A stretch of DNA of 64,000 nt from Raillietiella orientalis (taxonomy: Eukaryota). Below, piece by piece: positions 1-64,000 of the stretch. The position numbers and the translations under genes were made by a program. The number at the start of each line of letters is the position of its first letter. The stretch's first letter is position 1. The notes below the pieces were generated by a model that ran no database searches, was not told the DNA's origin, and saw nothing but the letters and a program-made list of their open reading frames with translations. Location of the stretch: assembly GCA_036172245.1 (NCBI GenBank), contig JAYWIR010000022.1, forward strand, positions 2,232,001-2,296,000, in the 5' to 3' direction.

Positions 1-2900
1 CATGTCTCCTGTTGATTCCACATCCCCAGTGCGGAAAGAGCTGTTTTTTGAGATGCCGCTTCGCTCTTCATCACTCAGCCGTCGCACCAACACTTCCTGC
101 GCCGCCCCACATCTCGCATCCGCTCATCTCGGTGCAAAATCGAGTCTTTACGGTTTTAACCCTTCAGGTTTCTCGGGTCCCAATAACTGGGTGTGAGAAC
201 TTCGAGATGGAACGAAACTTCCCCCATGTGAGGAAAGCACTGCAGCTGAAGGAGCTCTTCCTCGCAAGGGACTGGATTGATGAGCTTGCGGATTTACGGA
301 TAACATCGGGCAACCTCAGTTTTCCCTCCACAGGATCCCAAACATGTGATGGTCTCCCTAGTCTTGCAGCTGAACGATAACACTGGTTCCGTCAAAATAC
401 CAACCAAAGCTTCAGAAACAGCGAGCAGACCAAACATGTAATGGTAATTCTTACTGGCAATCAACCGGTAGTCTAGCAGTTAGCAGCTCCAAGTGATAGC
501 TTCTTTTCTTCTTCTTCTTTTGCTTTCTTTCTGTCTGTCTGTCTCTGTAGTTTCCTTTTTTTCTCCCCCCTTCGACTGCTGATAACCACTTGAGATGCGA
601 GAATAAGTGGGTAAGAAATTCCTGCGAAGACTCCGGTTGGGGTCGAGCTTTCCAAAGAACAAGTTAATCGAGGAGGGCTTGGAATCAAGCTTGTTAAAGA
701 TTCAGCAAGTCTTCCCGATCATCCCAGAATCACGTGGGAGGGCTCTGAGGCTGCTCTCAATGAGATCGTGTTCGTGAACCTGGTTTTCCGATCGAATCTC
801 GGTTCAAGGTGAATCGAAAAATCTGCATGCTGAAGAAGCGCTCTCCTCGCTGCACCGCGGAACACAAAGACGGACAACCGTAGACAGCTGGAGGTTATGC
901 AAGACTGCAGAAACACCAAAGCAGCGGGTGAAACGCACAGAAGATTGCCTTCGTCGGCAAAAAGGCTTCTGACGTGTCCTGGTTTGGCGAGGTGAGCCGC
1001 CAAAAGCACAAAGGCAGTGATTTCCTTTTACGGTATCCCTTATTGATCCAGATGGCAGACTGTGTTCCCCGGTACCTCCTTTGGGACTGGCTAGCGTCTA
1101 ACACCACTGGTTCCTCCGATATGAGAATCCCAAATGGCTGACTTCTTCTCCTTTGAACCCCCTGCTCCATCCATCTAGGTGAGTCTTTCCGGTTCCTATC
1201 TCTTTTCCTTTGACAGCTAAGAGCTGTCAGAGGGGCAGGGATGATGGAGCTGCATCCCAGTGATCGTCTCCTTCCATTTGGCGTTCAGCTGAAACTCGAA
1301 AGATGTGAATCCAATCGGGTGCATGCAAGACGGGCTTCAGGGAAGCTCGTCTCGAGTGCACCAAACCATCGACGACGCAGCAACTGAAGATGTCCGCGCA
1401 CTCGCATTTCGACTCGGACCTTTGCGGCGCCACGCCTTTCGGTTATTCCCACGATTTGGGGCAGCATCCAGCTCCCGGTTTCACGGTCCTTCCTATGACT
1501 ATGTTGGTGTGAAAGTTCCTATGTTTGCTAATTGGCGCCGACACTCTCCTCCTTGGAAAGAAGCCGCAAGCCACCAGGCTGGGTGCACACTGGGCGCATC
1601 TCGCTAGAAGATCGCGGGGGTGTCCATCCATTCCGCAGTTCGGCAGGCGCTTCGAGGATCTTTCGACGGGCTAGTAGGGGTCGAAAACGGCGCGGGACGC
1701 GTGGCGCTTCAAGCGGAACCGTGGCGGCGGTGCGGCGCCGTTGAGGCCGGAAGTCTCGACCGCTCGAACCTGCCCTGTGCTCGCAAGATGCACAGAAGAG
1801 AGGGTCCACGTGAATGGCAGGAAGGTGGAGGAGGTCCCGCCCCGGAGGAGAGCAGCCGGCGGAAGACATCAGGACGGGCCTCGGAAGTGGAAGAGCGACA
1901 GCCGCTCTTGGCGAACGGAAGGTCAGCACTGGTCCCCGAGTCTTCCCGCACGAAGCGGACGAGACGGACCTCTCATCCCGTCCACGGGACGCTACGGGGA
2001 AGGGAAGGGACGACGACACGGCTGGAGAAGCGGAGCCAGGCGATGGGGCTCCAGGGGGTGCGACCTCCTCGAGAGAGAGAGCGGCGGTCGTCGTTTATGG
2101 AGACAGTCCGCACCGGGAAGATGAAGACACACCAACTCCGCAGCCAGCTCGGCCTTTCCCGGAAGCGACTGAGAAGGGGTGTCGCCGCCGGGTGGTGACG
2201 GAGAAGGAGGTGTCGAGCCCACTACGGAAGGCAAAGGAAGGTAAGTGGACTGGTGGCACGGTGGCGCACCCGGAGATTTTGGAGAGGCGGAGGGCCCCCG
2301 CTCTCTTTGTCTCCGGAAGGAGGGGCGTCACCCTGGAGAAGCACCGCTCGGATGAACTGTCCTCTCGCTGCAGATCTCGGATGGCGCCTTGGGGGTCAGC
2401 AGGAGTGAGAGAGAAGAAAGCGGTCTCCCGGAGTCGGGGCGAATGTGGTCCTCGAGATCCCCTCGGGGTCTAGGGGAAGGAAGCAGAGTGTCCGCCCTCC
2501 TCCCCTTTCGGAGCACCGGAGGTCTCGCAGCGACGGCCGGCCTTTCTCTCTTCCCCTCTCGCTCCGATCTGCGCTTCCCAAGCCCTTTCTGCTCCGCTGA
2601 TCCATGCCGGAAAAAGCCCTCCGGAAGGGAGGGGTTCGCCTCTGGCCGGAGGACGAATCATCCACCTGCCAAAGGGGAAGGGGAAACAGCGAGGACGCTC
2701 TCCCCGGGACCAGCTATGCCTCTTCCTTGATAAAGCGCGGGGTGGCCGCCCGGGAAGTGGCGGCCGTTCGTTTGCCACAGACGACCAGGGGTATGCGGGG
2801 TGTGCGGAGGCACGTAAGAAGGTACAGGTGGTGGAAGTGTTCTCCTGGGGTTAAGTCCCGCTGTCCTAGCGCGCTCCAGCAGACGGAGGCGTCCCGGCGC
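1..2900 (+). mobile_element. Decayed DIRS-type tyrosine-recombinase retrotransposon (RT-RH-MT-YR)
   Basis: Collinear degenerate motifs: ENFEMER..VRKALQ (~HFKME..V..LLQ, ~200); frameshifted LGFKVNREKS (~800); FAAPRLSVIP (~YAFPPFSLIP, ~1425); VTLEKHRSDELSS (~TSxxRxSEL, ~2340); PQTTRGM (~AHSTRG, ~2780). Boundaries approximate. Confidence 0.5.
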
Positions 2901-4199
2901 TCGCTGAGAGTAGCGCCTCCTCACCCCACCGTACCTTCCAGAGACACGAGAAGGCCGTCGATCCCTCCATCCGGGAACTAGGGTCCTCCCTTCTCGGACT
3001 TTTTCCACTCGGTCGGTCCTTTGCTGTTTGGGGACACCATCCTGGAGACTCCTCGATCGGCCATTCTTGCCTTTCCGCTCTGGAATTTCTCAGGCGACCG
3101 GGAGCCCAGCAGCACCCTCTTGATCCCCTTAGGGGAGGAGACTGAGTAGGCAGGCTCCTCACCACTCTTACCCCCCCCACCCCCACCCTTCTGAGAATGC
3201 GAAGGGCACGGGGAGGGTTTGCTGGAGGGGAGGGGACAGTTCGCTTCCGTCCAGTCTTCCTACCCCCCACCCCGTAGCGGTGGCTCCCAGAAACTGTTTC
3301 GTCCGTGGCGCAGGTCGCCTTCCCGCCCCACTGGTCCCCGTGAACCGAACGAGGTCGGGGAAGGGATTAACGCACGGGCGGACTGCTCACATTGGGCTGT
3401 TGCAACCGTGCGGAGGAGACAAGGGGGGGGGCTTATCGGGCGCGCTCGAGCAGATCCTCTGCTGCCGACAGAGTCCTTCCAAGCGTCCGGGTTCCAACTC
3501 TTCGGGCTGCTGGCAGCAGGCCTGAAGAAGCAGGAAAAAGGGGGAGGGAGAAAGAGCGGAAAAGGAAGAGAGCACCTCTCTGTCAACAGTGCCTATGTGG
3601 ACGAGAAAATCTCCCTGGGCTTCTGCCCTTCTGGTCAGCTTTCTTTCCGGAAGAACACTCTCTCAGTGAGGCGCCCGGGATTCCCCTTTGGAGGGGGGGG
3701 GGAGGTAGAGGACGTTGAAACTTACGGTGCCTTGCCCGGTGCCACCACTTCCCGACCAGCACGGCTGCTGCCCACGTCGGCGCCGAAGAGGACGAAGACC
3801 GATGCAGCGCCGCCGGTTGACTCCGCACGGGTCGCCACACCCCAGGAGACGGTGGTGCGCGCTTGTGGCACGGCCGTCCGATTGAGGTGGACACAGCGGG
3901 TCAGCAGAGGGCAAGCCGGACTGACTGAAGGAGCCGTCGATGCTCCCTGCTCATCCACCGACTCAGCTGCCCAACCAAGAAGGGGATCTTCCTTGCGATT
4001 CCCCGATCTCGCTTCCGATGCTTTCGCATTTGCGGTGGCGGTGCCTCCTTTTTGGCGTAGCGTCACTCCAGCTCTCGGAGCTTCCGTATCACCACTGGTG
4101 GTCGAAGACTCCTGCCCGCGTCTCTCTGTCCTGGAGAAACTTTCGGACGGACGCATAGTCCGGACGGCTCCTGCTGTGCTCCCCGTTCTCTCCCTGTTG

Positions 4200-6550
4200 A
4201 ACGCACTAGGGTCCCTGAGGATGCTAGCCGGAATTTTCTTTTTGCTTTCTTTTGGCTCGCCGCGTGCTGAAAAACCGCTCGCCTCCTCAGGGGGGCTCAC
4301 GCGCCGTTCCAGGTCACTCGAGGATGCGTGCGTTGACTCTTCAAGTTGGGAGGCGCCTGAGAAGGGGGGGACCACCCTATGAATCCAGGAAGGGCTCAGA
4401 AGGAAGGAGCCCGCCCCTCCCTTGCGCTTGGGAGGGAACTTCAAAGGAAACCACCTCTTCCTTGTTCTCTCCGGAGGGACCCCTGGTATGAGATGGTTGC
4501 TCCCCGTTTCTTCTGCGAAGGGAACCCGGCGAAAGGATCCGCACTTCTGGAATTCTCCGGATGGAACCCACAAGGGCAATGCCCGGCTGGTTTCCTCCTC
4601 CTTCGAAGGGAGCCCCGAAGGGATGCTTCCCATTTTCTCTGAATGGCCCTCTCCAAAGGAAGTAGCGCGCTTCTCGACACTCTGGAGAGGCGGCATCAAT
4701 CCATCAGCTTCATGGTACGAAATGGAGGGTCCCCCTCTGAGAGAAGGGGGGGAGGGAGAACGGCTCCATTTCGCAACTGGAGGGGAACCCCGAAGGGCTC
4801 CTTCATTCTGGGAGGACCTTCCAATCCCGATCAGTCATCGCGGAGGCTGCTGCAGCCACGCGACCGCCAATGCGAGCCACCAGATTTTGAACCTCCAGCA
4901 AGGAAGCACAGGTCGTTTCAGGCGAGGTTTCTGTTCCCCACTGTCCCATTCGGACAACGGGAAGACCACCAGCTGCTGCTGTAACAAAAGTGGGATGGGC
5001 CTCCGAGGAAAGCGAACCCAGAATGAGGACCGAACCCTGGACAAGCACACGAAGGGGAGAAGAAGAAGTCCAGTCTGGGCGCAACCCAGCTCCAGGAAGC
5101 GCGGCTTTTCGTCGAAAGGCATCCGGACCAGAAGGCCACGCCCTCGTGGGACGACGGCACTGTCGGTGGGTGCGTTCCCCGTCGGGCGATGAAAACGCAA
5201 GGCTCTCACGTTGCGGGTTTATTCGCGAGGGAGGGAGCGAAGGGAAGGAGGGGAGCCCATCCGGATCCCCGTGTGGGAAACACCCACCGGGAATGCGCCG
5301 ATAGCCTGCGCAGGAGAAGCTGCGTGGAACGGGAGGAGCCTCCGAACCGCATCCCCGAAGCCAATGCATCCGGAACGAGGAGAGCATCACCGAGATGCAC
5401 GACTTGGCGGCGGCCTGCGCCAAGTCGAAAACGTTTCCCTGACCTTACTGCGTCGAGGGGGCCGCGCAAGGGAGGCGGGAGCTGGCGGTTTCCAGCCGAC
5501 ACGTTCCCGGAACGTGTTCCGGACTACGGCCGAATTCGGGGTCCGGGGAGACGGAAAAGCAATCGGAGCAGAGGACACCGGCTGAAGCACTTGGAGGGGG
5601 GGGGGGAAGAAGGAAGGACAGCAAACGCAGAGGATTGGTCCTCGATGCCGTGACAGCGATCCGTGGGATGAAGGAGTGCTACGAGGACCCGGAGGCACCT
5701 AACAGATCGATGGGTCCGCACGCGAGGAAGACGTCGCAGGTTGCGCTCTGTTCTCCAGGGACAGCTTCCTGCCGCAAGGTGGTGGACCTCCCACCACGAA
5801 GAAACCTGCCACGGCCTCGAGAAAAGGACGAAAACGCAGTCCCCAGCAGCACAGACTCTGTGAACTCAAATCTTTTGCCTGCAGGTGTGCACGGTATCCC
5901 TCTGATGACTGGTAGGAGCCGCTCGTGTCCCCTACCCCCTCCTCCCGAGAGGTGGCACCCCACAGCTCCTCCGAGGTCCGCGCCTTGAATTGCTCCCCCC
6001 GCCCTCCGGATGGGTTCTCACTGTGCTTTTTGGCACAGGCAGAGAAAGGGACCTTTGACCTCTCTCTTTCTTCCTACCCGTGCCTGCTGCTAGCTCGCGA
6101 GGTTGCCTGCGCGGAAATCCGCAGTCCGGGCGACTTTCCCCGGTTCCTCACGCCCAGATCTCGGACTTCTTGCATTGTTTTTCCTGCTGGACCCAACCTC
6201 CCTGCAGAGCCAGTCGATGGGACGGGAACAGGACACCGGCAGCGTGCCTCTTCCTACTCTGTGAGCAAAGTTCACACGCCCTGCGTGCAGAAACCGGAGT
6301 GGTGAGGGTGCACCGCTCGCACGCACGGCGACAGACCGTTAATGAGGGTCCTCACGGGCCCCTCTTTGTGCAGTCCGATCCTCGCCAACACCCCTTTCGA
6401 AAATGTCCTTTTTTGCCAGCACTCTTTTATGGCAATCGCCATATGGGGAGCAGCACCCCCATGAGACCTCCTGGAACGTGAGAGGAGAAGGGGGAGATCT
6501 GAGATCGTCCACCATCTTCCATGATGCCCTGCATCGGTCTCCCCTCAAGA
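4200..6550 (+). mobile_element. Decayed DIRS retrotransposon (gag end-RT-RH-MT)
   Basis: GNFKGNHLF (~LPFxGxxLFG); GFCSPL (~GFYSxLF); LQEARLFVERHPDQK (~LKDAYFHVPIHPDH); AFPVGR*KRKALT (~ALPFGLSTAPRVFT); LGGGLRQVENVSLT (~LG..N.EKS.LTP); FPAGPNLPAEPV (~HIPG.LN..AD.LSR), in the expected order. Confidence 0.6.
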
Positions 6551-7399
6551 CGGATGCTGCCGCACGCGGTGAGGCCATCGGCGAACACAGAGCTGCCGGC
6601 GCGCAAAGGGGCAAAAAGGCGCATTCGCCCTAGAAGTTTCGAAGAAATTTATCGATCGATCTACACTCTGCGGGATAAAATCTCTAGCATTCTGCATGTT
6701 TCCCATGGGGGAGATTGCGATGAATACCCCACGGCCCATCTTCCGGATGAGCTCGTCGACGTCCTTAATTTCCAGTTCATTCCTGCCGCGATATTTACTT
6801 TCGCCATGGCTACATTCGGAATGGGCGGTCGGCTAAGAAGGCGACGCCCCGTTCGGGAGCTTCTCCCCTTGTTGCCGTGGTTCCGCTAGGCGCACCTCCT
6901 CTATGGCAGCGGAGTCCACGCCGCACGAGCACGGGCCTGGCACTTGCTCTGGACGGCGGGAGGAAACTTCGCAAGGCTCGGAAACTCCCGGGGAGCCAAG
7001 CCCTCCTTTGGGCTTCCTGTTGCTCCGGCTGGGCATTCGCTTATGGCTTCAAGGGTCACATTTGCCTTCTTCGGTGACTTCGGGCCACCTGTCCCGTCGG
7101 CCAGTTTGGTCGCGAAATTCGTGCCGAGAGTTGGGATTCGCCGTTTGAAATAGCCGATGGCACCTGAGGAGCCAATGATGCGCCCTCAACCTAGGTGGGA
7201 CGACCGCAGCTGCGAGTCAGACGAGAGGCAAACTCGTGGTCCGCCCGTGCAGAGCTCAAGCGCGCGGCAAGGGGGCACCCCCGAGTCCGCTCCGAGCTGC
7301 CCTTCCCCCCCCCCTCCGATCTCAGCCCAAACGGATCCTCTGGCGACGTTACCCTTCCGGAAAACGAAAAGCGGTGGACGCACGCACTGTCCTCGACCA

Positions 7400-9890
7400 C
7401 GTCTACCATCTTTGATCCGTTGTGTTTTCACTGACGGGCTGGAGAATCGCCTGACCACCCCCGAGCCTGCCAGGTCATCCGGCTCCCGGCACCTGCCACT
7501 CTTCCGTGCTTCTGCCGCTCCTCCTCGTGGGTGTGAAGACGGGAAATGTGCTCGGGAACACAGGCTCTTCGATTCCCGGAGGGACCTCAGAGTGTCAACT
7601 TCCGGTCCCGGCCACTCGATGGGGGGCATCCGGTTTCCGTCTTCCACCAGCTCCTCCAGGCCAACCAGAGACATCTTGCGATACGCCCGCTCCCGAGGCA
7701 CCCTGGCGGCGGTACCGCCACCCAGCCAGCGTGCCTCGGGAGTGGGAAGGGAGAAGGTCACTCCCGGATCCTCCCCCTCTGCTACCCGTTTTGCGAAGGC
7801 GACGACCCCAGGGAACGCACCCTGTCTTCGGCGTCACCGGACCAGTTCCGATGGGTCCACGGCCAAGTGCGCTGCTCGCGATAGCGGGTGGGTGGCAGGC
7901 AGCCTTGCTGTCGTCGACCGGGGACGTCAGTGGAGCCGACGAGAGAGGCAAGCGGTGGGGAGGGGAAACCCCATCCTTACTGGCACCCCTCCCGCCGCAC
8001 GAGGGGACCCGGGAGATTTCGACTGCCTTTGGTGGGCACCTCGCTTTGATCCATCCCCACCCCGATTGCGGGAGTTATGGAATTTCCGATGAGACCCTTC
8101 CCCGCCCCAGAGATGCCCTCGCGCATTGCCATGGAAATGGCTCCAGGGGGAGCGGCAGAGGAGGCCGCCAGTCGAGTCTGTCTGCTCCTTGCCTTCCCAC
8201 TCCTCGACGGCATGCCTTTTCACTCCCGACCTAGGAGATCGCCATTCTCTGGTAAGGGATGGGTGCGGTAGCACTTCCCTGCCCCTCGGATGGACTCATC
8301 TTCCCCCTCCTCCCTCCTTGCTGCGCCCTCCGGAATGCGATCCTCCGGATGATGGAGGGGATGAAGGTGCCTCGTCCCCCCTCCAGCTCCAGAAAGGCAA
8401 GCTCAGGGGTGAGTGGGCGCGTGGGAGCTCCCGCCGCCTTCCTCCCTTCCCCCATAGCAGGACTGCCTCCAGAAAGGAAAGGTCGGACGGAGGCAGACGT
8501 TTTGCCCCGAGGCTATGCGCTCGCGGAGTCCCGGAGAATGTCCGAAATTCCCGCCTGCCTCCAACAGCTAACCCGCTAGCCAGCAGTTGTGATGGAGAGG
8601 AAAGAGGAGGAAGAAGGGGAGGAACGGGAGCCCAACGGGACGACGACGAAGACCAGGGACCTCATATTGGTGGGAAGGAAGGCTCAGCCAAGGTTAGGTG
8701 CTACCCGGAATACTTGCGCGCGGACTTCCCGCCCTCTAGCCCGCTTCCCGGGAGGCGACCAGAGCATGCAGCTGCTCCTTCCCGGACCCCGTTCTGCCTC
8801 TGAAGCGGAGACCCTCTCGCGTCGCCCCGCCCCTTCGCGTCTGCTCTGTTCCGGACTTTCCTCAGGGGTCGCAGCGGCATCAGCTGGCAAAACACGCTCG
8901 AAAGACCCCTGCGGGCAGCCCCGGCAGCCCCCCGGAGCTGCCGCTCCTCCTTTCGAGGGATCAGGAGCTTCCTGGAGGCTCCAGACGATCGCAGCAAGCC
9001 GGTGCGATGAGCGGCGAGACCTCCGGTGGAAACGGTCCGGGCTCAACACGCGGACGCGTTTTCTTCCTCCCCGAAGCTACAGCTCTGGACGCCGGAGGTC
9101 TGCGTTCCTCGGTCTCCAGGCACTTCCCGATCCGCCAGGAGGCCCGCTGCTTGCCACTGAGCAGGAGAGACGGAACGCGCGCGCCCCCATGGCCTGCGGG
9201 CGCAGTCCCGGCGCTACCGACCTCCTCGCTACGTGCGCGCACACGCTCGATAACCCGGCGCGTGCGCGAGTGCTCCCTCACCCTCCTTCCCTCTTTGCGC
9301 CCGGCAGGGTGACCGGGTCAAAAGATTCCCTCTCTGCCGGGAATGCTCTCCCTCCTCCTCCTCCTCCTCTCCGTTCCCGCTCCGCATCGTCACTCGGGAC
9401 GACGACGACGGGAGAGGCTCCACATACGGGGACGCCCCCTCCTCCAGGAAAGAACGGCACGCGAGCGCTCGTCGCTGCCATCCGTTTCCGGAAAGACCGC
9501 GCGCGGTATTTCTAAGCCGGTACTTCCGTCACAGCATCATCGAGCGAGCAAGCATCATCATCTTCCTTCGCTCGGCCGAACGGACAGCCGAGAGCCGCTC
9601 CGAATGGACCTGCCCGGAGACACGCCGCTGACGGTCTCGTGCGCAGATGCGTAAACAGCTCAATTCCTCCCTTCCCCCCCCCCCCCTCCTCTTCCTCTCT
9701 TTCCTTTCTTCTCGTTCCTTGACAGCTTTCCCGGTCCACAAATCCCGGTTCAAATTCGGTAGGGAAACCGACTGTGGCCTGGAAGGACAACGGGCGCGAG
9801 GTGCCGTTCTTCCTCTTTTTCTCGCGGAAGTTCCTGGTACACCCTGTTCTTTGCCACGAGACGCGATCGATAAATTCCCGCCTCCAAGCT
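7400..9890 (+). mobile_element. Decayed DIRS retrotransposon (RH-MT-YR)
   Basis: VFTDG; NVL; SMGGIRFPS (~GGTRS); TRDILRYARSRGTLAA (~IW.WA...L.A); YR-like TRFL..SSGRRRSAFLGLQAL (~FL..TSARRVSELQAL); VHKSR (~AHSTR). Confidence 0.55.
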
Positions 9891-10780
9891 CTCCCGCGTT
9901 TATCCCGTACCTGGTGTTCTGTCGCGCCGCGCCCGACAGTTTATGAAGCCATCACTGCGGTCGGCCTTCCAGAGGCCGCAGGTCATCGTTGCCATTCGCA
10001 CACCGCACTTAGACTCTCCCCCCTTCCCTCCCTCCTCCGCCTCCCGTTTCCGCGAATGAGTTCTCCCCTGAACTCTTCTTGGGACAGCAGCCAGCAGCTG
10101 AGCATCTCGGGTTGCAGCGTGCTGTCGAGGAAGCAGTCGACGGGACACCGTTATGCGATCCTGCTACTGCGGTCTGTTCCCCAGCTTATTTTCTGCACCG
10201 AGCAGCATGTGCTCAAATGACTCGCCATTTCTGAAACGACCAAAGGGAACCATGCAAATTACCAGCATCATCAGATTCTTCGCAGTGTGTACTTCTGGAA
10301 CAATTTCGGTCCCGTGTAATCCGACGACTAATCAGTTCGAGAGATCCAAAACACCGGCGTCAGTTTTTCGAATTTTAAAGAATCGCGCGCCATCTTTTTT
10401 CTTTCTTTCTTTCTTTTTCTTTTTTTAGGAATTTTGCATAATCATAGGCTTATTTCGTTTTCCTTTCTTTTTTTTTGTTTTTACTTTACAAAAAGAAAAA
10501 ACATCCAATCTGTCGAACTTTCCATCCCGGGACAATCACGAGGAACCCCTCGCTAGCCTACAAGGACTGTTTGTATGATTCCACCCGAATGCACTTCATT
10601 TGATACATGGGTCGTGCTCACCTGGGGCAACCAAGGAGTCGGCTGTGGGGGAGGACGCTCCCCTGAACGGGGGAAACCACGACGACACGCCAAACACACG
10701 TGCGAACAGGCACACACGCCGTGCGCGCCTCTTGCTTTTTCGCGAGCGATTTCGCCCGAATGCACGAGTCGCACCTTGAA

Positions 10781-10960
10781 GACGACGCTCATTGTTGCCG
10801 CGACGCGCCAGGAGACGGGAAGGGGGGTGGGAGGCGACGAATTTCTCTCTGCCCGACCCCGTTGCTCCTGGTGACGACGACGACGCTCATTGTTGCCTCG
10901 ACGCTCCAGGAGACGGGAAGCGGTGGGGGAGGCGACGAATTTCGCTCCGCTCACCCCCAC
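10781..10960. repeat. Imperfect tandem duplication, ~98-bp period, two copies
   Basis: gacgacgctcattgttgcc(g/t)cgacgc(g/t)ccaggagacgggaag...ggaggcgacgaattt starts at both 10781 and 10879. Confidence 0.9.
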
Positions 10961-11649
10961 TACGCCGGCGGCGGCGCCCTCGGAAGAAGCAGGGTGCGCA
11001 TTGCCTCGAATCGACCTCGAACGCCCCATCACCACCCTCCCGCCCGTTGTATCGCGCAGCACAGGCGCGAGAGCGATGTGCAGCAGAAAAGAACACATCG
11101 CCATTCCCTCCGGCTCATCCGAAAAACTCGAAGGCCCTTCCGGGGTTTGGCGCGCTCCGTGCTGGCAGCACCTGTCCGGATATCCGCGTATGTGCATGCA
11201 CAAAAGCCTATCCTACCTCCGTAAGTACACGGATTACATATAATTGCGGATCAGGCAGGCAGCTCCGTGTTGCGCACGTCACACCTCCATTGATGCACAC
11301 GGCAGCGCTGCGTTCGGAGCGCTGCGGAGCAATAAAAAGGATGGGGGAAGAAAACATCCGAGGAAAGGGAAGGAAGAAGGAAATTTTCGGGGAAGAGATG
11401 CGACTACGGTTGCGTTTCCATCCGTGTCGCCAGGCTTCTTGGAGTTTTCGACCCTTGGACGGATTTTATGGACGGTGGTGCATGCATCGCGGTGCAGGGT
11501 GTGTGCGCTTCCATACAACAACACGTACCGGTCTTTATGAAGATGGGTGTACACTGTGGAACACGCGAGAGTGTTCGCAAGCTCAGCGGACGTCGCGATG
11601 CTATTTCTTAACGTGCTGATTGAACGCACGGGTGAGAATGCACGCCCGC

Positions 11650-12180
11650 GGTGGGTTTTCGATTCGGACCGTGTCAACTGGATCTCATCTTCGAGACTTT
11701 TCAAAATTTCCTTTTCCTTATTGGAAAGCTGAAGCGCCAGAAAAGTTGGCGCACATTTAAGATAAACGTCTTCTTGCTTTCAAAACGAAAAGCAAAAGGG
11801 AAGGCGAGGGGAGAGGGGAAGGGAGGCAGGGGTATTTACTTTGTTTATTTGCGCTTTCCGGGGGGCGAAGGATTCCAAAGGCTGGGCTTTTCGGAACCTT
11901 TTTTTTATCGGGACTTCAGGTTCAACCAGAAGTGCGTTCTTGACAGCTGATTATTGATTGCCTGAGCACATTTGCAATTTCGGGAAGTCAGTGTAATTTC
12001 AACGGAACAGACGGATCCCATATTTGAAATCGAAAAGTTTCCTCTGATTGCGCGTTCCCTCGGAGTTGTTCTTGAAGATCGATCCACCATCCGTCCTTCC
12101 ACGGAATCCTATCCTTCCACGCCGACAGCTGGAAGCGCAACCTCGGTTAATCACACGGAGGATTCTCCTTTTTAAATCAG
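11650..12180 (+). mobile_element. L2-like LINE RT fragment, decayed
   Basis: ARSLGVVLEDRS (~ARNLGVILDS), preceded by FRFNQK (~LxLNxxK) and followed by an NIxRIxPFL-like remnant. Confidence 0.35.
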
Positions 12181-13299
12181 GGAAATCAAATCATTCGCGT
12201 TTCGCCCCCCCCCCGCCTCTCTCTCTCTCTCCTCCCCTCCCCCTTGCTTCCGTTAAAGTACGAGTCACTCGAACGCTAACGACTTCTGACTGTCCGAGAC
12301 CCCAAGCTGCAGAGCAGCATCCAGAGCCTCGCTCGCGGGCGGGGCGCGCTGTTCGTCAGGCAGCCCCCCGCCAACATGGCTGCGCGCCTCCGCCCAGTGC
12401 ACCGCCCAGTGCGCCGCCCGCACTCGCCGCAGCGATCACTGTCCGGTGGTAAGATGGCGGACAAGCAGCCCGAACCAGCTCGCGCCTCTGCGTATCGGGA
12501 ATCTCCCTCCGATCCAAAAGTGACGCGCGCCTTGGGGTTCTCAGGTGGGTTTCGTTCAGCATCCCAAAGCGCGGAGTAGCTAACCTCGCAAACCCACGAG
12601 AGAGAGATGCCTTGGCGACGCCCCGTCCGTTGCAGCTGAAACGTGAGAAGTCGAACCTTGGCTGCCCATCGTGGCAGGTGCGTGTAACTCTTTCATGGGC
12701 CCGACGGACAACCCTTTTTTCAAGTACCCTTTTTTCGGATGGAGACGCCACGCTCGGCTTGCGCAGGGTTGCCCACGGCTGTGATCCCGCACCTCGGTGC
12801 ACCGATCCGAAGCATCCTCTCTCCGTGCCTCCGACAGCCGCGCGGGAAGCTTTTGCAAGACCGAGGTCTTGACGTTCACGAATTTTCGCATACAAACGTC
12901 CCACATGAAAATTTTTCTCTTTTCCTTATTTTTTCTTTCCTTTCCCCCCTCCCTTGTAATGTAAACCGATCAGGGAGGACTGGATTCAAATGCAAACAAA
13001 GCGATAAGTACCGCAGAAGAGAACTTGGAAACTGCATTAGAGCTTCGAAGATTCTCGAAATAACGACAGCGTGCGCGCGCGGACGCCAATCCGGATGCGG
13101 GCGCCCGGCGTCAGAGTTGCCAGGTTCGAATTCACAGATCGTAGCACATCGCGGACCGTGCGAACGAATTGTTTTGCCGCTTGCGGTTGTCGCCGAACTT
13201 TCCACCTCCCCTCTGTCCACCGCCACGAAATGCAAACTTCGCGCAGACCGTTGGGTGAATTTGCATGCGAATCGAACGCGGGTAGGTCGATAGGGGCAA

Positions 13300-14640
13300 T
13301 GCAGTGTCAGCTCGTGGGGAGGGAGAAAAACCCCTTGCCGCCGAGATCGGCACTCGGTAGCGCGAGAACGCGCTTACGAGGCGGTCTCCAATGGAATGGC
13401 AGGGCGAGAGCGTCCCAAGAAAAACGCCGGGCTTCTTCAGGATGCCTGGAAAACTTCATCTTGCCCTGATGAGCGAGGGCCTTCGTCCGCACGGAGCGGG
13501 GGCGGACCCCTTCCGGGAAAAATCGGTGACCTGGAGCTTCCAACCCAGGATTGCCAGACTCAGGCTGGTAGCGGGCTTGTGTAGGGCCTCGGAGCGTGCC
13601 ATCCGGGACCCCGCCGTGCTGGCGACAGGCGATGGACACCAGCAGCAAGTCGATCGAATGAGGCACAGGTGGCGCGCTCTGGAGCAGACCATCGCCCGGG
13701 CGACCTGTGGAGCGGAACCGCGCTAGCAGCCGCCGGTGGCCCGGGAAGTCGAGCGCGCGCTGCTTCTCTTCTGGCGGGCCGGTCAGGTGCGCAGGGCGAG
13801 TGAACCCGCGTCAGAGGCCACGCGGGGGCTGGCGCAGCTCCAGGGGCGAGCCGCTTTCGTCACTCCCGGAGGAGAGGGATCCCCTCCCTCCTCCCTTCGA
13901 AGGTAGCAGAGCTGCCCTTCAGGAAAACCGTCAGCCACGCGAGCATGCCTTGCTCCTGCCTTGCGCCGACGCATGCGTGCTTTGCAGTCCCGAGCCGCTG
14001 CCTCCGGAGACGAGGGAGGCGGTTGGACCCTTGCCTGAGGGCAGAGATCTCCGCGATGGCGGCACCTGGAGAAATGTCGGGATGCGGTCTCCGGCGGCAG
14101 GCCGTCTCCTTCCTGACGTGTGGAGCTGTCGTCATCTCCACCCTCCCTGCTCTGTCTTAGCACAGCAGCCCCTCCCCTTCGGGTCTCCCCGACGACGCGC
14201 CTGTCTCGCACGAGTCCTCGAGGGCGGAGACGACGGCACCAGCCTGGGCTTCCCGGTTTCCCTTCTGGGGTCCTGAGGCGGGGGGAGCAAGGAGGCGTCG
14301 AGAGTCCTGTCCACCATCCCTCTTTGAGGCGGCCGTCTGGCAACCTCGTTTAGTATAGGGGAGCCACCAGCCCGGACGCCACGAAGAGACCCTCCTGAGA
14401 ATTCACTGCCCGGAACACCGGACGGTAAGGTGGAGGAGAGGGTGCGCCTGCCCCCGGGCTCGCGCTTGGTGGACAGGAAAGGGAGGTAGGGGAAAGAGTG
14501 CGCTGCGGTTGTCTCCAGGCTGGCTGCTGCGGCCTGCATGCCCCGGAAGCGAGCGGCCCGCAGATGGCGGGAACCATCAGGCGGGAATCCGATGGTCACG
14601 AGTTGCCACCCGTGCAGGGGAGGACGGGCGGGCAATCACT
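13300..14640 (-). mobile_element. I-group LINE RT remnant
   Basis: Minus strand in order: RGMVDRTL (~GI.G..L); GDPKG (~GVPQG); LCLIRSTCCWC...ALHKPATSLSLAIL...PCGRRPSL (~ALIRS.LDY...IH..ALRLA.GA...PL..RR..L). Confidence 0.45.
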
Positions 14641-15499
14641 CGCCCTCCGAGGTGAGAGGCCGGTCCGATCCGCAGAGGCGGACGATCCACACGGGACGCC
14701 ACTGCTCCAGCGAGCAGCAGCCGCCGTCCCGGGAGGCAGCCGGCCGGAGGCACCGGGAAGCTGCCGCACACCTCTTTTTTCCCCGGGGTTTCCCGGGGCA
14801 GCCCACGTCCTGCGGGGAGGGCGAGGGAAGGCATCGCCGGCCCCTGTGGGATTCCGTGGAGGGCTCCTCTGGTGGCGGAGGGGCAAAACCAATGGCGCAG
14901 ACCGCCGCTCTGATCTCCCTCTCCCCTGCCTTTCCTGCCTCCCCTTTCCATTCCCCCGAATCGATCCCCTCCCCCACCCAGCATGCGCAGCGCAGGGGCT
15001 GCAACTCCTCGCCACGAAGCCCCCCCTCACGAGATGTGACCCGGGGGCACGCGGCGGGAGAGGTGCTGAGCACCGTCGCGAGATAGCACTCGCGTGCGGG
15101 CTCGTTCGCGTGGGCGGAGCGTGCGGAAGCACCGTGGGAGGGGGGGGGGGATGGTGGAGAGGGGAATGGGGAGCAGCAGCGGCGGCGACAGCAGCATCTC
15201 GCAGTAGGTGCACGCGCTCGAGGCGGCGAGGGATGCCGCGAGAAGACGGGGGAAGAGAAAGGCGGGCTGGGAGAAGGGAAAGCGCGGGAGGGCGGCGGGC
15301 GATTCTCGGAAGGGTTGAGGAGGGGGCGACCCCGCAAGAGCTGGAAGAAAAGGTCCAGTAGAGATCGCGGTGCACCTCGGGGCAGAGGTAGAAGGAGGGA
15401 GGAAGGGGAGGGGCGGACAGAGGGTGAGGAAGACAGGAAGGGCGCGGTCCCTCCCGAAAGGTCGGCGCGCCAAGTGGCAGCTCCCCCTTTTCCTCTCTC

Positions 15500-17000
15500 C
15501 TTTCTCCCCTTCAGAGTTTCCTGCGCCTCCAGGCGTGCGCGTCGTCGATGCGACAATCAACCCGACGGCGGCCGCTAATCCCTCCTTAGATCCTACCCGC
15601 AAGCGGTTACCATGGCTACTGGACCGAGCCGCGGGCGCACGCGGGACTCAGTTCTTCGATGCGCGCACCGCCACCAATGCTACTCTGCCCCTTTTTCGCT
15701 CCGAGCGCCGCCTCAGCCTCGAGAGTTTCCTTCTCCTCCTCCTCCCCAATTCGGTCGCACCCGACCGCGCCCTCCCGTTCGGGAGGCATCTCCAGGCGCG
15801 GTCGATCTCGCCGGGCGCTGCCGCCGCCCGCCCGCTACAGAGCGCGCGCTGATGCCGCCGCCGACAAAAAAGAAGCGCAGACAGCTGCCGATGACGCCGC
15901 CATGCGGCTGCGACGTCACCGCGAGCCCATGCAGCGCGCCATCTTGCAGGGCGGCACCCGCGCAAGGAGACTTACCCTCCTCCCCTCACTCCCGCCTTCC
16001 AGCTTCAGGACGTGAAAGAGGAGGGCGAATGCGGCTGCGCGTCGCCGGCGGGGATCCGCGCGCCCTTCCCTGTCCTGGAGGGCCTTCTGAGTCTCCTGTC
16101 GGGAGAGAAGGGAGGGGGGGGAAGCTCCAAGTAGGAACCGTGAGGATGCAGCGCTCCCCCTCCCCCCAGGGGAGAAAGAAACGGCTCACAAGCTTCGGAG
16201 CCCTTGTTGTCTCTAATTCCTCACGTTGCCTCGCAGTGGACGGCGGAAGGGTCAACCTGCGGCGTCTCTCCATACTCGAGAAGGAGCAGCTGGGTCGCAG
16301 AGCTTCCCTCAGACTCCCTGCCTCACGGCGTCGGGAAGGGAACATTCTCTGCGAGTCCACGCGCAGGACGGCAGCATCGCAAAAGCCGAATGGGTGCAGT
16401 CGGTCGGTCCCGCCACCGCCTCCCAGCCAGAACTTGCGTTAGATGAGCAGATGACTCACGCAGCAGGTGCGCGCCCAGAGGGTGGCGACCTCTTCGAGCA
16501 GAGAAACCATCCGCACGGTGCGCGCTGAAACAGACAGGCAACCGACAGCGCTTCCGGCTGTCCCCGCAGCACCTGCCACTCCCGCTCGAGTGACGCTCGC
16601 TCGCTCGCATCGCTCTCGTACGCCTTCCTCTCGGCAGGCGAAGCGCCCCGCGGCGGGCGAGCGTGTGTTCCTCCGCAAGAAGACACGATCGGGGCACGAT
16701 CCCATCACCCCCTCCATCCCAGCCCCGCACGCCCAAAGACCTTCCTCGCCGCCGACGTCTCCGAGGAGACGCAACGCCCTTCCCTTGCGATGCAACAGCG
16801 CAACAACGCCAAGCGCGCTGCCAACGGGGGGCCCGCGACGGCGTGCACCTTCCCGACAACGCCCTGCACCCGGGGCAGGGGGCACACCAGCATCGGAGAC
16901 GGCCACGTGGAGAGCGCGTCCCCTCCTTCTCCCGCACCACCGCCTTCCCCTTCGTCCCTGCTCCTACCCTTCCCCTTCAACGGAAGCCACTCCTTCCGCG
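15500..17000 (+). mobile_element. L2 LINE ORF2 remnant running into the left inverted-repeat arm
   Basis: EFP...ATINPTAAANPSLDP (~FP...A.V.PLLKKPSLDP); SRCLAVDGGRVNLRRLSILEKEQ (~CL..I..WM..N.LKLN..KTE); SQNLR; ETIRTVR; HDPITPSIPAPHAQRP (~DHITP.L..LHWLP, inside the arm). Confidence 0.55.
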
Positions 17001-18194
17001 CACCGCTGCCTGTGTATGCCGCCCACCCACAACGCCGCCACCACGCCTCTGCTCCGCGTTTCTCCTGCCGCCCACGCTTCCGCCTCCCTCACGACCCCAC
17101 ACGACACGACTTACGCCCGCCCTCTCCCGGAACGACCCTCGTCCCGCTGCCGACAACCGCACCGGCGGCGCACGCCTCCCGGCAAGCCGCGCAGCCGCCG
17201 ATGCCACCGCCTTCTTCTGCCCACTCTCCGTCGCCCAGCCCGCAGTCGCGCCTGGACGTCCCCCAAACCTCCTGCAGCCCACACAACACGCTTGCGCTCG
17301 ACACGCCCCGACCGAGACACCACCTGCCCCTCCCTCCCTCCATGGCCCTCCCACAACGCCCTGCAGACGCTTCAGGCACGTGCCGCAGCTCGCGGGCAAC
17401 CCGCGCCCCGACAACAGCCGCCGACCCCCCTCCCCCCCCCCCCCACCTCCACTGCACCCCTGCCTGCCGCAGAGACACTGCTGCCCCCTTACCCTTCGCT
17501 CCCGACGATCACCAGCGGCCATCGACGGACGCGTGCCAGGCCGCTGCTCGCACGCCACGCTCACACCTTCGCCCACCGCCGTGCCCACGAGACCCGCTCG
17601 GTTGCGTTTGCAGGTCTCGTGCACCAGCATGGCGCAGCGCGCCTTCGCCCGCCCTCACCCTTTCCCACTCGCCACCCGCACCAGCACTTCCACCCATCCC
17701 ACCGTGCCACCAAGACCACGACCGGCGACCGCACGCAGACACGCCTTTCAGGCCTGCAACGCCTCTCTCCCTCCGAAAAGGCCCGACCAAAGGCGCCAGC
17801 GGCGACTCGCTCGAGCGCGCCACACCGTGCGACGCGGACCGTGTCGTGTCCGTGGTTGCGACCGCAGCAACGCGCCACGACACGCCGCCCATGAACTCGC
17901 GCCCGCGAGCCAGCAAGAGGCCATGCCTCCGCTGGCAGCACCGCTGGCGGCCTCTGACCTCCTCCCCTCCTTCTTCCTTGCCGGCCCGCTCACGCTAGCG
18001 CCGGCGCCCAGCACAGCCTCCGGCGAGCGCAAGGCGGCTAGCCGGGCCGCTGAGCGCGGGGGGCGGCGGTGGGGGTGCTGCGGGGGGCAGGGAGATGCTC
18101 TCGGACGTAAAAGTGTGCTGCAGGGGTGGTCTCCCGAAACGGGCGTGAACCTCGTCGGCACGACCAGCGGCAAAGTTCGCGTCGCAGAGTGAAG
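16593..18194 (+). repeat. Left arm of ~1.6 kb inverted repeat
   Basis: Reverse complement of 35446-37037. Differences found by eye: about six substitutions (near 16609, 17270, 17394, 17758-59, 17918), C13 vs C12 run, and a 9-nt indel (tcgcgtcgc, 18177-18185). Confidence 0.97.
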
Positions 18195-19599
18195 CTCTAG
18201 GGAGTCCCAGGGGAATCGCCTCCTTGCCACCCCTCCCTCCTTTGGGGAACACTGAATGCGTGGAGGGCCGCTCGCGCTGGGAGCGAAGCCTCTCTCTCTC
18301 TGCAGCGCCGGGAAGAAAGGGCAGGGAGGTCGCGCTGCTGGGATTGGAAGGGCAGGAGAAGCATCGCCAGCATGGTTTCGCACTGGAAGATGTGGACAGC
18401 GCTCGTCAGTGAAGCCGCTGGTTCCCTGCGGTCAAGTCACCCAAACTGGAAGGAAATGCACCCACTCAATGGGTTCGTTTCCTTTGCTGCCTCGTTCCCG
18501 GCGGAAGTTGCGACCGTCACGCGCCCCAGCAGACTCCCTAAGGCGGGCAACCCTGTCGCTTGCCACGGGGAAATGAGGCAGGCGACATGTGAATACGCCT
18601 GGGACCCTAAAACACCTCACCCGTATCGAAGGTCTCGTGCCTCTGACTTTGCTTGAACCGTTTCTAGCGATTTCCCAGAGCAGTCGACGCCAACTTCCTG
18701 CAAGTAAGAAAGGACGGGGGAAAAAGCATGACAACGGAAAAAAAAACTCCGGGCCTCTTTCCTTCTGGAGTATTCGTGGTCTCGACTCAGGAGTCTGGAA
18801 AATGATCTCATGCCTCTCTCCCCCTCGCGCGCTCTTCCACCACCTGTGTGGCTGAGGTCTCGCCGTGTCATGGCCATCTCTTCCGTCAGCTTCCCCTTCG
18901 TCCCATCCGTCCACGTGACGGCGTGCAAACAGGTCCCAGCCTGCGGCTCCTCTGCATTCTCGTCACTCGTCGCACTCCCGCCCCAAGTGCATCCCACTTG
19001 TTGCATCCTAAAGAGCGCCAAGTGCATGCCGGCAGACTTTCGACGTGTCCGCCATGGAAAACTCGGCAGGGTGCCACGTGATTCCTCCGGGGCTCTGCCA
19101 CTCAGCGACGGCTGCTGCTACCGGAGGAGCGAAACACTCCGTTTCCATCGTTTCCTGGTTAGCAAAGGTGCTCGCGGTGCAGCGTGGGGCAGAGGGGATC
19201 GCACAGCGGGCAGGAGGGCGTCTTCTTCCCTTTCCGACGAAAGCATCGGAATCCGCGCCAAAAGGAAACCGAAAAACAAAAGGAAAGAGCCTTAAAAGGG
19301 GGGGGGGGAGCACTCCGAAACGGAGTGGGGAAAATGAAACCCGCGAGGGGGAGAACGACAAAGATGCCACCCCCGCTCACTCGGTTCGATTGTTGCCAGT
19401 TGTCATGGATATCTCTGATAAACAAATGAAACGAGGCAGCTCGAGCGAGCCAATGGGCTGCTCCGGGCTGGCGGCTCGCAGCGAGCCGTTGTCCCTTTTT
19501 TAAATGCAGCGATTGAGCATTCTCTGTTTGCCATTTGCCGGGGAAGGGGAGAAACGTTCCCTACCCTCTAAATTCCCTGCGGCTCAGAGACTCCAATCT

Positions 19600-20600
19600 C
19601 TTGGCTCCTTCCCAGGGCCTCCCTGCAAAGTGGACCGTTTCCGGAGGATGCACCAAGGATGCTGGTCGAATTTTTCCCGGCCTTCCGAGTGCCCCAGAGA
19701 ACGTGGAAAGCAGAGGCGCGGGTTTAGTCGCGGCGCTAAGATGATCCAGGCAGCCTCGCAGGCGAAGAGGAACCGAAGCACTTGTCACGTTAGCCGGAAT
19801 GTCCCGTTCCGTCATTAGTGGGCTGAATTTCTCCCGCGGGGCGTGAATCCGCGGATGAGTGCAAATCGCTAAATTAATCGAAGCGATGCAGCATTCTGGA
19901 AGGGGACCCCGCAACGAGGTCCTTGGTCGGGGTTCGATCGGTCAGGGAAGCTGGGAGCCGTTCTGGTTTCCTCCTGGCAAGGACGCTGAGGAGTGTCGTT
20001 CGCAACCTCATCGCGGAAAAGGTGGCTTTGGCCGGAACGGGAGGGGGCGCAGAGCGCTTGTCGAGATCGCTGCTGTCCCTCACCCCCGGTACCGACCGTG
20101 ATCGAACCGGGGAATTCGTCGGCTGAGCTTTTTCTCGTCTCAGGTCTCGCGAAATCTGGAGTGCCTGGGGATGCACGCTACGGGTCCAGAACGCGACTTC
20201 GAGCCGTCGCAGGAGACGGAGCGGTCGCATCAACGGAGGAGCTGGCAGCCAAGTGTCATCCGACCCTCGTGAATGTGTTGGATCGCGTCTCCCACTCCCG
20301 AGCACGGCATCTTGGGCCGACCACGGGTCCCTCAAGTGCCCGCCGAGCGTTCTTCCGTCCCCCCGGCAAACACGGCGTGCCGGTGGCCCCGAAGGCTGAC
20401 AGCAACCGACACGTAAGCCGGAAACCGGAATTTTTCATGCTGCACTTCACCATCTGTTTCAGCACTGCGATGGCTCGCACCGATGGCCGTTTGTCTCAGC
20501 TTGCAAGTCTTGACCTCGCTTCAGGTAGGGGAGGACGCCTCTTCCTCCTCTTTGTTCGTGGAATACTGCCGGAACGCTGGAAGAACCGCGGAGGTGGGGG
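19600..20600 (+). mobile_element. Helitron-like PIF1 helicase remnant
   Basis: VDRFRRM; KLIEAMQ...SIGQG (~L..NMR...IG.G); AELFLVSGLAKSGVPGD (~EFLNSL..SG.PPH); TTGPSSARRAFFRP (~LTG...G..VFIPR); LHFTICFSTAMARTDGRLSQLASLDL (~QFPVRLAFAMTINKSQGQSL..GLDL). Confidence 0.55.
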
Positions 20601-20654
20601 CCGTCGGGCCGCCACTGCTGGCCTGCCCGTTAGCCGCCCCTTCTTCGCCGCAAT

Positions 20655-20850
20655 GGTGTTCTCCACTTTCGAGATCCACGGCGACGTGGGGGGTTTCCTG
20701 CGAGATCTCGGGTCAGCACGAAACCTCTAGGCGGCTGGACTGACCGTCATCCATCCCCCTTCCCCGCAGAGGTGTCCTCCACTTTCGAGATCCACGGCAT
20801 TTGTCAACAGGCGAGGTGGAAGCTTTCTTGCAAGATCTCTAGGCGGCTAG
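20655..20850. repeat. Imperfect tandem duplication, ~116-bp period
   Basis: ggtgt(t/c)ctccactttcgagatccacggc at 20655 and 20771; each copy is followed by ttt(cctgcg/cttgca)agatctc and ctctaggcggct. Confidence 0.85.
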
Positions 20851-22649
20851 GTCGATGCGCACCAGCTCGCCGACGGCGCAAGAGCCTCGACCCCTCCCGG
20901 AGAACATGTTCTCTGGGGTGAACTCTTCGGCTTCCCGCCGGAAGAGCTGGAAATACTCCCTCGATCGCGAACAACTCGCACCTCCACTCTCAGGTGGCAG
21001 AGCAGTCGGAGCTGCTGCTGCTGCTGCTGCAATGCGCGCCGCCACCACTGGACGAGGAGGAGCGCCAGTGCCAAGTGAGGGGAGGAGGGAGGGGAAGAGA
21101 CATTCCCCTGCCTGTTCGTGAAGTGTGCTGCCCTGCGGGCATGTTTCTTTGCGTCCCTCACTTCCCCAGAGGACGACCCACGAAGCATCTTGAGAGACCT
21201 CTTCGCGCTGAGTGCCTAGCAGCCGCCGTCTCCGTTCTGTCCACCACGCGGGAGCTTTGAGATGCCAACTGGTCACGTGGGTTCCAACCGGCGGTGGCCT
21301 CAGTGGAGGATGCACGCGGCAGGACCCGCTCTCCTCCTCCTTGCGTGTAGGGTGAACCTCTCGATGTGGTCCACGAAAGGCGCGCGTCCTGTCTCTAGGG
21401 CAGCCTCTCCGCATCCGACACACTGCACGTTACCGTCAAAAACTAATCGTCTCTTCTCCCGCGGAGGGAGAAGGACGCAGAAAAAATTTAAAAAAAGAGA
21501 GGAGGGGGGTGGGAAGGCACGGAAGAGCCGCGAAGATAAGGGAATCTTCCCGGCGTCACTATCAGGAGAGGCCTGAAGATGAGGCTGCCAAAGCCCGAAG
21601 TATTTCGGGTTCCTGAGGACTCGCGTGCACGAGTGGATCTGCGAGAGCGCAGAGGGCGATTCGCAACGCCGCAGGTGTCGCCCGGCCGTCGCGCACCCCA
21701 ACGGATAAGAAAAGCCTCCCCGCCGCCGTCCCTTTCGGACCTCGGCATCGCGGGAGAAAGCAATCGGGCTGGGGAGGGACGAAGCGGGGAAGGCGCTCGC
21801 CCATGCATATCCGGCGAGCAGTGACTGAGGTCAGCCGGCGGCGCTGGCACGCAAAACGCACCGGAGCAGCAGCAGCAAGAGCCGCCGGGTTGTAGCTGAG
21901 CCGGAAGAGGCATCCTCCACAGCAGCCGCCGCCTCCTCTATGGGTCATAGCACGGGCTCCAGACGAGCCGAGGTAACGGGTTGCAGGAGGCGGCGGTCAG
22001 CGGAAGCCTGTAGGGGCCCTTCCGCCCCCTGTTGTCTTCACACGAGTATCAGCACATCTCGCGTCCGCCTTATCTCGAGCCGTTTCGTGATCTCCATGTG
22101 GGAGGCGAGGCGCGCGGATGCGCGGAGCGTGCCGAGGAACGCGCTCGCCCGCGCGCGCACGTCTGGCGGTACGCGAGGAGGGCGTCTGAGCTGCTGCGCT
22201 CGGTAGCACCCCACCCTCCCCCGCGCGCTCGAGTACCGCGCCTTCTGCAGTACTCGAGCACATCCCGAGGGCACGAATTCCGCCGTTCCTTGCTCTGCTT
22301 TCCCCGCTGCGATGGAACGGCGCTCGCCGGCGGATTCCGCGACGGGCAGCGGACCCACCAAGGAATCCGAGCACCGTGGTCTCCATCCCCCGTGCTGAGC
22401 CCGTGATGCCGGACTCCTCGGAGGAAGTGGCTTGGCCGCGCGATCGGCGGCGGACGCGGGAGCAAAAGCTCCTCTCCTGCGGCTTCCTCGATGCCCCCTG
22501 CTCCCTTCCTTCCCAGGAGGACGGGGACGGTTTGCGGCTTCTCGAGTCCGTGCCGCCGCTTCGGGAGTGAGGGCGATTGGGAGCGGTGCGGCACGGACGC
22601 AAGGAGGCATTCCTTTGCGCGCGCGCGCTCCTGGAAGTTTCCCCGCGAC

Positions 22650-24000
22650 TCGCGGGTGCGGCGAGAGGTTCGTTAGAACTTCCGAGGGGGAAGAGCGGAG
22701 TGGGGAAGTTATCGTGCGCGCCAGGGGATGCGAGCTGGAAGGCAAGGGAAGTGCCGATCGACCCTCCGTGAACTTTTGAGAATGCCGCGGGCGTAACCAC
22801 GTGCGTGCGCATGACGACCTGCGGTTGCAAACACAGCTGGAGTGGCACTGCAGATTACCCACCCTGCACTCCAAATAGCCCGTCTCAGGAAATGGGAGAT
22901 TGGCTGCAAGAAATCTTTGGAATGCCAAAAAGGGAAGCGCCGGCAGTTCCCTGATCGAGGTGCTTCCTGCAAAAGGTTCCGATCGCGGCGATAAAGGCTG
23001 CTTTCAAACGTCAGAAGCCCCAAATGAAATCGAAGGACTTTTTTTTTTTTTTTTGCTCGTCATGATGAACCGCAATTCAGTCATTAGTCATCATCCAGTC
23101 ACCTGCCAACGGGCCAAATCTCTTCCACTGCTGGTGAAGCTTTCAAAGCGCAGGCAAGGAGATTTCTCAGGAAGAAGCGCGAACGGCGCTCCCGTAACTC
23201 TACGCGCACGTCTTTCTCTCCCTTTTCGGGAAAACGGGAAGATGCTCTCCTCAGTACAGGTGGAGGAATCCTCCTCACCTCTCAGGTTTCTCAAAGGCAG
23301 ATTGCTAATCCGATCTTAAGAAGAATTCGGTTTCACCGTCTGTTTTGGTGCTCCCGATTCTTTTTCGCTTTCCCGAGCAGCAGGGCTCCATCCTCTCTGC
23401 CTTCCCGAACCGTACGCCAGCATTCGCGTCCGAGGTCCGCTCGCACTGCCCGTAGAGACGTGAAGCACCACCACGGCGGACCGCAGGGCGACGGGCCAAA
23501 ACGCGCCCCTCCAACTTCGACAACGGCGTGGAGCGGGCCGGAGCTGCCCTCAGATGCCGACGTCTTAATTTGGAAGCGACTAATCGATGAGCCGCACGCG
23601 TTCTGCATTGTTTGATGGGTGCACGTGATCCGGTGAGTGCATTGTTTGGCGATGGTCGCGTCCAAGCCGATTGCCGTGGCAACGGCGTCCCCGTGCGCCT
23701 CGGAAAGTGTCGTTGGCGATGAGCTTGAGAGGAGAAAAGCACTGCCCCTCCCCCTCGGAGTAGCCTCCGTCCACGAAACGGGACGGGACGCGCTGAATGG
23801 ATCATTGGAGGGTATTTTATGGAACCTGAGCGCGCGCGGGGGGGGAGGAGGAACTCCTCCATCATGATCGACAAATATTCCCTCTTCATCCGCTTGAATC
23901 TTGCGCTGCCGAAACGGTTTCTTAGCAGGCATCCATCGCCGGTATGCAGAATTTGCATCCTCTAGAGGGCGGGGGGGGGGAGGTTCTCCTGCCGGCACAG
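22650..24000 (-). mobile_element. L2/CR1-group LINE RT remnant
   Basis: HKIPSNDPFSASRPVS (~KKP.LDP....YRPIS); PRQSAWTRPSPNNALT (~QSGFR..HSTETAL); PLSKLEG; HLGLLTFESSL (~NLGV.FDS.L); SALPLPSSSHPLA (~HITP.L..LHWLP), collinear on the minus strand. Confidence 0.55.
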
Positions 24001-26881
24001 CAACGTCCGAGCTGAGAAGAAAAGAGAGTTCGTCGTTTCCCCGTCTCGGCTTTCTGATCCTAAATTGGCGTGACAAATGAGGGATTTTCGAACGTTCGCG
24101 AAAATGGCGAACGTTTGTGTCGGGAGACCAAGGCTGCTCCTCCAATGCAGTTGTCTCTGAATCGATCCTTCCGTCCCAAGAAGCTACCTGTCGCCTGGCA
24201 AAAGCCGAAAAGGCAGGAGGATGATTGGTCACCCCCCAGAGAACCGCCGGCGATCGCCTTCCACCGTCCTCCTGGAGGCTCTCCCTCTTCTTCGGCGGAA
24301 CGGGGAGATGCCACTGGCGTTACCCGGCCAGCAGGAGGAAGAGGGGGGAGGGAAAAAAAAAAAAAAACGAAAGTCGACAGCTCTCGTTCAGGCAGAGACG
24401 TCTGCGCGCGAAGAAGCTGGCTATTAATAACACTTTGGGAGGCTCGCCAGATGCTGGGCTCGCCAACGCCGGAGCGAGCGGAAGTAGAGGAGAGGCGGAA
24501 GGAGCAGAAGGGGGGAGGAGGGGAGAGGGCGCACTTTTCCGGACCCCTCCAGTGGAGGTACGTGAGATGCTCGCTAGAGGCCGCGGCGCTCTGCCTCAGC
24601 AGGTGCGCAGGAAGCGTGGAGCTCCTCCTTCCGGGACGAACCTCCTCCTGGTCAAATCTGGTCAGTAAAGGAAAACACCCTCTCCCTCTCCCTTCCCGCC
24701 GAGGGAGACGCGGGGTCCTCTTCTCTTTTCTTCGGGAAGCTGCGGGCTGTGGTTTTCCCGTCACGTGACGGACGGGTCACATCGCCGGCTTGATGGTGTA
24801 CCCTTCTCTACTGGAGGATACGGGAGGAAAAGATTGTTGGAGGGAAGCGGAGGAGTCGTGCATACCACTCGGGGTTTCGGAAACCTGGAAAGGCCTCCCT
24901 CGCTGGAACGAAAGAGAGGGGGACGCTCCGGTACGAAACGCAGCCGTACTCGGACGTCCAGGGGTTAACTCGCGGACGTCTGTTGGCAGCCTCCCAGTCT
25001 TTCATTGGAGGGCTGGTCAATGCTCTCTCCCCTTGTCGTTTTCTGGTGGTCCTTGGAAGGATCCTGACGTCACGCCCCCGGTTGCCACCCGAAGACGGAA
25101 GACGCCGCCGGGACGGCAGACGGAATAAATGGTTGCCTGAGCGAGGGGCGACGGCCACAGCCCCCAAGGGGAGAGGGAGGAAGAGGGACGATGCTCAGGG
25201 TACGCTCCTTTCACGTAATGCGGGGCTCGGGAGCAGCCGAAGCGTTGCTCCCCCTCTCCTCCTGCTCTTTTGGCCCCTGCCCTGCTCGTGAAGCTGCCGA
25301 TGGCGATAGCGTTACCCGCGCCCATCGCAGCAAACCAAAATGGGGGTCTGAGATCCCTCCCCTTCTTCAACCGCAGCCATCTTTCCCTTCCGCTGCTCCC
25401 TCTTCTCTCCGACGCCCCCTGTCAGGGCAGTGGGACGGTTTTTTCCGGACGTTTCTCTGCAGCAGCCGTTCCTGGACGTCTTGCCAGGAGTCGCGGTCAG
25501 GCATAGAGAAGGGGGAGCAGAGCCCCTGGCGCGGTGGTAGATCTTCCGTCGGGTCCCTGGCGGCAGAGGGGGCGGTCACGAGGCGCCGGAGATGCTCGCG
25601 GAGCCTCACGGACGGACGCTTCGCGGCCACGCGAGACGCTCTCCCTCTTCCTTGCCTTCTTCCCAGGCGGGAAGGGCCGGACTGCCCTTCTAAAGGAAGC
25701 AGTTCGGGACGGAGGGTTCCCGGGGGGTCTCCGGGTGAGTGAGGCCCGGAGGGAGGAGGAAAGGGGGCACCCTCTGCATTGCGGCGGTTCGAGACGGACT
25801 GCTTTCCTGCGCTCAGGGACTCCCCGCGAACCCGCGCCGGAAGCCGGAGCCCGTCCGGCAGAGACCAGCAGCCCCTGACCCGGGGCCCAAGCCTCCGTCG
25901 ATCGAGAAGCGGAGTCGCTCGCGCGGTCGCGACGCGTCCCCGAAAGGTTCCCCACTGGCACCAGCCTGCGCGATGCGCAGCGGTGCGCAGGAAGTCATGG
26001 AAAAGAGAAAAAAATGATAATAGGGGCGGTCCTACGGAAGCACACACGCGAAGCGGTGACCCTGCCGTGTGGCTCGCTAGCGCCATCTTCGAAGAGAGTG
26101 CGAAGAGAGTCCTCACCCCCCCGCCGCTTGCTTTCCACTGAACGCTCCGTATCCTTGGACGCGAGGGACGAACCGCGGGAACCCCAGCAAGCAAGCTGGA
26201 GCATCCTGGGCTCCTGGGAGATTGGGGTCTCCTGACCCACACCCTTCTGGGGGGTAGGAGGCGTTCTCCCTCGGCCGTGGGGATGGGGGTGCATCCTCAC
26301 TCCGGGACTTTGCAAGGGACGAAAGAAGTCCGTCATCACGGGAACCGCAAGTCCCCCCCCCCTCCCTGTCCGCCATTGATTTTTCATTTTCCGTTGGTCC
26401 GCCGCCGATGCGGTCTTCGCGCGCGCCTTCTGCCGGTGCCCCCCCCCACTTCTCCTCGGCGCCGCGGGCGACGTCGATTTCCTCGCGGGACGATCCGAAA
26501 AGCAGCCACTTCGTACTCACCCGGATGCAGGAAATTCGTGTTCCCGAAAATTCCCGGAAGACGCTCTGTTTCCATTCCATCCAATTTGCTCCGGAGGAGA
26601 TCGCCAGCGAGGAAGGGAAGGAGGAGGGAAGAAAAATTAAAAACCTACGGAAGAGAGACGAAAGAGAACGGGGGAGGGAGGGAACGGAGGACGGAGTGCG
26701 AGAGAGGCCGCTGTGAAGGGGGGGGGGGGAATTTTTTCTTTGCTTCCTTCCTGTGTCCCCGAGAGCATCCCTGCGCCTCCGAGCTGCGCGTTCCGTCTAC
26801 CACGGGCGGCGCTTCCCGAGGACCCAGCAGGAGGAGGGGAGGGAGGAAGGAGATCCATCGCAGTCGCTCGCCTCCGGTTCT

Positions 26882-26918
26882 TATAAACAGAGGGCGCTCC
26901 GCTCGGTTCTGCTCAGTC
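26882..26918 (+). promoter_or_regulatory. Core promoter: TATA box plus initiator
   Basis: TATAAA at 26882-26887 and TCAGTC at 26913-26918 (arthropod-type Inr consensus TCAGTY), about 30 nt apart and ~115 nt upstream of the ATG. Confidence 0.65.
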
Positions 26919-27028
26919 GGCGTTCGTACCGTCGTGCGTGCGAACGAGCGTGCGTGCGTGCGTGCCAGGTGGTTGTGCGCGGTGCGGGCCATGTGTGCGA
27001 CGGAAGGAACCTGGTCCCCGGAATTGAG

Positions 27029-27137
27029 ATGTCCTTTTTTGCCAACGTTGTAAGAGATGGAATAAATCAGGTTAACGATGCTGGGTATGATGAAACACAT
27101 TGTGACAGTGAAAACATGTTCAGAAAGTGGGTCACAG
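27029..27137 (+). CDS. yqjG-like: Glutathionyl-hydroquinone reductase (Xi-class GST, YqjG/ECM4 family), coding exon 1
   Basis: ATG at 27029 encodes MSFFANVVRDGINQVNDAGYDETHCDSENMFRKWVT; FRxWVT matches the family N-terminal FRNW(I/V)T motif. Donor CAG|gtaatg at 27138. 109 nt, phase 1, compatible with exon 2. Confidence 0.85.
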
Positions 27138-27856
27138 GTAATGCATTTTATTTTCCCCTTTTATTTTTGTTTTTTTTTTTTTTCTTTTGTTTTTGCGTCT
27201 CGAGAATCATGGGGTGGGTGCTGCCCTCAGCATGCGGAAATTTTTCGTCATTAATCACGTTATCTCCTCTCCCCTCCCTCCCCCCCTAAGTGGTGTGGAT
27301 GTGTATCACGCTTGTTTCCCCCTCCCCCCTCCTTCTTCTGGCTAATGTGACTTTTCGAACGCGTGCAACACGAATCTCTTGCGAAGCAGTCATTGTCAGC
27401 AAAAAATTTGGGATGATCTGTGAGGGAAACCGTAGCTCATCGTCTTTGTAATCACGGAATGATTTCCATGCTTCAGTTATTGATTTCGAGCTCTCGCCTG
27501 CCCGTGCCTCCCTGCTTGTCATGTGCACGGTCCCCCTCCTCCCACCCGTCGGGGTGGAGTGGCGCCGCGGGGTTCCGTGGGCGGGAGGGACCCCACCAAC
27601 GTGGCACCGCCGCCCGCCCGCTTTCATTTCCCTCGTGTGGCGAATCCTCCCAAAAGCTTGGAGGTGCTTCCAGGCGACGCCCCCCTTCCGGCGCACGCGG
27701 GCCGCGGGTGGCTGAAAGGTTCCCATCTCCACCATGGGGTACGCGCGCGTCTTCAGGCAGGAGAGGCGTCTTCCTCCGGTGCGTTGCCGCCCTGGGAAGG
27801 GGTCGTGTTCTGCCCACCGGCCGCATCGGATGCTCATGGAATCCTACGTCACTCTG

Positions 27857-27863
27857 GTTGTTG

Positions 27864-27895
<32 letters not shown>

Positions 27896-27904
27896 GGTGG
27901 TGGT
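27857..27904. repeat. Compound microsatellite (GTT)8(GGT)8
   Basis: Read directly from the sequence. Confidence 0.95.
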
Positions 27905-29399
27905 TCCTTCCAGCCGCTGGCTCTTCCTCCGCTTTGCTCGAGAACGGTGCGACCTTGGCAAGAGAAGAAACGCGTGATGCGCACGAAGCCCTTTTCTTCT
28001 TCTTTCTTGGTGCGGTTCGTCCACCGTGACGCCCCAGCGTGGCTTCTCTTGTTTCTGGTGATGGAAAGAATCCTCTTAGCGCTAAAGACTCTGACGGATT
28101 CTGGAAGGTGTCTTTCCTTATGGGTGGTCACCACCACCACCTAGTTTTTATCGGAGGACGTTTCAGAGCTTTTTGTTGCTGCTGCTGCCGCTGCTTGGGT
28201 TTCGGTTTCGGAATTTTTCCTTGGTGGAGAAGCCCCCCCTTCACCCCGTGGTTTTCGGTTTCACCCCCTCACCGTACCTTCCGAAAAGATTTTGCCCAAA
28301 TCTCGGACTATTGCATTGGGAGCTCTGCAAGGAGCTGCTGCAAAGCCAAAGGGAAAGAGAGAAAGGAAAAAAGGCCACACGTATTTGGCGACGTGGAAAC
28401 AGCGTATTTGGATTTAATAAAAAAAAAAACAGGGAAAAAAGGAAAAAAAGAAGCTCCGGCTTGCATTCATTGTCCTGGAAGGGAAAGAAATTCAATTTTT
28501 CTCTTCTCTCGAAGATGTTCGCGAATCGCAGTTGGCTTTCATTAAGTGAGAGCAGGCGTAAGTCCTGCACGTGGTACAGTCCTTTTTTTTCTTATAGCGA
28601 AATTCGTATTTAATCAGAAGGGAGAAAAGGGAATCGACGTGTCTTTTAGCGTGTTGCGCGGAAGCAGAGCTCGAATGCAGGTGGAGGAAGAGCCACGCAA
28701 TCTTCCTGCTGCTTCTTCTGCTCGATGCGCCCATGGCCATTTGAACCCCCCCAGTCCAGACTTCAGCACTTACTACACTTAATCTTCCATTTTTTGTCTC
28801 CCCCCCCCCACCCCGCCGTGCGTGTGTGTGTTTTTGAGGAATTTCTGTGGCTGTCGAGCAGGCCTGCAAAGGGAACAAACAAGCACTGCGCGTGTAATCA
28901 AATTTCTCCAGTCCAATGCAAATAGTTCTTTTCGAGATGGAGGCCATCTACCCCTCCTCCAGAAAAGAGAACGTGCCCTCCTCCTCCTCCTCCTCATTCT
29001 CCCTCGAACCGTATCAATAAATTAAAACAGAACAATTTGAATTAACGCTTGCATAAAGCGTCGGAGCTTGCTGCAGTTCCTTTCCTCACAAAAGGGGGGA
29101 AAGGAAAGGGGGGAAAAAAAGGAAAAAGATCCAGTTTCCTAGGGAACAGATTTTTTTTTTTTTTTTCCATTCCGTTCGTGGTGCTGTGCAGCTGAATAGA
29201 GATGATGCATTGTTTTTGTTAAAGGCGGCGTTCACGCCGAGGTTTCAGGTTCGCGTCTTAAAGGTCACACGGTCTCTCCGTAGTAGCGAGTTCTCGAGAG
29301 TGGGTTCTCAGAGCGAAAGCGCGTTGCCTTGGCTTCATCCCGGACCTCCGTGCTGTCTGTTCCGGACCACACAGCATCAGGCATCTGCGATTCCCATCT

Positions 29400-29750
29400 G
29401 AAGGTCCGTCAGCTCGTAGCTCCGCTGTGCAGCAGCAGCAGTAGCCGCGCGCGCGTATCTGCAGAGGAGCGAGCGCGATGGATGGATGGTGCGCCGGAGG
29501 CTGCTGCTGCTGCTGCGTTTGGACCAGCTTCAGAGAGCGGCTCTGCACCCCCGTGCGCGCGAAGCCACTGTGCTGCTCGCAAAGCGGACGGTTTGCTCAT
29601 ACCATGGCGCCAGATAAGAGATTCCACCGAACCGTTCCAGAGGGACCCAGCAGCTTCTTCGGAAGCACGCAACAAGTGCGAACCAAAGGTCAGGCTTGGA
29701 TCCTGACGGTCGGAATTCAGGGATGACGTTTTTGCCATGGCAGGCTGCAG
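29400..29750 (-). mobile_element. Ingi/Vingi-like LINE fragment
   Basis: QDPSLTFGSHL...LIWRHG..SALRAAQWLRAHGGAEPL (~LD..LTF..HL...WGA...LRT.ALAL.YS.AEY). Confidence 0.4.
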
Positions 29751-30949
29751 AAACTCTTAGGGAAATCGTCTTGTTGGATGGCGAATCCTCAAGGCGATGG
29801 ATGTATCGAAACCCCTTCTGGTTCGGAATTGTTCTGTGGGGTACTCGGTAATCTTCCTATCTATCCCTGAATCATGAGGAGCGATCGCTCGTGGCCGGTT
29901 TGCCACCCCCTTTTTTGGGGGGTTTCTTGTAGTAAGGGTGTTTGTCGGTGTACCTCGACGCATATGGAGAACGCATCTGAACCTTCCGCAAGCAGCTTTT
30001 CGCGAGGGCTTGCAATCAACTAGTTGTGTGTTTTGTGTATTCTCCAATGCGTGACGACCTCCAGCAGAGATCGTTCTAACCCTTCCTTCACGATATTTTT
30101 CGGTGAGTTACCTCTCGCCGTGTTAGACTAATGCTGGTGAGTAACCCCTAAATGTGGAAGCACCGAGAGAGCAAAACTCACCTCACCATTTAATACGCCG
30201 TTACGAACCATTGCATACAAGAAATACATTCCCTCCTACGACGTTGGTAATACAATTACATACGAGAGCACCTCACCATTTGGTGTTCGACGTGTGGAAT
30301 GTTAATCACGCGCGTTGTCGGTATTTGCGGAAAACGATGACAATCTCGAAGGGCATTTCAGAAGAAATCGTTGAAGGGAGCACCGGGCTGCTGCTGCTGC
30401 TTTTTTTGTATACTCATTGCTTTTAGACGTATACTGTGGTGGTGGGAGATGTACTGATTCCGGGCTGTTGCGGTTTTCGAACGAAGGGAAAAAAAGTTCT
30501 TCAAGGGTGGGCAATGGGCAATAAATATTCTTCTTTATTTTTTTCGGGGGAGGGGGGAGTAACGTCACTCACCCCCTGGTTCTGGAGATTTTTTTCCGTA
30601 TTCACGATAAGTGGGAACCCCTTTTCGTAATTGTAACGTGATTTTCACCGCATTGCCATTCCCTTAGCAAGGAAAAGAAGCAGAATAATTTCGTACCACG
30701 GAGAACTTTGACGGCGTCTCGGATTACATACTGAAGGTCTCGTGCGCAGCGCAAGCCAAGCTTTCCTGAAGTTGGGGAAGGGGAGGGAGGGAGGTGTATC
30801 CTGGAAGCCGTATGCTCGCCGAAGGACGTAAGGGTTTACGCAAGTAGTAGGGTGAGTCGGCAAGAGTAGGCAATGGAAAGGTCATCGCCAGCCTGGAGCT
30901 GCACCCCGCGTTTTCCTCCAGGGAAGGCAGCAGCTTTTCCAGCAGGAAA

Positions 30950-31400
30950 ATGCTACTCAAAATCGGCAGTTTCTTTCGGAAAATGAACCTTCGGAAACGT
31001 AGTTGTTGGTGTGTATGTGTACACTTCATCTCCGATGCTTGCGTACTTGTTACAAAAGCGGCGCGAATTATGGTTGTTGGGCGCGCAGAAGGACAGCGCG
31101 CGGACAGCGTTGTTTGCCTGAGGGTTCCTTCTCGAGAGGGAAGGAAAATGCGGAAAGCATCCCCAGCATCTGCCAAGAAGGTTCGAGATTCTCCTAGTTG
31201 CCACGAAAAAGATGGGTGATGATGCATGTAAACGTGCACCGTCCAACTACTGGTGCAGTTGAAGGTGGTGTAGCAGCTGTGGCTGCTAAATACTGACGGT
31301 GATAAATGTACTCGGATCGATCCCATTCACTCACTTTAGAACCGAAGGATAGGAGGGAAATTACGGGAAATCTTGTGGACAGCAGCGCCATCATCTGCCC
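30950..31400 (-). mobile_element. PIF/Harbinger transposase remnant
   Basis: VSEWDRSEY (~V.GWEGSAHD); TFLADAGDAFRIFLP (~YL.DAGY...FL.P); PNNHNSRRFCNKYAS (~P.N..E.FN.RH), across frameshifts. Confidence 0.45.
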
Positions 31401-31720
31401 GGTGCGCTGGGGTTTGCTCCTTTCGAAAGAGTGGTCTTCTTCCCGGACCAACGCATCCTGTTTTTTTCCTTCTTGGTGTTGCTGTTGGCATCGGATGAAC
31501 ACCGGATGCAAGCATTTTTTTTTCGTCTGTGTGCGTGGCGTGTCGACTTATGGGCGTAGTGTCGGTGAAGGACCCACAGTCGCTCATCGCATTGGCAAAA
31601 TGACCGAAATTATGGGAAACCGAGCTGCCAGCATGTCGGTGTCTTGCAATTCGTCGATTGTCTTGTTGATCGCTCCATGTCTGAGTTCCCCCCCCCCCTT
31701 TTTTTTTTCCCGCGTTTCTT

Positions 31721-31722
<2 letters not shown>

Positions 31723-31770
<48 letters not shown>
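31723..31770. repeat. (GT)24 microsatellite
   Basis: Read directly from the sequence. Confidence 0.97.
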
Positions 31771-31772
<2 letters not shown>

Positions 31773-32039
31773 CTCCATGTGATTGCCCTTTTGGTGTGGC
31801 TCTTATCTTAGAACGCTGGCAGAGCATCTGGCGTTCCCTTCATTTCGTGACACAAGGGAGCAAACAGAGGACAGCGGACGGACCCAACAACTGTGGTCCC
31901 TTGAAATTGCGGTAGCCGGAAGCCGTTCTGCCTAATTGGCGTTGTAAGCGGAAATTCACTTTTCACCTGCTGCACCTTCTCCCCGGAGTGGGTGGGGGAA
32001 TGGCCTCCTCCTGTGACCCGTTGTGCATTTTCTCTCCTC

Positions 32040-32700
32040 ACCAATTTCATGAAACGCGGATGATCCTCAACGGTGCCGAAGAGGGAAAACGCAGCGGTGA
32101 TTCAACAGCAAGTTCCTGATCTTGTCTTTGCCCGTCCTCGTTTGGCCATGCTTCGGAGAGGGAATGGTAGATTTCTCCTAGATAGGACGTCTATTGCGGA
32201 AGTAGGAACAACAGCTGAAGGGTCCAGGGTGCTTTCCATTTGCTCCTTTCTTTGTTATATAGAGCTCACTTGAGCTCACAATTACGTAAGCGTGACGTTG
32301 AAAAAAAAAAAGAACGTCCATTGAGGATACTCCAGGATTCTGGCTTCCTCCATGGTGCCAGGAAGGTTGGCTGTTCTCAGGGTGGCACAGGAGCGAAACT
32401 TGTGGTAAGCTTCAGAATGCTGCTCATCTTATCTTGAATACTCCTTCTCAGAAAATGATTAGATGTAATGGACTTCTGTCTCAGTATACGTTTAGGGTTC
32501 AGCAGCTCCGTTATAAACTTTTTTTTTCCTCACTCGTAATTCAGCTCGGTCAGTTTGTCTTGGATATTAGTTTTATAGTACAAGTTGCCGTTCCTGGAGA
32601 CGTTTATTTTGGAGGGAGACATTTGTTGCACGCAGGAGAGTGTAGAACATTTTTCATCCAACTGCATCATGAAATCAGGGAATGGCGTTCTCCGCCCAGT
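32040..32700 (-). mobile_element. hAT (Charlie/Buster-like) transposase remnant
   Basis: FMMQLDEKCS (~FALQLDEST); YFRNRRP (~NFIK.RP); NLLLNHRCV...AFHEI (~LL.HTEVRWLSRG...F.EL). Confidence 0.4.
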
Positions 32701-32989
32701 GATGAGAAAGCTTAGCAACGTTGCGGAACGGAGCACATTTCTCTCATGCAATTATTACTAACGAAGTATGAGGAAAGCTTTTCATACTCCATTCCTAATT
32801 TTCGTTACCAATTGAATTTATTTTTTTGTTTCATGATGAAGGCGTCAGTAATCGAAAAAACGTCCCCCCATCTACTTTCCTTTGGGTGTCAAATAGCTCC
32901 GTCGCACGTATCTCATGGAATTTCGTCATTTCATTTAAATAATTTCCACAGTTTCACCGTCGCACAATTATATGGATTTCGTTTCGTGT

Positions 32990-33500
32990 TCCCTGGGCTT
33001 CCGCAACGAAACACTTCCAAGTGCATCGTCTAATTCCCGAAACGGGACCAGCAGTCCAAGTCGATTTCCCGTGCGCAGCCGTGCCTTCTACTTCCACCAC
33101 CCGCGTTCTTCTTGCAGATCCTGGCGAGTACCATCTCGTACTACCATCGCGCGTGTACCTCTCTCCCACCACCTCTCGTAAACGTTTGCTTTCTTCGCCC
33201 GTTGCAGACCATGGCCGAGGATGCTGGCAGTCTGCCGCGCAACCCGAAATTCCTGCCTTGCATTCGTTAACGTGCCTGCCGACTCGATATTCGTGCAGCA
33301 CACGCTCCAGGCGAGATCCTCCCACAGTCGTGTGCTGCAAGTGAAGAACGAGCAGTGGGGAAACTTCCTGCCAAGAACACCCCAGAGGTGGCATAGAGGC
33401 TGCCCCCGCATTGGGGTTCGGGGTGTTTCATCAGTAAAGTTTGGCGATGGATATTGGCAAACAGCTTTCGACAAGATCAAGGCTAATCATGGGATTACAT
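32990..33500 (-). mobile_element. RTE-clade LINE 3' remnant
   Basis: LWGVLGRKF (~L.VFERK); EFRVARQTASILGH (~IK..RLRWAGH); TW...IRRCTWKCFVAEAQ (~W...DR..WR..V.EA). Confidence 0.45.
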
Positions 33501-34320
33501 CTTTGAGGAGGCATTAGAGCGACGAGGGCGCTTCGCATCCTTTCCGCTCTTGTGGTCCATACTGAAACGACGGGGAAGCGAACTTCCATGATTTGCTGGA
33601 CCAATCAGAGCTTAGTCAGCCTCTTGCAAGATAACTCAGCTCTAAGATCGTCGCGGAACAACAGCAACAACTGCACATTCATGTTTTATGTGGATTCTAA
33701 TTCGCAGAATTCGCATTCCAACTCAATCAGAGGCATCTGGTAAACAAAGGCAAGATGTGCGTGAGCGGAGGCAGAAAGAAGTTTTTGTTCTTCGTTCATT
33801 TCAAGGACCTTACGAGAGCGTCTCAGGAGAAACTCTCCTCTTTTACTTCCTGCGAAGGGGGGGGGGGGGAGGGGGTTCGTGTTGTGTGCAGCACCGTGTT
33901 GTCTGTCCGTCGCCAGCCTTCCGTCATCGGAAACCTGCGGAGCATCTCCGCGTAACCCAAGACCACCGGGAACGAAACACTTCATCGACCTGTGCGCCTG
34001 CGCGTGAGAACCGTGTGCATCCCGTGCGGCCCCACGATCCTTGTGTGTAGGTGTTTCTGTGTATTCGCAAATCGAAGGGGCACGTTCGCACCTTTCTACC
34101 GAGTGCCGTCCTCGCATCGGCGCAGACTCGCCCTTCCGTAAAGCTGCCCTTTGCCATTATCGGTGGAAACGCTTCTGCCCGACTGAAGCAGGGCAGGGGG
34201 CGTTCTTGAGCTGGGCGTACACTACCGAGCCTTGTACACTCCGACCGCCCACACACCGGACCAAGATCGATCGCTTGTACGTAAGGGTCCGCCGATGCTA
34301 TTTTTAGCTGCCCATTGTTA

Positions 34321-34347
34321 CCGCCGCCGCCGCCGCCGCCGCCGCCG
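34321..34347. repeat. (CCG)9 microsatellite
   Basis: Read directly from the sequence. Confidence 0.95.
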
Positions 34348-35049
34348 CCTTTGTCCCGTTCCTCTTCTTCTCCCCGAAGGCATCCTTCCCTCGCAACCAT
34401 CCAACCGTCTTCCTGGCTCGCCGTCCCTTCTCCGCGTCAGCCCAGCTTCTCTCTTCTCACGCTTCCTTCCCGTTTTGCGACTCAGAAATCGCGGGCAGCT
34501 TCATCCGGGAAGCCCACTGGGGGGTCACTCTTGGGGCGGCAGTGATCCAGCGTTCCGTGTGCCATGCTTGGACGGCGAATCTCGGCAACACTTTGCCAGG
34601 AGTGTTCCCAGCGAAAGAGTTGTGCGCCCGGCTTGCCGCTTTGCTCATTGAGAAGTCGATCCCCGTAACGTCGAGATCTGATGCGGATGGGAACACACGA
34701 ATCCGCGTGATCTCAACTTCAGAGCTGCCATTAATGAACACTCCGTTTGGAAAAGAGTGCACCGGAGTGCACGAGTTGCAGTCCGCCGTTGGCTATCATT
34801 TTAACCCGTCGGATTTCCCGATTCCTCCAGTTGAACGGAAGCTGCGTTCACGAGAACATACAGTTCTTCGGAGGGAGAATCGCCCCTGACGTTTCGATTG
34901 TGAGAAACCATCAAGCTTGCAGGCAGCAGGCAAATGGAAGCATCATGAGGATCTCCTCTTGCAGCCGTTCGGGACCAAGAGGATTGATTCGTTTTCCAGT
35001 AACCCGGTGCTTTAATTGCCTCGTTCGATTTAAATGCATGGCGCAGCTC

Positions 35050-35370
35050 ACGCGACAGGCAAAAGAAAAATATCCTTTCCACCACGAAACTTCATGCAGC
35101 GCGTTTTCCGCAAGCCATTTGTTCGCCGCTTTTGTTTTTCTTTGGCAAACACGGCGTTCCTCAGTTCGGTGCCGCAGGAAGAAAAACTTTCTCCGCCACA
35201 CTTCAGACTCGCGGGACTCTCTGCGAAACACATAACTTTTCCGTTGGATTCCTGCGACTTCACCAAAGGAAAGACACACCAAAAGCCAACCTCACCATTC
35301 CTCCGTCTACCAATCAATGCGCACGGCAAATTGTACGCTTTCTCGTGTACGCACAATATGAAGAGCAAGT
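35050..35370 (+). mobile_element. Helitron-like PIF1 helicase C-terminal remnant
   Basis: HITFPL (~RQFPL) followed by PINAHGKLYAFSCT (~PVFSHGQLYVALSRV); upstream AGL(S/C)..NT resembles GLCNGT. Confidence 0.45.
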
Positions 35371-35445
35371 CCACTTTCCCCATCAGCCCTACAGAATCCC
35401 CACGGATCCTCGGCTCCGACAAAAACGAAAGATTCCCCGTCCGAT

Positions 35446-37037
35446 CTTCACTCTACTTTGCCGCTGGTCGTGCCGACGAGGTTCACGCCCGTTTCGGGAG
35501 ACCACCCCTGCAGCACACTTTTACGTCCGAGAGCATCTCCCTGCCCCCCGCAGCACCCCCACCGCCGCCCCCCGCGCTCAGCGGCCCGGCTAGCCGCCTT
35601 GCGCTCGCCGGAGGCTGTGCTGGGCGCCGGCGCTAGCGTGAGCGGGCCGGCAAGGAAGAAGGAGGGGAGGAGGTCAGAGGCCGCCAGCGGTGCTGCCAGC
35701 GGAGGCATGGCCGCTTGCTGGCTCGCGGGCGCGAGTTCATGGGCGGCGTGTCGTGGCGCGTTGCTGCGGTCGCAACCACGGACACGACACGGTCCGCGTC
35801 GCACGGTGTGGCGCGCTCGAGCGAGTCGCCGCTGGCGCCTTTGGTCGGGCCTTTTCGGAGGGAGAGAGGCGCGGCAGGCCTGAAAGGCGTGTCTGCGTGC
35901 GGTCGCCGGTCGTGGTCTTGGTGGCACGGTGGGATGGGTGGAAGTGCTGGTGCGGGTGGCGAGTGGGAAAGGGTGAGGGCGGGCGAAGGCGCGCTGCGCC
36001 ATGCTGGTGCACGAGACCTGCAAACGCAACCGAGCGGGTCTCGTGGGCACGGCGGTGGGCGAAGGTGTGAGCGTGGCGTGCGAGCAGCGGCCTGGCACGC
36101 GTCCGTCGATGGCCGCTGGTGATCGTCGGGAGCGAAGGGTAAGGGGGCAGCAGTGTCTCTGCGGCAGGCAGGGGTGCAGTGGAGGTGGGGGGGGGGGGAG
36201 GGGGGTCGGCGGCTGTTGTCGGGGCGCGGGTTGCCTGCGAGCTGCGGCACGTGCCTGAAGCGTCTGCAGGGCGTTGTGGGAGGGCCATGGAGGGAGGGAG
36301 GGGCAGGTGGTGTCTCGGTCGGGGCGTGTCGAGCGCAAGCGTGTTGTGTGGGCTGCAGGCGGTTTGGGGGACGTCCAGGCGCGACTGCGGGCTGGGCGAC
36401 GGAGAGTGGGCAGAAGAAGGCGGTGGCATCGGCGGCTGCGCGGCTTGCCGGGAGGCGTGCGCCGCCGGTGCGGTTGTCGGCAGCGGGACGAGGGTCGTTC
36501 CGGGAGAGGGCGGGCGTAAGTCGTGTCGTGTGGGGTCGTGAGGGAGGCGGAAGCGTGGGCGGCAGGAGAAACGCGGAGCAGAGGCGTGGTGGCGGCGTTG
36601 TGGGTGGGCGGCATACACAGGCAGCGGTGCGCGGAAGGAGTGGCTTCCGTTGAAGGGGAAGGGTAGGAGCAGGGACGAAGGGGAAGGCGGTGGTGCGGGA
36701 GAAGGAGGGGACGCGCTCTCCACGTGGCCGTCTCCGATGCTGGTGTGCCCCCTGCCCCGGGTGCAGGGCGTTGTCGGGAAGGTGCACGCCGTCGCGGGCC
36801 CCCCGTTGGCAGCGCGCTTGGCGTTGTTGCGCTGTTGCATCGCAAGGGAAGGGCGTTGCGTCTCCTCGGAGACGTCGGCGGCGAGGAAGGTCTTTGGGCG
36901 TGCGGGGCTGGGATGGAGGGGGTGATGGGATCGTGCCCCGATCGTGTCTTCTTGCGGAGGAACACACGCTCGCCCGCCGCGGGGCGCTTCGCCTGCCGAG
37001 AGGAAGGCGTACGAGAGCGAAGCGAGCGAGCGAGCGT
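35446..37037 (-). repeat. Right arm of ~1.6 kb inverted repeat (in intron 1)
   Basis: Near-identical reverse complement of 16593-18194; the ORF track gives mirrored peptides (e.g. 17509..17916- vs 35715..36122+). Ends 76 nt before exon 2. Confidence 0.97.
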
Positions 37038-37113
37038 GGGCGCACCACGTGAGCGGGTGCGGCAAGTGCAGTGTGAACTCGAAACACTGATGTTTGTTTG
37101 TTGTTTTTTTCAG

Positions 37114-37292
37114 CTTACCCTTCAGATGATTTTGTTGCTGAAAGTGGTCGCTATCATCTGTATGTATCTCTTGCATGTCCTTGGTCTCACAGAGTTATGA
37201 TTACAAGGCAGCTTAAGGGATTGGAAAAAATAATTTCTTTCGATGTTTTGGACTGGGAATTGACTGACGCCGGCTGGCAATTCACTAATCAA
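37114..37292 (+). CDS. yqjG-like: Glutathionyl-hydroquinone reductase, coding exon 2 (catalytic CPW motif)
   Basis: Acceptor ttttttttcag|. Encodes (A)YPSDDFVAESGRYHLYVSLACPWSHRVMITRQLKGLEKIISFDVLDWELTDAGWQFTNQ, matching the family motif GRYHLYVSxACPWAHR. Donor CAA|gtacgt, ends phase 0. Confidence 0.96.
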
Positions 37293-40200
37293 GTACGTTG
37301 ATTCTTCGGTGTTTTGTATACTCTTGAAATGATTAATAGTTTCTCCTTTGCCCAAATGTAATAAAATGCAATCAGTGTGCTCGCTTTGAACTCGGCAAGG
37401 TAAGGCGAATGTTTAAGGTGACTTTGATTTCTGTTGCAATGAATTCACTTGTCAGAAATCAGGGGTCGGTATGCGTAGTGCAAAAGGAGGACACGAGTCA
37501 CCCGTAAGCTTTAACTCGTAAGGTATGGAAACGAAGTGATGGGTTTTGGGGTAACGGCAGCAGCGTTTTGTCAGAATTTCGATCCTCTGTTTTGGGAAAA
37601 GATCTGTTTGTGTTCAAAAATTGAGAAAAAAAAAAAAACAACCCTTGTTCTCTCTCACGGTTGTTGCTTGGGTTGCATACTCATCGCCAGTATGTATTCT
37701 TTCTGGTACATGAGTGTGTGATTGATGGATTCTTACGACCTTTTTTTTGCATCCCTTTCCGGAATCCCATGAACGTGCTGGTAACGAAACAAATGCTTGA
37801 CACTTGGGTGAGCTTCTGTTTTTGTTTTGTAACGCTTCCCTCCCCCTCCCCTCTCCCCCTCCCCTGTGCAAGTGAATTGTTTTTGTTATTTCGTGTTTTT
37901 CTATTCATCTATTTTCTCTTTCTCTCGAGCCTCTTTTTTCTCATTTGGTTTTCGATTACGTATCGGAGGGTGGTCTGGGTGCCCCTGCCTCTTCGCGTAA
38001 TGGCAGCAAGGTGGTAGAATGTTCTCCATGGAAAAAAAGTTTTCCTTCTAGTATTTCTAGATTGCCAACTTAAAGTGGGAGTTTATATATATATATATAT
38101 ATTCGTCTAAATTCTCAAGGATTTCAGTTGTCTCTTTCTCGTCAAAGAGGAAAAGCAAGGATATTGTCCCTCTGGCGTCCAGGTAGATTTTTTAGAACGC
38201 GTTGGTTTTTTTCAGTCCTCCTTGGTCTTCCTCCTTTCGTTGCGGGAAAGCACGGTTAGTGGCTTTCTATTGCGGAGCTCTCTTCGGATTTTGATAGAAG
38301 CCCGGGGGGTTTTCTCAAGTTGATATGTTGACTCAACTTGGTTTTGCCATTACTAGTTCTTCATCTTTTTTTCCCGTCTTTCTTTCTGGAAACAACTTCG
38401 TGAATGGCGCTCCCTTCTAGTTAAGAGAAAAAATGGTCATTGCTGGGCGCTGGTGTTCTTTGTGTTTTTTTTTTCCGTTTCAGAGCATTTTTTCATCTAT
38501 TAGCAATGCACGTTTTGAATCTGTGAGAAGTTATTCGAGTGTCCTCTCCCCCTCCCTTCTCGGAAACGGAGCGTTGATATTCCCTTCTCAGTGAACCCTC
38601 TGATGCTTGTTTTAGTCGATTTTCCGGAACTGAACATTCAGGAATGGAACTCCCTGCAGATATGCTATGCGCATTTCTCCTCTGGAGCATCCGATGCTGC
38701 TGTATTCCGGTATTTGCAGAGGTCCACAGCACGGCGTCGGCACGTTTTCCTAATTGTTGCGAGCTGGAGATTCGATTCCAGCATCCGCATCTTTTTGCCT
38801 TTTTTTTGATGCAGAATTGGGATTGCGCCTTCCGAGCACGGTTGGCGCCCTTTTACATCGTGTACATTCGTATACAGAATTTCATTGCATTCTCAGAACT
38901 AGGAAATCCATTTGATTGAACGAACGTTTAGGAACGCACGTTTCACCGAAGCGTTCTCAGAACCTCTTCATTGTGAGAACGTCTCGAGGAATCTGGACCA
39001 GAAAAACCGTTAAAAACTTTCGTGCGAGGATTTTTTTTTTTTTTTTTCTAGTCGTGGCGCTTACCTGGTCTTCAAAATCCGCCAGCATGCAGCGAATTGG
39101 ATTCTTTTGCGAAAACGCCTCCGCGAGCTTCCCTTAGCAAAAAAAAAAAAAAAAAAAGAATCGCGTGTTTTAACGTCTGAAATGTATTTATCCCTCGTGC
39201 TGAATGCAGCGACGAATCGAAAACTAACGACCGTGTGGATAATTAGCGATCGAATGGATTGCGTTCCTTTCTGGTGATTGTCATCATTTCATCGAAAGTC
39301 ATCATTATTGCTGCGAGATTTCGTTTTTTTTTTTTTTTTTTCCTTTTCCCCCGAGAGGTTCCATTGTGAGACGTGTGTGTGTGTGTGTGTGTTTATTTGT
39401 GTCGCGTGTTCGGCATTGTTGCTTCCCGTTAGGGTTAAGTCATTACAGTCCATTGTTGGGTGCTTGTTCGAGTAATTAATTCCCCCCCCCCCTTCCTGAA
39501 ACGGCCTCCTGGCGTTCTCGCAACCCGTCTGGGGAACAGAAAGCGAGCGACAAAATGGCGGCCGAATCATGAAATGATTTTTTTTTTTGATTTATCATCA
39601 TCATCATCATCAGGTTCGCGCGATTTTCTGCGACCTTTTTTTTGTATCGGTGAGCGAACGGTTTTCTTTTTTTTTTTTGTTTGAACAGTACTCGATTGGT
39701 CAGAGCGAGGGAACTGCCCAATTCTTCCTACAGTCCGAAATCGATGAAACACAGGAGGGGGAGGGAAGGGAAGGTTAGGTTATGAAATACATAACCCTTC
39801 GGATTTTTGCCGAGCGCAACCACCGCTTCGTTCCCGTCGGGATCGATTTTCTTCGGGAGAGGCACGCCGCCACCAGCGCACCATCCGTGGTTGCTGCGTT
39901 TCGCTGCGAGTGGTCGGTCTTCGGCCACCGAATCGGCTTCTTTCCTCCCCAACGCTTCCGTGTTGGCACGTGGCAGATTCAAGGAGAGCGCGAAGCTCTT
40001 CCTTTACTCAAGTCGGCAGCTGCTTAGAAGGGTTTCGCTGCGCGCTTCATCGCGATCTGCTTGCGTCTTCGGCCTTACTCATCTTAGAAGACGGTCCATA
40101 GATAGAATGCCTCAGGTAGCAGGTAATTCTTGGCGCCTCAACTTCGTCAGCTGCTGTAACCATTGAATCTTGGATGCATGCATCGATCATCATCAACTCT

Positions 40201-41628
40201 TCACAAGCTCGATAGTTGGATGGACTCTCTCATCTCTTTACGTATCACCGGAATGTCTTTTTACCAGGAATTGAAAGCAGCGAAGGGAAGCTCATGTTTC
40301 CCGTCCCATCTGCAAGGGTTGCTTATTTGCAGCGAGAGGCAAATGACTGCAGGAGTGTATAGAATCTTCATTCCCCGGAATTTCTGGTAATGAAGATTCC
40401 CTCCAGTTTGCCTACGACCTGCTCCTATTTGCAGTCGTGAAAGCTGGGGATTCGATAAGTGAGGGCAGGTTGAAAATATTGTGTTTATTTACGAGCTCCC
40501 CCCCCCCCCCAAAACCACGCTTGTTTACAGAACAAGGATGCGAATCCAGGAGCACTGTCCCCGTGGCAAGCACTTGCTCGTTGAGCAGCATTCACGTCTT
40601 ACGCTGGTCCTTTCGGACCCCTCACGGCCGGGAGCGCCAGCTCGGACCTCCTTGGCGGGAACCAAAGATCCGTTCGGAATTTCCCTAAATGACGAACGCA
40701 ACTTCGGTTCCGTGTAAGGCACCATGCGCGCGCGTTTGAAAACGACCGGAAGAGCTGCTTCCCCCCCCCCCCCCCCTTTGCTCAATTTTTTTTGGGGTGG
40801 TTCCTACAGAATCGCCTTGCCGTGTTGTTTTGGCCGATCCTTGCTTCGGATCATCATCGGATGCGCTCACGTGTTCGAGGCGTCCATGGTCTCCGAGAAC
40901 CAACGTACATCCCGGTTTCTTTCCCCAAGCATGTCACGGTGAACCGTGTGCAGAAAGCAATGGATTAAATGCATTCGTGTTGCAAGCCCTGCATCGGTAG
41001 CCATTCAGTTGAGTGTTTGCGTGAAGCGCGGTGTTTTATGTGGTGCAGGCAATGAAGTGCACGCCGAAGACAAACCCGAAGATTCATTGCTACGCCCACC
41101 CATTCACCCACCCACCCACCCTCCGCTGCTGCCGAATCCCGCCGAAGGGAAGGCTCCGGGATTCGTTGTGACGTTGCCGGTCCGGACCGTGTGTTTGCTT
41201 CTTCAGCGGCCAAAGATGAGGGAGGGGGGGGGGGGGGAGAGACAAATGTTGATTTGGGTTGCTCGCTTTCAGCAAGTAATTATTTTTGCGCCTTAATTGT
41301 TCTTTTCTGCTTCACTATGAAAACTTCGAAGCTGCGTAAGGAAACCATCGCTCCGCTCCTACACATAAAGATGCACGACCCCCCCCCCCAAAAAAAAAAA
41401 ATGGCGCCACCGTTTGGCCCATTGGCAATTAATCAGCAGGTTTTTCATATCTTGTTGGCTGTTCTGCTTCTTTTACTGCTTCCCTCCCCCCCCCTCGCCC
41501 TTCCTTTCTCTCCCCCCCTCCTCCGCAACCCCCAATCAGACTGCATGATTTTACCGGTGCCTCGCTGTTTTTTCTTGGGCATCTTCCAGTTCGTACTTGT
41601 AAACCACTTTACGGAAATTGAATTCCTG

Positions 41629-41663
<35 letters not shown>

Positions 41664-41779
41664 CACTCACCTACCTAGCTTTCGTCGTTTACTTTTATAG
41701 AAGATGTTTTGGAAGGAAAAAAAAAGTTTCATAACAGCACCATTAGATTACCCGGCAATGTTATTCCCCTATTCTTGGG

Positions 41780-42330
41780 AGTAGACCCCTATTAATCTCG
41801 GACAAGTCACTTCTTTCAAGTACTTTGTATTGCAGTTGTTGCAAGCGCGTTATTCTTCCCCTATCCTTGATGGAGAGCGCTTTTCGTATTTCTGTTCCGG
41901 GAATTCCGTGCAGCTTATTATCCAAATCCAAGAGATCCGAGCAACGAGTGAACCTCACACCAAAGAGTGCTGCATCTTCGGAACGCAAGATTTTAGTTTT
42001 CTTCTTCTCCGTTTTTTCTTCGCGAAGGCTCCGTTCTGTGCGACCTGTGGGGCTGTAGTCCTCTGGTTCCGCCAGCGGAAATCGTGGAGAGCCCATAGAA
42101 GGGTGCCATCTTGCCGGTGTTGTCCAGGTCTTTCCTCTTTAGTCCATGAGAAATTTTTCGACGTGCTCTTCCGTCTTCAACTTGATTGCGCCACTGAAAT
42201 AGAGCAGCCGGTTTCGTGTTTGCGGCAGAAGAGTCACCAGCAAAGCTCTATAGAGTCGCACCTTGCGGGTACCACCCAAACACACGTCGGCCACAAACTC
42301 ATTCGCAATGAAGAAAACAAACAGTTCCGA
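41780..42330 (-). mobile_element. L1/Tx1-like LINE C-terminal remnant (intron 2)
   Basis: CLGGTRKV...LLPQ...LYFSGAIKLK (~FLW.G...KV...LP...Y..A..LK), followed by TRLQQLQYKVLER (~KL...QYK.LHR). Confidence 0.4.
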
Positions 42331-43473
42331 TTACAAAAGGCCGTGCAGTTCGAGGAGGACCCAAAAGTTTGCCACCGTGGTTGTTTCCATGTTACGCTCC
42401 TTTCAGTGGCAGATCAGTGAAACATTCGCTGGTGACGTCAAAACCAGTCGTAGGATCCACCCTAGTATGCAAGCAATCTACACTCTACGTCGAGGTGCAA
42501 GAATCAACGACTGTTAACAACGTGCAGTCATCACCGTTTTTTTTGCCTTACAAAGGTCTTCAACGAGAACTCATATTCGGGCAAACGAAAACACCATCAT
42601 TGCTTTCTAAAACATAGTGCTAATTTAGAGCACATGAAAGAAAGATACGCGTGCAACTTGTAGATATGTTGCATTCCTGCCCGGGTAACGCAAGGAAGAT
42701 TCCAGCAACGGATGGAGGAAACGCTTCCTGCTGGGGTAGAATACAGAAGGGACGGACGGCGCAGTGGCTAGCTGGACGTCGAAACCTGGGAAAGTGGGAT
42801 AGAGGGAACGGGAGCTGGGGTTTCGTTTCTCCACTCGGGCTGGCAAGGTAGATCCGATTTGACCATGTGGAGAGTTTAGCAGAAGTGTGGCTGATTGAAG
42901 ATCAACTGGGGTGATTCTATGAGGCTGCTGCTCCTCTGAGCATTCGGGAAACCGAAAGGGGTTGCCGGGTGAAATGAGCCGTGTCTTCCTCGCTTCCAGA
43001 AGGCAAACCAGGATCCTGAGGCAGACGCACGTGGAACTTTGTTCTCTCCGCGTTGCCTTATCTTCCTTTCTCTTTCCGTCAATCGATCCCTCCCCCCTCT
43101 TACGTGTACCTGGTCACAACCTGGCAACTTTCTTAATTGTGTCTCATCGTCTTGCATCTCCCTCGTTTTGTCCTGCCGAGGGGACGGCACACAAATCCAT
43201 AGGTGTGTTTTGCTCCACGTACAACGATCGTTGGTTTGAGGTCTGCAGGAAAACTTCAGCCGTTTAGGTCCAAGTTTTGCAAGTGAAGGAAAAGGAAAAG
43301 GGGTGGGGGGAGGGGTGAAGTAATTTGAACTCTTGATTGGAACACATTTGATTTCTCTTGAAGACCGATTTTCAAATTGCCTATTTTTTTTTTTTTTTTT
43401 TCCCCTTTTCTTTCGGTTAACCCCCACGTCGAGTCAGCAAACTTCTCGCCGACGCTTACCTGAATCCGTTTTT

Positions 43474-43478
<5 letters not shown>

Positions 43479-43504
<26 letters not shown>
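43479..43504. repeat. (CT)13 microsatellite
   Basis: Read directly from the sequence. Confidence 0.95.
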
Positions 43505-43508
<4 letters not shown>

Positions 43509-43971
43509 GCGCATATGAATTTGCGGAATTTCATTCATGACCGTCATTTCCCTCACCTTTTTATTGATCTCCCAATCAAAATTACCGCGGGGTTGCACTC
43601 ATTCGGGGGGTTGTAAACGGTGTATTGACGGTGGGTTCCATGGTTGTTGTTGTTTGTTCTTCCCCTCAATGTTGAAGCGTCTTCTTGCATGAATGTTCGC
43701 GGGTTGCTGCTGCTTTCCGTGTGGTCGACGTGTCCACCCCCCGTGTCCCGAATGCCCACTGCCCAGTGTCGTAATGAGCAGCCGAGTTGGGCCACCACCC
43801 ATCCTGTGGAATCTTAAGTGATTGGTGGAATTTTCGCTAAGTTTGTTTGTTTGTTTGTTTTTTCCCCCCGTTGATGATTCTGATGTCGTTGATGAAGCAC
43901 ATGTAATGTTAAGAAAAAAAAAAAGTGTCACTCCTTTTCACGTTTCTAAACTTTCAAAATTTGTGTTTTAG

Positions 43972-44243
43972 CCAGATCGCGGTACTATTGATTCTGTTAA
44001 CCATACAAAATATCTAAAAGAAGTATATGAACTTGCTGATCCATGTTATAGTGGCAGAATCACAGTTCCTGTACTTTGGGATAAGAAAACCAAAACAATA
44101 GTGAACAACGATTCAGGAGACATAATGCGTATGTTAAATAGTGAATTCAATAAGTTCTGTACGACAGAAGAACAGCGTCATATCGATTTATATCCGGAAA
44201 GTGAAAGAGACAAAATTAACAAATTCAGTGAGTGGATTCAAGA
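43972..44243 (+). CDS. yqjG-like: Glutathionyl-hydroquinone reductase, coding exon 3 (absent from the ORF track)
   Basis: Acceptor gtgttttag|. Encodes PDRGTIDSVNHTKYLKEVYELADPCYSGRITVPVLWDKKTKTIVNNDSGDIMRMLNSEFNKFCTTEEQRHIDLYPESERDKINKFSEWIQ, matching TVPVLWDKK..TIVNNES and DLYP. Donor GA|gtgagt, 272 nt, ends phase 2. Confidence 0.96.
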
Positions 44244-45149
44244 GTGAGTTCATTAAGTGCTGTTTCATATGATTTGTTGTTTTTTTCGTTTTGTTTTGTT
44301 TTGCTATTCCTTAAAAATATTTTCTTCCAGTAATCAATATGAGGTTTGTTTTCTACCAAAAGTACACGCAGGAATGCATCCCGGAATTTTTGTTCCAGTT
44401 TTGCCTTTTCAGAAAAGTCTTTCTTTTGGATTCCGCTTAGTGCCATCATGTGTGACAGCTGCTGCCGCCTTTTTTCCTCTCTCTCCACCCTCCCCCCCCC
44501 ACCCACTTTATTAAAGTGTATGTTACTGTTAACACTGTCAGTGTTTTCGAAATTGAAAGTAATTCGTAGCAGCGCAGCAGTGCAGATTTGATCAACAGAT
44601 GTGTATAATGTTGCCATTGCCAGCAAGCGATGCAGCATCTCATGTATGCATCGCTACATCTTGAGGAAACTCTCGCATTCAGCTACCTCGGAAGAATCTC
44701 TCTCTTTTTTTTTCCTTTCCTTTCTTTGCCAAACCCCCCTTTAGCTCAAGCAAACGTTTGCGTTCCCATTCCTACCGATCCCCCTCACGCAGGAGAGGCA
44801 ATTGCTAACGATTCTGTCTTCCGTTTTTTTTTTTTTTCTTCCTTCAAGTTTTGGACATCAGCTACCATTTCAGCAGGGGTGTGTCGGCTGTGTGCATTTC
44901 GTGCTGACATTTTCATACCCGGGTAGCTTTCCTGCAGGTCATCTACAGCCGCTTCAGCTTCTATTTTCGTAAAGTTTTGAGCTATCATGGCACTGGCATA
45001 CATTTCATGGGTTTTTCTTTCTTTTTTTCTTTCTTTTTTTTTTTTTAATGCTTCACTGAAATGTGGACGTGCGAAGTGCAAGAAGATCGTTTCCAAGAGT
45101 ACGTGCCGAATGGTAAATTTATCCGCATGATCATCATCATCATCTCACC

Positions 45150-45780
45150 TTCTGGACGAAGAGTTTTTCAGTGAGTGCTTCGTGCTGGCAGGACGAAAGA
45201 TGGTTTCCCCCCTGCTCTTTACGTTGCTTCCTATGCCTGACGGAATTATAGAAGCTGTGTGCTGAAGAAAAAAGGAAAAAATCAATTCTCAGTGTAGCAT
45301 GCTCCTCACTGACTATTATTTTTTCATGGTTGAGCACCTGCAATGTCTTCAAAATTCGTGTAAGTCTCCTGTTGTTGACGGTTCGGCTGTGCTGTTTAAT
45401 ATTCATTGCTCAAACAGAGGAGCTTCCGAGGTCCTTATCTGCTGCTCTCCCTTGTTTACACACCCTAAAAATGCGACAACCTTGCCATCTCCACAATCTG
45501 CTGTCCGATTTCCGCGTCATTCACCCTTGCCATCGAAAGTCGCGATGGTCACGTCGGTGCCGTACATCTTTGCACCCGCTGGGCTTCTGGTTTCTGACGT
45601 TCCCTGCGTCCTGCGCCTCGCTGCTAGCCCCACCCCGACATTCCCATCCCCTTCGCACCCTTGACGTTCAAAATATCCGTCTGTCCCTCTGCGATTTCCT
45701 CCCTTTGACTAGTAAGAAAAGATGCTGTATCACATCTCATGCCTCGGATGTTCATTCTCACTGTAGCGATTTTTGATGCG

Positions 45781-45815
<35 letters not shown>

Positions 45816-48800
45816 AAAACACAGGGGTACACCTGCACGTGTGATGTAAGTATGTGAGATGTATTCCTTGGACACAGGAAATTACTTTCGGAGAGCGCCT
45901 GCCTATGGTACATGTACTAACAGAACTTGGAGCATAGCATGTATGAATGGATGAGAAAATTAGTTGTTCAAGTGTAGCATGACATATATACATTACGCAC
46001 TTGCGTGTTTTTCATGAAACGATCTCAGTTCCTATCTGCTGGCGGCGTGCTGTTGGCAGATGGAAAACTCCATCGGAAAAATGGCTCTCTTGCCATAAAC
46101 TGTGCGCCATCACCTATGTAACTTTCCTTTCCTGATATGTACTCCCAAGTCTCTGGAAGAGGAGGCAGAGCTCGCTTGTAAACGCAGCCGGAATCATTTG
46201 ATGCCACGAGCGATAAAAAACGGGGAAGGGGGGATTCTGGGTCTTTCACATTATCAAAGGTGCTTCCATGAAGTCCTAACATTTCGAAGCACTCAACCGT
46301 CAAAGAGTTCGCCTTTGATGTTGCATTCCGAACCCAGGATTCCTCTCTTTGGAGAAATCAACCCATTCCCACTCGATCCACATTCCCTCCCTCGTTTCGG
46401 TGTTCGCATTTGTGGAACTTTCAACTCCCATGCGATCCTTCTGCGTGCTCTGGACCAATTACGCAGGAATGGTGATGTGAAGATCTTTTAGTGCTCCCAC
46501 TGTGGATGCTAATTTGCCTCCAGCACCTGTTTGTTTCCAGGAGATTCTTCTTCAATGCCGAAAATTCTCAATCTCTCTCCAGTCATGTAATGCCGTTTTC
46601 CACGTTAGCAGGGATTCTGACCTAATTGTTCCACTAGCCCGCCTCTCCCATTTCATCCCAGAACCCTCCTCCCTTGGTTTCCTTCCCCCGCGAGGCTACG
46701 CACTGTAAGATGTGTAGTTCGTCCTCGCTGTGTTCCTCTCTCGGTGTTCCGCCCCGCGGAGATTTCCCAGGATGGGAAGTGAAATGCGGAGAGGAATCGG
46801 AGCAATTTGGCAAGCGTATCCTCGGTCCTTTTCGCCTCACTGCCCTCGGAGAATGGTCCACTATGGATCACACGATCCCCAGCCTGTACACAACTCCGTT
46901 TCATCGGGATGACGAAGTACTTAGGAATGCAAACGTTTTCATTTATCGGGGAGTGGACTTTAGGATCGCATCGATCGGCTCGCACTGTGGTGTTTTTGGG
47001 GCGGGGATGGGGTGGGGGGCGCCTATTCGGTGTATTCGATTCTTATGCCACTAGGTCGCAAAAGCTGGTTCGTTTATAAGAACTGAAAACATACCTTCTT
47101 TTTCTTTTCCTTCCTCTTCTTCCCTTTTTTTTTTTTTTTCTTAAGAAAGCAAAAACATTCTTCTCAAAAAGTAACTCACCGGAAGGTCGTTTAAGGAGCC
47201 CCAGGAATGTTTCGTTGATTCGCGTCGGGAATTTGATTACAGCCATTCGGGTTCGAAAAATAGAAGGTCGCTTTTGGAGATTTATGGAATTCAATCGCGG
47301 CCGCTTGCGCTTTCTATGGAAAAAGTCGACGGACTTGTAGTTTTTTTTTTTTTTTCTTTTTCGAAACGCGCGGCGGGGTTTTTTTAATTCGAGATTATAA
47401 GAAGCGACGACTGCATTGAGAACTCTCGACAGATGGGGAGGCGTCAGATTCATTCCTGCCACTAATAACTGCCATCATCAATAGTTGATTCGGGATCAGT
47501 GATTGATTTTCCCTAACTGCCGTCTCCTCCCCAAGAGATCACTGGCTCCACCCAAACGACAGTCAGCTCCCTGCGCATTATGCTCGAGGACACACCATAG
47601 CGCAGAAGTCGAAATACACCTGCACATCATAAACAATCGTGTACACTTCAAAGTGAAAGCTGTAGCCCCCCCCCCCCTTCCTCAAGAGACAAAAAAAAAA
47701 AAAAACGGCAAGTCAGGAGAACCCGTGTCCAGTTTGTACGTACGGTCCAGTGAATTCCGCACCTCGCAGAGCTGCCACCATTCTTTTCCGTCAACAAAAA
47801 AAAGAGAGAGAAAGAGTCGAGTGAAAGAGCCGGTTGCTGGTCACTCTCTGGTGTGCTGGAAAAGGGGGAGGATTCCCTTTCCGATGTGTTTCGGGCGAGC
47901 TGAGACCATTCCAGAGGCTTGTGAGACCGGCTCTCCTAATTGAGGATGCGTGGACCACACACGCTCCCCCATCAACTTGTCGGTAACGTTTCGATTCGGT
48001 GCTTGAAGCCATGCTCGATGGATAACCCGGGGCCCGGCCTGGAATACAGAGTGGCTTTTCACAAGCGACATCAGTCCAGTTGATGGCCTTTCTCTAATCT
48101 GATTTCCGACTTTTCGAAGATGCCCGCTGTCAAAGCGCTGCGAAGAACAGTGTCTTTGCCTTGCTTGTAAATGGAGTCCTGGATTCCCTTTTTTCTCATG
48201 TCTTCGGACGACGGCAATCATAAAATACATCAGCAGCCTTCTTTGGGATCATCGTTCATTCATCGGATGAGCCATTTAATTCTGGACAATTCGCTGTTGA
48301 ACCGCATAATGGAATTGCCTTGCGAGGTTTTGGCTTTTCCTGATCGTCTGCAGTTTAATGAATGCCCGTGCAGCGGATGTGCTAATCGTGCCGAATTGAT
48401 TTTTGATAGGTTGAGGTCACAGGGAACAGGGTGACCTCAGGAACAATATTAGCAGGGGACTCTTATTTCTTTCCTCATTTTTATTCGTTCCTTGATCTTG
48501 TATTCCACAACTAGAACTTGCGAGATGTGTGTGCTTGTGGGATCTCCTGAACTAGTGAGCGGACTTCCTCTTCCTCCTCTTTTTGGAATGCAGCCCCTTC
48601 TTTGCCCTTTGCAAATCGTCCATTTTCTTTTACCGACTGCTTTTCGCTCGCATGTACAGCATGCGTCGAACGCCTGGTCGTGAAGGGAAAAAGCACTGCA
48701 CCGAGATGTTACGAAATGGTAACCAAGTGCTTGCGGGCTTCGTGACCACTCTCGCTCAAGTGCGCGAATGTGGAAACTCAGCCGTAGAAAGCAAGGCAAA

Positions 48801-50200
48801 CGCAGGAATAAGAACAGAGTGGGTTAATTTATCTCCGTTTCGCATGGTATCACTTCACATAATGCTGCACATTTTCTGCACACTCATTTCCTTTCCTGTT
48901 ATTTATACATGAGTTGCCTGTTCCCTTGCATTCACCCAGAACAAGAGTGACATATATTGAAAAATTTCTTAGTTGTGCTGATGACCTTACACGGCAGTCA
49001 TGGAGAGCGGTAAAGAGAGAATAAACACAGTAAAGAGTGTCTGACAAAAAAGTTCATTTTCTTAAAATTGTCTGCACCTTCCGTAAGCCGATGGATCTTT
49101 TTGCTTCTTTTCTTGTTCCTAATCGTTTAGGCATAGAAGCGACGGTTCCCTTTTAAAAAAAGCACGCATCTTGGTATTGTATTAAAGCATGATCTCAAGA
49201 GCTGGTGAGTTTATCATGTTTGAAGCTCTCGTTGCAGCTACTAGCCGTGCGTTTCATATCCTTCAGTGTTTACTGTATCAGTGTCGTCAGTATTTCTGAT
49301 TTTCAAGATCATCTTCATCATGATTATGATGTGATGGTGGCACTTGTGTAGACGGCCACTCGATGAGGATCTTTGTCCACAGAGGAATAAGTTGTGGCGG
49401 AAGTGGGGGGGGGGATGAAACCTGGAAATTGGAACGAAGAACGGCGATCGAGCAAATAAGGAAACACCAAAACACAACATACACCCTGGAATGTTGCTTT
49501 CATGAAAAGATGAAAAAGAGTTCCGAAGAAGTGTATCCGTCTTCGCAAATGTCTTATTTTCCGCGCAGCTAGTTCGGGACGGATCCTCTTGCACCGAATG
49601 ATGCACCCTTCACCTTACCACCGCGAATTTCCGAGCTGCCTCCAAAGTTTTCCCTCTGAGGGAAAAAATGCTTTTTAGATTATCAGTTCAGCTTTGGATC
49701 GAAATGGTCATCAAGAAGGATTCGATCGCAAGATGGAAACAGATTCAGAAAAACAGCTTGAAGAATCAACGGTGAAACTTTTCCCGCTTCCGCTCATTTG
49801 GTACTCGCATTGTACACTCCATGATTTTTTTTTTTTCCTTCACTTACATCCCGGATCCTCTGAGATAAGATTTTATTTTGAGGATTTCTTGTGCTTACAT
49901 CCGTGATCATTGACATCCGTGCAGTGCGTGTTGAGTGTTTGGAAGATTTGTGTTCCAAAAGTTGCCGGTGCATACGGTGGAGCTCCTCCTACAGTGTATG
50001 CGAATGCATTCATGACCTATCCTTGGTTACATGTATTTCCCTGACTCCAGAGCAGATCACATGTGATCTTTGACATTATTTTGTAATCAACCAGTGTCAA
50101 ACCAGATAAATTTGAATCCGGGGGGCAGTCGTCTAGATTTGTGAAGCTTAATTGGAATTGTGTAACGTCAGCTTGAACGAATAAATGCTCAGCATCCAAA
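45150..50200 (-). mobile_element. Fragmented CR1-like LINE ORF2 in intron 3, interrupted by other sequence
   Basis: Minus-strand order: endonuclease-like VGGAPPY (~GGGV..Y, ~49980); QVSSP (~Q.V..P, ~49420); ERPSTGL (~YRPISL, ~48085); CVIGP (~GSVLGP, ~46460); LSASKC; RDLGVHI (~46150); TVNNRRL..LKTL...KLFVQKV (3' end). The 45150-46500 part is better supported than the rest. Confidence 0.4.
45783..45812. repeat. (AC)15 microsatellite
   Basis: Read directly from the sequence. Confidence 0.95.
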
Positions 50201-50399
50201 ATGATGTGCTTTTGATGTGTCTGCAGCATCCTTAAAATCGAAATGCAGATTTTCGAAGGGAACCTTTCGAAACAAATCTGTCGCAAGCATAAAAGGTGGA
50301 AACCGAACCGAGGCCGAGGGTACGGAGAAAACATGAAAAACAGCGAAGGTCTCGGTAGCTGAAGGACCCTTTTTTTTTTTCGTTGTTTGCTTCGAAGAA

Positions 50400-51200
50400 T
50401 TGACCGCAAGCGTCAAATGGCTTCGCCCGCGTCGGAGACCGTGTGGTTACGGTGGTCTTCGCGCGTGGCACCACCAAGCGTCTTGGGTTCAAAGGTCACT
50501 CCGAAGGAATCGACGAAGTGCGTCGTGGGTCCCGAGTTCACCCCACAGGATGACGCCGGTTGGCCTACATTCATCCGGGTGCGGCACTGGTAGCGGTTGA
50601 AACCGGATGGATGAGGGCCGACCTCCGGGTCCTTCCAGGGATCAAGAAGTGGGGAGTGATTGTGAAGGAGCGGACTCCCATTCCGGGGGGACCATCCGGG
50701 TCGTACTGATGGAGTAGGTGTATCGCCACCACCTCTTCAGAGAATGCAGGGAAGCGAGCCGATCCCTTACGGGAAACTGCGTCCTTCCTGAATTTCGGAA
50801 GCGTCGCTTCGAGGTTCTTTTCAGAGGAGTAAAAACTGGAGGGGATCCTTCCGGAGAATAAATTCCAGGATCGGATCTTTTCCTGTTCCCTTCAGAGAAG
50901 AAAAAGGGAGCGAACCCCCCGGGGGTCCTCCGGAGAAAATGAGGAAGGAGATTCCCTTCTGGATTCCCCTTCGGAGACAACCAGAGTGGAGGCGATCTCC
51001 ATTTCCGGGGATCCCTCCCCAGGCGTGAGAGGAACGAACTTCGAGTCCTTCCTGGATTCATAGGGCGGACCCCTCTTGGGGTACCCCCTGTCTTGAAGAG
51101 TTACCCACCCTCGGGTGGTGTGGAACCGTGTCGGAGAACTGCGAAGACAGAAAAGAAAGATTTCCATCATCCAAAGTAGAGAGTTTTCTTTGATGGGATG
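50400..51200 (-). mobile_element. DIRS fragment (gag end/RT start), homologous to 4200-4760
   Basis: Shares ccctatgaatccaggaagg and flanking blocks with 4375-4760 in inverted orientation. FPVRDRLASL..KRW (~PVGGRL..F...W); TFEPKTLGGATR (~F.VPK..GG.R). Confidence 0.65.
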
Positions 51201-52349
51201 GCTTGACTTCGTCACCCTATAATCCTCTGTTAGGAAGACCCAGTTCGCCGTTTCCGAATGGTCGAGCAAAACTCGCGTGGTCAAGAGATTCGTGTGACAG
51301 AAAAGCATGCTCTGAAAACTGACCCAAGACGGGAAAAGGATCTAGAAATCAAAGTGGTCAGTCCCACGAATCAAACGAGGTATCTCTCGAGTCAACTAAA
51401 CTGTCAGTATCGGTTTGGTTTTTTCGCAAGTTCGAGATCGACATCCGTGTCGATTCGGAGGGTGCATCGTCCCAGGGCTAGGGCTAGGTTCCTGCTCATG
51501 TTTTTTTTTTTAAAATCAGGCGAGCTTCGTCTGACTTTCATCTCAATTTGGGAAAAAGTCTGCAGCTTGCAGCGACAACCATTTTTCACGCCAGCGTTTG
51601 GCATTGCCGGTTGATTAACGGGCTGCAGACTTCAGTGGGACGTTCCTTTCTGGCCACGCTTTTGCTCATCCCTTCCGTTGCCTTTGAAGCCTTCAGAATT
51701 TGCTTCGGATCGTTTCCGGATCCAAGGCGAGCAGGAGGCTTTCTTTGCGTGCATCACGTCTTGGGTTACGTTTGTCCGTCGAGGGGCCTGTCAGAAAGGA
51801 ACTCTTCCAAGGAAACCTCGCTGCCTTCCCGAAATCGCCGTGTCGACTCCGGTCGCGTGCTCCTGGTTCTTTCGAGTTCACGGGCTTTCCAACTGTCCCT
51901 TTCCTCTCATAGGGAGCCACAAGTAAACCACACTCGCGGAGAGAGTCCTAATTGGCACTGTGTGCACCGCAGTTCCTCTGAGAGGAAGCTGAAGAGGGTG
52001 GCGGGCGAAGTTTCATTTCACGTGTCACGTCGCATCGACAAATTTGAGCTGTCGTCGCTCATTAGAGGGCAAGCAGGGGGACAAAGCCTTGTGACCTCTT
52101 TCCAAATGAAGCCGTTTTAATTGTGCAACGCGTTTCATTTTTATGGGTATCGATGCAGCGTGAGGCATTTCCAATAATTGCACCAGAGCGGATCTGAGGA
52201 CATCTGGGCACCTACGATACTAAATCAGGTCTTCAGAAGGAGGAAGAAGAAAAAGCAATTGGAAAACCTGTGCACCAGTTAACTATTCGTGCAAAGGATG
52301 TCTGTGAAACCCCTCTGTCTTTCGCCAGTGCTGGGTTTCATTTCTGCTC

Positions 52350-52930
52350 AAGTATGAATTAATAAAGCCCCACTGATATCTTGATCCGTGTGATGTTTTC
52401 GAATAACAGTAGCACGGAAGTTTTCTGGTTGCATTCGTTCTGTGCATCCTTCATCCTCGGAGCGATTTGTCGAACAGCTTTAGTGGTCCATTCTCTCCGT
52501 GCGTGATTGTCGCATCTCGAAAGCAAGATTCCGAAAGATTTATGTTTTCATCGGCAATTTCTTAACACCATCTTCAGCTGATGCTCCAAACGTCTTTACG
52601 TGGAGAATCTTTCGCAAGTCATCTATCACTCTGTTAGTGTAATGGATGCATTCCAGACGAAGAATTCTCATTACATGGGATCTCCTCCTCATTATCCAGC
52701 ATAATGAGATTCCCTGTGAAAAATTTATATACTTTTCACTTTAAATGCTCTTTCACATTGTGTCAGTCGTGCGACGAAGATTGTGAACCTGAACAAATAA
52801 AGTTGTGTGCCCGAAGTTACGGTAGAGAAATGGAGGATCTTTTGACGCCGTTTTTTGTGTGTTTGACAAATTGATGTGGTCGGATGTCTTTGCTCACGGG
52901 AGGGTCTCCAATGCTCCCAACCCTTCACGA
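52350..52930 (-). mobile_element. hAT (Charlie/Buster-like) transposase N-terminal remnant
   Basis: WRPSREQRHPTT (~MKPSKLKRHL.T); KTFGASAEDGVKKLPM (~MFG..A..K.K.IPLS); LLFENIT (~LQLDEST). Confidence 0.45.
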
Positions 52931-54198
52931 CCCTCTTGGTCTAGCAACAGCAGTGATGTGCTACTGAAGAGCACTCAACACTTTTTATAATTGCACAGAT
53001 TTCTCAACGCATCGGCCGGCAGACCGAAATCTCTGAAAGATAAGAGAGGGTCCATGCATAGAAGTTCAAAATCTGTGCGACTGTGGTGTTCGTTCTTTCG
53101 CGTGTTTCGCGTGCCCCTGTTGAATGTGGGAAATGTGTGCCGTTCTTTTGATTGGGCATCTCTACTGAATGGTGGCAAAGTATGGGTGATGTTACTTCTT
53201 ATTTTAAGAAAAAAGAGTTCTCTGAAGTCGGCACTGCTTTGCGCGGAGGCTTTTAAAGGTGCCTTGGATTCGTTTTTCAATAGAATTCTGGATTACGACT
53301 GTTCGTCCTCCGAGATTCAGATGTGTTTGCCAGGCTCTCGGAGTACCTTTCAAGATACAATCAAGAAGACTGTGATCCGGATGTTCGATCAGCCGAAAGC
53401 AGGACGTCTCGCAAGATGGAACATGCCTTTTATTTCGAGATGCTTGGCAGTTAATTCAAATCCAACGGATCTTCGGAAATCTTTGACGGACCCTTTTCGA
53501 GTTTTTCCGCCCTTTGAAGTGAACGTGTGCTCAATCGAAAATCACGTAAGCGTTCAGTTCGATTCAGATGTCTCATCCGCGCGTATCCTTCTGAGAAAGA
53601 TTTTCGAAGAACGAGGATCTTTCTTGAATCTGTAGAATGTCCCAGAAACAAGGAAAAGGCGAAACGAAACTGGAAGAGGGGAGGGGGGGTGCAGTACCAC
53701 ATTTCGATGCTTGGGACACGCTTTGATGTTGCTCTTTCAAATGCATGAAGTGCATGTTCCCCTGTGGTAGCCAAGTCAGAGTACGGTACATTAGTATGTT
53801 AACACGGTAGCTTTCTGAAGGCATCTGTAAAAGACAGCAATCGATGAAGATATCAGCGGGAAGATTAATGTCAATTTCGGAAGTTTTTCTCGGGAGCAGT
53901 GATTGGTGTAATCTCTCTGTTTAACACAGGAATCAGCTTTAATCTCGCGTTTATTAGTAATCAATACTTCCCATTGGACCAGCGAATACCTTCAGTTGGG
54001 GGCACACGAGGAAATGTACTAGAAAAATGCGTGCGAATGGGTTCGGTGCGTAGCTCGTACCGAGGCACCTGGTGGGGGGCGACTCTGTGCACACGAGGGG
54101 TCACGTCGATCTCGCTTCCTGCTAGACTCTTCGAGCAAGCCGCAGGCAGTGAACTCGCTCGATCCAAGGTGTGTGTCCAGGAACCAGCTAAGCTTCTC

Positions 54199-54225
54199 CT
54201 TCTTCTTCTTCTTCTTCTTCTTCTT
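54199..54225. repeat. (CTT)9 microsatellite
   Basis: Read directly from the sequence; followed by a short (GCC)n run. Confidence 0.9.
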
Positions 54226-55269
54226 GGCCGCCGCCGCCGAAATCCAAGGCCCAAGACTTTCACAGATGTCAGCGCGGTCCCGGAAGCCGAGCATACGCAA
54301 CCTGTATACGTGTTTCCGACGACGTGGTGGCGTACCGTACTTGAATGCGGTCCCCTAGCTGGTTACCTTCGTCGGTCTTCGTTTCGTTCTCACCCTTAGG
54401 GCATATTTACGCCCCGGTGTGAATCTGTGTCGTACAAAAAACACACACAAAAAAAAAAGTAACGTACGCGACGGGATTGCCAATGTAACACGGGAGGATC
54501 CGATACTCAGTGGGGATTTTCTCGCTCCTTCTAATAAGAGCCTTCATTCGAGATTCCATTCATGATAAAAGCTGCTTACTTGCCCGGGAGAAGATGTATG
54601 GCAAGAACGGAAGTCTTCGATTACTGTAGTTGGTTTGAGTGTCAGATATTTTTTACTCGATGTGTGCTCTCTCTCCCTTCTCTTCTCTCTCCCAACACCA
54701 TTCACCACGAGGCATATTTACCGCAAGAAAATTCATCGTTCGGCGGACGCCAGCTTTCGTTTCGTGTTGGCATCTTTTGTGTCTTGGAAGTCGGAAAAAG
54801 GAGGAAGAAGAAGAAGAAGAAGAAAAAAAAAAAAAAAAGTCCAAACGTGGTTGCTGCACGAGTGGATGTGTGTCTGCTCAGATGTAAGAAATACTCGGAC
54901 AAAAGGTTTGCATTGCGTTCTTGACGCCAGCTGAAAAGCCCCTCCTCCGTTATGTCTTCTCCGTGATCTGCGTGTCCAAAAGGAAGAGGAAAAAAAAGAA
55001 CTGAAGAAGGAGAAGAAAACAAGCTCCTGAAACTCGAGCTGCGAGTGTCAGGAGTTTTCGTCACTCACTGCATATTGATCTCGCCAATGATCCAGGACGT
55101 TGTCTGATTTCATTTGATGCATTTTCACTTTTGTTTAATCCCCGTCATCTCTCCAGACTCAGCAGCCGAGCCTCAGATTCGCTGACGTCACCCGTCGTCG
55201 GCTTTTTTTCGGGTGTTTTCCAGCTGTTTCCTTTCTGGCTGTATGCAAAAGAACACTTGAATTTTTTAG

Positions 55270-55480
55270 ATCCGTTAACCACGGAGTGTACAAGGCCGGG
55301 TTCTCCAGAACGCAGAGTTACTATGATAAGGCAGTCCGGGTTGTGTTTGAAGCCCTTGATCGATTGGAAGGCATCCTGTCGAAGAGCCGATACCTCTGTG
55401 GAAATGTGTTAACGGAAGCCGACATCAAACTCTTCGTCACACTCATACGGTTCGACAAGGTCTACGTGGGTCATTTCAAA
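55270..55480 (+). CDS. yqjG-like: Glutathionyl-hydroquinone reductase, coding exon 4
   Basis: Acceptor ttttttag|A completes GAA. Encodes SVNHGVYKAGFSRTQSYYDKAVRVVFEALDRLEGILSKSRYLCGNVLTEADIKLFVTLIRFDKVYVGHFK, matching NNGVYKxGF and TEADxxLFxTLxRFDxVY. Donor AAA|gtaagt, phase 0. Confidence 0.97.
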
Positions 55481-56377
55481 GTAAGTGCTGCCTTTTGCTT
55501 TTGGCGAGGTGCCGTGCACTTCCTTTCCTGTTGCGTCCTGTCTGCGGTAGATGCGGTGGCAGCAGGGGGCGCCCCGGTGGGGGTGGGGGTGGGGGAGGGC
55601 AGTTGGGAAAAAGAGTGGAGCGAAAAGGGATTCGGGTGGCGCCTTTGCAGATGCGGCGGCTTTGCCGTGTGTTTCGCGTCTCCAGCAGTAACTGTCCCGC
55701 AAAGAAAAAAGAAAAAAAAAAAAAGAAACATGCAGCGGCTGCTGCTGCTGCTGCTGCTCCCACTGGACAGAAAGGAAAATCTTTGCAGGAACTTCGTTCC
55801 CTGTTTTGAGTTTTTTCCATCTCGTAGCGTTCTTTTCATTGCCCGTTGTTGATGGCCTTTCCTGTGTGGCGTTGGTTTCTGTACAGACGCATCTTTAAGA
55901 ATCGTAAAGTAAAATTCCGAGCTCGCTCGACTCGCTGCTAGGCGTCCTCCAGGAATGGGCCGCGTGCCCCTCCCCCCATCCCCGGTCCCCACTCGTGGTG
56001 GCCAACCGTTTCGCTCGTTCAAGAGGGGGGAGAGGCCTGGGGTGGTGGCGGTTGCTTTCGGCGGATGACCCTCGATGGCACCTCGTGTTCGTTTTCCAGC
56101 AAGAGGCGGGTGGGCACCCCAAACCGCGACTTCGCTCCCGTGCCAACCGTGCGACCAAAAGTCATTCGCGAACCGTCATCTCCCTCTCCTGTTTTCCGGT
56201 TTCTGAAAATCTGAAGCTTATTCCCGGTACTCGTCGTGAATGTTGCCCTCAGCATGCAATGCCCAGAGCGAGAGAGCTCGTTTTTTCAAGTGACCCCGTG
56301 ATGTGCGACACGGCTTCGGAACGGGCGTGTCTGATGTCCAGCATCCACTTGATCTGCTTTCCTTTTTCTTATTTTAG

Positions 56378-56599
56378 TGTAACAAGAGGCGCCTCGTGGA
56401 CCTTCCTAACTTATGGTCGTACACTCGAGATATCTTTCAAATGCCAGCCGTGAGGGACACCATTTTCTTCGATCACATAGAGAAGCATTACCAAATCAGC
56501 CATCGAGAGATAAACCCTCGGGGGATTGTGGCCATAGGTCCTGACATCAATTTTGATGAACCTCATAGCAGGCATATACGTTTTGGAGGAAAATACTGA
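56378..56599 (+). CDS. yqjG-like: Glutathionyl-hydroquinone reductase, coding exon 5 (terminal)
   Basis: Acceptor cttattttag|. Encodes CNKRRLVDLPNLWSYTRDIFQMPAVRDTIFFDHIEKHYQISHREINPRGIVAIGPDINFDEPHSRHIRFGGKY*. HFK|CN joins across the intron; HIxxHYxxSHxxINPxGIV..GP motif present; TGA ends at 56599. Confidence 0.97.
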   Translation, partial: CNKRRLVDLPNLWSYTRDIFQMPAVRDTIFFDHIEKHYQISHREINPRGIVAIGPDINFDEPHSRHIRFGGKY

Positions 56600-57266
56600 G
56601 GATGATTTCGCCGTGCAAACAAAAACGAATCTGTGCTCAGGGTTCACTTAGTGTAATCCAGATTCTATCAATATTTGCTTTTTCGTAATAGCCACGTATG
56701 GATTCTTTGAATGGTGGCGCATTCTTACGGTTGCTATGCAGAGACACCGCTGCGATGGAAACCAACCCCCACGGCGGGGGGGGAGGGGAAACCACGCTTG
56801 GAGAAGAAAGAATCCAAAATTCTTGTTGTTTGATTCGTTCTGAAGGATCTTTTAATTCACTGCCCCTTTCTTCGTTACCTTCTTGGAAGGTGATGTCTGC
56901 CGCAACCCCTCCCTCCCCCCAAAAAGTGTCGGGTATGGTAGACAGTGTTTGTTTCCAAAGCTCCGATTCATGTTCGTGTTTCACTGCAAGCAAGCGGTTG
57001 TGTCCGAAGGCATAAAAGGAAAATAGAATAATTTTATATAGCATTTTTTTTTTTTGTGTGTGTGTGTGTGTATGTTTTGTTTGAGTTAACAGTTTGCTCT
57101 TCGTATACTTTCGAATGAAAAGTTTACCCTACCGAAAGCAACTGTTTCAAACGTGTGTTTGCCGATTTTCGATTTGCCCAGGAAGTGAAAGTGTTTCATT
57201 TTTCGTTTAGAATTTGAATTGTTCGTGTGACCTTTGTCTCCCATTGGTTGTTCTCATGAAATTCTC

Positions 57267-57272
57267 AATAAA
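57267..57272 (+). terminator. Candidate polyadenylation signal
   Basis: AATAAA about 670 nt after the stop codon, at the end of an AT-rich 3' UTR-like tract and before sequence becomes GC-rich again. Confidence 0.4.
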
Positions 57273-57549
57273 ACTTGTTCGAACAACATCCTTGCATTCC
57301 GTTCAATTCAGGCAGATCCCTCTCACAGCAGAGGGAGGGCATTTCTTGGCATTTCCACATTCTGCATCTTCCCGCATCTCTTTTCTTTTTTTTGCCGTGT
57401 TTCTTCTGGAGCCACAAGGTCATTGCGGCCCGAAATGGGATCGTCGCGCTTCACGTGGGCGCAACCTGGAACCCGTGAAGAACGGAGTAGTGCATCGGCG
57501 TGTCTTAAACCCGTGATGGGTTCGCGGCTTCCCATCGCACCCTATCGCC

Positions 57550-58500
57550 CACGCTTCCGCCCGTGGAGTTGGTCCTCCGACGAGTCTCCGTGGCGAATCA
57601 CAAAGCCGCCCCCGTTCGTTCCGAACCGCGATCGCTGTGGTGCGATCCTTTCCCTGCTGGTGGTTCCGTGGGTCGGCGGCTCCCGAGGCAGTGAGACACG
57701 CGGCAGCCCGTCGCCGGAAGCGACTGCCTCGGCACCCATCACCATTCCGCCGAGGTGGCCTCCCCATCCACACACAACAGCAAGGAGAGAAAAGATCGTC
57801 TGGCGAAAATCACTCTGGCGTGCAGGCAGGCAGTTCCTCCGATGTTCCTGCAGCAGCTCTGCGATCTTTGGCCAGCGTTCGCGCACTTGCCCTGGGGTGA
57901 GCTTTAAGCGACCTCCGCGGCGAGCTTGCCTGAGAGCAAAAGTCGCCTGCACTCTGCGCGATGCGGCAACCCTGCACTGGACGGGCATGTGGTGAGCGCA
58001 AAAGACTCTTCCTGCGGCTGCTGCGGATCTGTAAGATCGAGCTCCGATGGCGCCAGAGGAAGGAGAGCATGGTTCGGCTGTGCCTCGCAGCTTCGCGTAG
58101 CATCGGGCACTCCCCGAGAAGTTAAGCCCTCATCCTTCACGTAACCTCTGCGAGAAGACTCTCGTCGAGGCTAGACAGGAAGATGCGCGCGCCTCTAGAC
58201 GGAGAGCCCCTGCGTCTCCTCCATCGGTCAGGCGGCAGTCTGACGAGGATAACCATTGTATTCCGGGGAAGATGTGCAGACACAACACTTCCCCATCTCA
58301 GTTCAAGCCCTCTAGCAGGTGTGCCACAAGCCATGTAGCGGTCCAGCTAGCCGATGGAAATGGCACCACACCCTCAGGCGAAAGAGGGATACGAACGAAG
58401 CCATCCTCCATCCATCCTCGACTTGCCTGCGGCTGCGATACGTTTCGCCAGTTCGCCTGCTGACTTTTGACCATCGCGCGCTCAAGTTCGTTCCCATGGA
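57550..58500 (-). mobile_element. Ngaro/DIRS-like RT-RNase H remnant
   Basis: KVSRRTGETYR (~VPKK..G.YR); GSPSRGARIF (~FGLRSAP.IF); RLKLTPGQ (~L.LP..K); RFGTNGGGF (~FL..WNG..F). Confidence 0.4.
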
Positions 58501-59329
58501 GACCCGGCGATCAACAGTTCCGGTTTTGCAGGACGGCGTCCGAGGCGGAGATTTGCATGCTCTCTGTCAGCTGCCTCGAAGGACGCCTCTTCGTCTCGGC
58601 GCAGGCGCGCTCCCCGAGCCCCCGGGACGTTTGCGCACAAGTACTCTCTCCCTCCGTTTGTTTTCCGATGGATCTGCCTTTTTTCTTTTTTTTCTTTTTT
58701 TCTTTTACTGTGGCATCGGGTCGATTTTTTGCGTTGCGCGCAGAAAAAGGAAGGGAAAAAAAGAGAGAGAGAGAGACGCGTACCCACAGTTCAGTCCCAG
58801 AGATTCCCCTCGGTCGACCGGACGAGCCTTCCGCTGCAAAAAGGGGTTCCCCCCTCCTCCCCCAACCGGCATCGAAGGGAAAAATGACGGGTCTCACGGG
58901 CGCGAGGTGCATACGGACGTGCTCTGGACGCGCGTCGCGCACCTCCGCAAACACGCGAGAATGCGTACTCTCGGCGCAGCGGCCATGTTCCTTCCCCCCC
59001 CCCTCTCCCTCCCCCTTTTCCCTTTGGTACGAGCGCGTGATGACAGCGCATCCCTCGCACGTAGAACGCGCGCGGTGACGGAACTGCCACGCGTTCCTTC
59101 GCCTGCCGCAGGGGAGGCGAGACCTGCCGGATGAGCGCAGTTTTTCTGTTTATTGTATCGCACTCTCCGCCATGCCCAGAACCAAGGAAATCCCCGGGGC
59201 TTACTTTGCACGCGCGCTCGCGAGGGAGTGAGGGAAGGGGGAGGGGGAGAGGAGAAACTAAACGATTCGTCCCACTTTTGAGGACACCCTGCTTACGGCT
59301 TGGATCGGCGCAGTGGGGTCCCGCATTAC

Positions 59330-60400
59330 TCAGAAGAAATCATCGTCCTGATGTCCCTGCTGCAGCCAAAGCACGAAGAGGTCCCCAATTTCTTTGTGGA
59401 GCGATGAGCCGTGCTTCACTCGTAACTCAAGCACGTCTTTCCGCCGTCCTCTTAACTACTCCAGCAGCTTCCGCAGGAGCACGGCGTCCCTCCACGGAGA
59501 AACCCAGGAGGAACAGATTCGACGACCGCCCCTGCAACCCTTTTTCCTTCGTTCTTTTTTTCCCTTCCCTTTGCGGTGCAAGACGGGCGGGCGCCGCGGT
59601 CTCGACGGCGACGGCCTCCGCGCCCGGCGGACGCGTCGCGGCACTTCCGACGACGGTCGTCGCACCTCTTCTCACGCATCGCGCAAGTCAGAAGGCCGGC
59701 CCCGGTCTCGCGGCCTGTAGGGCCGACGGAGGTAGTGGTTTCCACGGCGCCCTCGCTTCCGGACCGCTGGGCCCGTGCTCCGGGCTGGCGTGCTGCCCTC
59801 CTATCCCCTTCCGCTTCCGCTCCTCCCCTCCCCCCGCACTTTGTGAAGAGCGCGCGCTCGAACGGCGTCGCCATGCTTCCAGCGCTCGCCTCCCCGGACA
59901 CCTGGTGTGACACTTCCCGCTTCCTCCCGATCCTTCTCGCTTCCCGGTAACGTGAGCCATTTCGCCCCCCGCGAGCACGGCGCGGACGTTTCTCCTGCAG
60001 GCGGTCACGTGTCTCCGAGTCGGATTCTCATTAGTCGGTTCAACCCAGCCCACCCTCTCCGATCGAACGCTCGCCATCTTGGTTCTTTCCTCATTTCCCC
60101 TTCCCACTTTCCCCGGAAAGCGAGCGGGAAGGCCCTCCGGTCCCACCGTAAGAAAGGCGAACGGGGGACGGTCACACGAACAGGCGGAGTGCTCTCTCTC
60201 GGATTCCCACAGAGCTCTTCGTCCCTGCCTCCTCTTCCGCGCCCCGTTTCCTCCCTGAGCAGCGCGCGACCTCCATACGAGGTCCCCTCTCTTCGTCGGG
60301 GAGGAGGACGGGCGCCACCCCGGCAGCAGTTGGCCTGGTCAAGTGAACGGACCGCCGGCCCCCCGAGCGCGCGCCTTGTCCGCGGCCCCGTCTTTTCCAG
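59330..60400 (+). mobile_element. L2 LINE RT remnant
   Basis: SAVLLTTPAAS (~LVLLDLSAAF); FPSLCGAR (~F.SYL.GR); TVVAPLL (~SVLGPLL); GSGFHGA (~G..FH.YA); NARHLGSFLISPSHF (~ARNLGV..DS.LSF); SLSSARPPY (~L.LSRLDY); SARLV. Confidence 0.55.
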
Positions 60401-61949
60401 CAAGACCCGGAGGAAAACGAGGGAGGGGGGGAGTGTCATTCATCTCTGGGAGATGTCCTGCCCCGTGCACATTCCCCTCTCGGACCGCGAGGGGAATGAC
60501 CCAGGGGCCGCGCCTGTTCGTGAGGCCGGACCCCAAGGTCGCCGACGGTTATAGCGTACGCCGACCCCGGAAGGGAGGGCAGAGGGACCGGCAGAAGCTG
60601 CGTGGAGGAAGGGACTCTTCGGTCGCGCCCTCCGCGCGCACCCCTCAGTCGCGTCGCTGGAGCAGTGGGGCCGGGCGCGGTCCGGGAGATACGGAGAAAG
60701 GGAGGGACGGGAGCCAGGGCGTAGCGCCCGCTTCCTCTTTGACGAAGGGCATTCGGAAGCTGCTGCTGCGGCCGCCCGCTGGAAGAGGCGCCTCTGCTAC
60801 TCGGATCAGTGGGACAGGAGGTGAGGGGGGGGGGGGAGAGAAGGGCTTTCCACGGCGTCTCTCGGGCGCACCGCGGGGAGGAGGAATTCCCACCGGAGAG
60901 GGCAGAGCCCGACCTCCTAATCCTGGGCAGGAGGGGGAACGGGCCGCTCCGGGCCGGGTCTTGCAATGCCCTCTCCGGTCGCGCGCGCACGTTCGACGCA
61001 ACCCCCTTCAGCTTCCGGAAACATCCGCCGGGCGGCGGCATCTCGGCTCTGAACCACCTTTGGCTGGCTGCTCCCTCGTCCTCGCTCCGGAACGCGCGGC
61101 CCGCTGCCTGGGGCCCCACGAGACGACGAGGGGGTGCTCCCGAACGGCGGCCTGGTCCCTGTCCACGGCGGCAGAAGCGCCATCACCATCGGGTGCTGGC
61201 ATCCCTGTTCTCCATCCTTCCGTCCCGCAGCCGCACCTCGGGGCCAAATGCAGGACGGAAACGACGGAGGCGAGAGGCTCTTTCTTCCCCCCGCCTCTCG
61301 TCAAGACCCCCGCGCGTAGAAGTGTGCCCTCGTGCGCTTTAAGAGGGATGGCGAGGGAGGGGGCAAGCAGCCTTCGAGCGAAGGAGGAGGCTTCCCGAAG
61401 GACGGGGGCTCACCCGAGAACGCTTCCCGGACGGCGGCGGATGCGGTCGCCCTGCTGTCGCTCCACGCCGCAAATCCCCCCCCCCTCCCAGTGACGTCAC
61501 AAGGTGGCGGTCCGAAAACCTGCCTCTTCGGGAGGAGATGGGTGGGACGAGACGAGGCACCGCCGGGGGGCGGGGCAGCAGCGGCAGCTCGTGAGTGTTA
61601 GAGCCGCTGCAGCAAGCGGCTCTGACACTCACTCGTGGGCGCTCTCGAGCAGACAGGCGGGACCATCTCACTCAGCTGATTTTGTGGGAAGGGAGGGGGG
61701 ATCGGCTGATGGCCGAGCGCCTGCTGCGTTCATGACGTCATCGCGTGTCTGCCTTCCCCTTTCCTGCCGTGAGATGGAAGCTCCGATGCGGGGAGGTGTC
61801 CTCCGGACGCCTCCCTTGATCCCTTTTACCTCCCTGCCTTCCTTGCCGCTGCTGCTGCCCGTCTTGGCTTCGAAACAGCCAAGCAGTGAAGGAAGGCGCT
61901 GGTCTCGGACGAAGGAACTTCGGTGCCATCTGCCGGCGCTTCCAGGAAG

Positions 61950-62870
61950 CTGCGCTCGCTACTATGGGGTGGAAGCAGCGCCGCGGCTACCCATGCCGGT
62001 CCCACATGTTCCCGAAGTCCACCTATGTGGAGGGAGAAATGGACGACGGTGCACTTCGTCCGCGTCTGTCTTGAGCTCCAGGCTAGGCGAGGGTGCTGTG
62101 AGAAACGGGAGCTCAGGTCTCCTAGAAAGGGGGTCGAGCCGGAGGCCTGTTGGACCAATTCCTGCAGAGCTTTCTGGGAAGGAAGGGCTCCCAGCGCCTT
62201 TTCCGCTTCTGCTCCTCCGAGGGAGAAAAGGTCGTCTTCCGTGACGATACTGGGCAGAACGGGAGCGACTAGCAACCCTCCGGTAAGCTGTTCCCTTCCT
62301 TGAGGCGCTCCGAGTGGGCAGGAAGAACCTCCCTCATCGCAGCGCTGCCCTCCCTGAGGGAACATCTGGGCAGCAGCATCGCGGCGAAATGGGAGGTTAC
62401 TGTGACCATCTCCGGAAGGGAGAAAGGACCGGGTGAGCAGAAGACGAGCAAGCTCACCGACTCTGCAACCTCCCACTAAAGTCGGCGCTGCTGCTGCTGA
62501 ACTGGGGTCTCCCGTGCAACGCTTGCCGTCATCACTGGACACAGAGGGAGGGCTGTGGACCCGAACTGTTCCAGGTGCGGAGAGCAGGAATCTCTCCCTC
62601 ACCTGCTTGTGGATTGAGTTGCGCTCCGTCCCCTTTGGGAGCGCCTTGCCGCGACCCTAGGAACCCCCGGCGGCAACTCCAGGGACGCTGTTAGACCCGT
62701 CTTCGTACGCGATGCCCTTCGTCCGGCAGCCTCGCTAGCTGCCCTGCCTGGAGCAGATCTCGCTAGCCGCGAGATCGTCGCTACCTGAAGCGACGCAAGA
62801 GGAGGGCACAATATCCACTTTGCCGTCCGATTCATGAGGATGGCAACAAGATGGCCCCATCCGGACAGCA
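61950..62870 (-). mobile_element. DIRS tyrosine recombinase remnant
   Basis: TLVGGCRVGELARL (~L.SARRVGEL.AL); LVAPVL (~LCPV..L); SSRQTR (~AHSTR); PAWVAAALLPPH (~A.W.S..TF..HY). Confidence 0.5.
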
Positions 62871-64000
62871 ATATCCATCAAGACCTCACCGGCATCCTAC
62901 AGAGGATGCACAGGACTGCCACCAGCATACAGTGACCCCTTCCCGCACCCCCCAAAGTTTATTCATCTTTATTTTTTCTTTCTTTTTTTTTTGTTGTTTG
63001 TTTGCCCCCTTTCCTCTGCTGCCGTGGCAGGCCGCGCCGGTCTGCGAACCGGTGACGAGGCAGGCTCACACAAAAAGCGCGTGGTTGGACCGCCGCTCCA
63101 ACCACAGTCCTCATAAAATGTTTATTTTTTTATTGAAATGAACGCCCGGCGCACCCTGGTGAGAATCGAAGCGCTCAGAGGCCGCGGACCGTTCTTGGGG
63201 TCGGCTGGCTGCATGCAGGCAGGGGGAGGGCGCAAGCGAGCGCCTTCCCCTCTGCCATCCCGGCGCTTTTCCCTTCTCAAGACCCGTGCGGAGTCTCCAC
63301 GCAATCCCTGCCAAGAAGGGAAGCGAAGCCGTTCCTTCCGGGACTTCCAGGGAGGGAATTTCCGCTCCTTCGGACGAGTAAATGGCGTCTCGAACTCCGC
63401 GGGGGGAGGGGAGAAGGGGAGGATGCAGGTCCGATGAATCCCACGCCCCGTAGGGGGAGGCGGCGTTTCCGGGGAACTGGCGCGCCGCCACTCCTCCACG
63501 CGGGCAGACGCTGCCTCTGCTGAAAAACCGAGGCTGGCTGGCTGGGCGAGCCTTCCGCAGTGCCCGCTTCGCGGCAGCACCGGCGGCATCGGTTGCGCGC
63601 CCGAGATCCGAGAGTCCCGGCGAAAAAACGCGCCGAAGGCGAGGGCGGGCCCCGACCTCGCCCTCTTCGTGCCGTTCCGGGCCACCTCGGAGTCGCAACA
63701 GGGGCGGAGCAGGCCGGGAAGCGCGCCGTGATCCCAGGCAACCTTCGCGGGCGTTGCCGTCGTCGCAACGAACGCCTTCACGAGCGCTCTGAAAGCGCCC
63801 CGCGTGTGCGCTGGCACGGGACCACCTCAAGGCGCAGGATGCCTCCTCCTCCACCCGTCCCGCGCGCGCCCTTCCCACACACACACACCGGCGAGCAGGG
63901 CTGCCAACTGACGCCCAAATAAATAATTAGGAACAAGTGCCCGCGAGCTGGCGACAAACCCTGGCAGCTCTCCTTCCCGGCTACCCGTCCAAACTTCTCC

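Follow-up and report, generated by a model that had tools for sequence, protein, structure and literature searches.

Gene structure and predicted promoter

The window analysed here, a 64,000-nucleotide stretch of Raillietiella orientalis DNA, contains an intact, single-copy gene on the forward strand, with five coding exons that have GT/AG borders throughout and form one 330-codon frame. By family criteria, the predicted product is a glutathionyl-hydroquinone reductase (Xi-class GST, YqjG-like), with a CPWS catalytic motif at residue 58 and both the N- and C-terminal GST domains. Protein identity to six displayed homologues ranges from 44 to 54%, and the highest-ranking matches in the PDB are Xi-class GST / YqjG structures (E 4e-17). 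Coding exon 1 (27029–27137) comprises 36 codons and matches the family only in its last residues, FR.WVT. It is followed by exon 2 (37114–37292), which carries CPWS; exon 3 (43972–44243), whose named matches are YqjG-like glutathionyl-hydroquinone reductases from marine invertebrates, fungi and others at ~50–65% identity; exon 4 (55270–55480), with a match to Pfam GST_C_2 (E 1.7e-12); and exon 5, whose coding part up to the stop codon spans 56378–56599. A literature search for glutathionyl-hydroquinone reductase in arthropods returned only unrelated work.

A core promoter is predicted on the forward strand at 26882–26918, comprising TATAAA (26882) and an Inr-like TCAGTC (26913), the Inr A lying 33 bases from the first T. 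This spaced pattern occurs eight times in 864 kb around the locus, counting both strands, and the GC change-point of the spacer between the repeat arms, at ~27000, lies close to it. The initial annotation had placed a TATA/Inr promoter between the arms of an inverted repeat: the motifs are present, whereas the status of promoter is a prediction from sequence.

Inverted repeat arms

Self-BLAST of the 64-kb window returned one large inverted pair, 16569–18176 versus 37069–35455, with 98.8% identity over 1616 columns. Within it, alignment delimited a homogenised core of 16593–18176 on the left and 37037–35455 on the right, which differs by six substitutions and one 1-base indel (7/1584 columns; 99.6% identity) and includes 660 bases devoid of any difference (16610–17269). 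The left arm is extragenic, with the reverse strand matching the gene-sense right arm, which lies in intron 1 on the forward strand; both cores have 71% GC. Beyond the inner end of the core, a 9-base indel is followed by nine matches, so that the arms reach 18194 and 35446. This ragged inner end of the duplication (18177–18215, reverse strand) finishes in a short diverged tail, whose local score was reached by 5/500 shuffles and which is thus weak past 18194. The arms enclose a unique spacer of 17.25 kb (18195–35445), invertible by crossover and not itself a palindrome, which contains the predicted promoter and exon 1, while exons 2–5 lie outside, as the exon coordinates confirm.

The inverted repeat first reported at 16593–18194 and 35446–37037 was thus reproduced by self-BLAST and alignment, and its six substitutions and two indels were recovered as the six substitutions and 1-base indel of the core plus the 9-base indel. 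The core and inner limits of the arms hold as well; the outer edge was incomplete, as homology continues for ~260 bases outward over exon 2. A genome search, in which counts are lower bounds, found the arms twice in the assembly; no third copy was detected either by this search or by nhmmer across the 864 kb.

The repeat is centred at 26815, 67 bases from the TATA box. A giant palindrome centred on the promoter was considered and rejected, as 61 stepwise windows (300-base step) revealed no mirror homology beyond the arm and exon 2, and the alignment score for mirror homology around the repeat centre was below the shuffle mean. A 1500-base alignment of the inner flanks (49% identity, reached by 2/200 shuffles) was dismissed as noise, since the stepwise scan did not confirm it. 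Interpretations of the arm as a coding gene, an RNA family or an rDNA spacer received no support from Pfam, Rfam or Atlas. Long open frames are present in the arm on the C-rich strand.

Decayed copy of exon 2

Altogether, ~1.85 kb of the gene, comprising exon 2 and the 1.66 kb of intron 1 that precede it, is repeated in reverse 8.7 kb upstream of the promoter. On the gene side, the 76 bases of intron outside the homogenised core (37038–37113, forward strand) contain a branch-like site at −27, a T tract and the acceptor AG. Their diverged counterpart on the left (16525–16592, reverse strand; 62–69% identity) has kept the AG, with a weaker pyrimidine tract (9 versus 15 T in the last 20 bases). 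That the left copy has no branch-like site is weak evidence of decay, because two of the three other real acceptors lack one too.

Exon 2 is the source of a pseudo-exon detected by alignment at 16331–16524 on the reverse strand, which is frameshifted and has lost its donor site. The two are identical in 101/175 columns with all four parameter sets, which corresponds to ~42% divergence and a Jukes-Cantor distance of 0.62. The outward homology over exon 2 extends to 139/248 columns with a local score of 87, which none of 200 shuffles reached (shuffle maximum 51–60). The extragenic copy is gene-derived and non-functional. Copies of exons 1, 3, 4 and 5 were found on the left neither by tblastn nor by DNA alignment (with 60-base margins, exon borders off by as much as 12 bases and 20 shuffles per exon), which led us to discard a second gene body there and, with it, a switch between two products.

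The pseudo-exon has 64% GC versus 41% in exon 2, and its substitutions are strongly asymmetric, with 50/104 A/T positions changed to G/C and 12/71 G/C positions changed to A/T. At codon positions 1 and 2 of residues kept in at least 60% of 58 homologues, the bias towards G/C was retained (19/34 versus 7/31, p 0.026); at third positions, it was not significant (14/39 versus 3/19, p 0.14). This drift may in part reflect the general regime of intergenic DNA in the region.

Base composition of the arms and comparable pairs

The 71% GC of the core compares with 68, 59, 55 and 43% in the four flanks, only three points above the outer left flank, and with 51% in intron 1 and 47% in introns 2 and 3. 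Of 4281 other windows sampled, only five reach this value and none is as G-skewed. The gene-sense, non-template strand of the right arm has 45.5% G and 25.7% C, and the 1.58-kb arm contains six G-quadruplex-type motifs, against 0.40–0.46 per kb per strand. Stop triplets in the arm number 7, against 13.4 ± 3.5 expected from composition. The right arm is bounded by sharp GC steps on either side, from 53 to 74% and from 70 to 46%, and GC in the left flank is 61–68%. The stretch at 14300–16340 within that flank has 67.5% GC and an AT skew of +0.089, an ordinary value, which 26 of 159 GC-rich 2-kb windows attain. The gain on the sense strand is all in G, which GC-biased conversion alone does not explain.

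Five two-copy, near-identical pairs of at least 500 bases occur in the 864 kb, including the present one, and the other four likewise have near-identical cores with ragged edges. Core GC exceeds that of all four flanks in 4/5 pairs (by 13, 8, 3 and 1 points) and is below that of the richest flank in the remaining one. The region is rich in dispersed repeat families, which drift in the same direction, but weakly (733 versus 622 mismatches over 27 non-independent pairs, with 14/24 agreeing).

Predicted consequences of inversion

The geometry is as the initial annotation had described it: after an intrachromatid crossover between the arms, promoter and exon 1 would face away from exons 2–5, with no DNA lost. 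Such a crossover is predicted to disrupt the gene and yield a null allele, as had also been proposed; in silico, splicing exon 1 to the decayed copy gives a frame that ends after 64 codons, without CPWS. The assembled orientation is ON and, by the genome search, the only one in the assembly, in which the promoter region has a single match, with no second haplotype. The arms look as if they still recombine. They consist of host intron, duplicated over 1.58 kb, rather than the short recombination sites of a programmed switch. None of 129 ORFs scanned for a recombinase scored above the curated Pfam cut-off, although such an enzyme could act in trans. The ORFs comprised 16 long frames plus the 113 low-GC members of a set of 549 frames of at least 40 residues from positions 1–27300 and beyond 57000.

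Comparison with known systems

In human F8, the int1h copies are inverted, and the flipped part comprises the promoter and exon 1. As at the present locus, one of the two copies (int1h-1 / int1h-2) lies in intron 1 and a near-identical one outside the gene, and intrachromosomal recombination between them breaks the gene (PMC7507428). The F8 copies, however, lie ~126 kb from each other, and patients are reported to carry the inversion, which accounts for 1–5% of severe cases (PMC7507428), whereas 17 kb separates the present arms, a decayed exon 2 forms part of the outside copy and only the ON form is in the assembly. A search for literature linking int1h-1 / int1h-2 with gene conversion returned nothing. 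SORD/SORD2P and IDS/IDS2, described among 411 inversion-permissive gene/pseudogene pairs in human, similarly have a partial or broken inverted copy, and a flip joins gene exons to stop-bearing pseudogene exons, resulting in loss of function (PMC12632684). In contrast, the pseudogene here is a single-exon fragment, the exon copy is old (58% identity) and only the intron is near-identical. The locus shares with both types the presence of near-identical inverted copies inside and outside a gene on the same chromosome.

The human Y palindrome P6 (PMC3723533) and primate X palindromes (PMC8981503) also have arms more than 99% identical, with GC above that of the flanks, and conversion is reported in these sources to be far commoner than inversion, with 56 conversions against 3 inversions in P6 (PMC3723533). 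Their arms are far longer, and the GC bias was demonstrated with variants and outgroups; the present arms, in which such a bias is putative, measure 1.6 kb, and their GC step is much larger, at ~20 points above the intron. Similar in scale is the Saccharomyces chromosome XIV flip/flop region (4-kb arms, 24-kb spacer), likewise an old repeat that is continually homogenised, but with both orientations in many strains and functional genes in the arms (PMC9731477); here, the arms are non-coding and a flip would be null. Orientation of the yeast region is described as stable on laboratory timescales (PMC9731477). Bacterial invertible promoters also lie between inverted repeats and are ON in one direction, but inversion is catalysed by a recombinase, usually encoded nearby, and 44-base repeats are already long (PMC9881135). 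The present arms, by comparison, extend over 1.6 kb, and the ORFs scanned gave no recombinase match.

Origin and maintenance of the repeat

The homology continues into the decayed copy of exon 2, and the structure is therefore read as an old inverted partial gene duplication. A difference of 7/1584 columns in the core against a Jukes-Cantor distance of 0.62 in the exon copy is too unequal for a single duplication left alone. The duplication is old, yet its arms are more than 99% identical and richer in GC than their flanks, and GC-biased gene conversion is the most likely process by which the intronic core would be kept alike. We infer conversion here from one haploid assembly, and polishing can inflate the identity of arms; precedents for conversion-maintained repeats are given in PMC3723533, PMC8981503, PMC9731477 and PMC3924837. 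Our preferred account, which we consider probable in its entirety, is of concerted evolution in four steps. A single event would have created the copy, either template switching or a staggered-break inversion with a later flip back. Non-allelic gene conversion between arms 17 kb apart would then keep the intronic core alike and favour G/C. Selection would remove events that convert the acceptor region or exon 2 to the sequence of the copy, and these parts would drift from their counterparts until too different to convert, placing the outer limit of the core 76 bases ahead of the acceptor. Finally, an occasional crossover would invert promoter and exon 1 into a null allele, as a rare mutation rather than a regulated state.

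Three other explanations concern how the near-identity arose. It is unlikely that long-diverged copies were made alike by one recent overwrite, in which one extended repair event, either a template switch or a long conversion tract, wrote the GC-rich sequence of the left copy into the intron, or else by a recent flip and flip-back. The sharp GC steps at the ends of the right arm and the GC-rich left surroundings agree with such an event, and P6 conversion tracts longer than 2 kb have been reported (PMC3723533). However, core GC exceeds that of the left flanks too, and its G skew is far beyond that of intergenic DNA and lies on the gene-sense strand. An overwrite also requires recombination at only ~60% identity, in exact register at both ends, and recombination between sequences ~60% alike is inefficient. 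An assembly or polishing artefact, with a real duplicate whose near-identity was inflated or with one arm written from the reads of the other, would fit the 660 fully identical bases and the single assembly, but is very unlikely: the in-register exon copy, 58% identical and shifted towards G/C, is impossible from mis-assembly, seven arm differences were retained, and consensus collapse presupposes high identity. A transposable element inserted twice, or a large element whose terminal repeats form the arms, would be in line with the dispersed families of the region and the open frames on the C-rich strand. This origin is close to negligible in probability, given that the searches noted above yielded no third copy, the homology extends into a host exon, the arm frames have no Pfam match, Atlas scores are sub-threshold (best 0.81) and stop triplets number only 7 against the 13.4 ± 3.5 expected from composition.

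The remaining explanations assign a larger role to inversion. A recurrent germline polymorphism, with both orientations segregating and the null allele re-created and reverted as in yeast flip/flop, is rather unlikely. Arms of 1.58 kb with 99.6% identity at a distance of 17 kb are a good substrate, comparable with inversion-prone human repeats (PMC3961182; F8 intron 1, PMC7507428), and the AT skew at 14300–16340 has the sign expected if this flank were sometimes transcribed leftwards. Against this, the skew is ordinary, the flank has 67.5% GC compared with 47% in introns 2 and 3, the assembly has no second orientation, and inversion would produce a null allele of a gene whose frame is intact and which has no second copy, while the yeast inversion, as described in PMC9731477, breaks no gene. 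We regard as highly improbable the ON/OFF switch of the initial annotation, a homology-driven, reversible toggle, somatic or bet-hedging, possibly primed by R-loops or G-quadruplexes in the transcribed, G-rich arm. The geometry does yield clean ON and null states, and G skew in the arm is higher than in any other window sampled (0/4281), with a G-rich non-template strand and six G-quadruplex-type motifs. Nevertheless, the OFF state has no alternative product, the scanned ORFs yielded no recombinase, pairs of this type are common nearby, and the literature found on programmed inversion or invertible promoters was, by title, all bacterial. The yeast region, moreover, stayed unflipped in ~53,800 mitoses and 950 meioses (PMC9731477). 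With a single orientation in the assembly, and with recombination in the closest studied cases ending mostly in conversion, the proposal of a switch or somatic phase variation is unsupported. In a related scheme, which we hold to be very doubtful, transcription itself would drive the structure: the G-rich non-template strand of the intronic arm would form R-loops or G-quadruplexes, breaks there would be repaired from the upstream copy often enough to raise GC to 71%, and crossovers among these repairs would be sufficiently numerous for inversion of promoter and exon 1 to be measurable in germ line or soma. If this were true, the gene would be a self-renewing, reversible knock-out that needs no recombinase.

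Significance

The structure is of a known kind, and nothing shows a working switch. To our knowledge, recombinase-free promoter flipping that reversibly silences an animal gene is known mainly as a disease mutation; for this reason, both orientations in animals or tissues, if true, would matter much more. Read as concerted evolution, the locus offers a clear picture of the process, with an old copy, a near-identical core and an edge just before the splice signals, and the exon copy thus freed shows strong G/C drift. It adds to the signs of strong GC-biased ectopic conversion in this genome, and it is a place where the gene for a detoxification-type enzyme could repeatedly give rise to null alleles.

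Gene structure and anatomy of the inverted repeat

The gene comprises five forward-strand exons with GT/AG borders (27029–27137, 37114–37292, 43972–44243, 55270–55480 and 56378–56599), which together hold a single frame of 330 codons. Exon 2, which contains CPWS, matched Xi-class glutathione transferases and YqjG in the PDB (best E 4e-17), the named matches of exon 3 included glutathionyl-hydroquinone reductases of a crinoid, scallops, sea urchins and a tardigrade, and exon 4 matched Pfam GST_C_2. As exons 2 and 4 had one credible match apiece in the organism's own assembly, this predicted glutathionyl-hydroquinone reductase-type gene appears to be single-copy; its putative role in detoxification derives from family membership.

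Self-BLAST of the window returned one large inverted pair, 16569–18176 against 37069–35455, with 98.8% identity over 1616 columns. The arms of its core, one upstream of the gene (16593–18176) and one within intron 1 (37037–35455), differ in 7 of 1584 columns, six of them substitutions and the seventh a single base within a C run. A 9-base indel followed by nine more matching bases extends the match to 18194 and 35446, in agreement with the six substitutions and two indels counted in the initial annotation. Queries with the complete arm, with its outer end and with an internal piece each yielded two matches in the assembly (210 Mb, 491 contigs; lower bounds in each case), and no third copy emerged from an nhmmer search of the surrounding 864 kb (G000:C22:1832001–2696000), where the next match had E 0.62.

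The unique spacer between the arms contains exon 1 and, as had been proposed, probably the promoter. The latter placement is suggested by a TATA box at 26882 with an Inr-like site at 26913 (a spaced pattern that occurs eight times in the 864 kb), by a GC change-point near 27000, and by the course of GC content, which is 61% upstream, falls to 51% in intron 1 and reaches 47% in introns 2 and 3, the last two also gaining a T excess. An upstream ATG in good context opens a 20-codon frame (26991–27053, forward strand) that runs across the main start at 27029 in a different reading frame. Translation could be dampened by it; alternatively, the true start site could be located further on. On the reverse strand, some 300 bases ahead of the TATA box (26600–26515), a short frame opening with ATG ends at a donor-like GTGAGT and is possibly a divergent first exon; sequence comparison around the centre ruled out that it mirrors exon 1. 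The repeat has its centre of symmetry at 26815, which is 67 bases before the TATA box; inversion would thus leave the promoter nearly in place, but reversed. The coincidence is probably due to chance.

A decayed copy of exon 2 beyond the core

Overlooked in the initial annotation, homology continues outward past the arm edge, between 16349–16592 and 37272–37046 (139 of 248 columns). Its score of 87 was reached in none of 200 shuffles, whose maximum was 51 with 500-base flanks and 60 with 1500-base flanks. This region corresponds to exon 2 together with the adjoining end of intron 1. Searches of the left side and of the spacer turned up no copy of exon 1, 3, 4 or 5, and the spacer was ruled out as a decayed palindrome, no mirror homology being present in a stepwise scan or around the centre. 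These alignments thus delimit a duplicated unit of about 1.85 kb that derives from the gene and lies, reversed, 8.7 kb upstream of the gene's own promoter.

In the left copy of exon 2 the acceptor AG is retained, the donor is gone and the reading frame is broken by a frameshift. The copy is identical to exon 2 in 101 of 175 columns (Jukes–Cantor 0.62); the duplicate is old at the exon and looks young in the intron. Relative to exon 2, the copy has G/C at 50 of 104 A/T positions and A/T at 12 of 71 G/C positions, counts that were unchanged in four of four parameter sets. Conserved residues were defined as those kept in at least 60% of 58 full-length homologues (290–400 residues; 58 of the 120 proteins listed). 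At their codon positions 1 and 2, where the exon 2 state is likely ancestral, the figures were 19/34 versus 7/31 (p = 0.026), and at third codon positions 14/39 versus 3/19 (p = 0.14).

Base composition and probable homogenisation of the core

Both arms have 71% GC, against 68, 59, 55 and 43% in their 2-kb flanks. Among 4281 other 1.58-kb windows of the 864 kb, this GC content was reached by five, all from one locus, and the G skew of 0.278 by none. On the gene-sense strand the arm comprises 45.5% G, 25.7% C, 15.5% T and 13.3% A, compared with 25.6, 25.8, 26.9 and 21.6% in the rest of intron 1; the entire GC excess therefore consists of G. Six G4-type motifs lie on the gene-sense strand and one on the opposite strand (background 0.40–0.46 per kb per strand). 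We infer that the G excess possibly reflects strand-asymmetric mutations of transcribed DNA fixed by GC-biased conversion. The 864 kb is itself a pronounced GC mosaic, with 2-kb windows from 37% (5th percentile) to 65% (95th); the exons have 35–49% GC versus 61–68% outside the gene, and exon 2, unlike the introns, is poor in CpG (o/e 0.54).

A core at 99.6% next to an exon copy at 58% cannot stem from one duplication left to itself. The best reading, and a reasonably probable one, is concerted evolution, in which GC-biased gene conversion between the non-allelic arms would have kept the core alike. The core ends 76 bases short of the acceptor and excludes a branch-like site at −27, the T tract and the exon; conversions into these elements would have been selected against, which would set its limit there. 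Local restriction of conversion by selection is described for opsins (PMC3924837), and the repeat resembles primate X palindromes (PMC8981503) and the Y palindrome P6 (PMC3723533), described as having highly identical arms and raised GC. The drift of the exon copy towards G/C may partly reflect the general GC-rich intergenic DNA: a weak trend the same way is seen among dispersed repeats (733 versus 622 mismatches; 14 of 24 untied pairs agree), as counted in 27 of 222 non-independent pairs with contexts at least 10 points apart.

Eleven pairs with at least 300 columns at 94% or more were found in the 864 kb, six of them two-copy. Five of these six span at least 500 bases, two inverted (including the present pair) and three direct, and all five are near-identical in the middle and ragged towards the ends. 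In four of the five, the core is richer in GC than any of its four flanks (by 13, 8, 3 and 1 points); in the remaining one it is 6 points below. The second inverted pair (G000:C22 ~2000690–2001220 and 2023140–2023650; stretches L087 and L090), 21.9 kb apart, is nearly identical over about 470 bases, which have 70% GC; the flanks have 46–57%, and the edges are rich in indels. One direct pair (~2313550–2314820, L029; 2341630–2342900, L032; 1.28 kb, 96%, 26.8 kb apart) has a core of 55% GC, one copy lying within DNA of 30–39% GC. The other two (~2119000, L016, and 2209030, L025, 89 kb apart; ~2615080, L062, and 2622160, L063, 6 kb apart) each measure about 1.1 kb at 99.2–99.3%. A shorter inverted pair (2474188–2475554, L045; 366 bases, 99.5%, 636-base spacer) is related to a dispersed repeat family and may represent the ends of a small transposon.

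Consequences of inversion

By geometry, an intrachromatid crossover in the arms would reverse the 17.25 kb between them and lose no DNA. When exon 1 is joined in silico to the left exon copy, the frame meets a stop after 64 codons and the catalytic motif is missing. Exons 2–5 would be left promoterless, and the inverted allele is thus predicted to be null. Within 16523–16453 (reverse strand), the exon copy also contains a donor-like GTGAGT about 65 bases past the acceptor, from which an inverted allele could splice onward in frame; exon-copy alignment and a Pfam scan of frames found no downstream exon to receive it.

The initial annotation had proposed an invertible ON/OFF switch. The geometry permits one and the flip would yield a null allele, but its use as a switch is unsupported, the ON form being the sole orientation in the one assembly. 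The left flank (67.5% GC) has an AT skew of +0.089, of the sign expected under transcription, yet reached by 26 of 159 GC-rich windows, and so gives no clear sign of having been transcribed over the long term. We consider it very improbable that transcription primes flipping at a measurable rate. The recombinases of programmed inversions are described as mostly encoded close by (PMC9881135); none was matched among 129 scanned frames, a subset of those in the window. Among the matches listed in a literature search for eukaryotic programmed inversion or invertible promoters, all were bacterial by title.

Recurrent inversions between inverted repeats are reported as common in humans (PMC3961182), but for P6 three inversions are given versus 56 conversions, about 1.4–1.7e-5 per generation (PMC3723533). 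A yeast flip/flop region is described as re-inverted over evolution, yet unchanged in ~53,800 mitoses and 950 meioses (PMC9731477). The layout matches that of the F8 intron-1 inversion, in which int1h-1 (intron 1) recombines with int1h-2 ~126 kb away in a reported 1–5% of severe haemophilia A (PMC7507428), and that of gene–pseudogene inversions exemplified by SORD/SORD2P (PMC12632684). The locus is an inversion-permissive pair of a gene and its partial pseudogene with a homogenised, GC-rich core, a further case of a known type, of note for its clean anatomy and extreme G skew.
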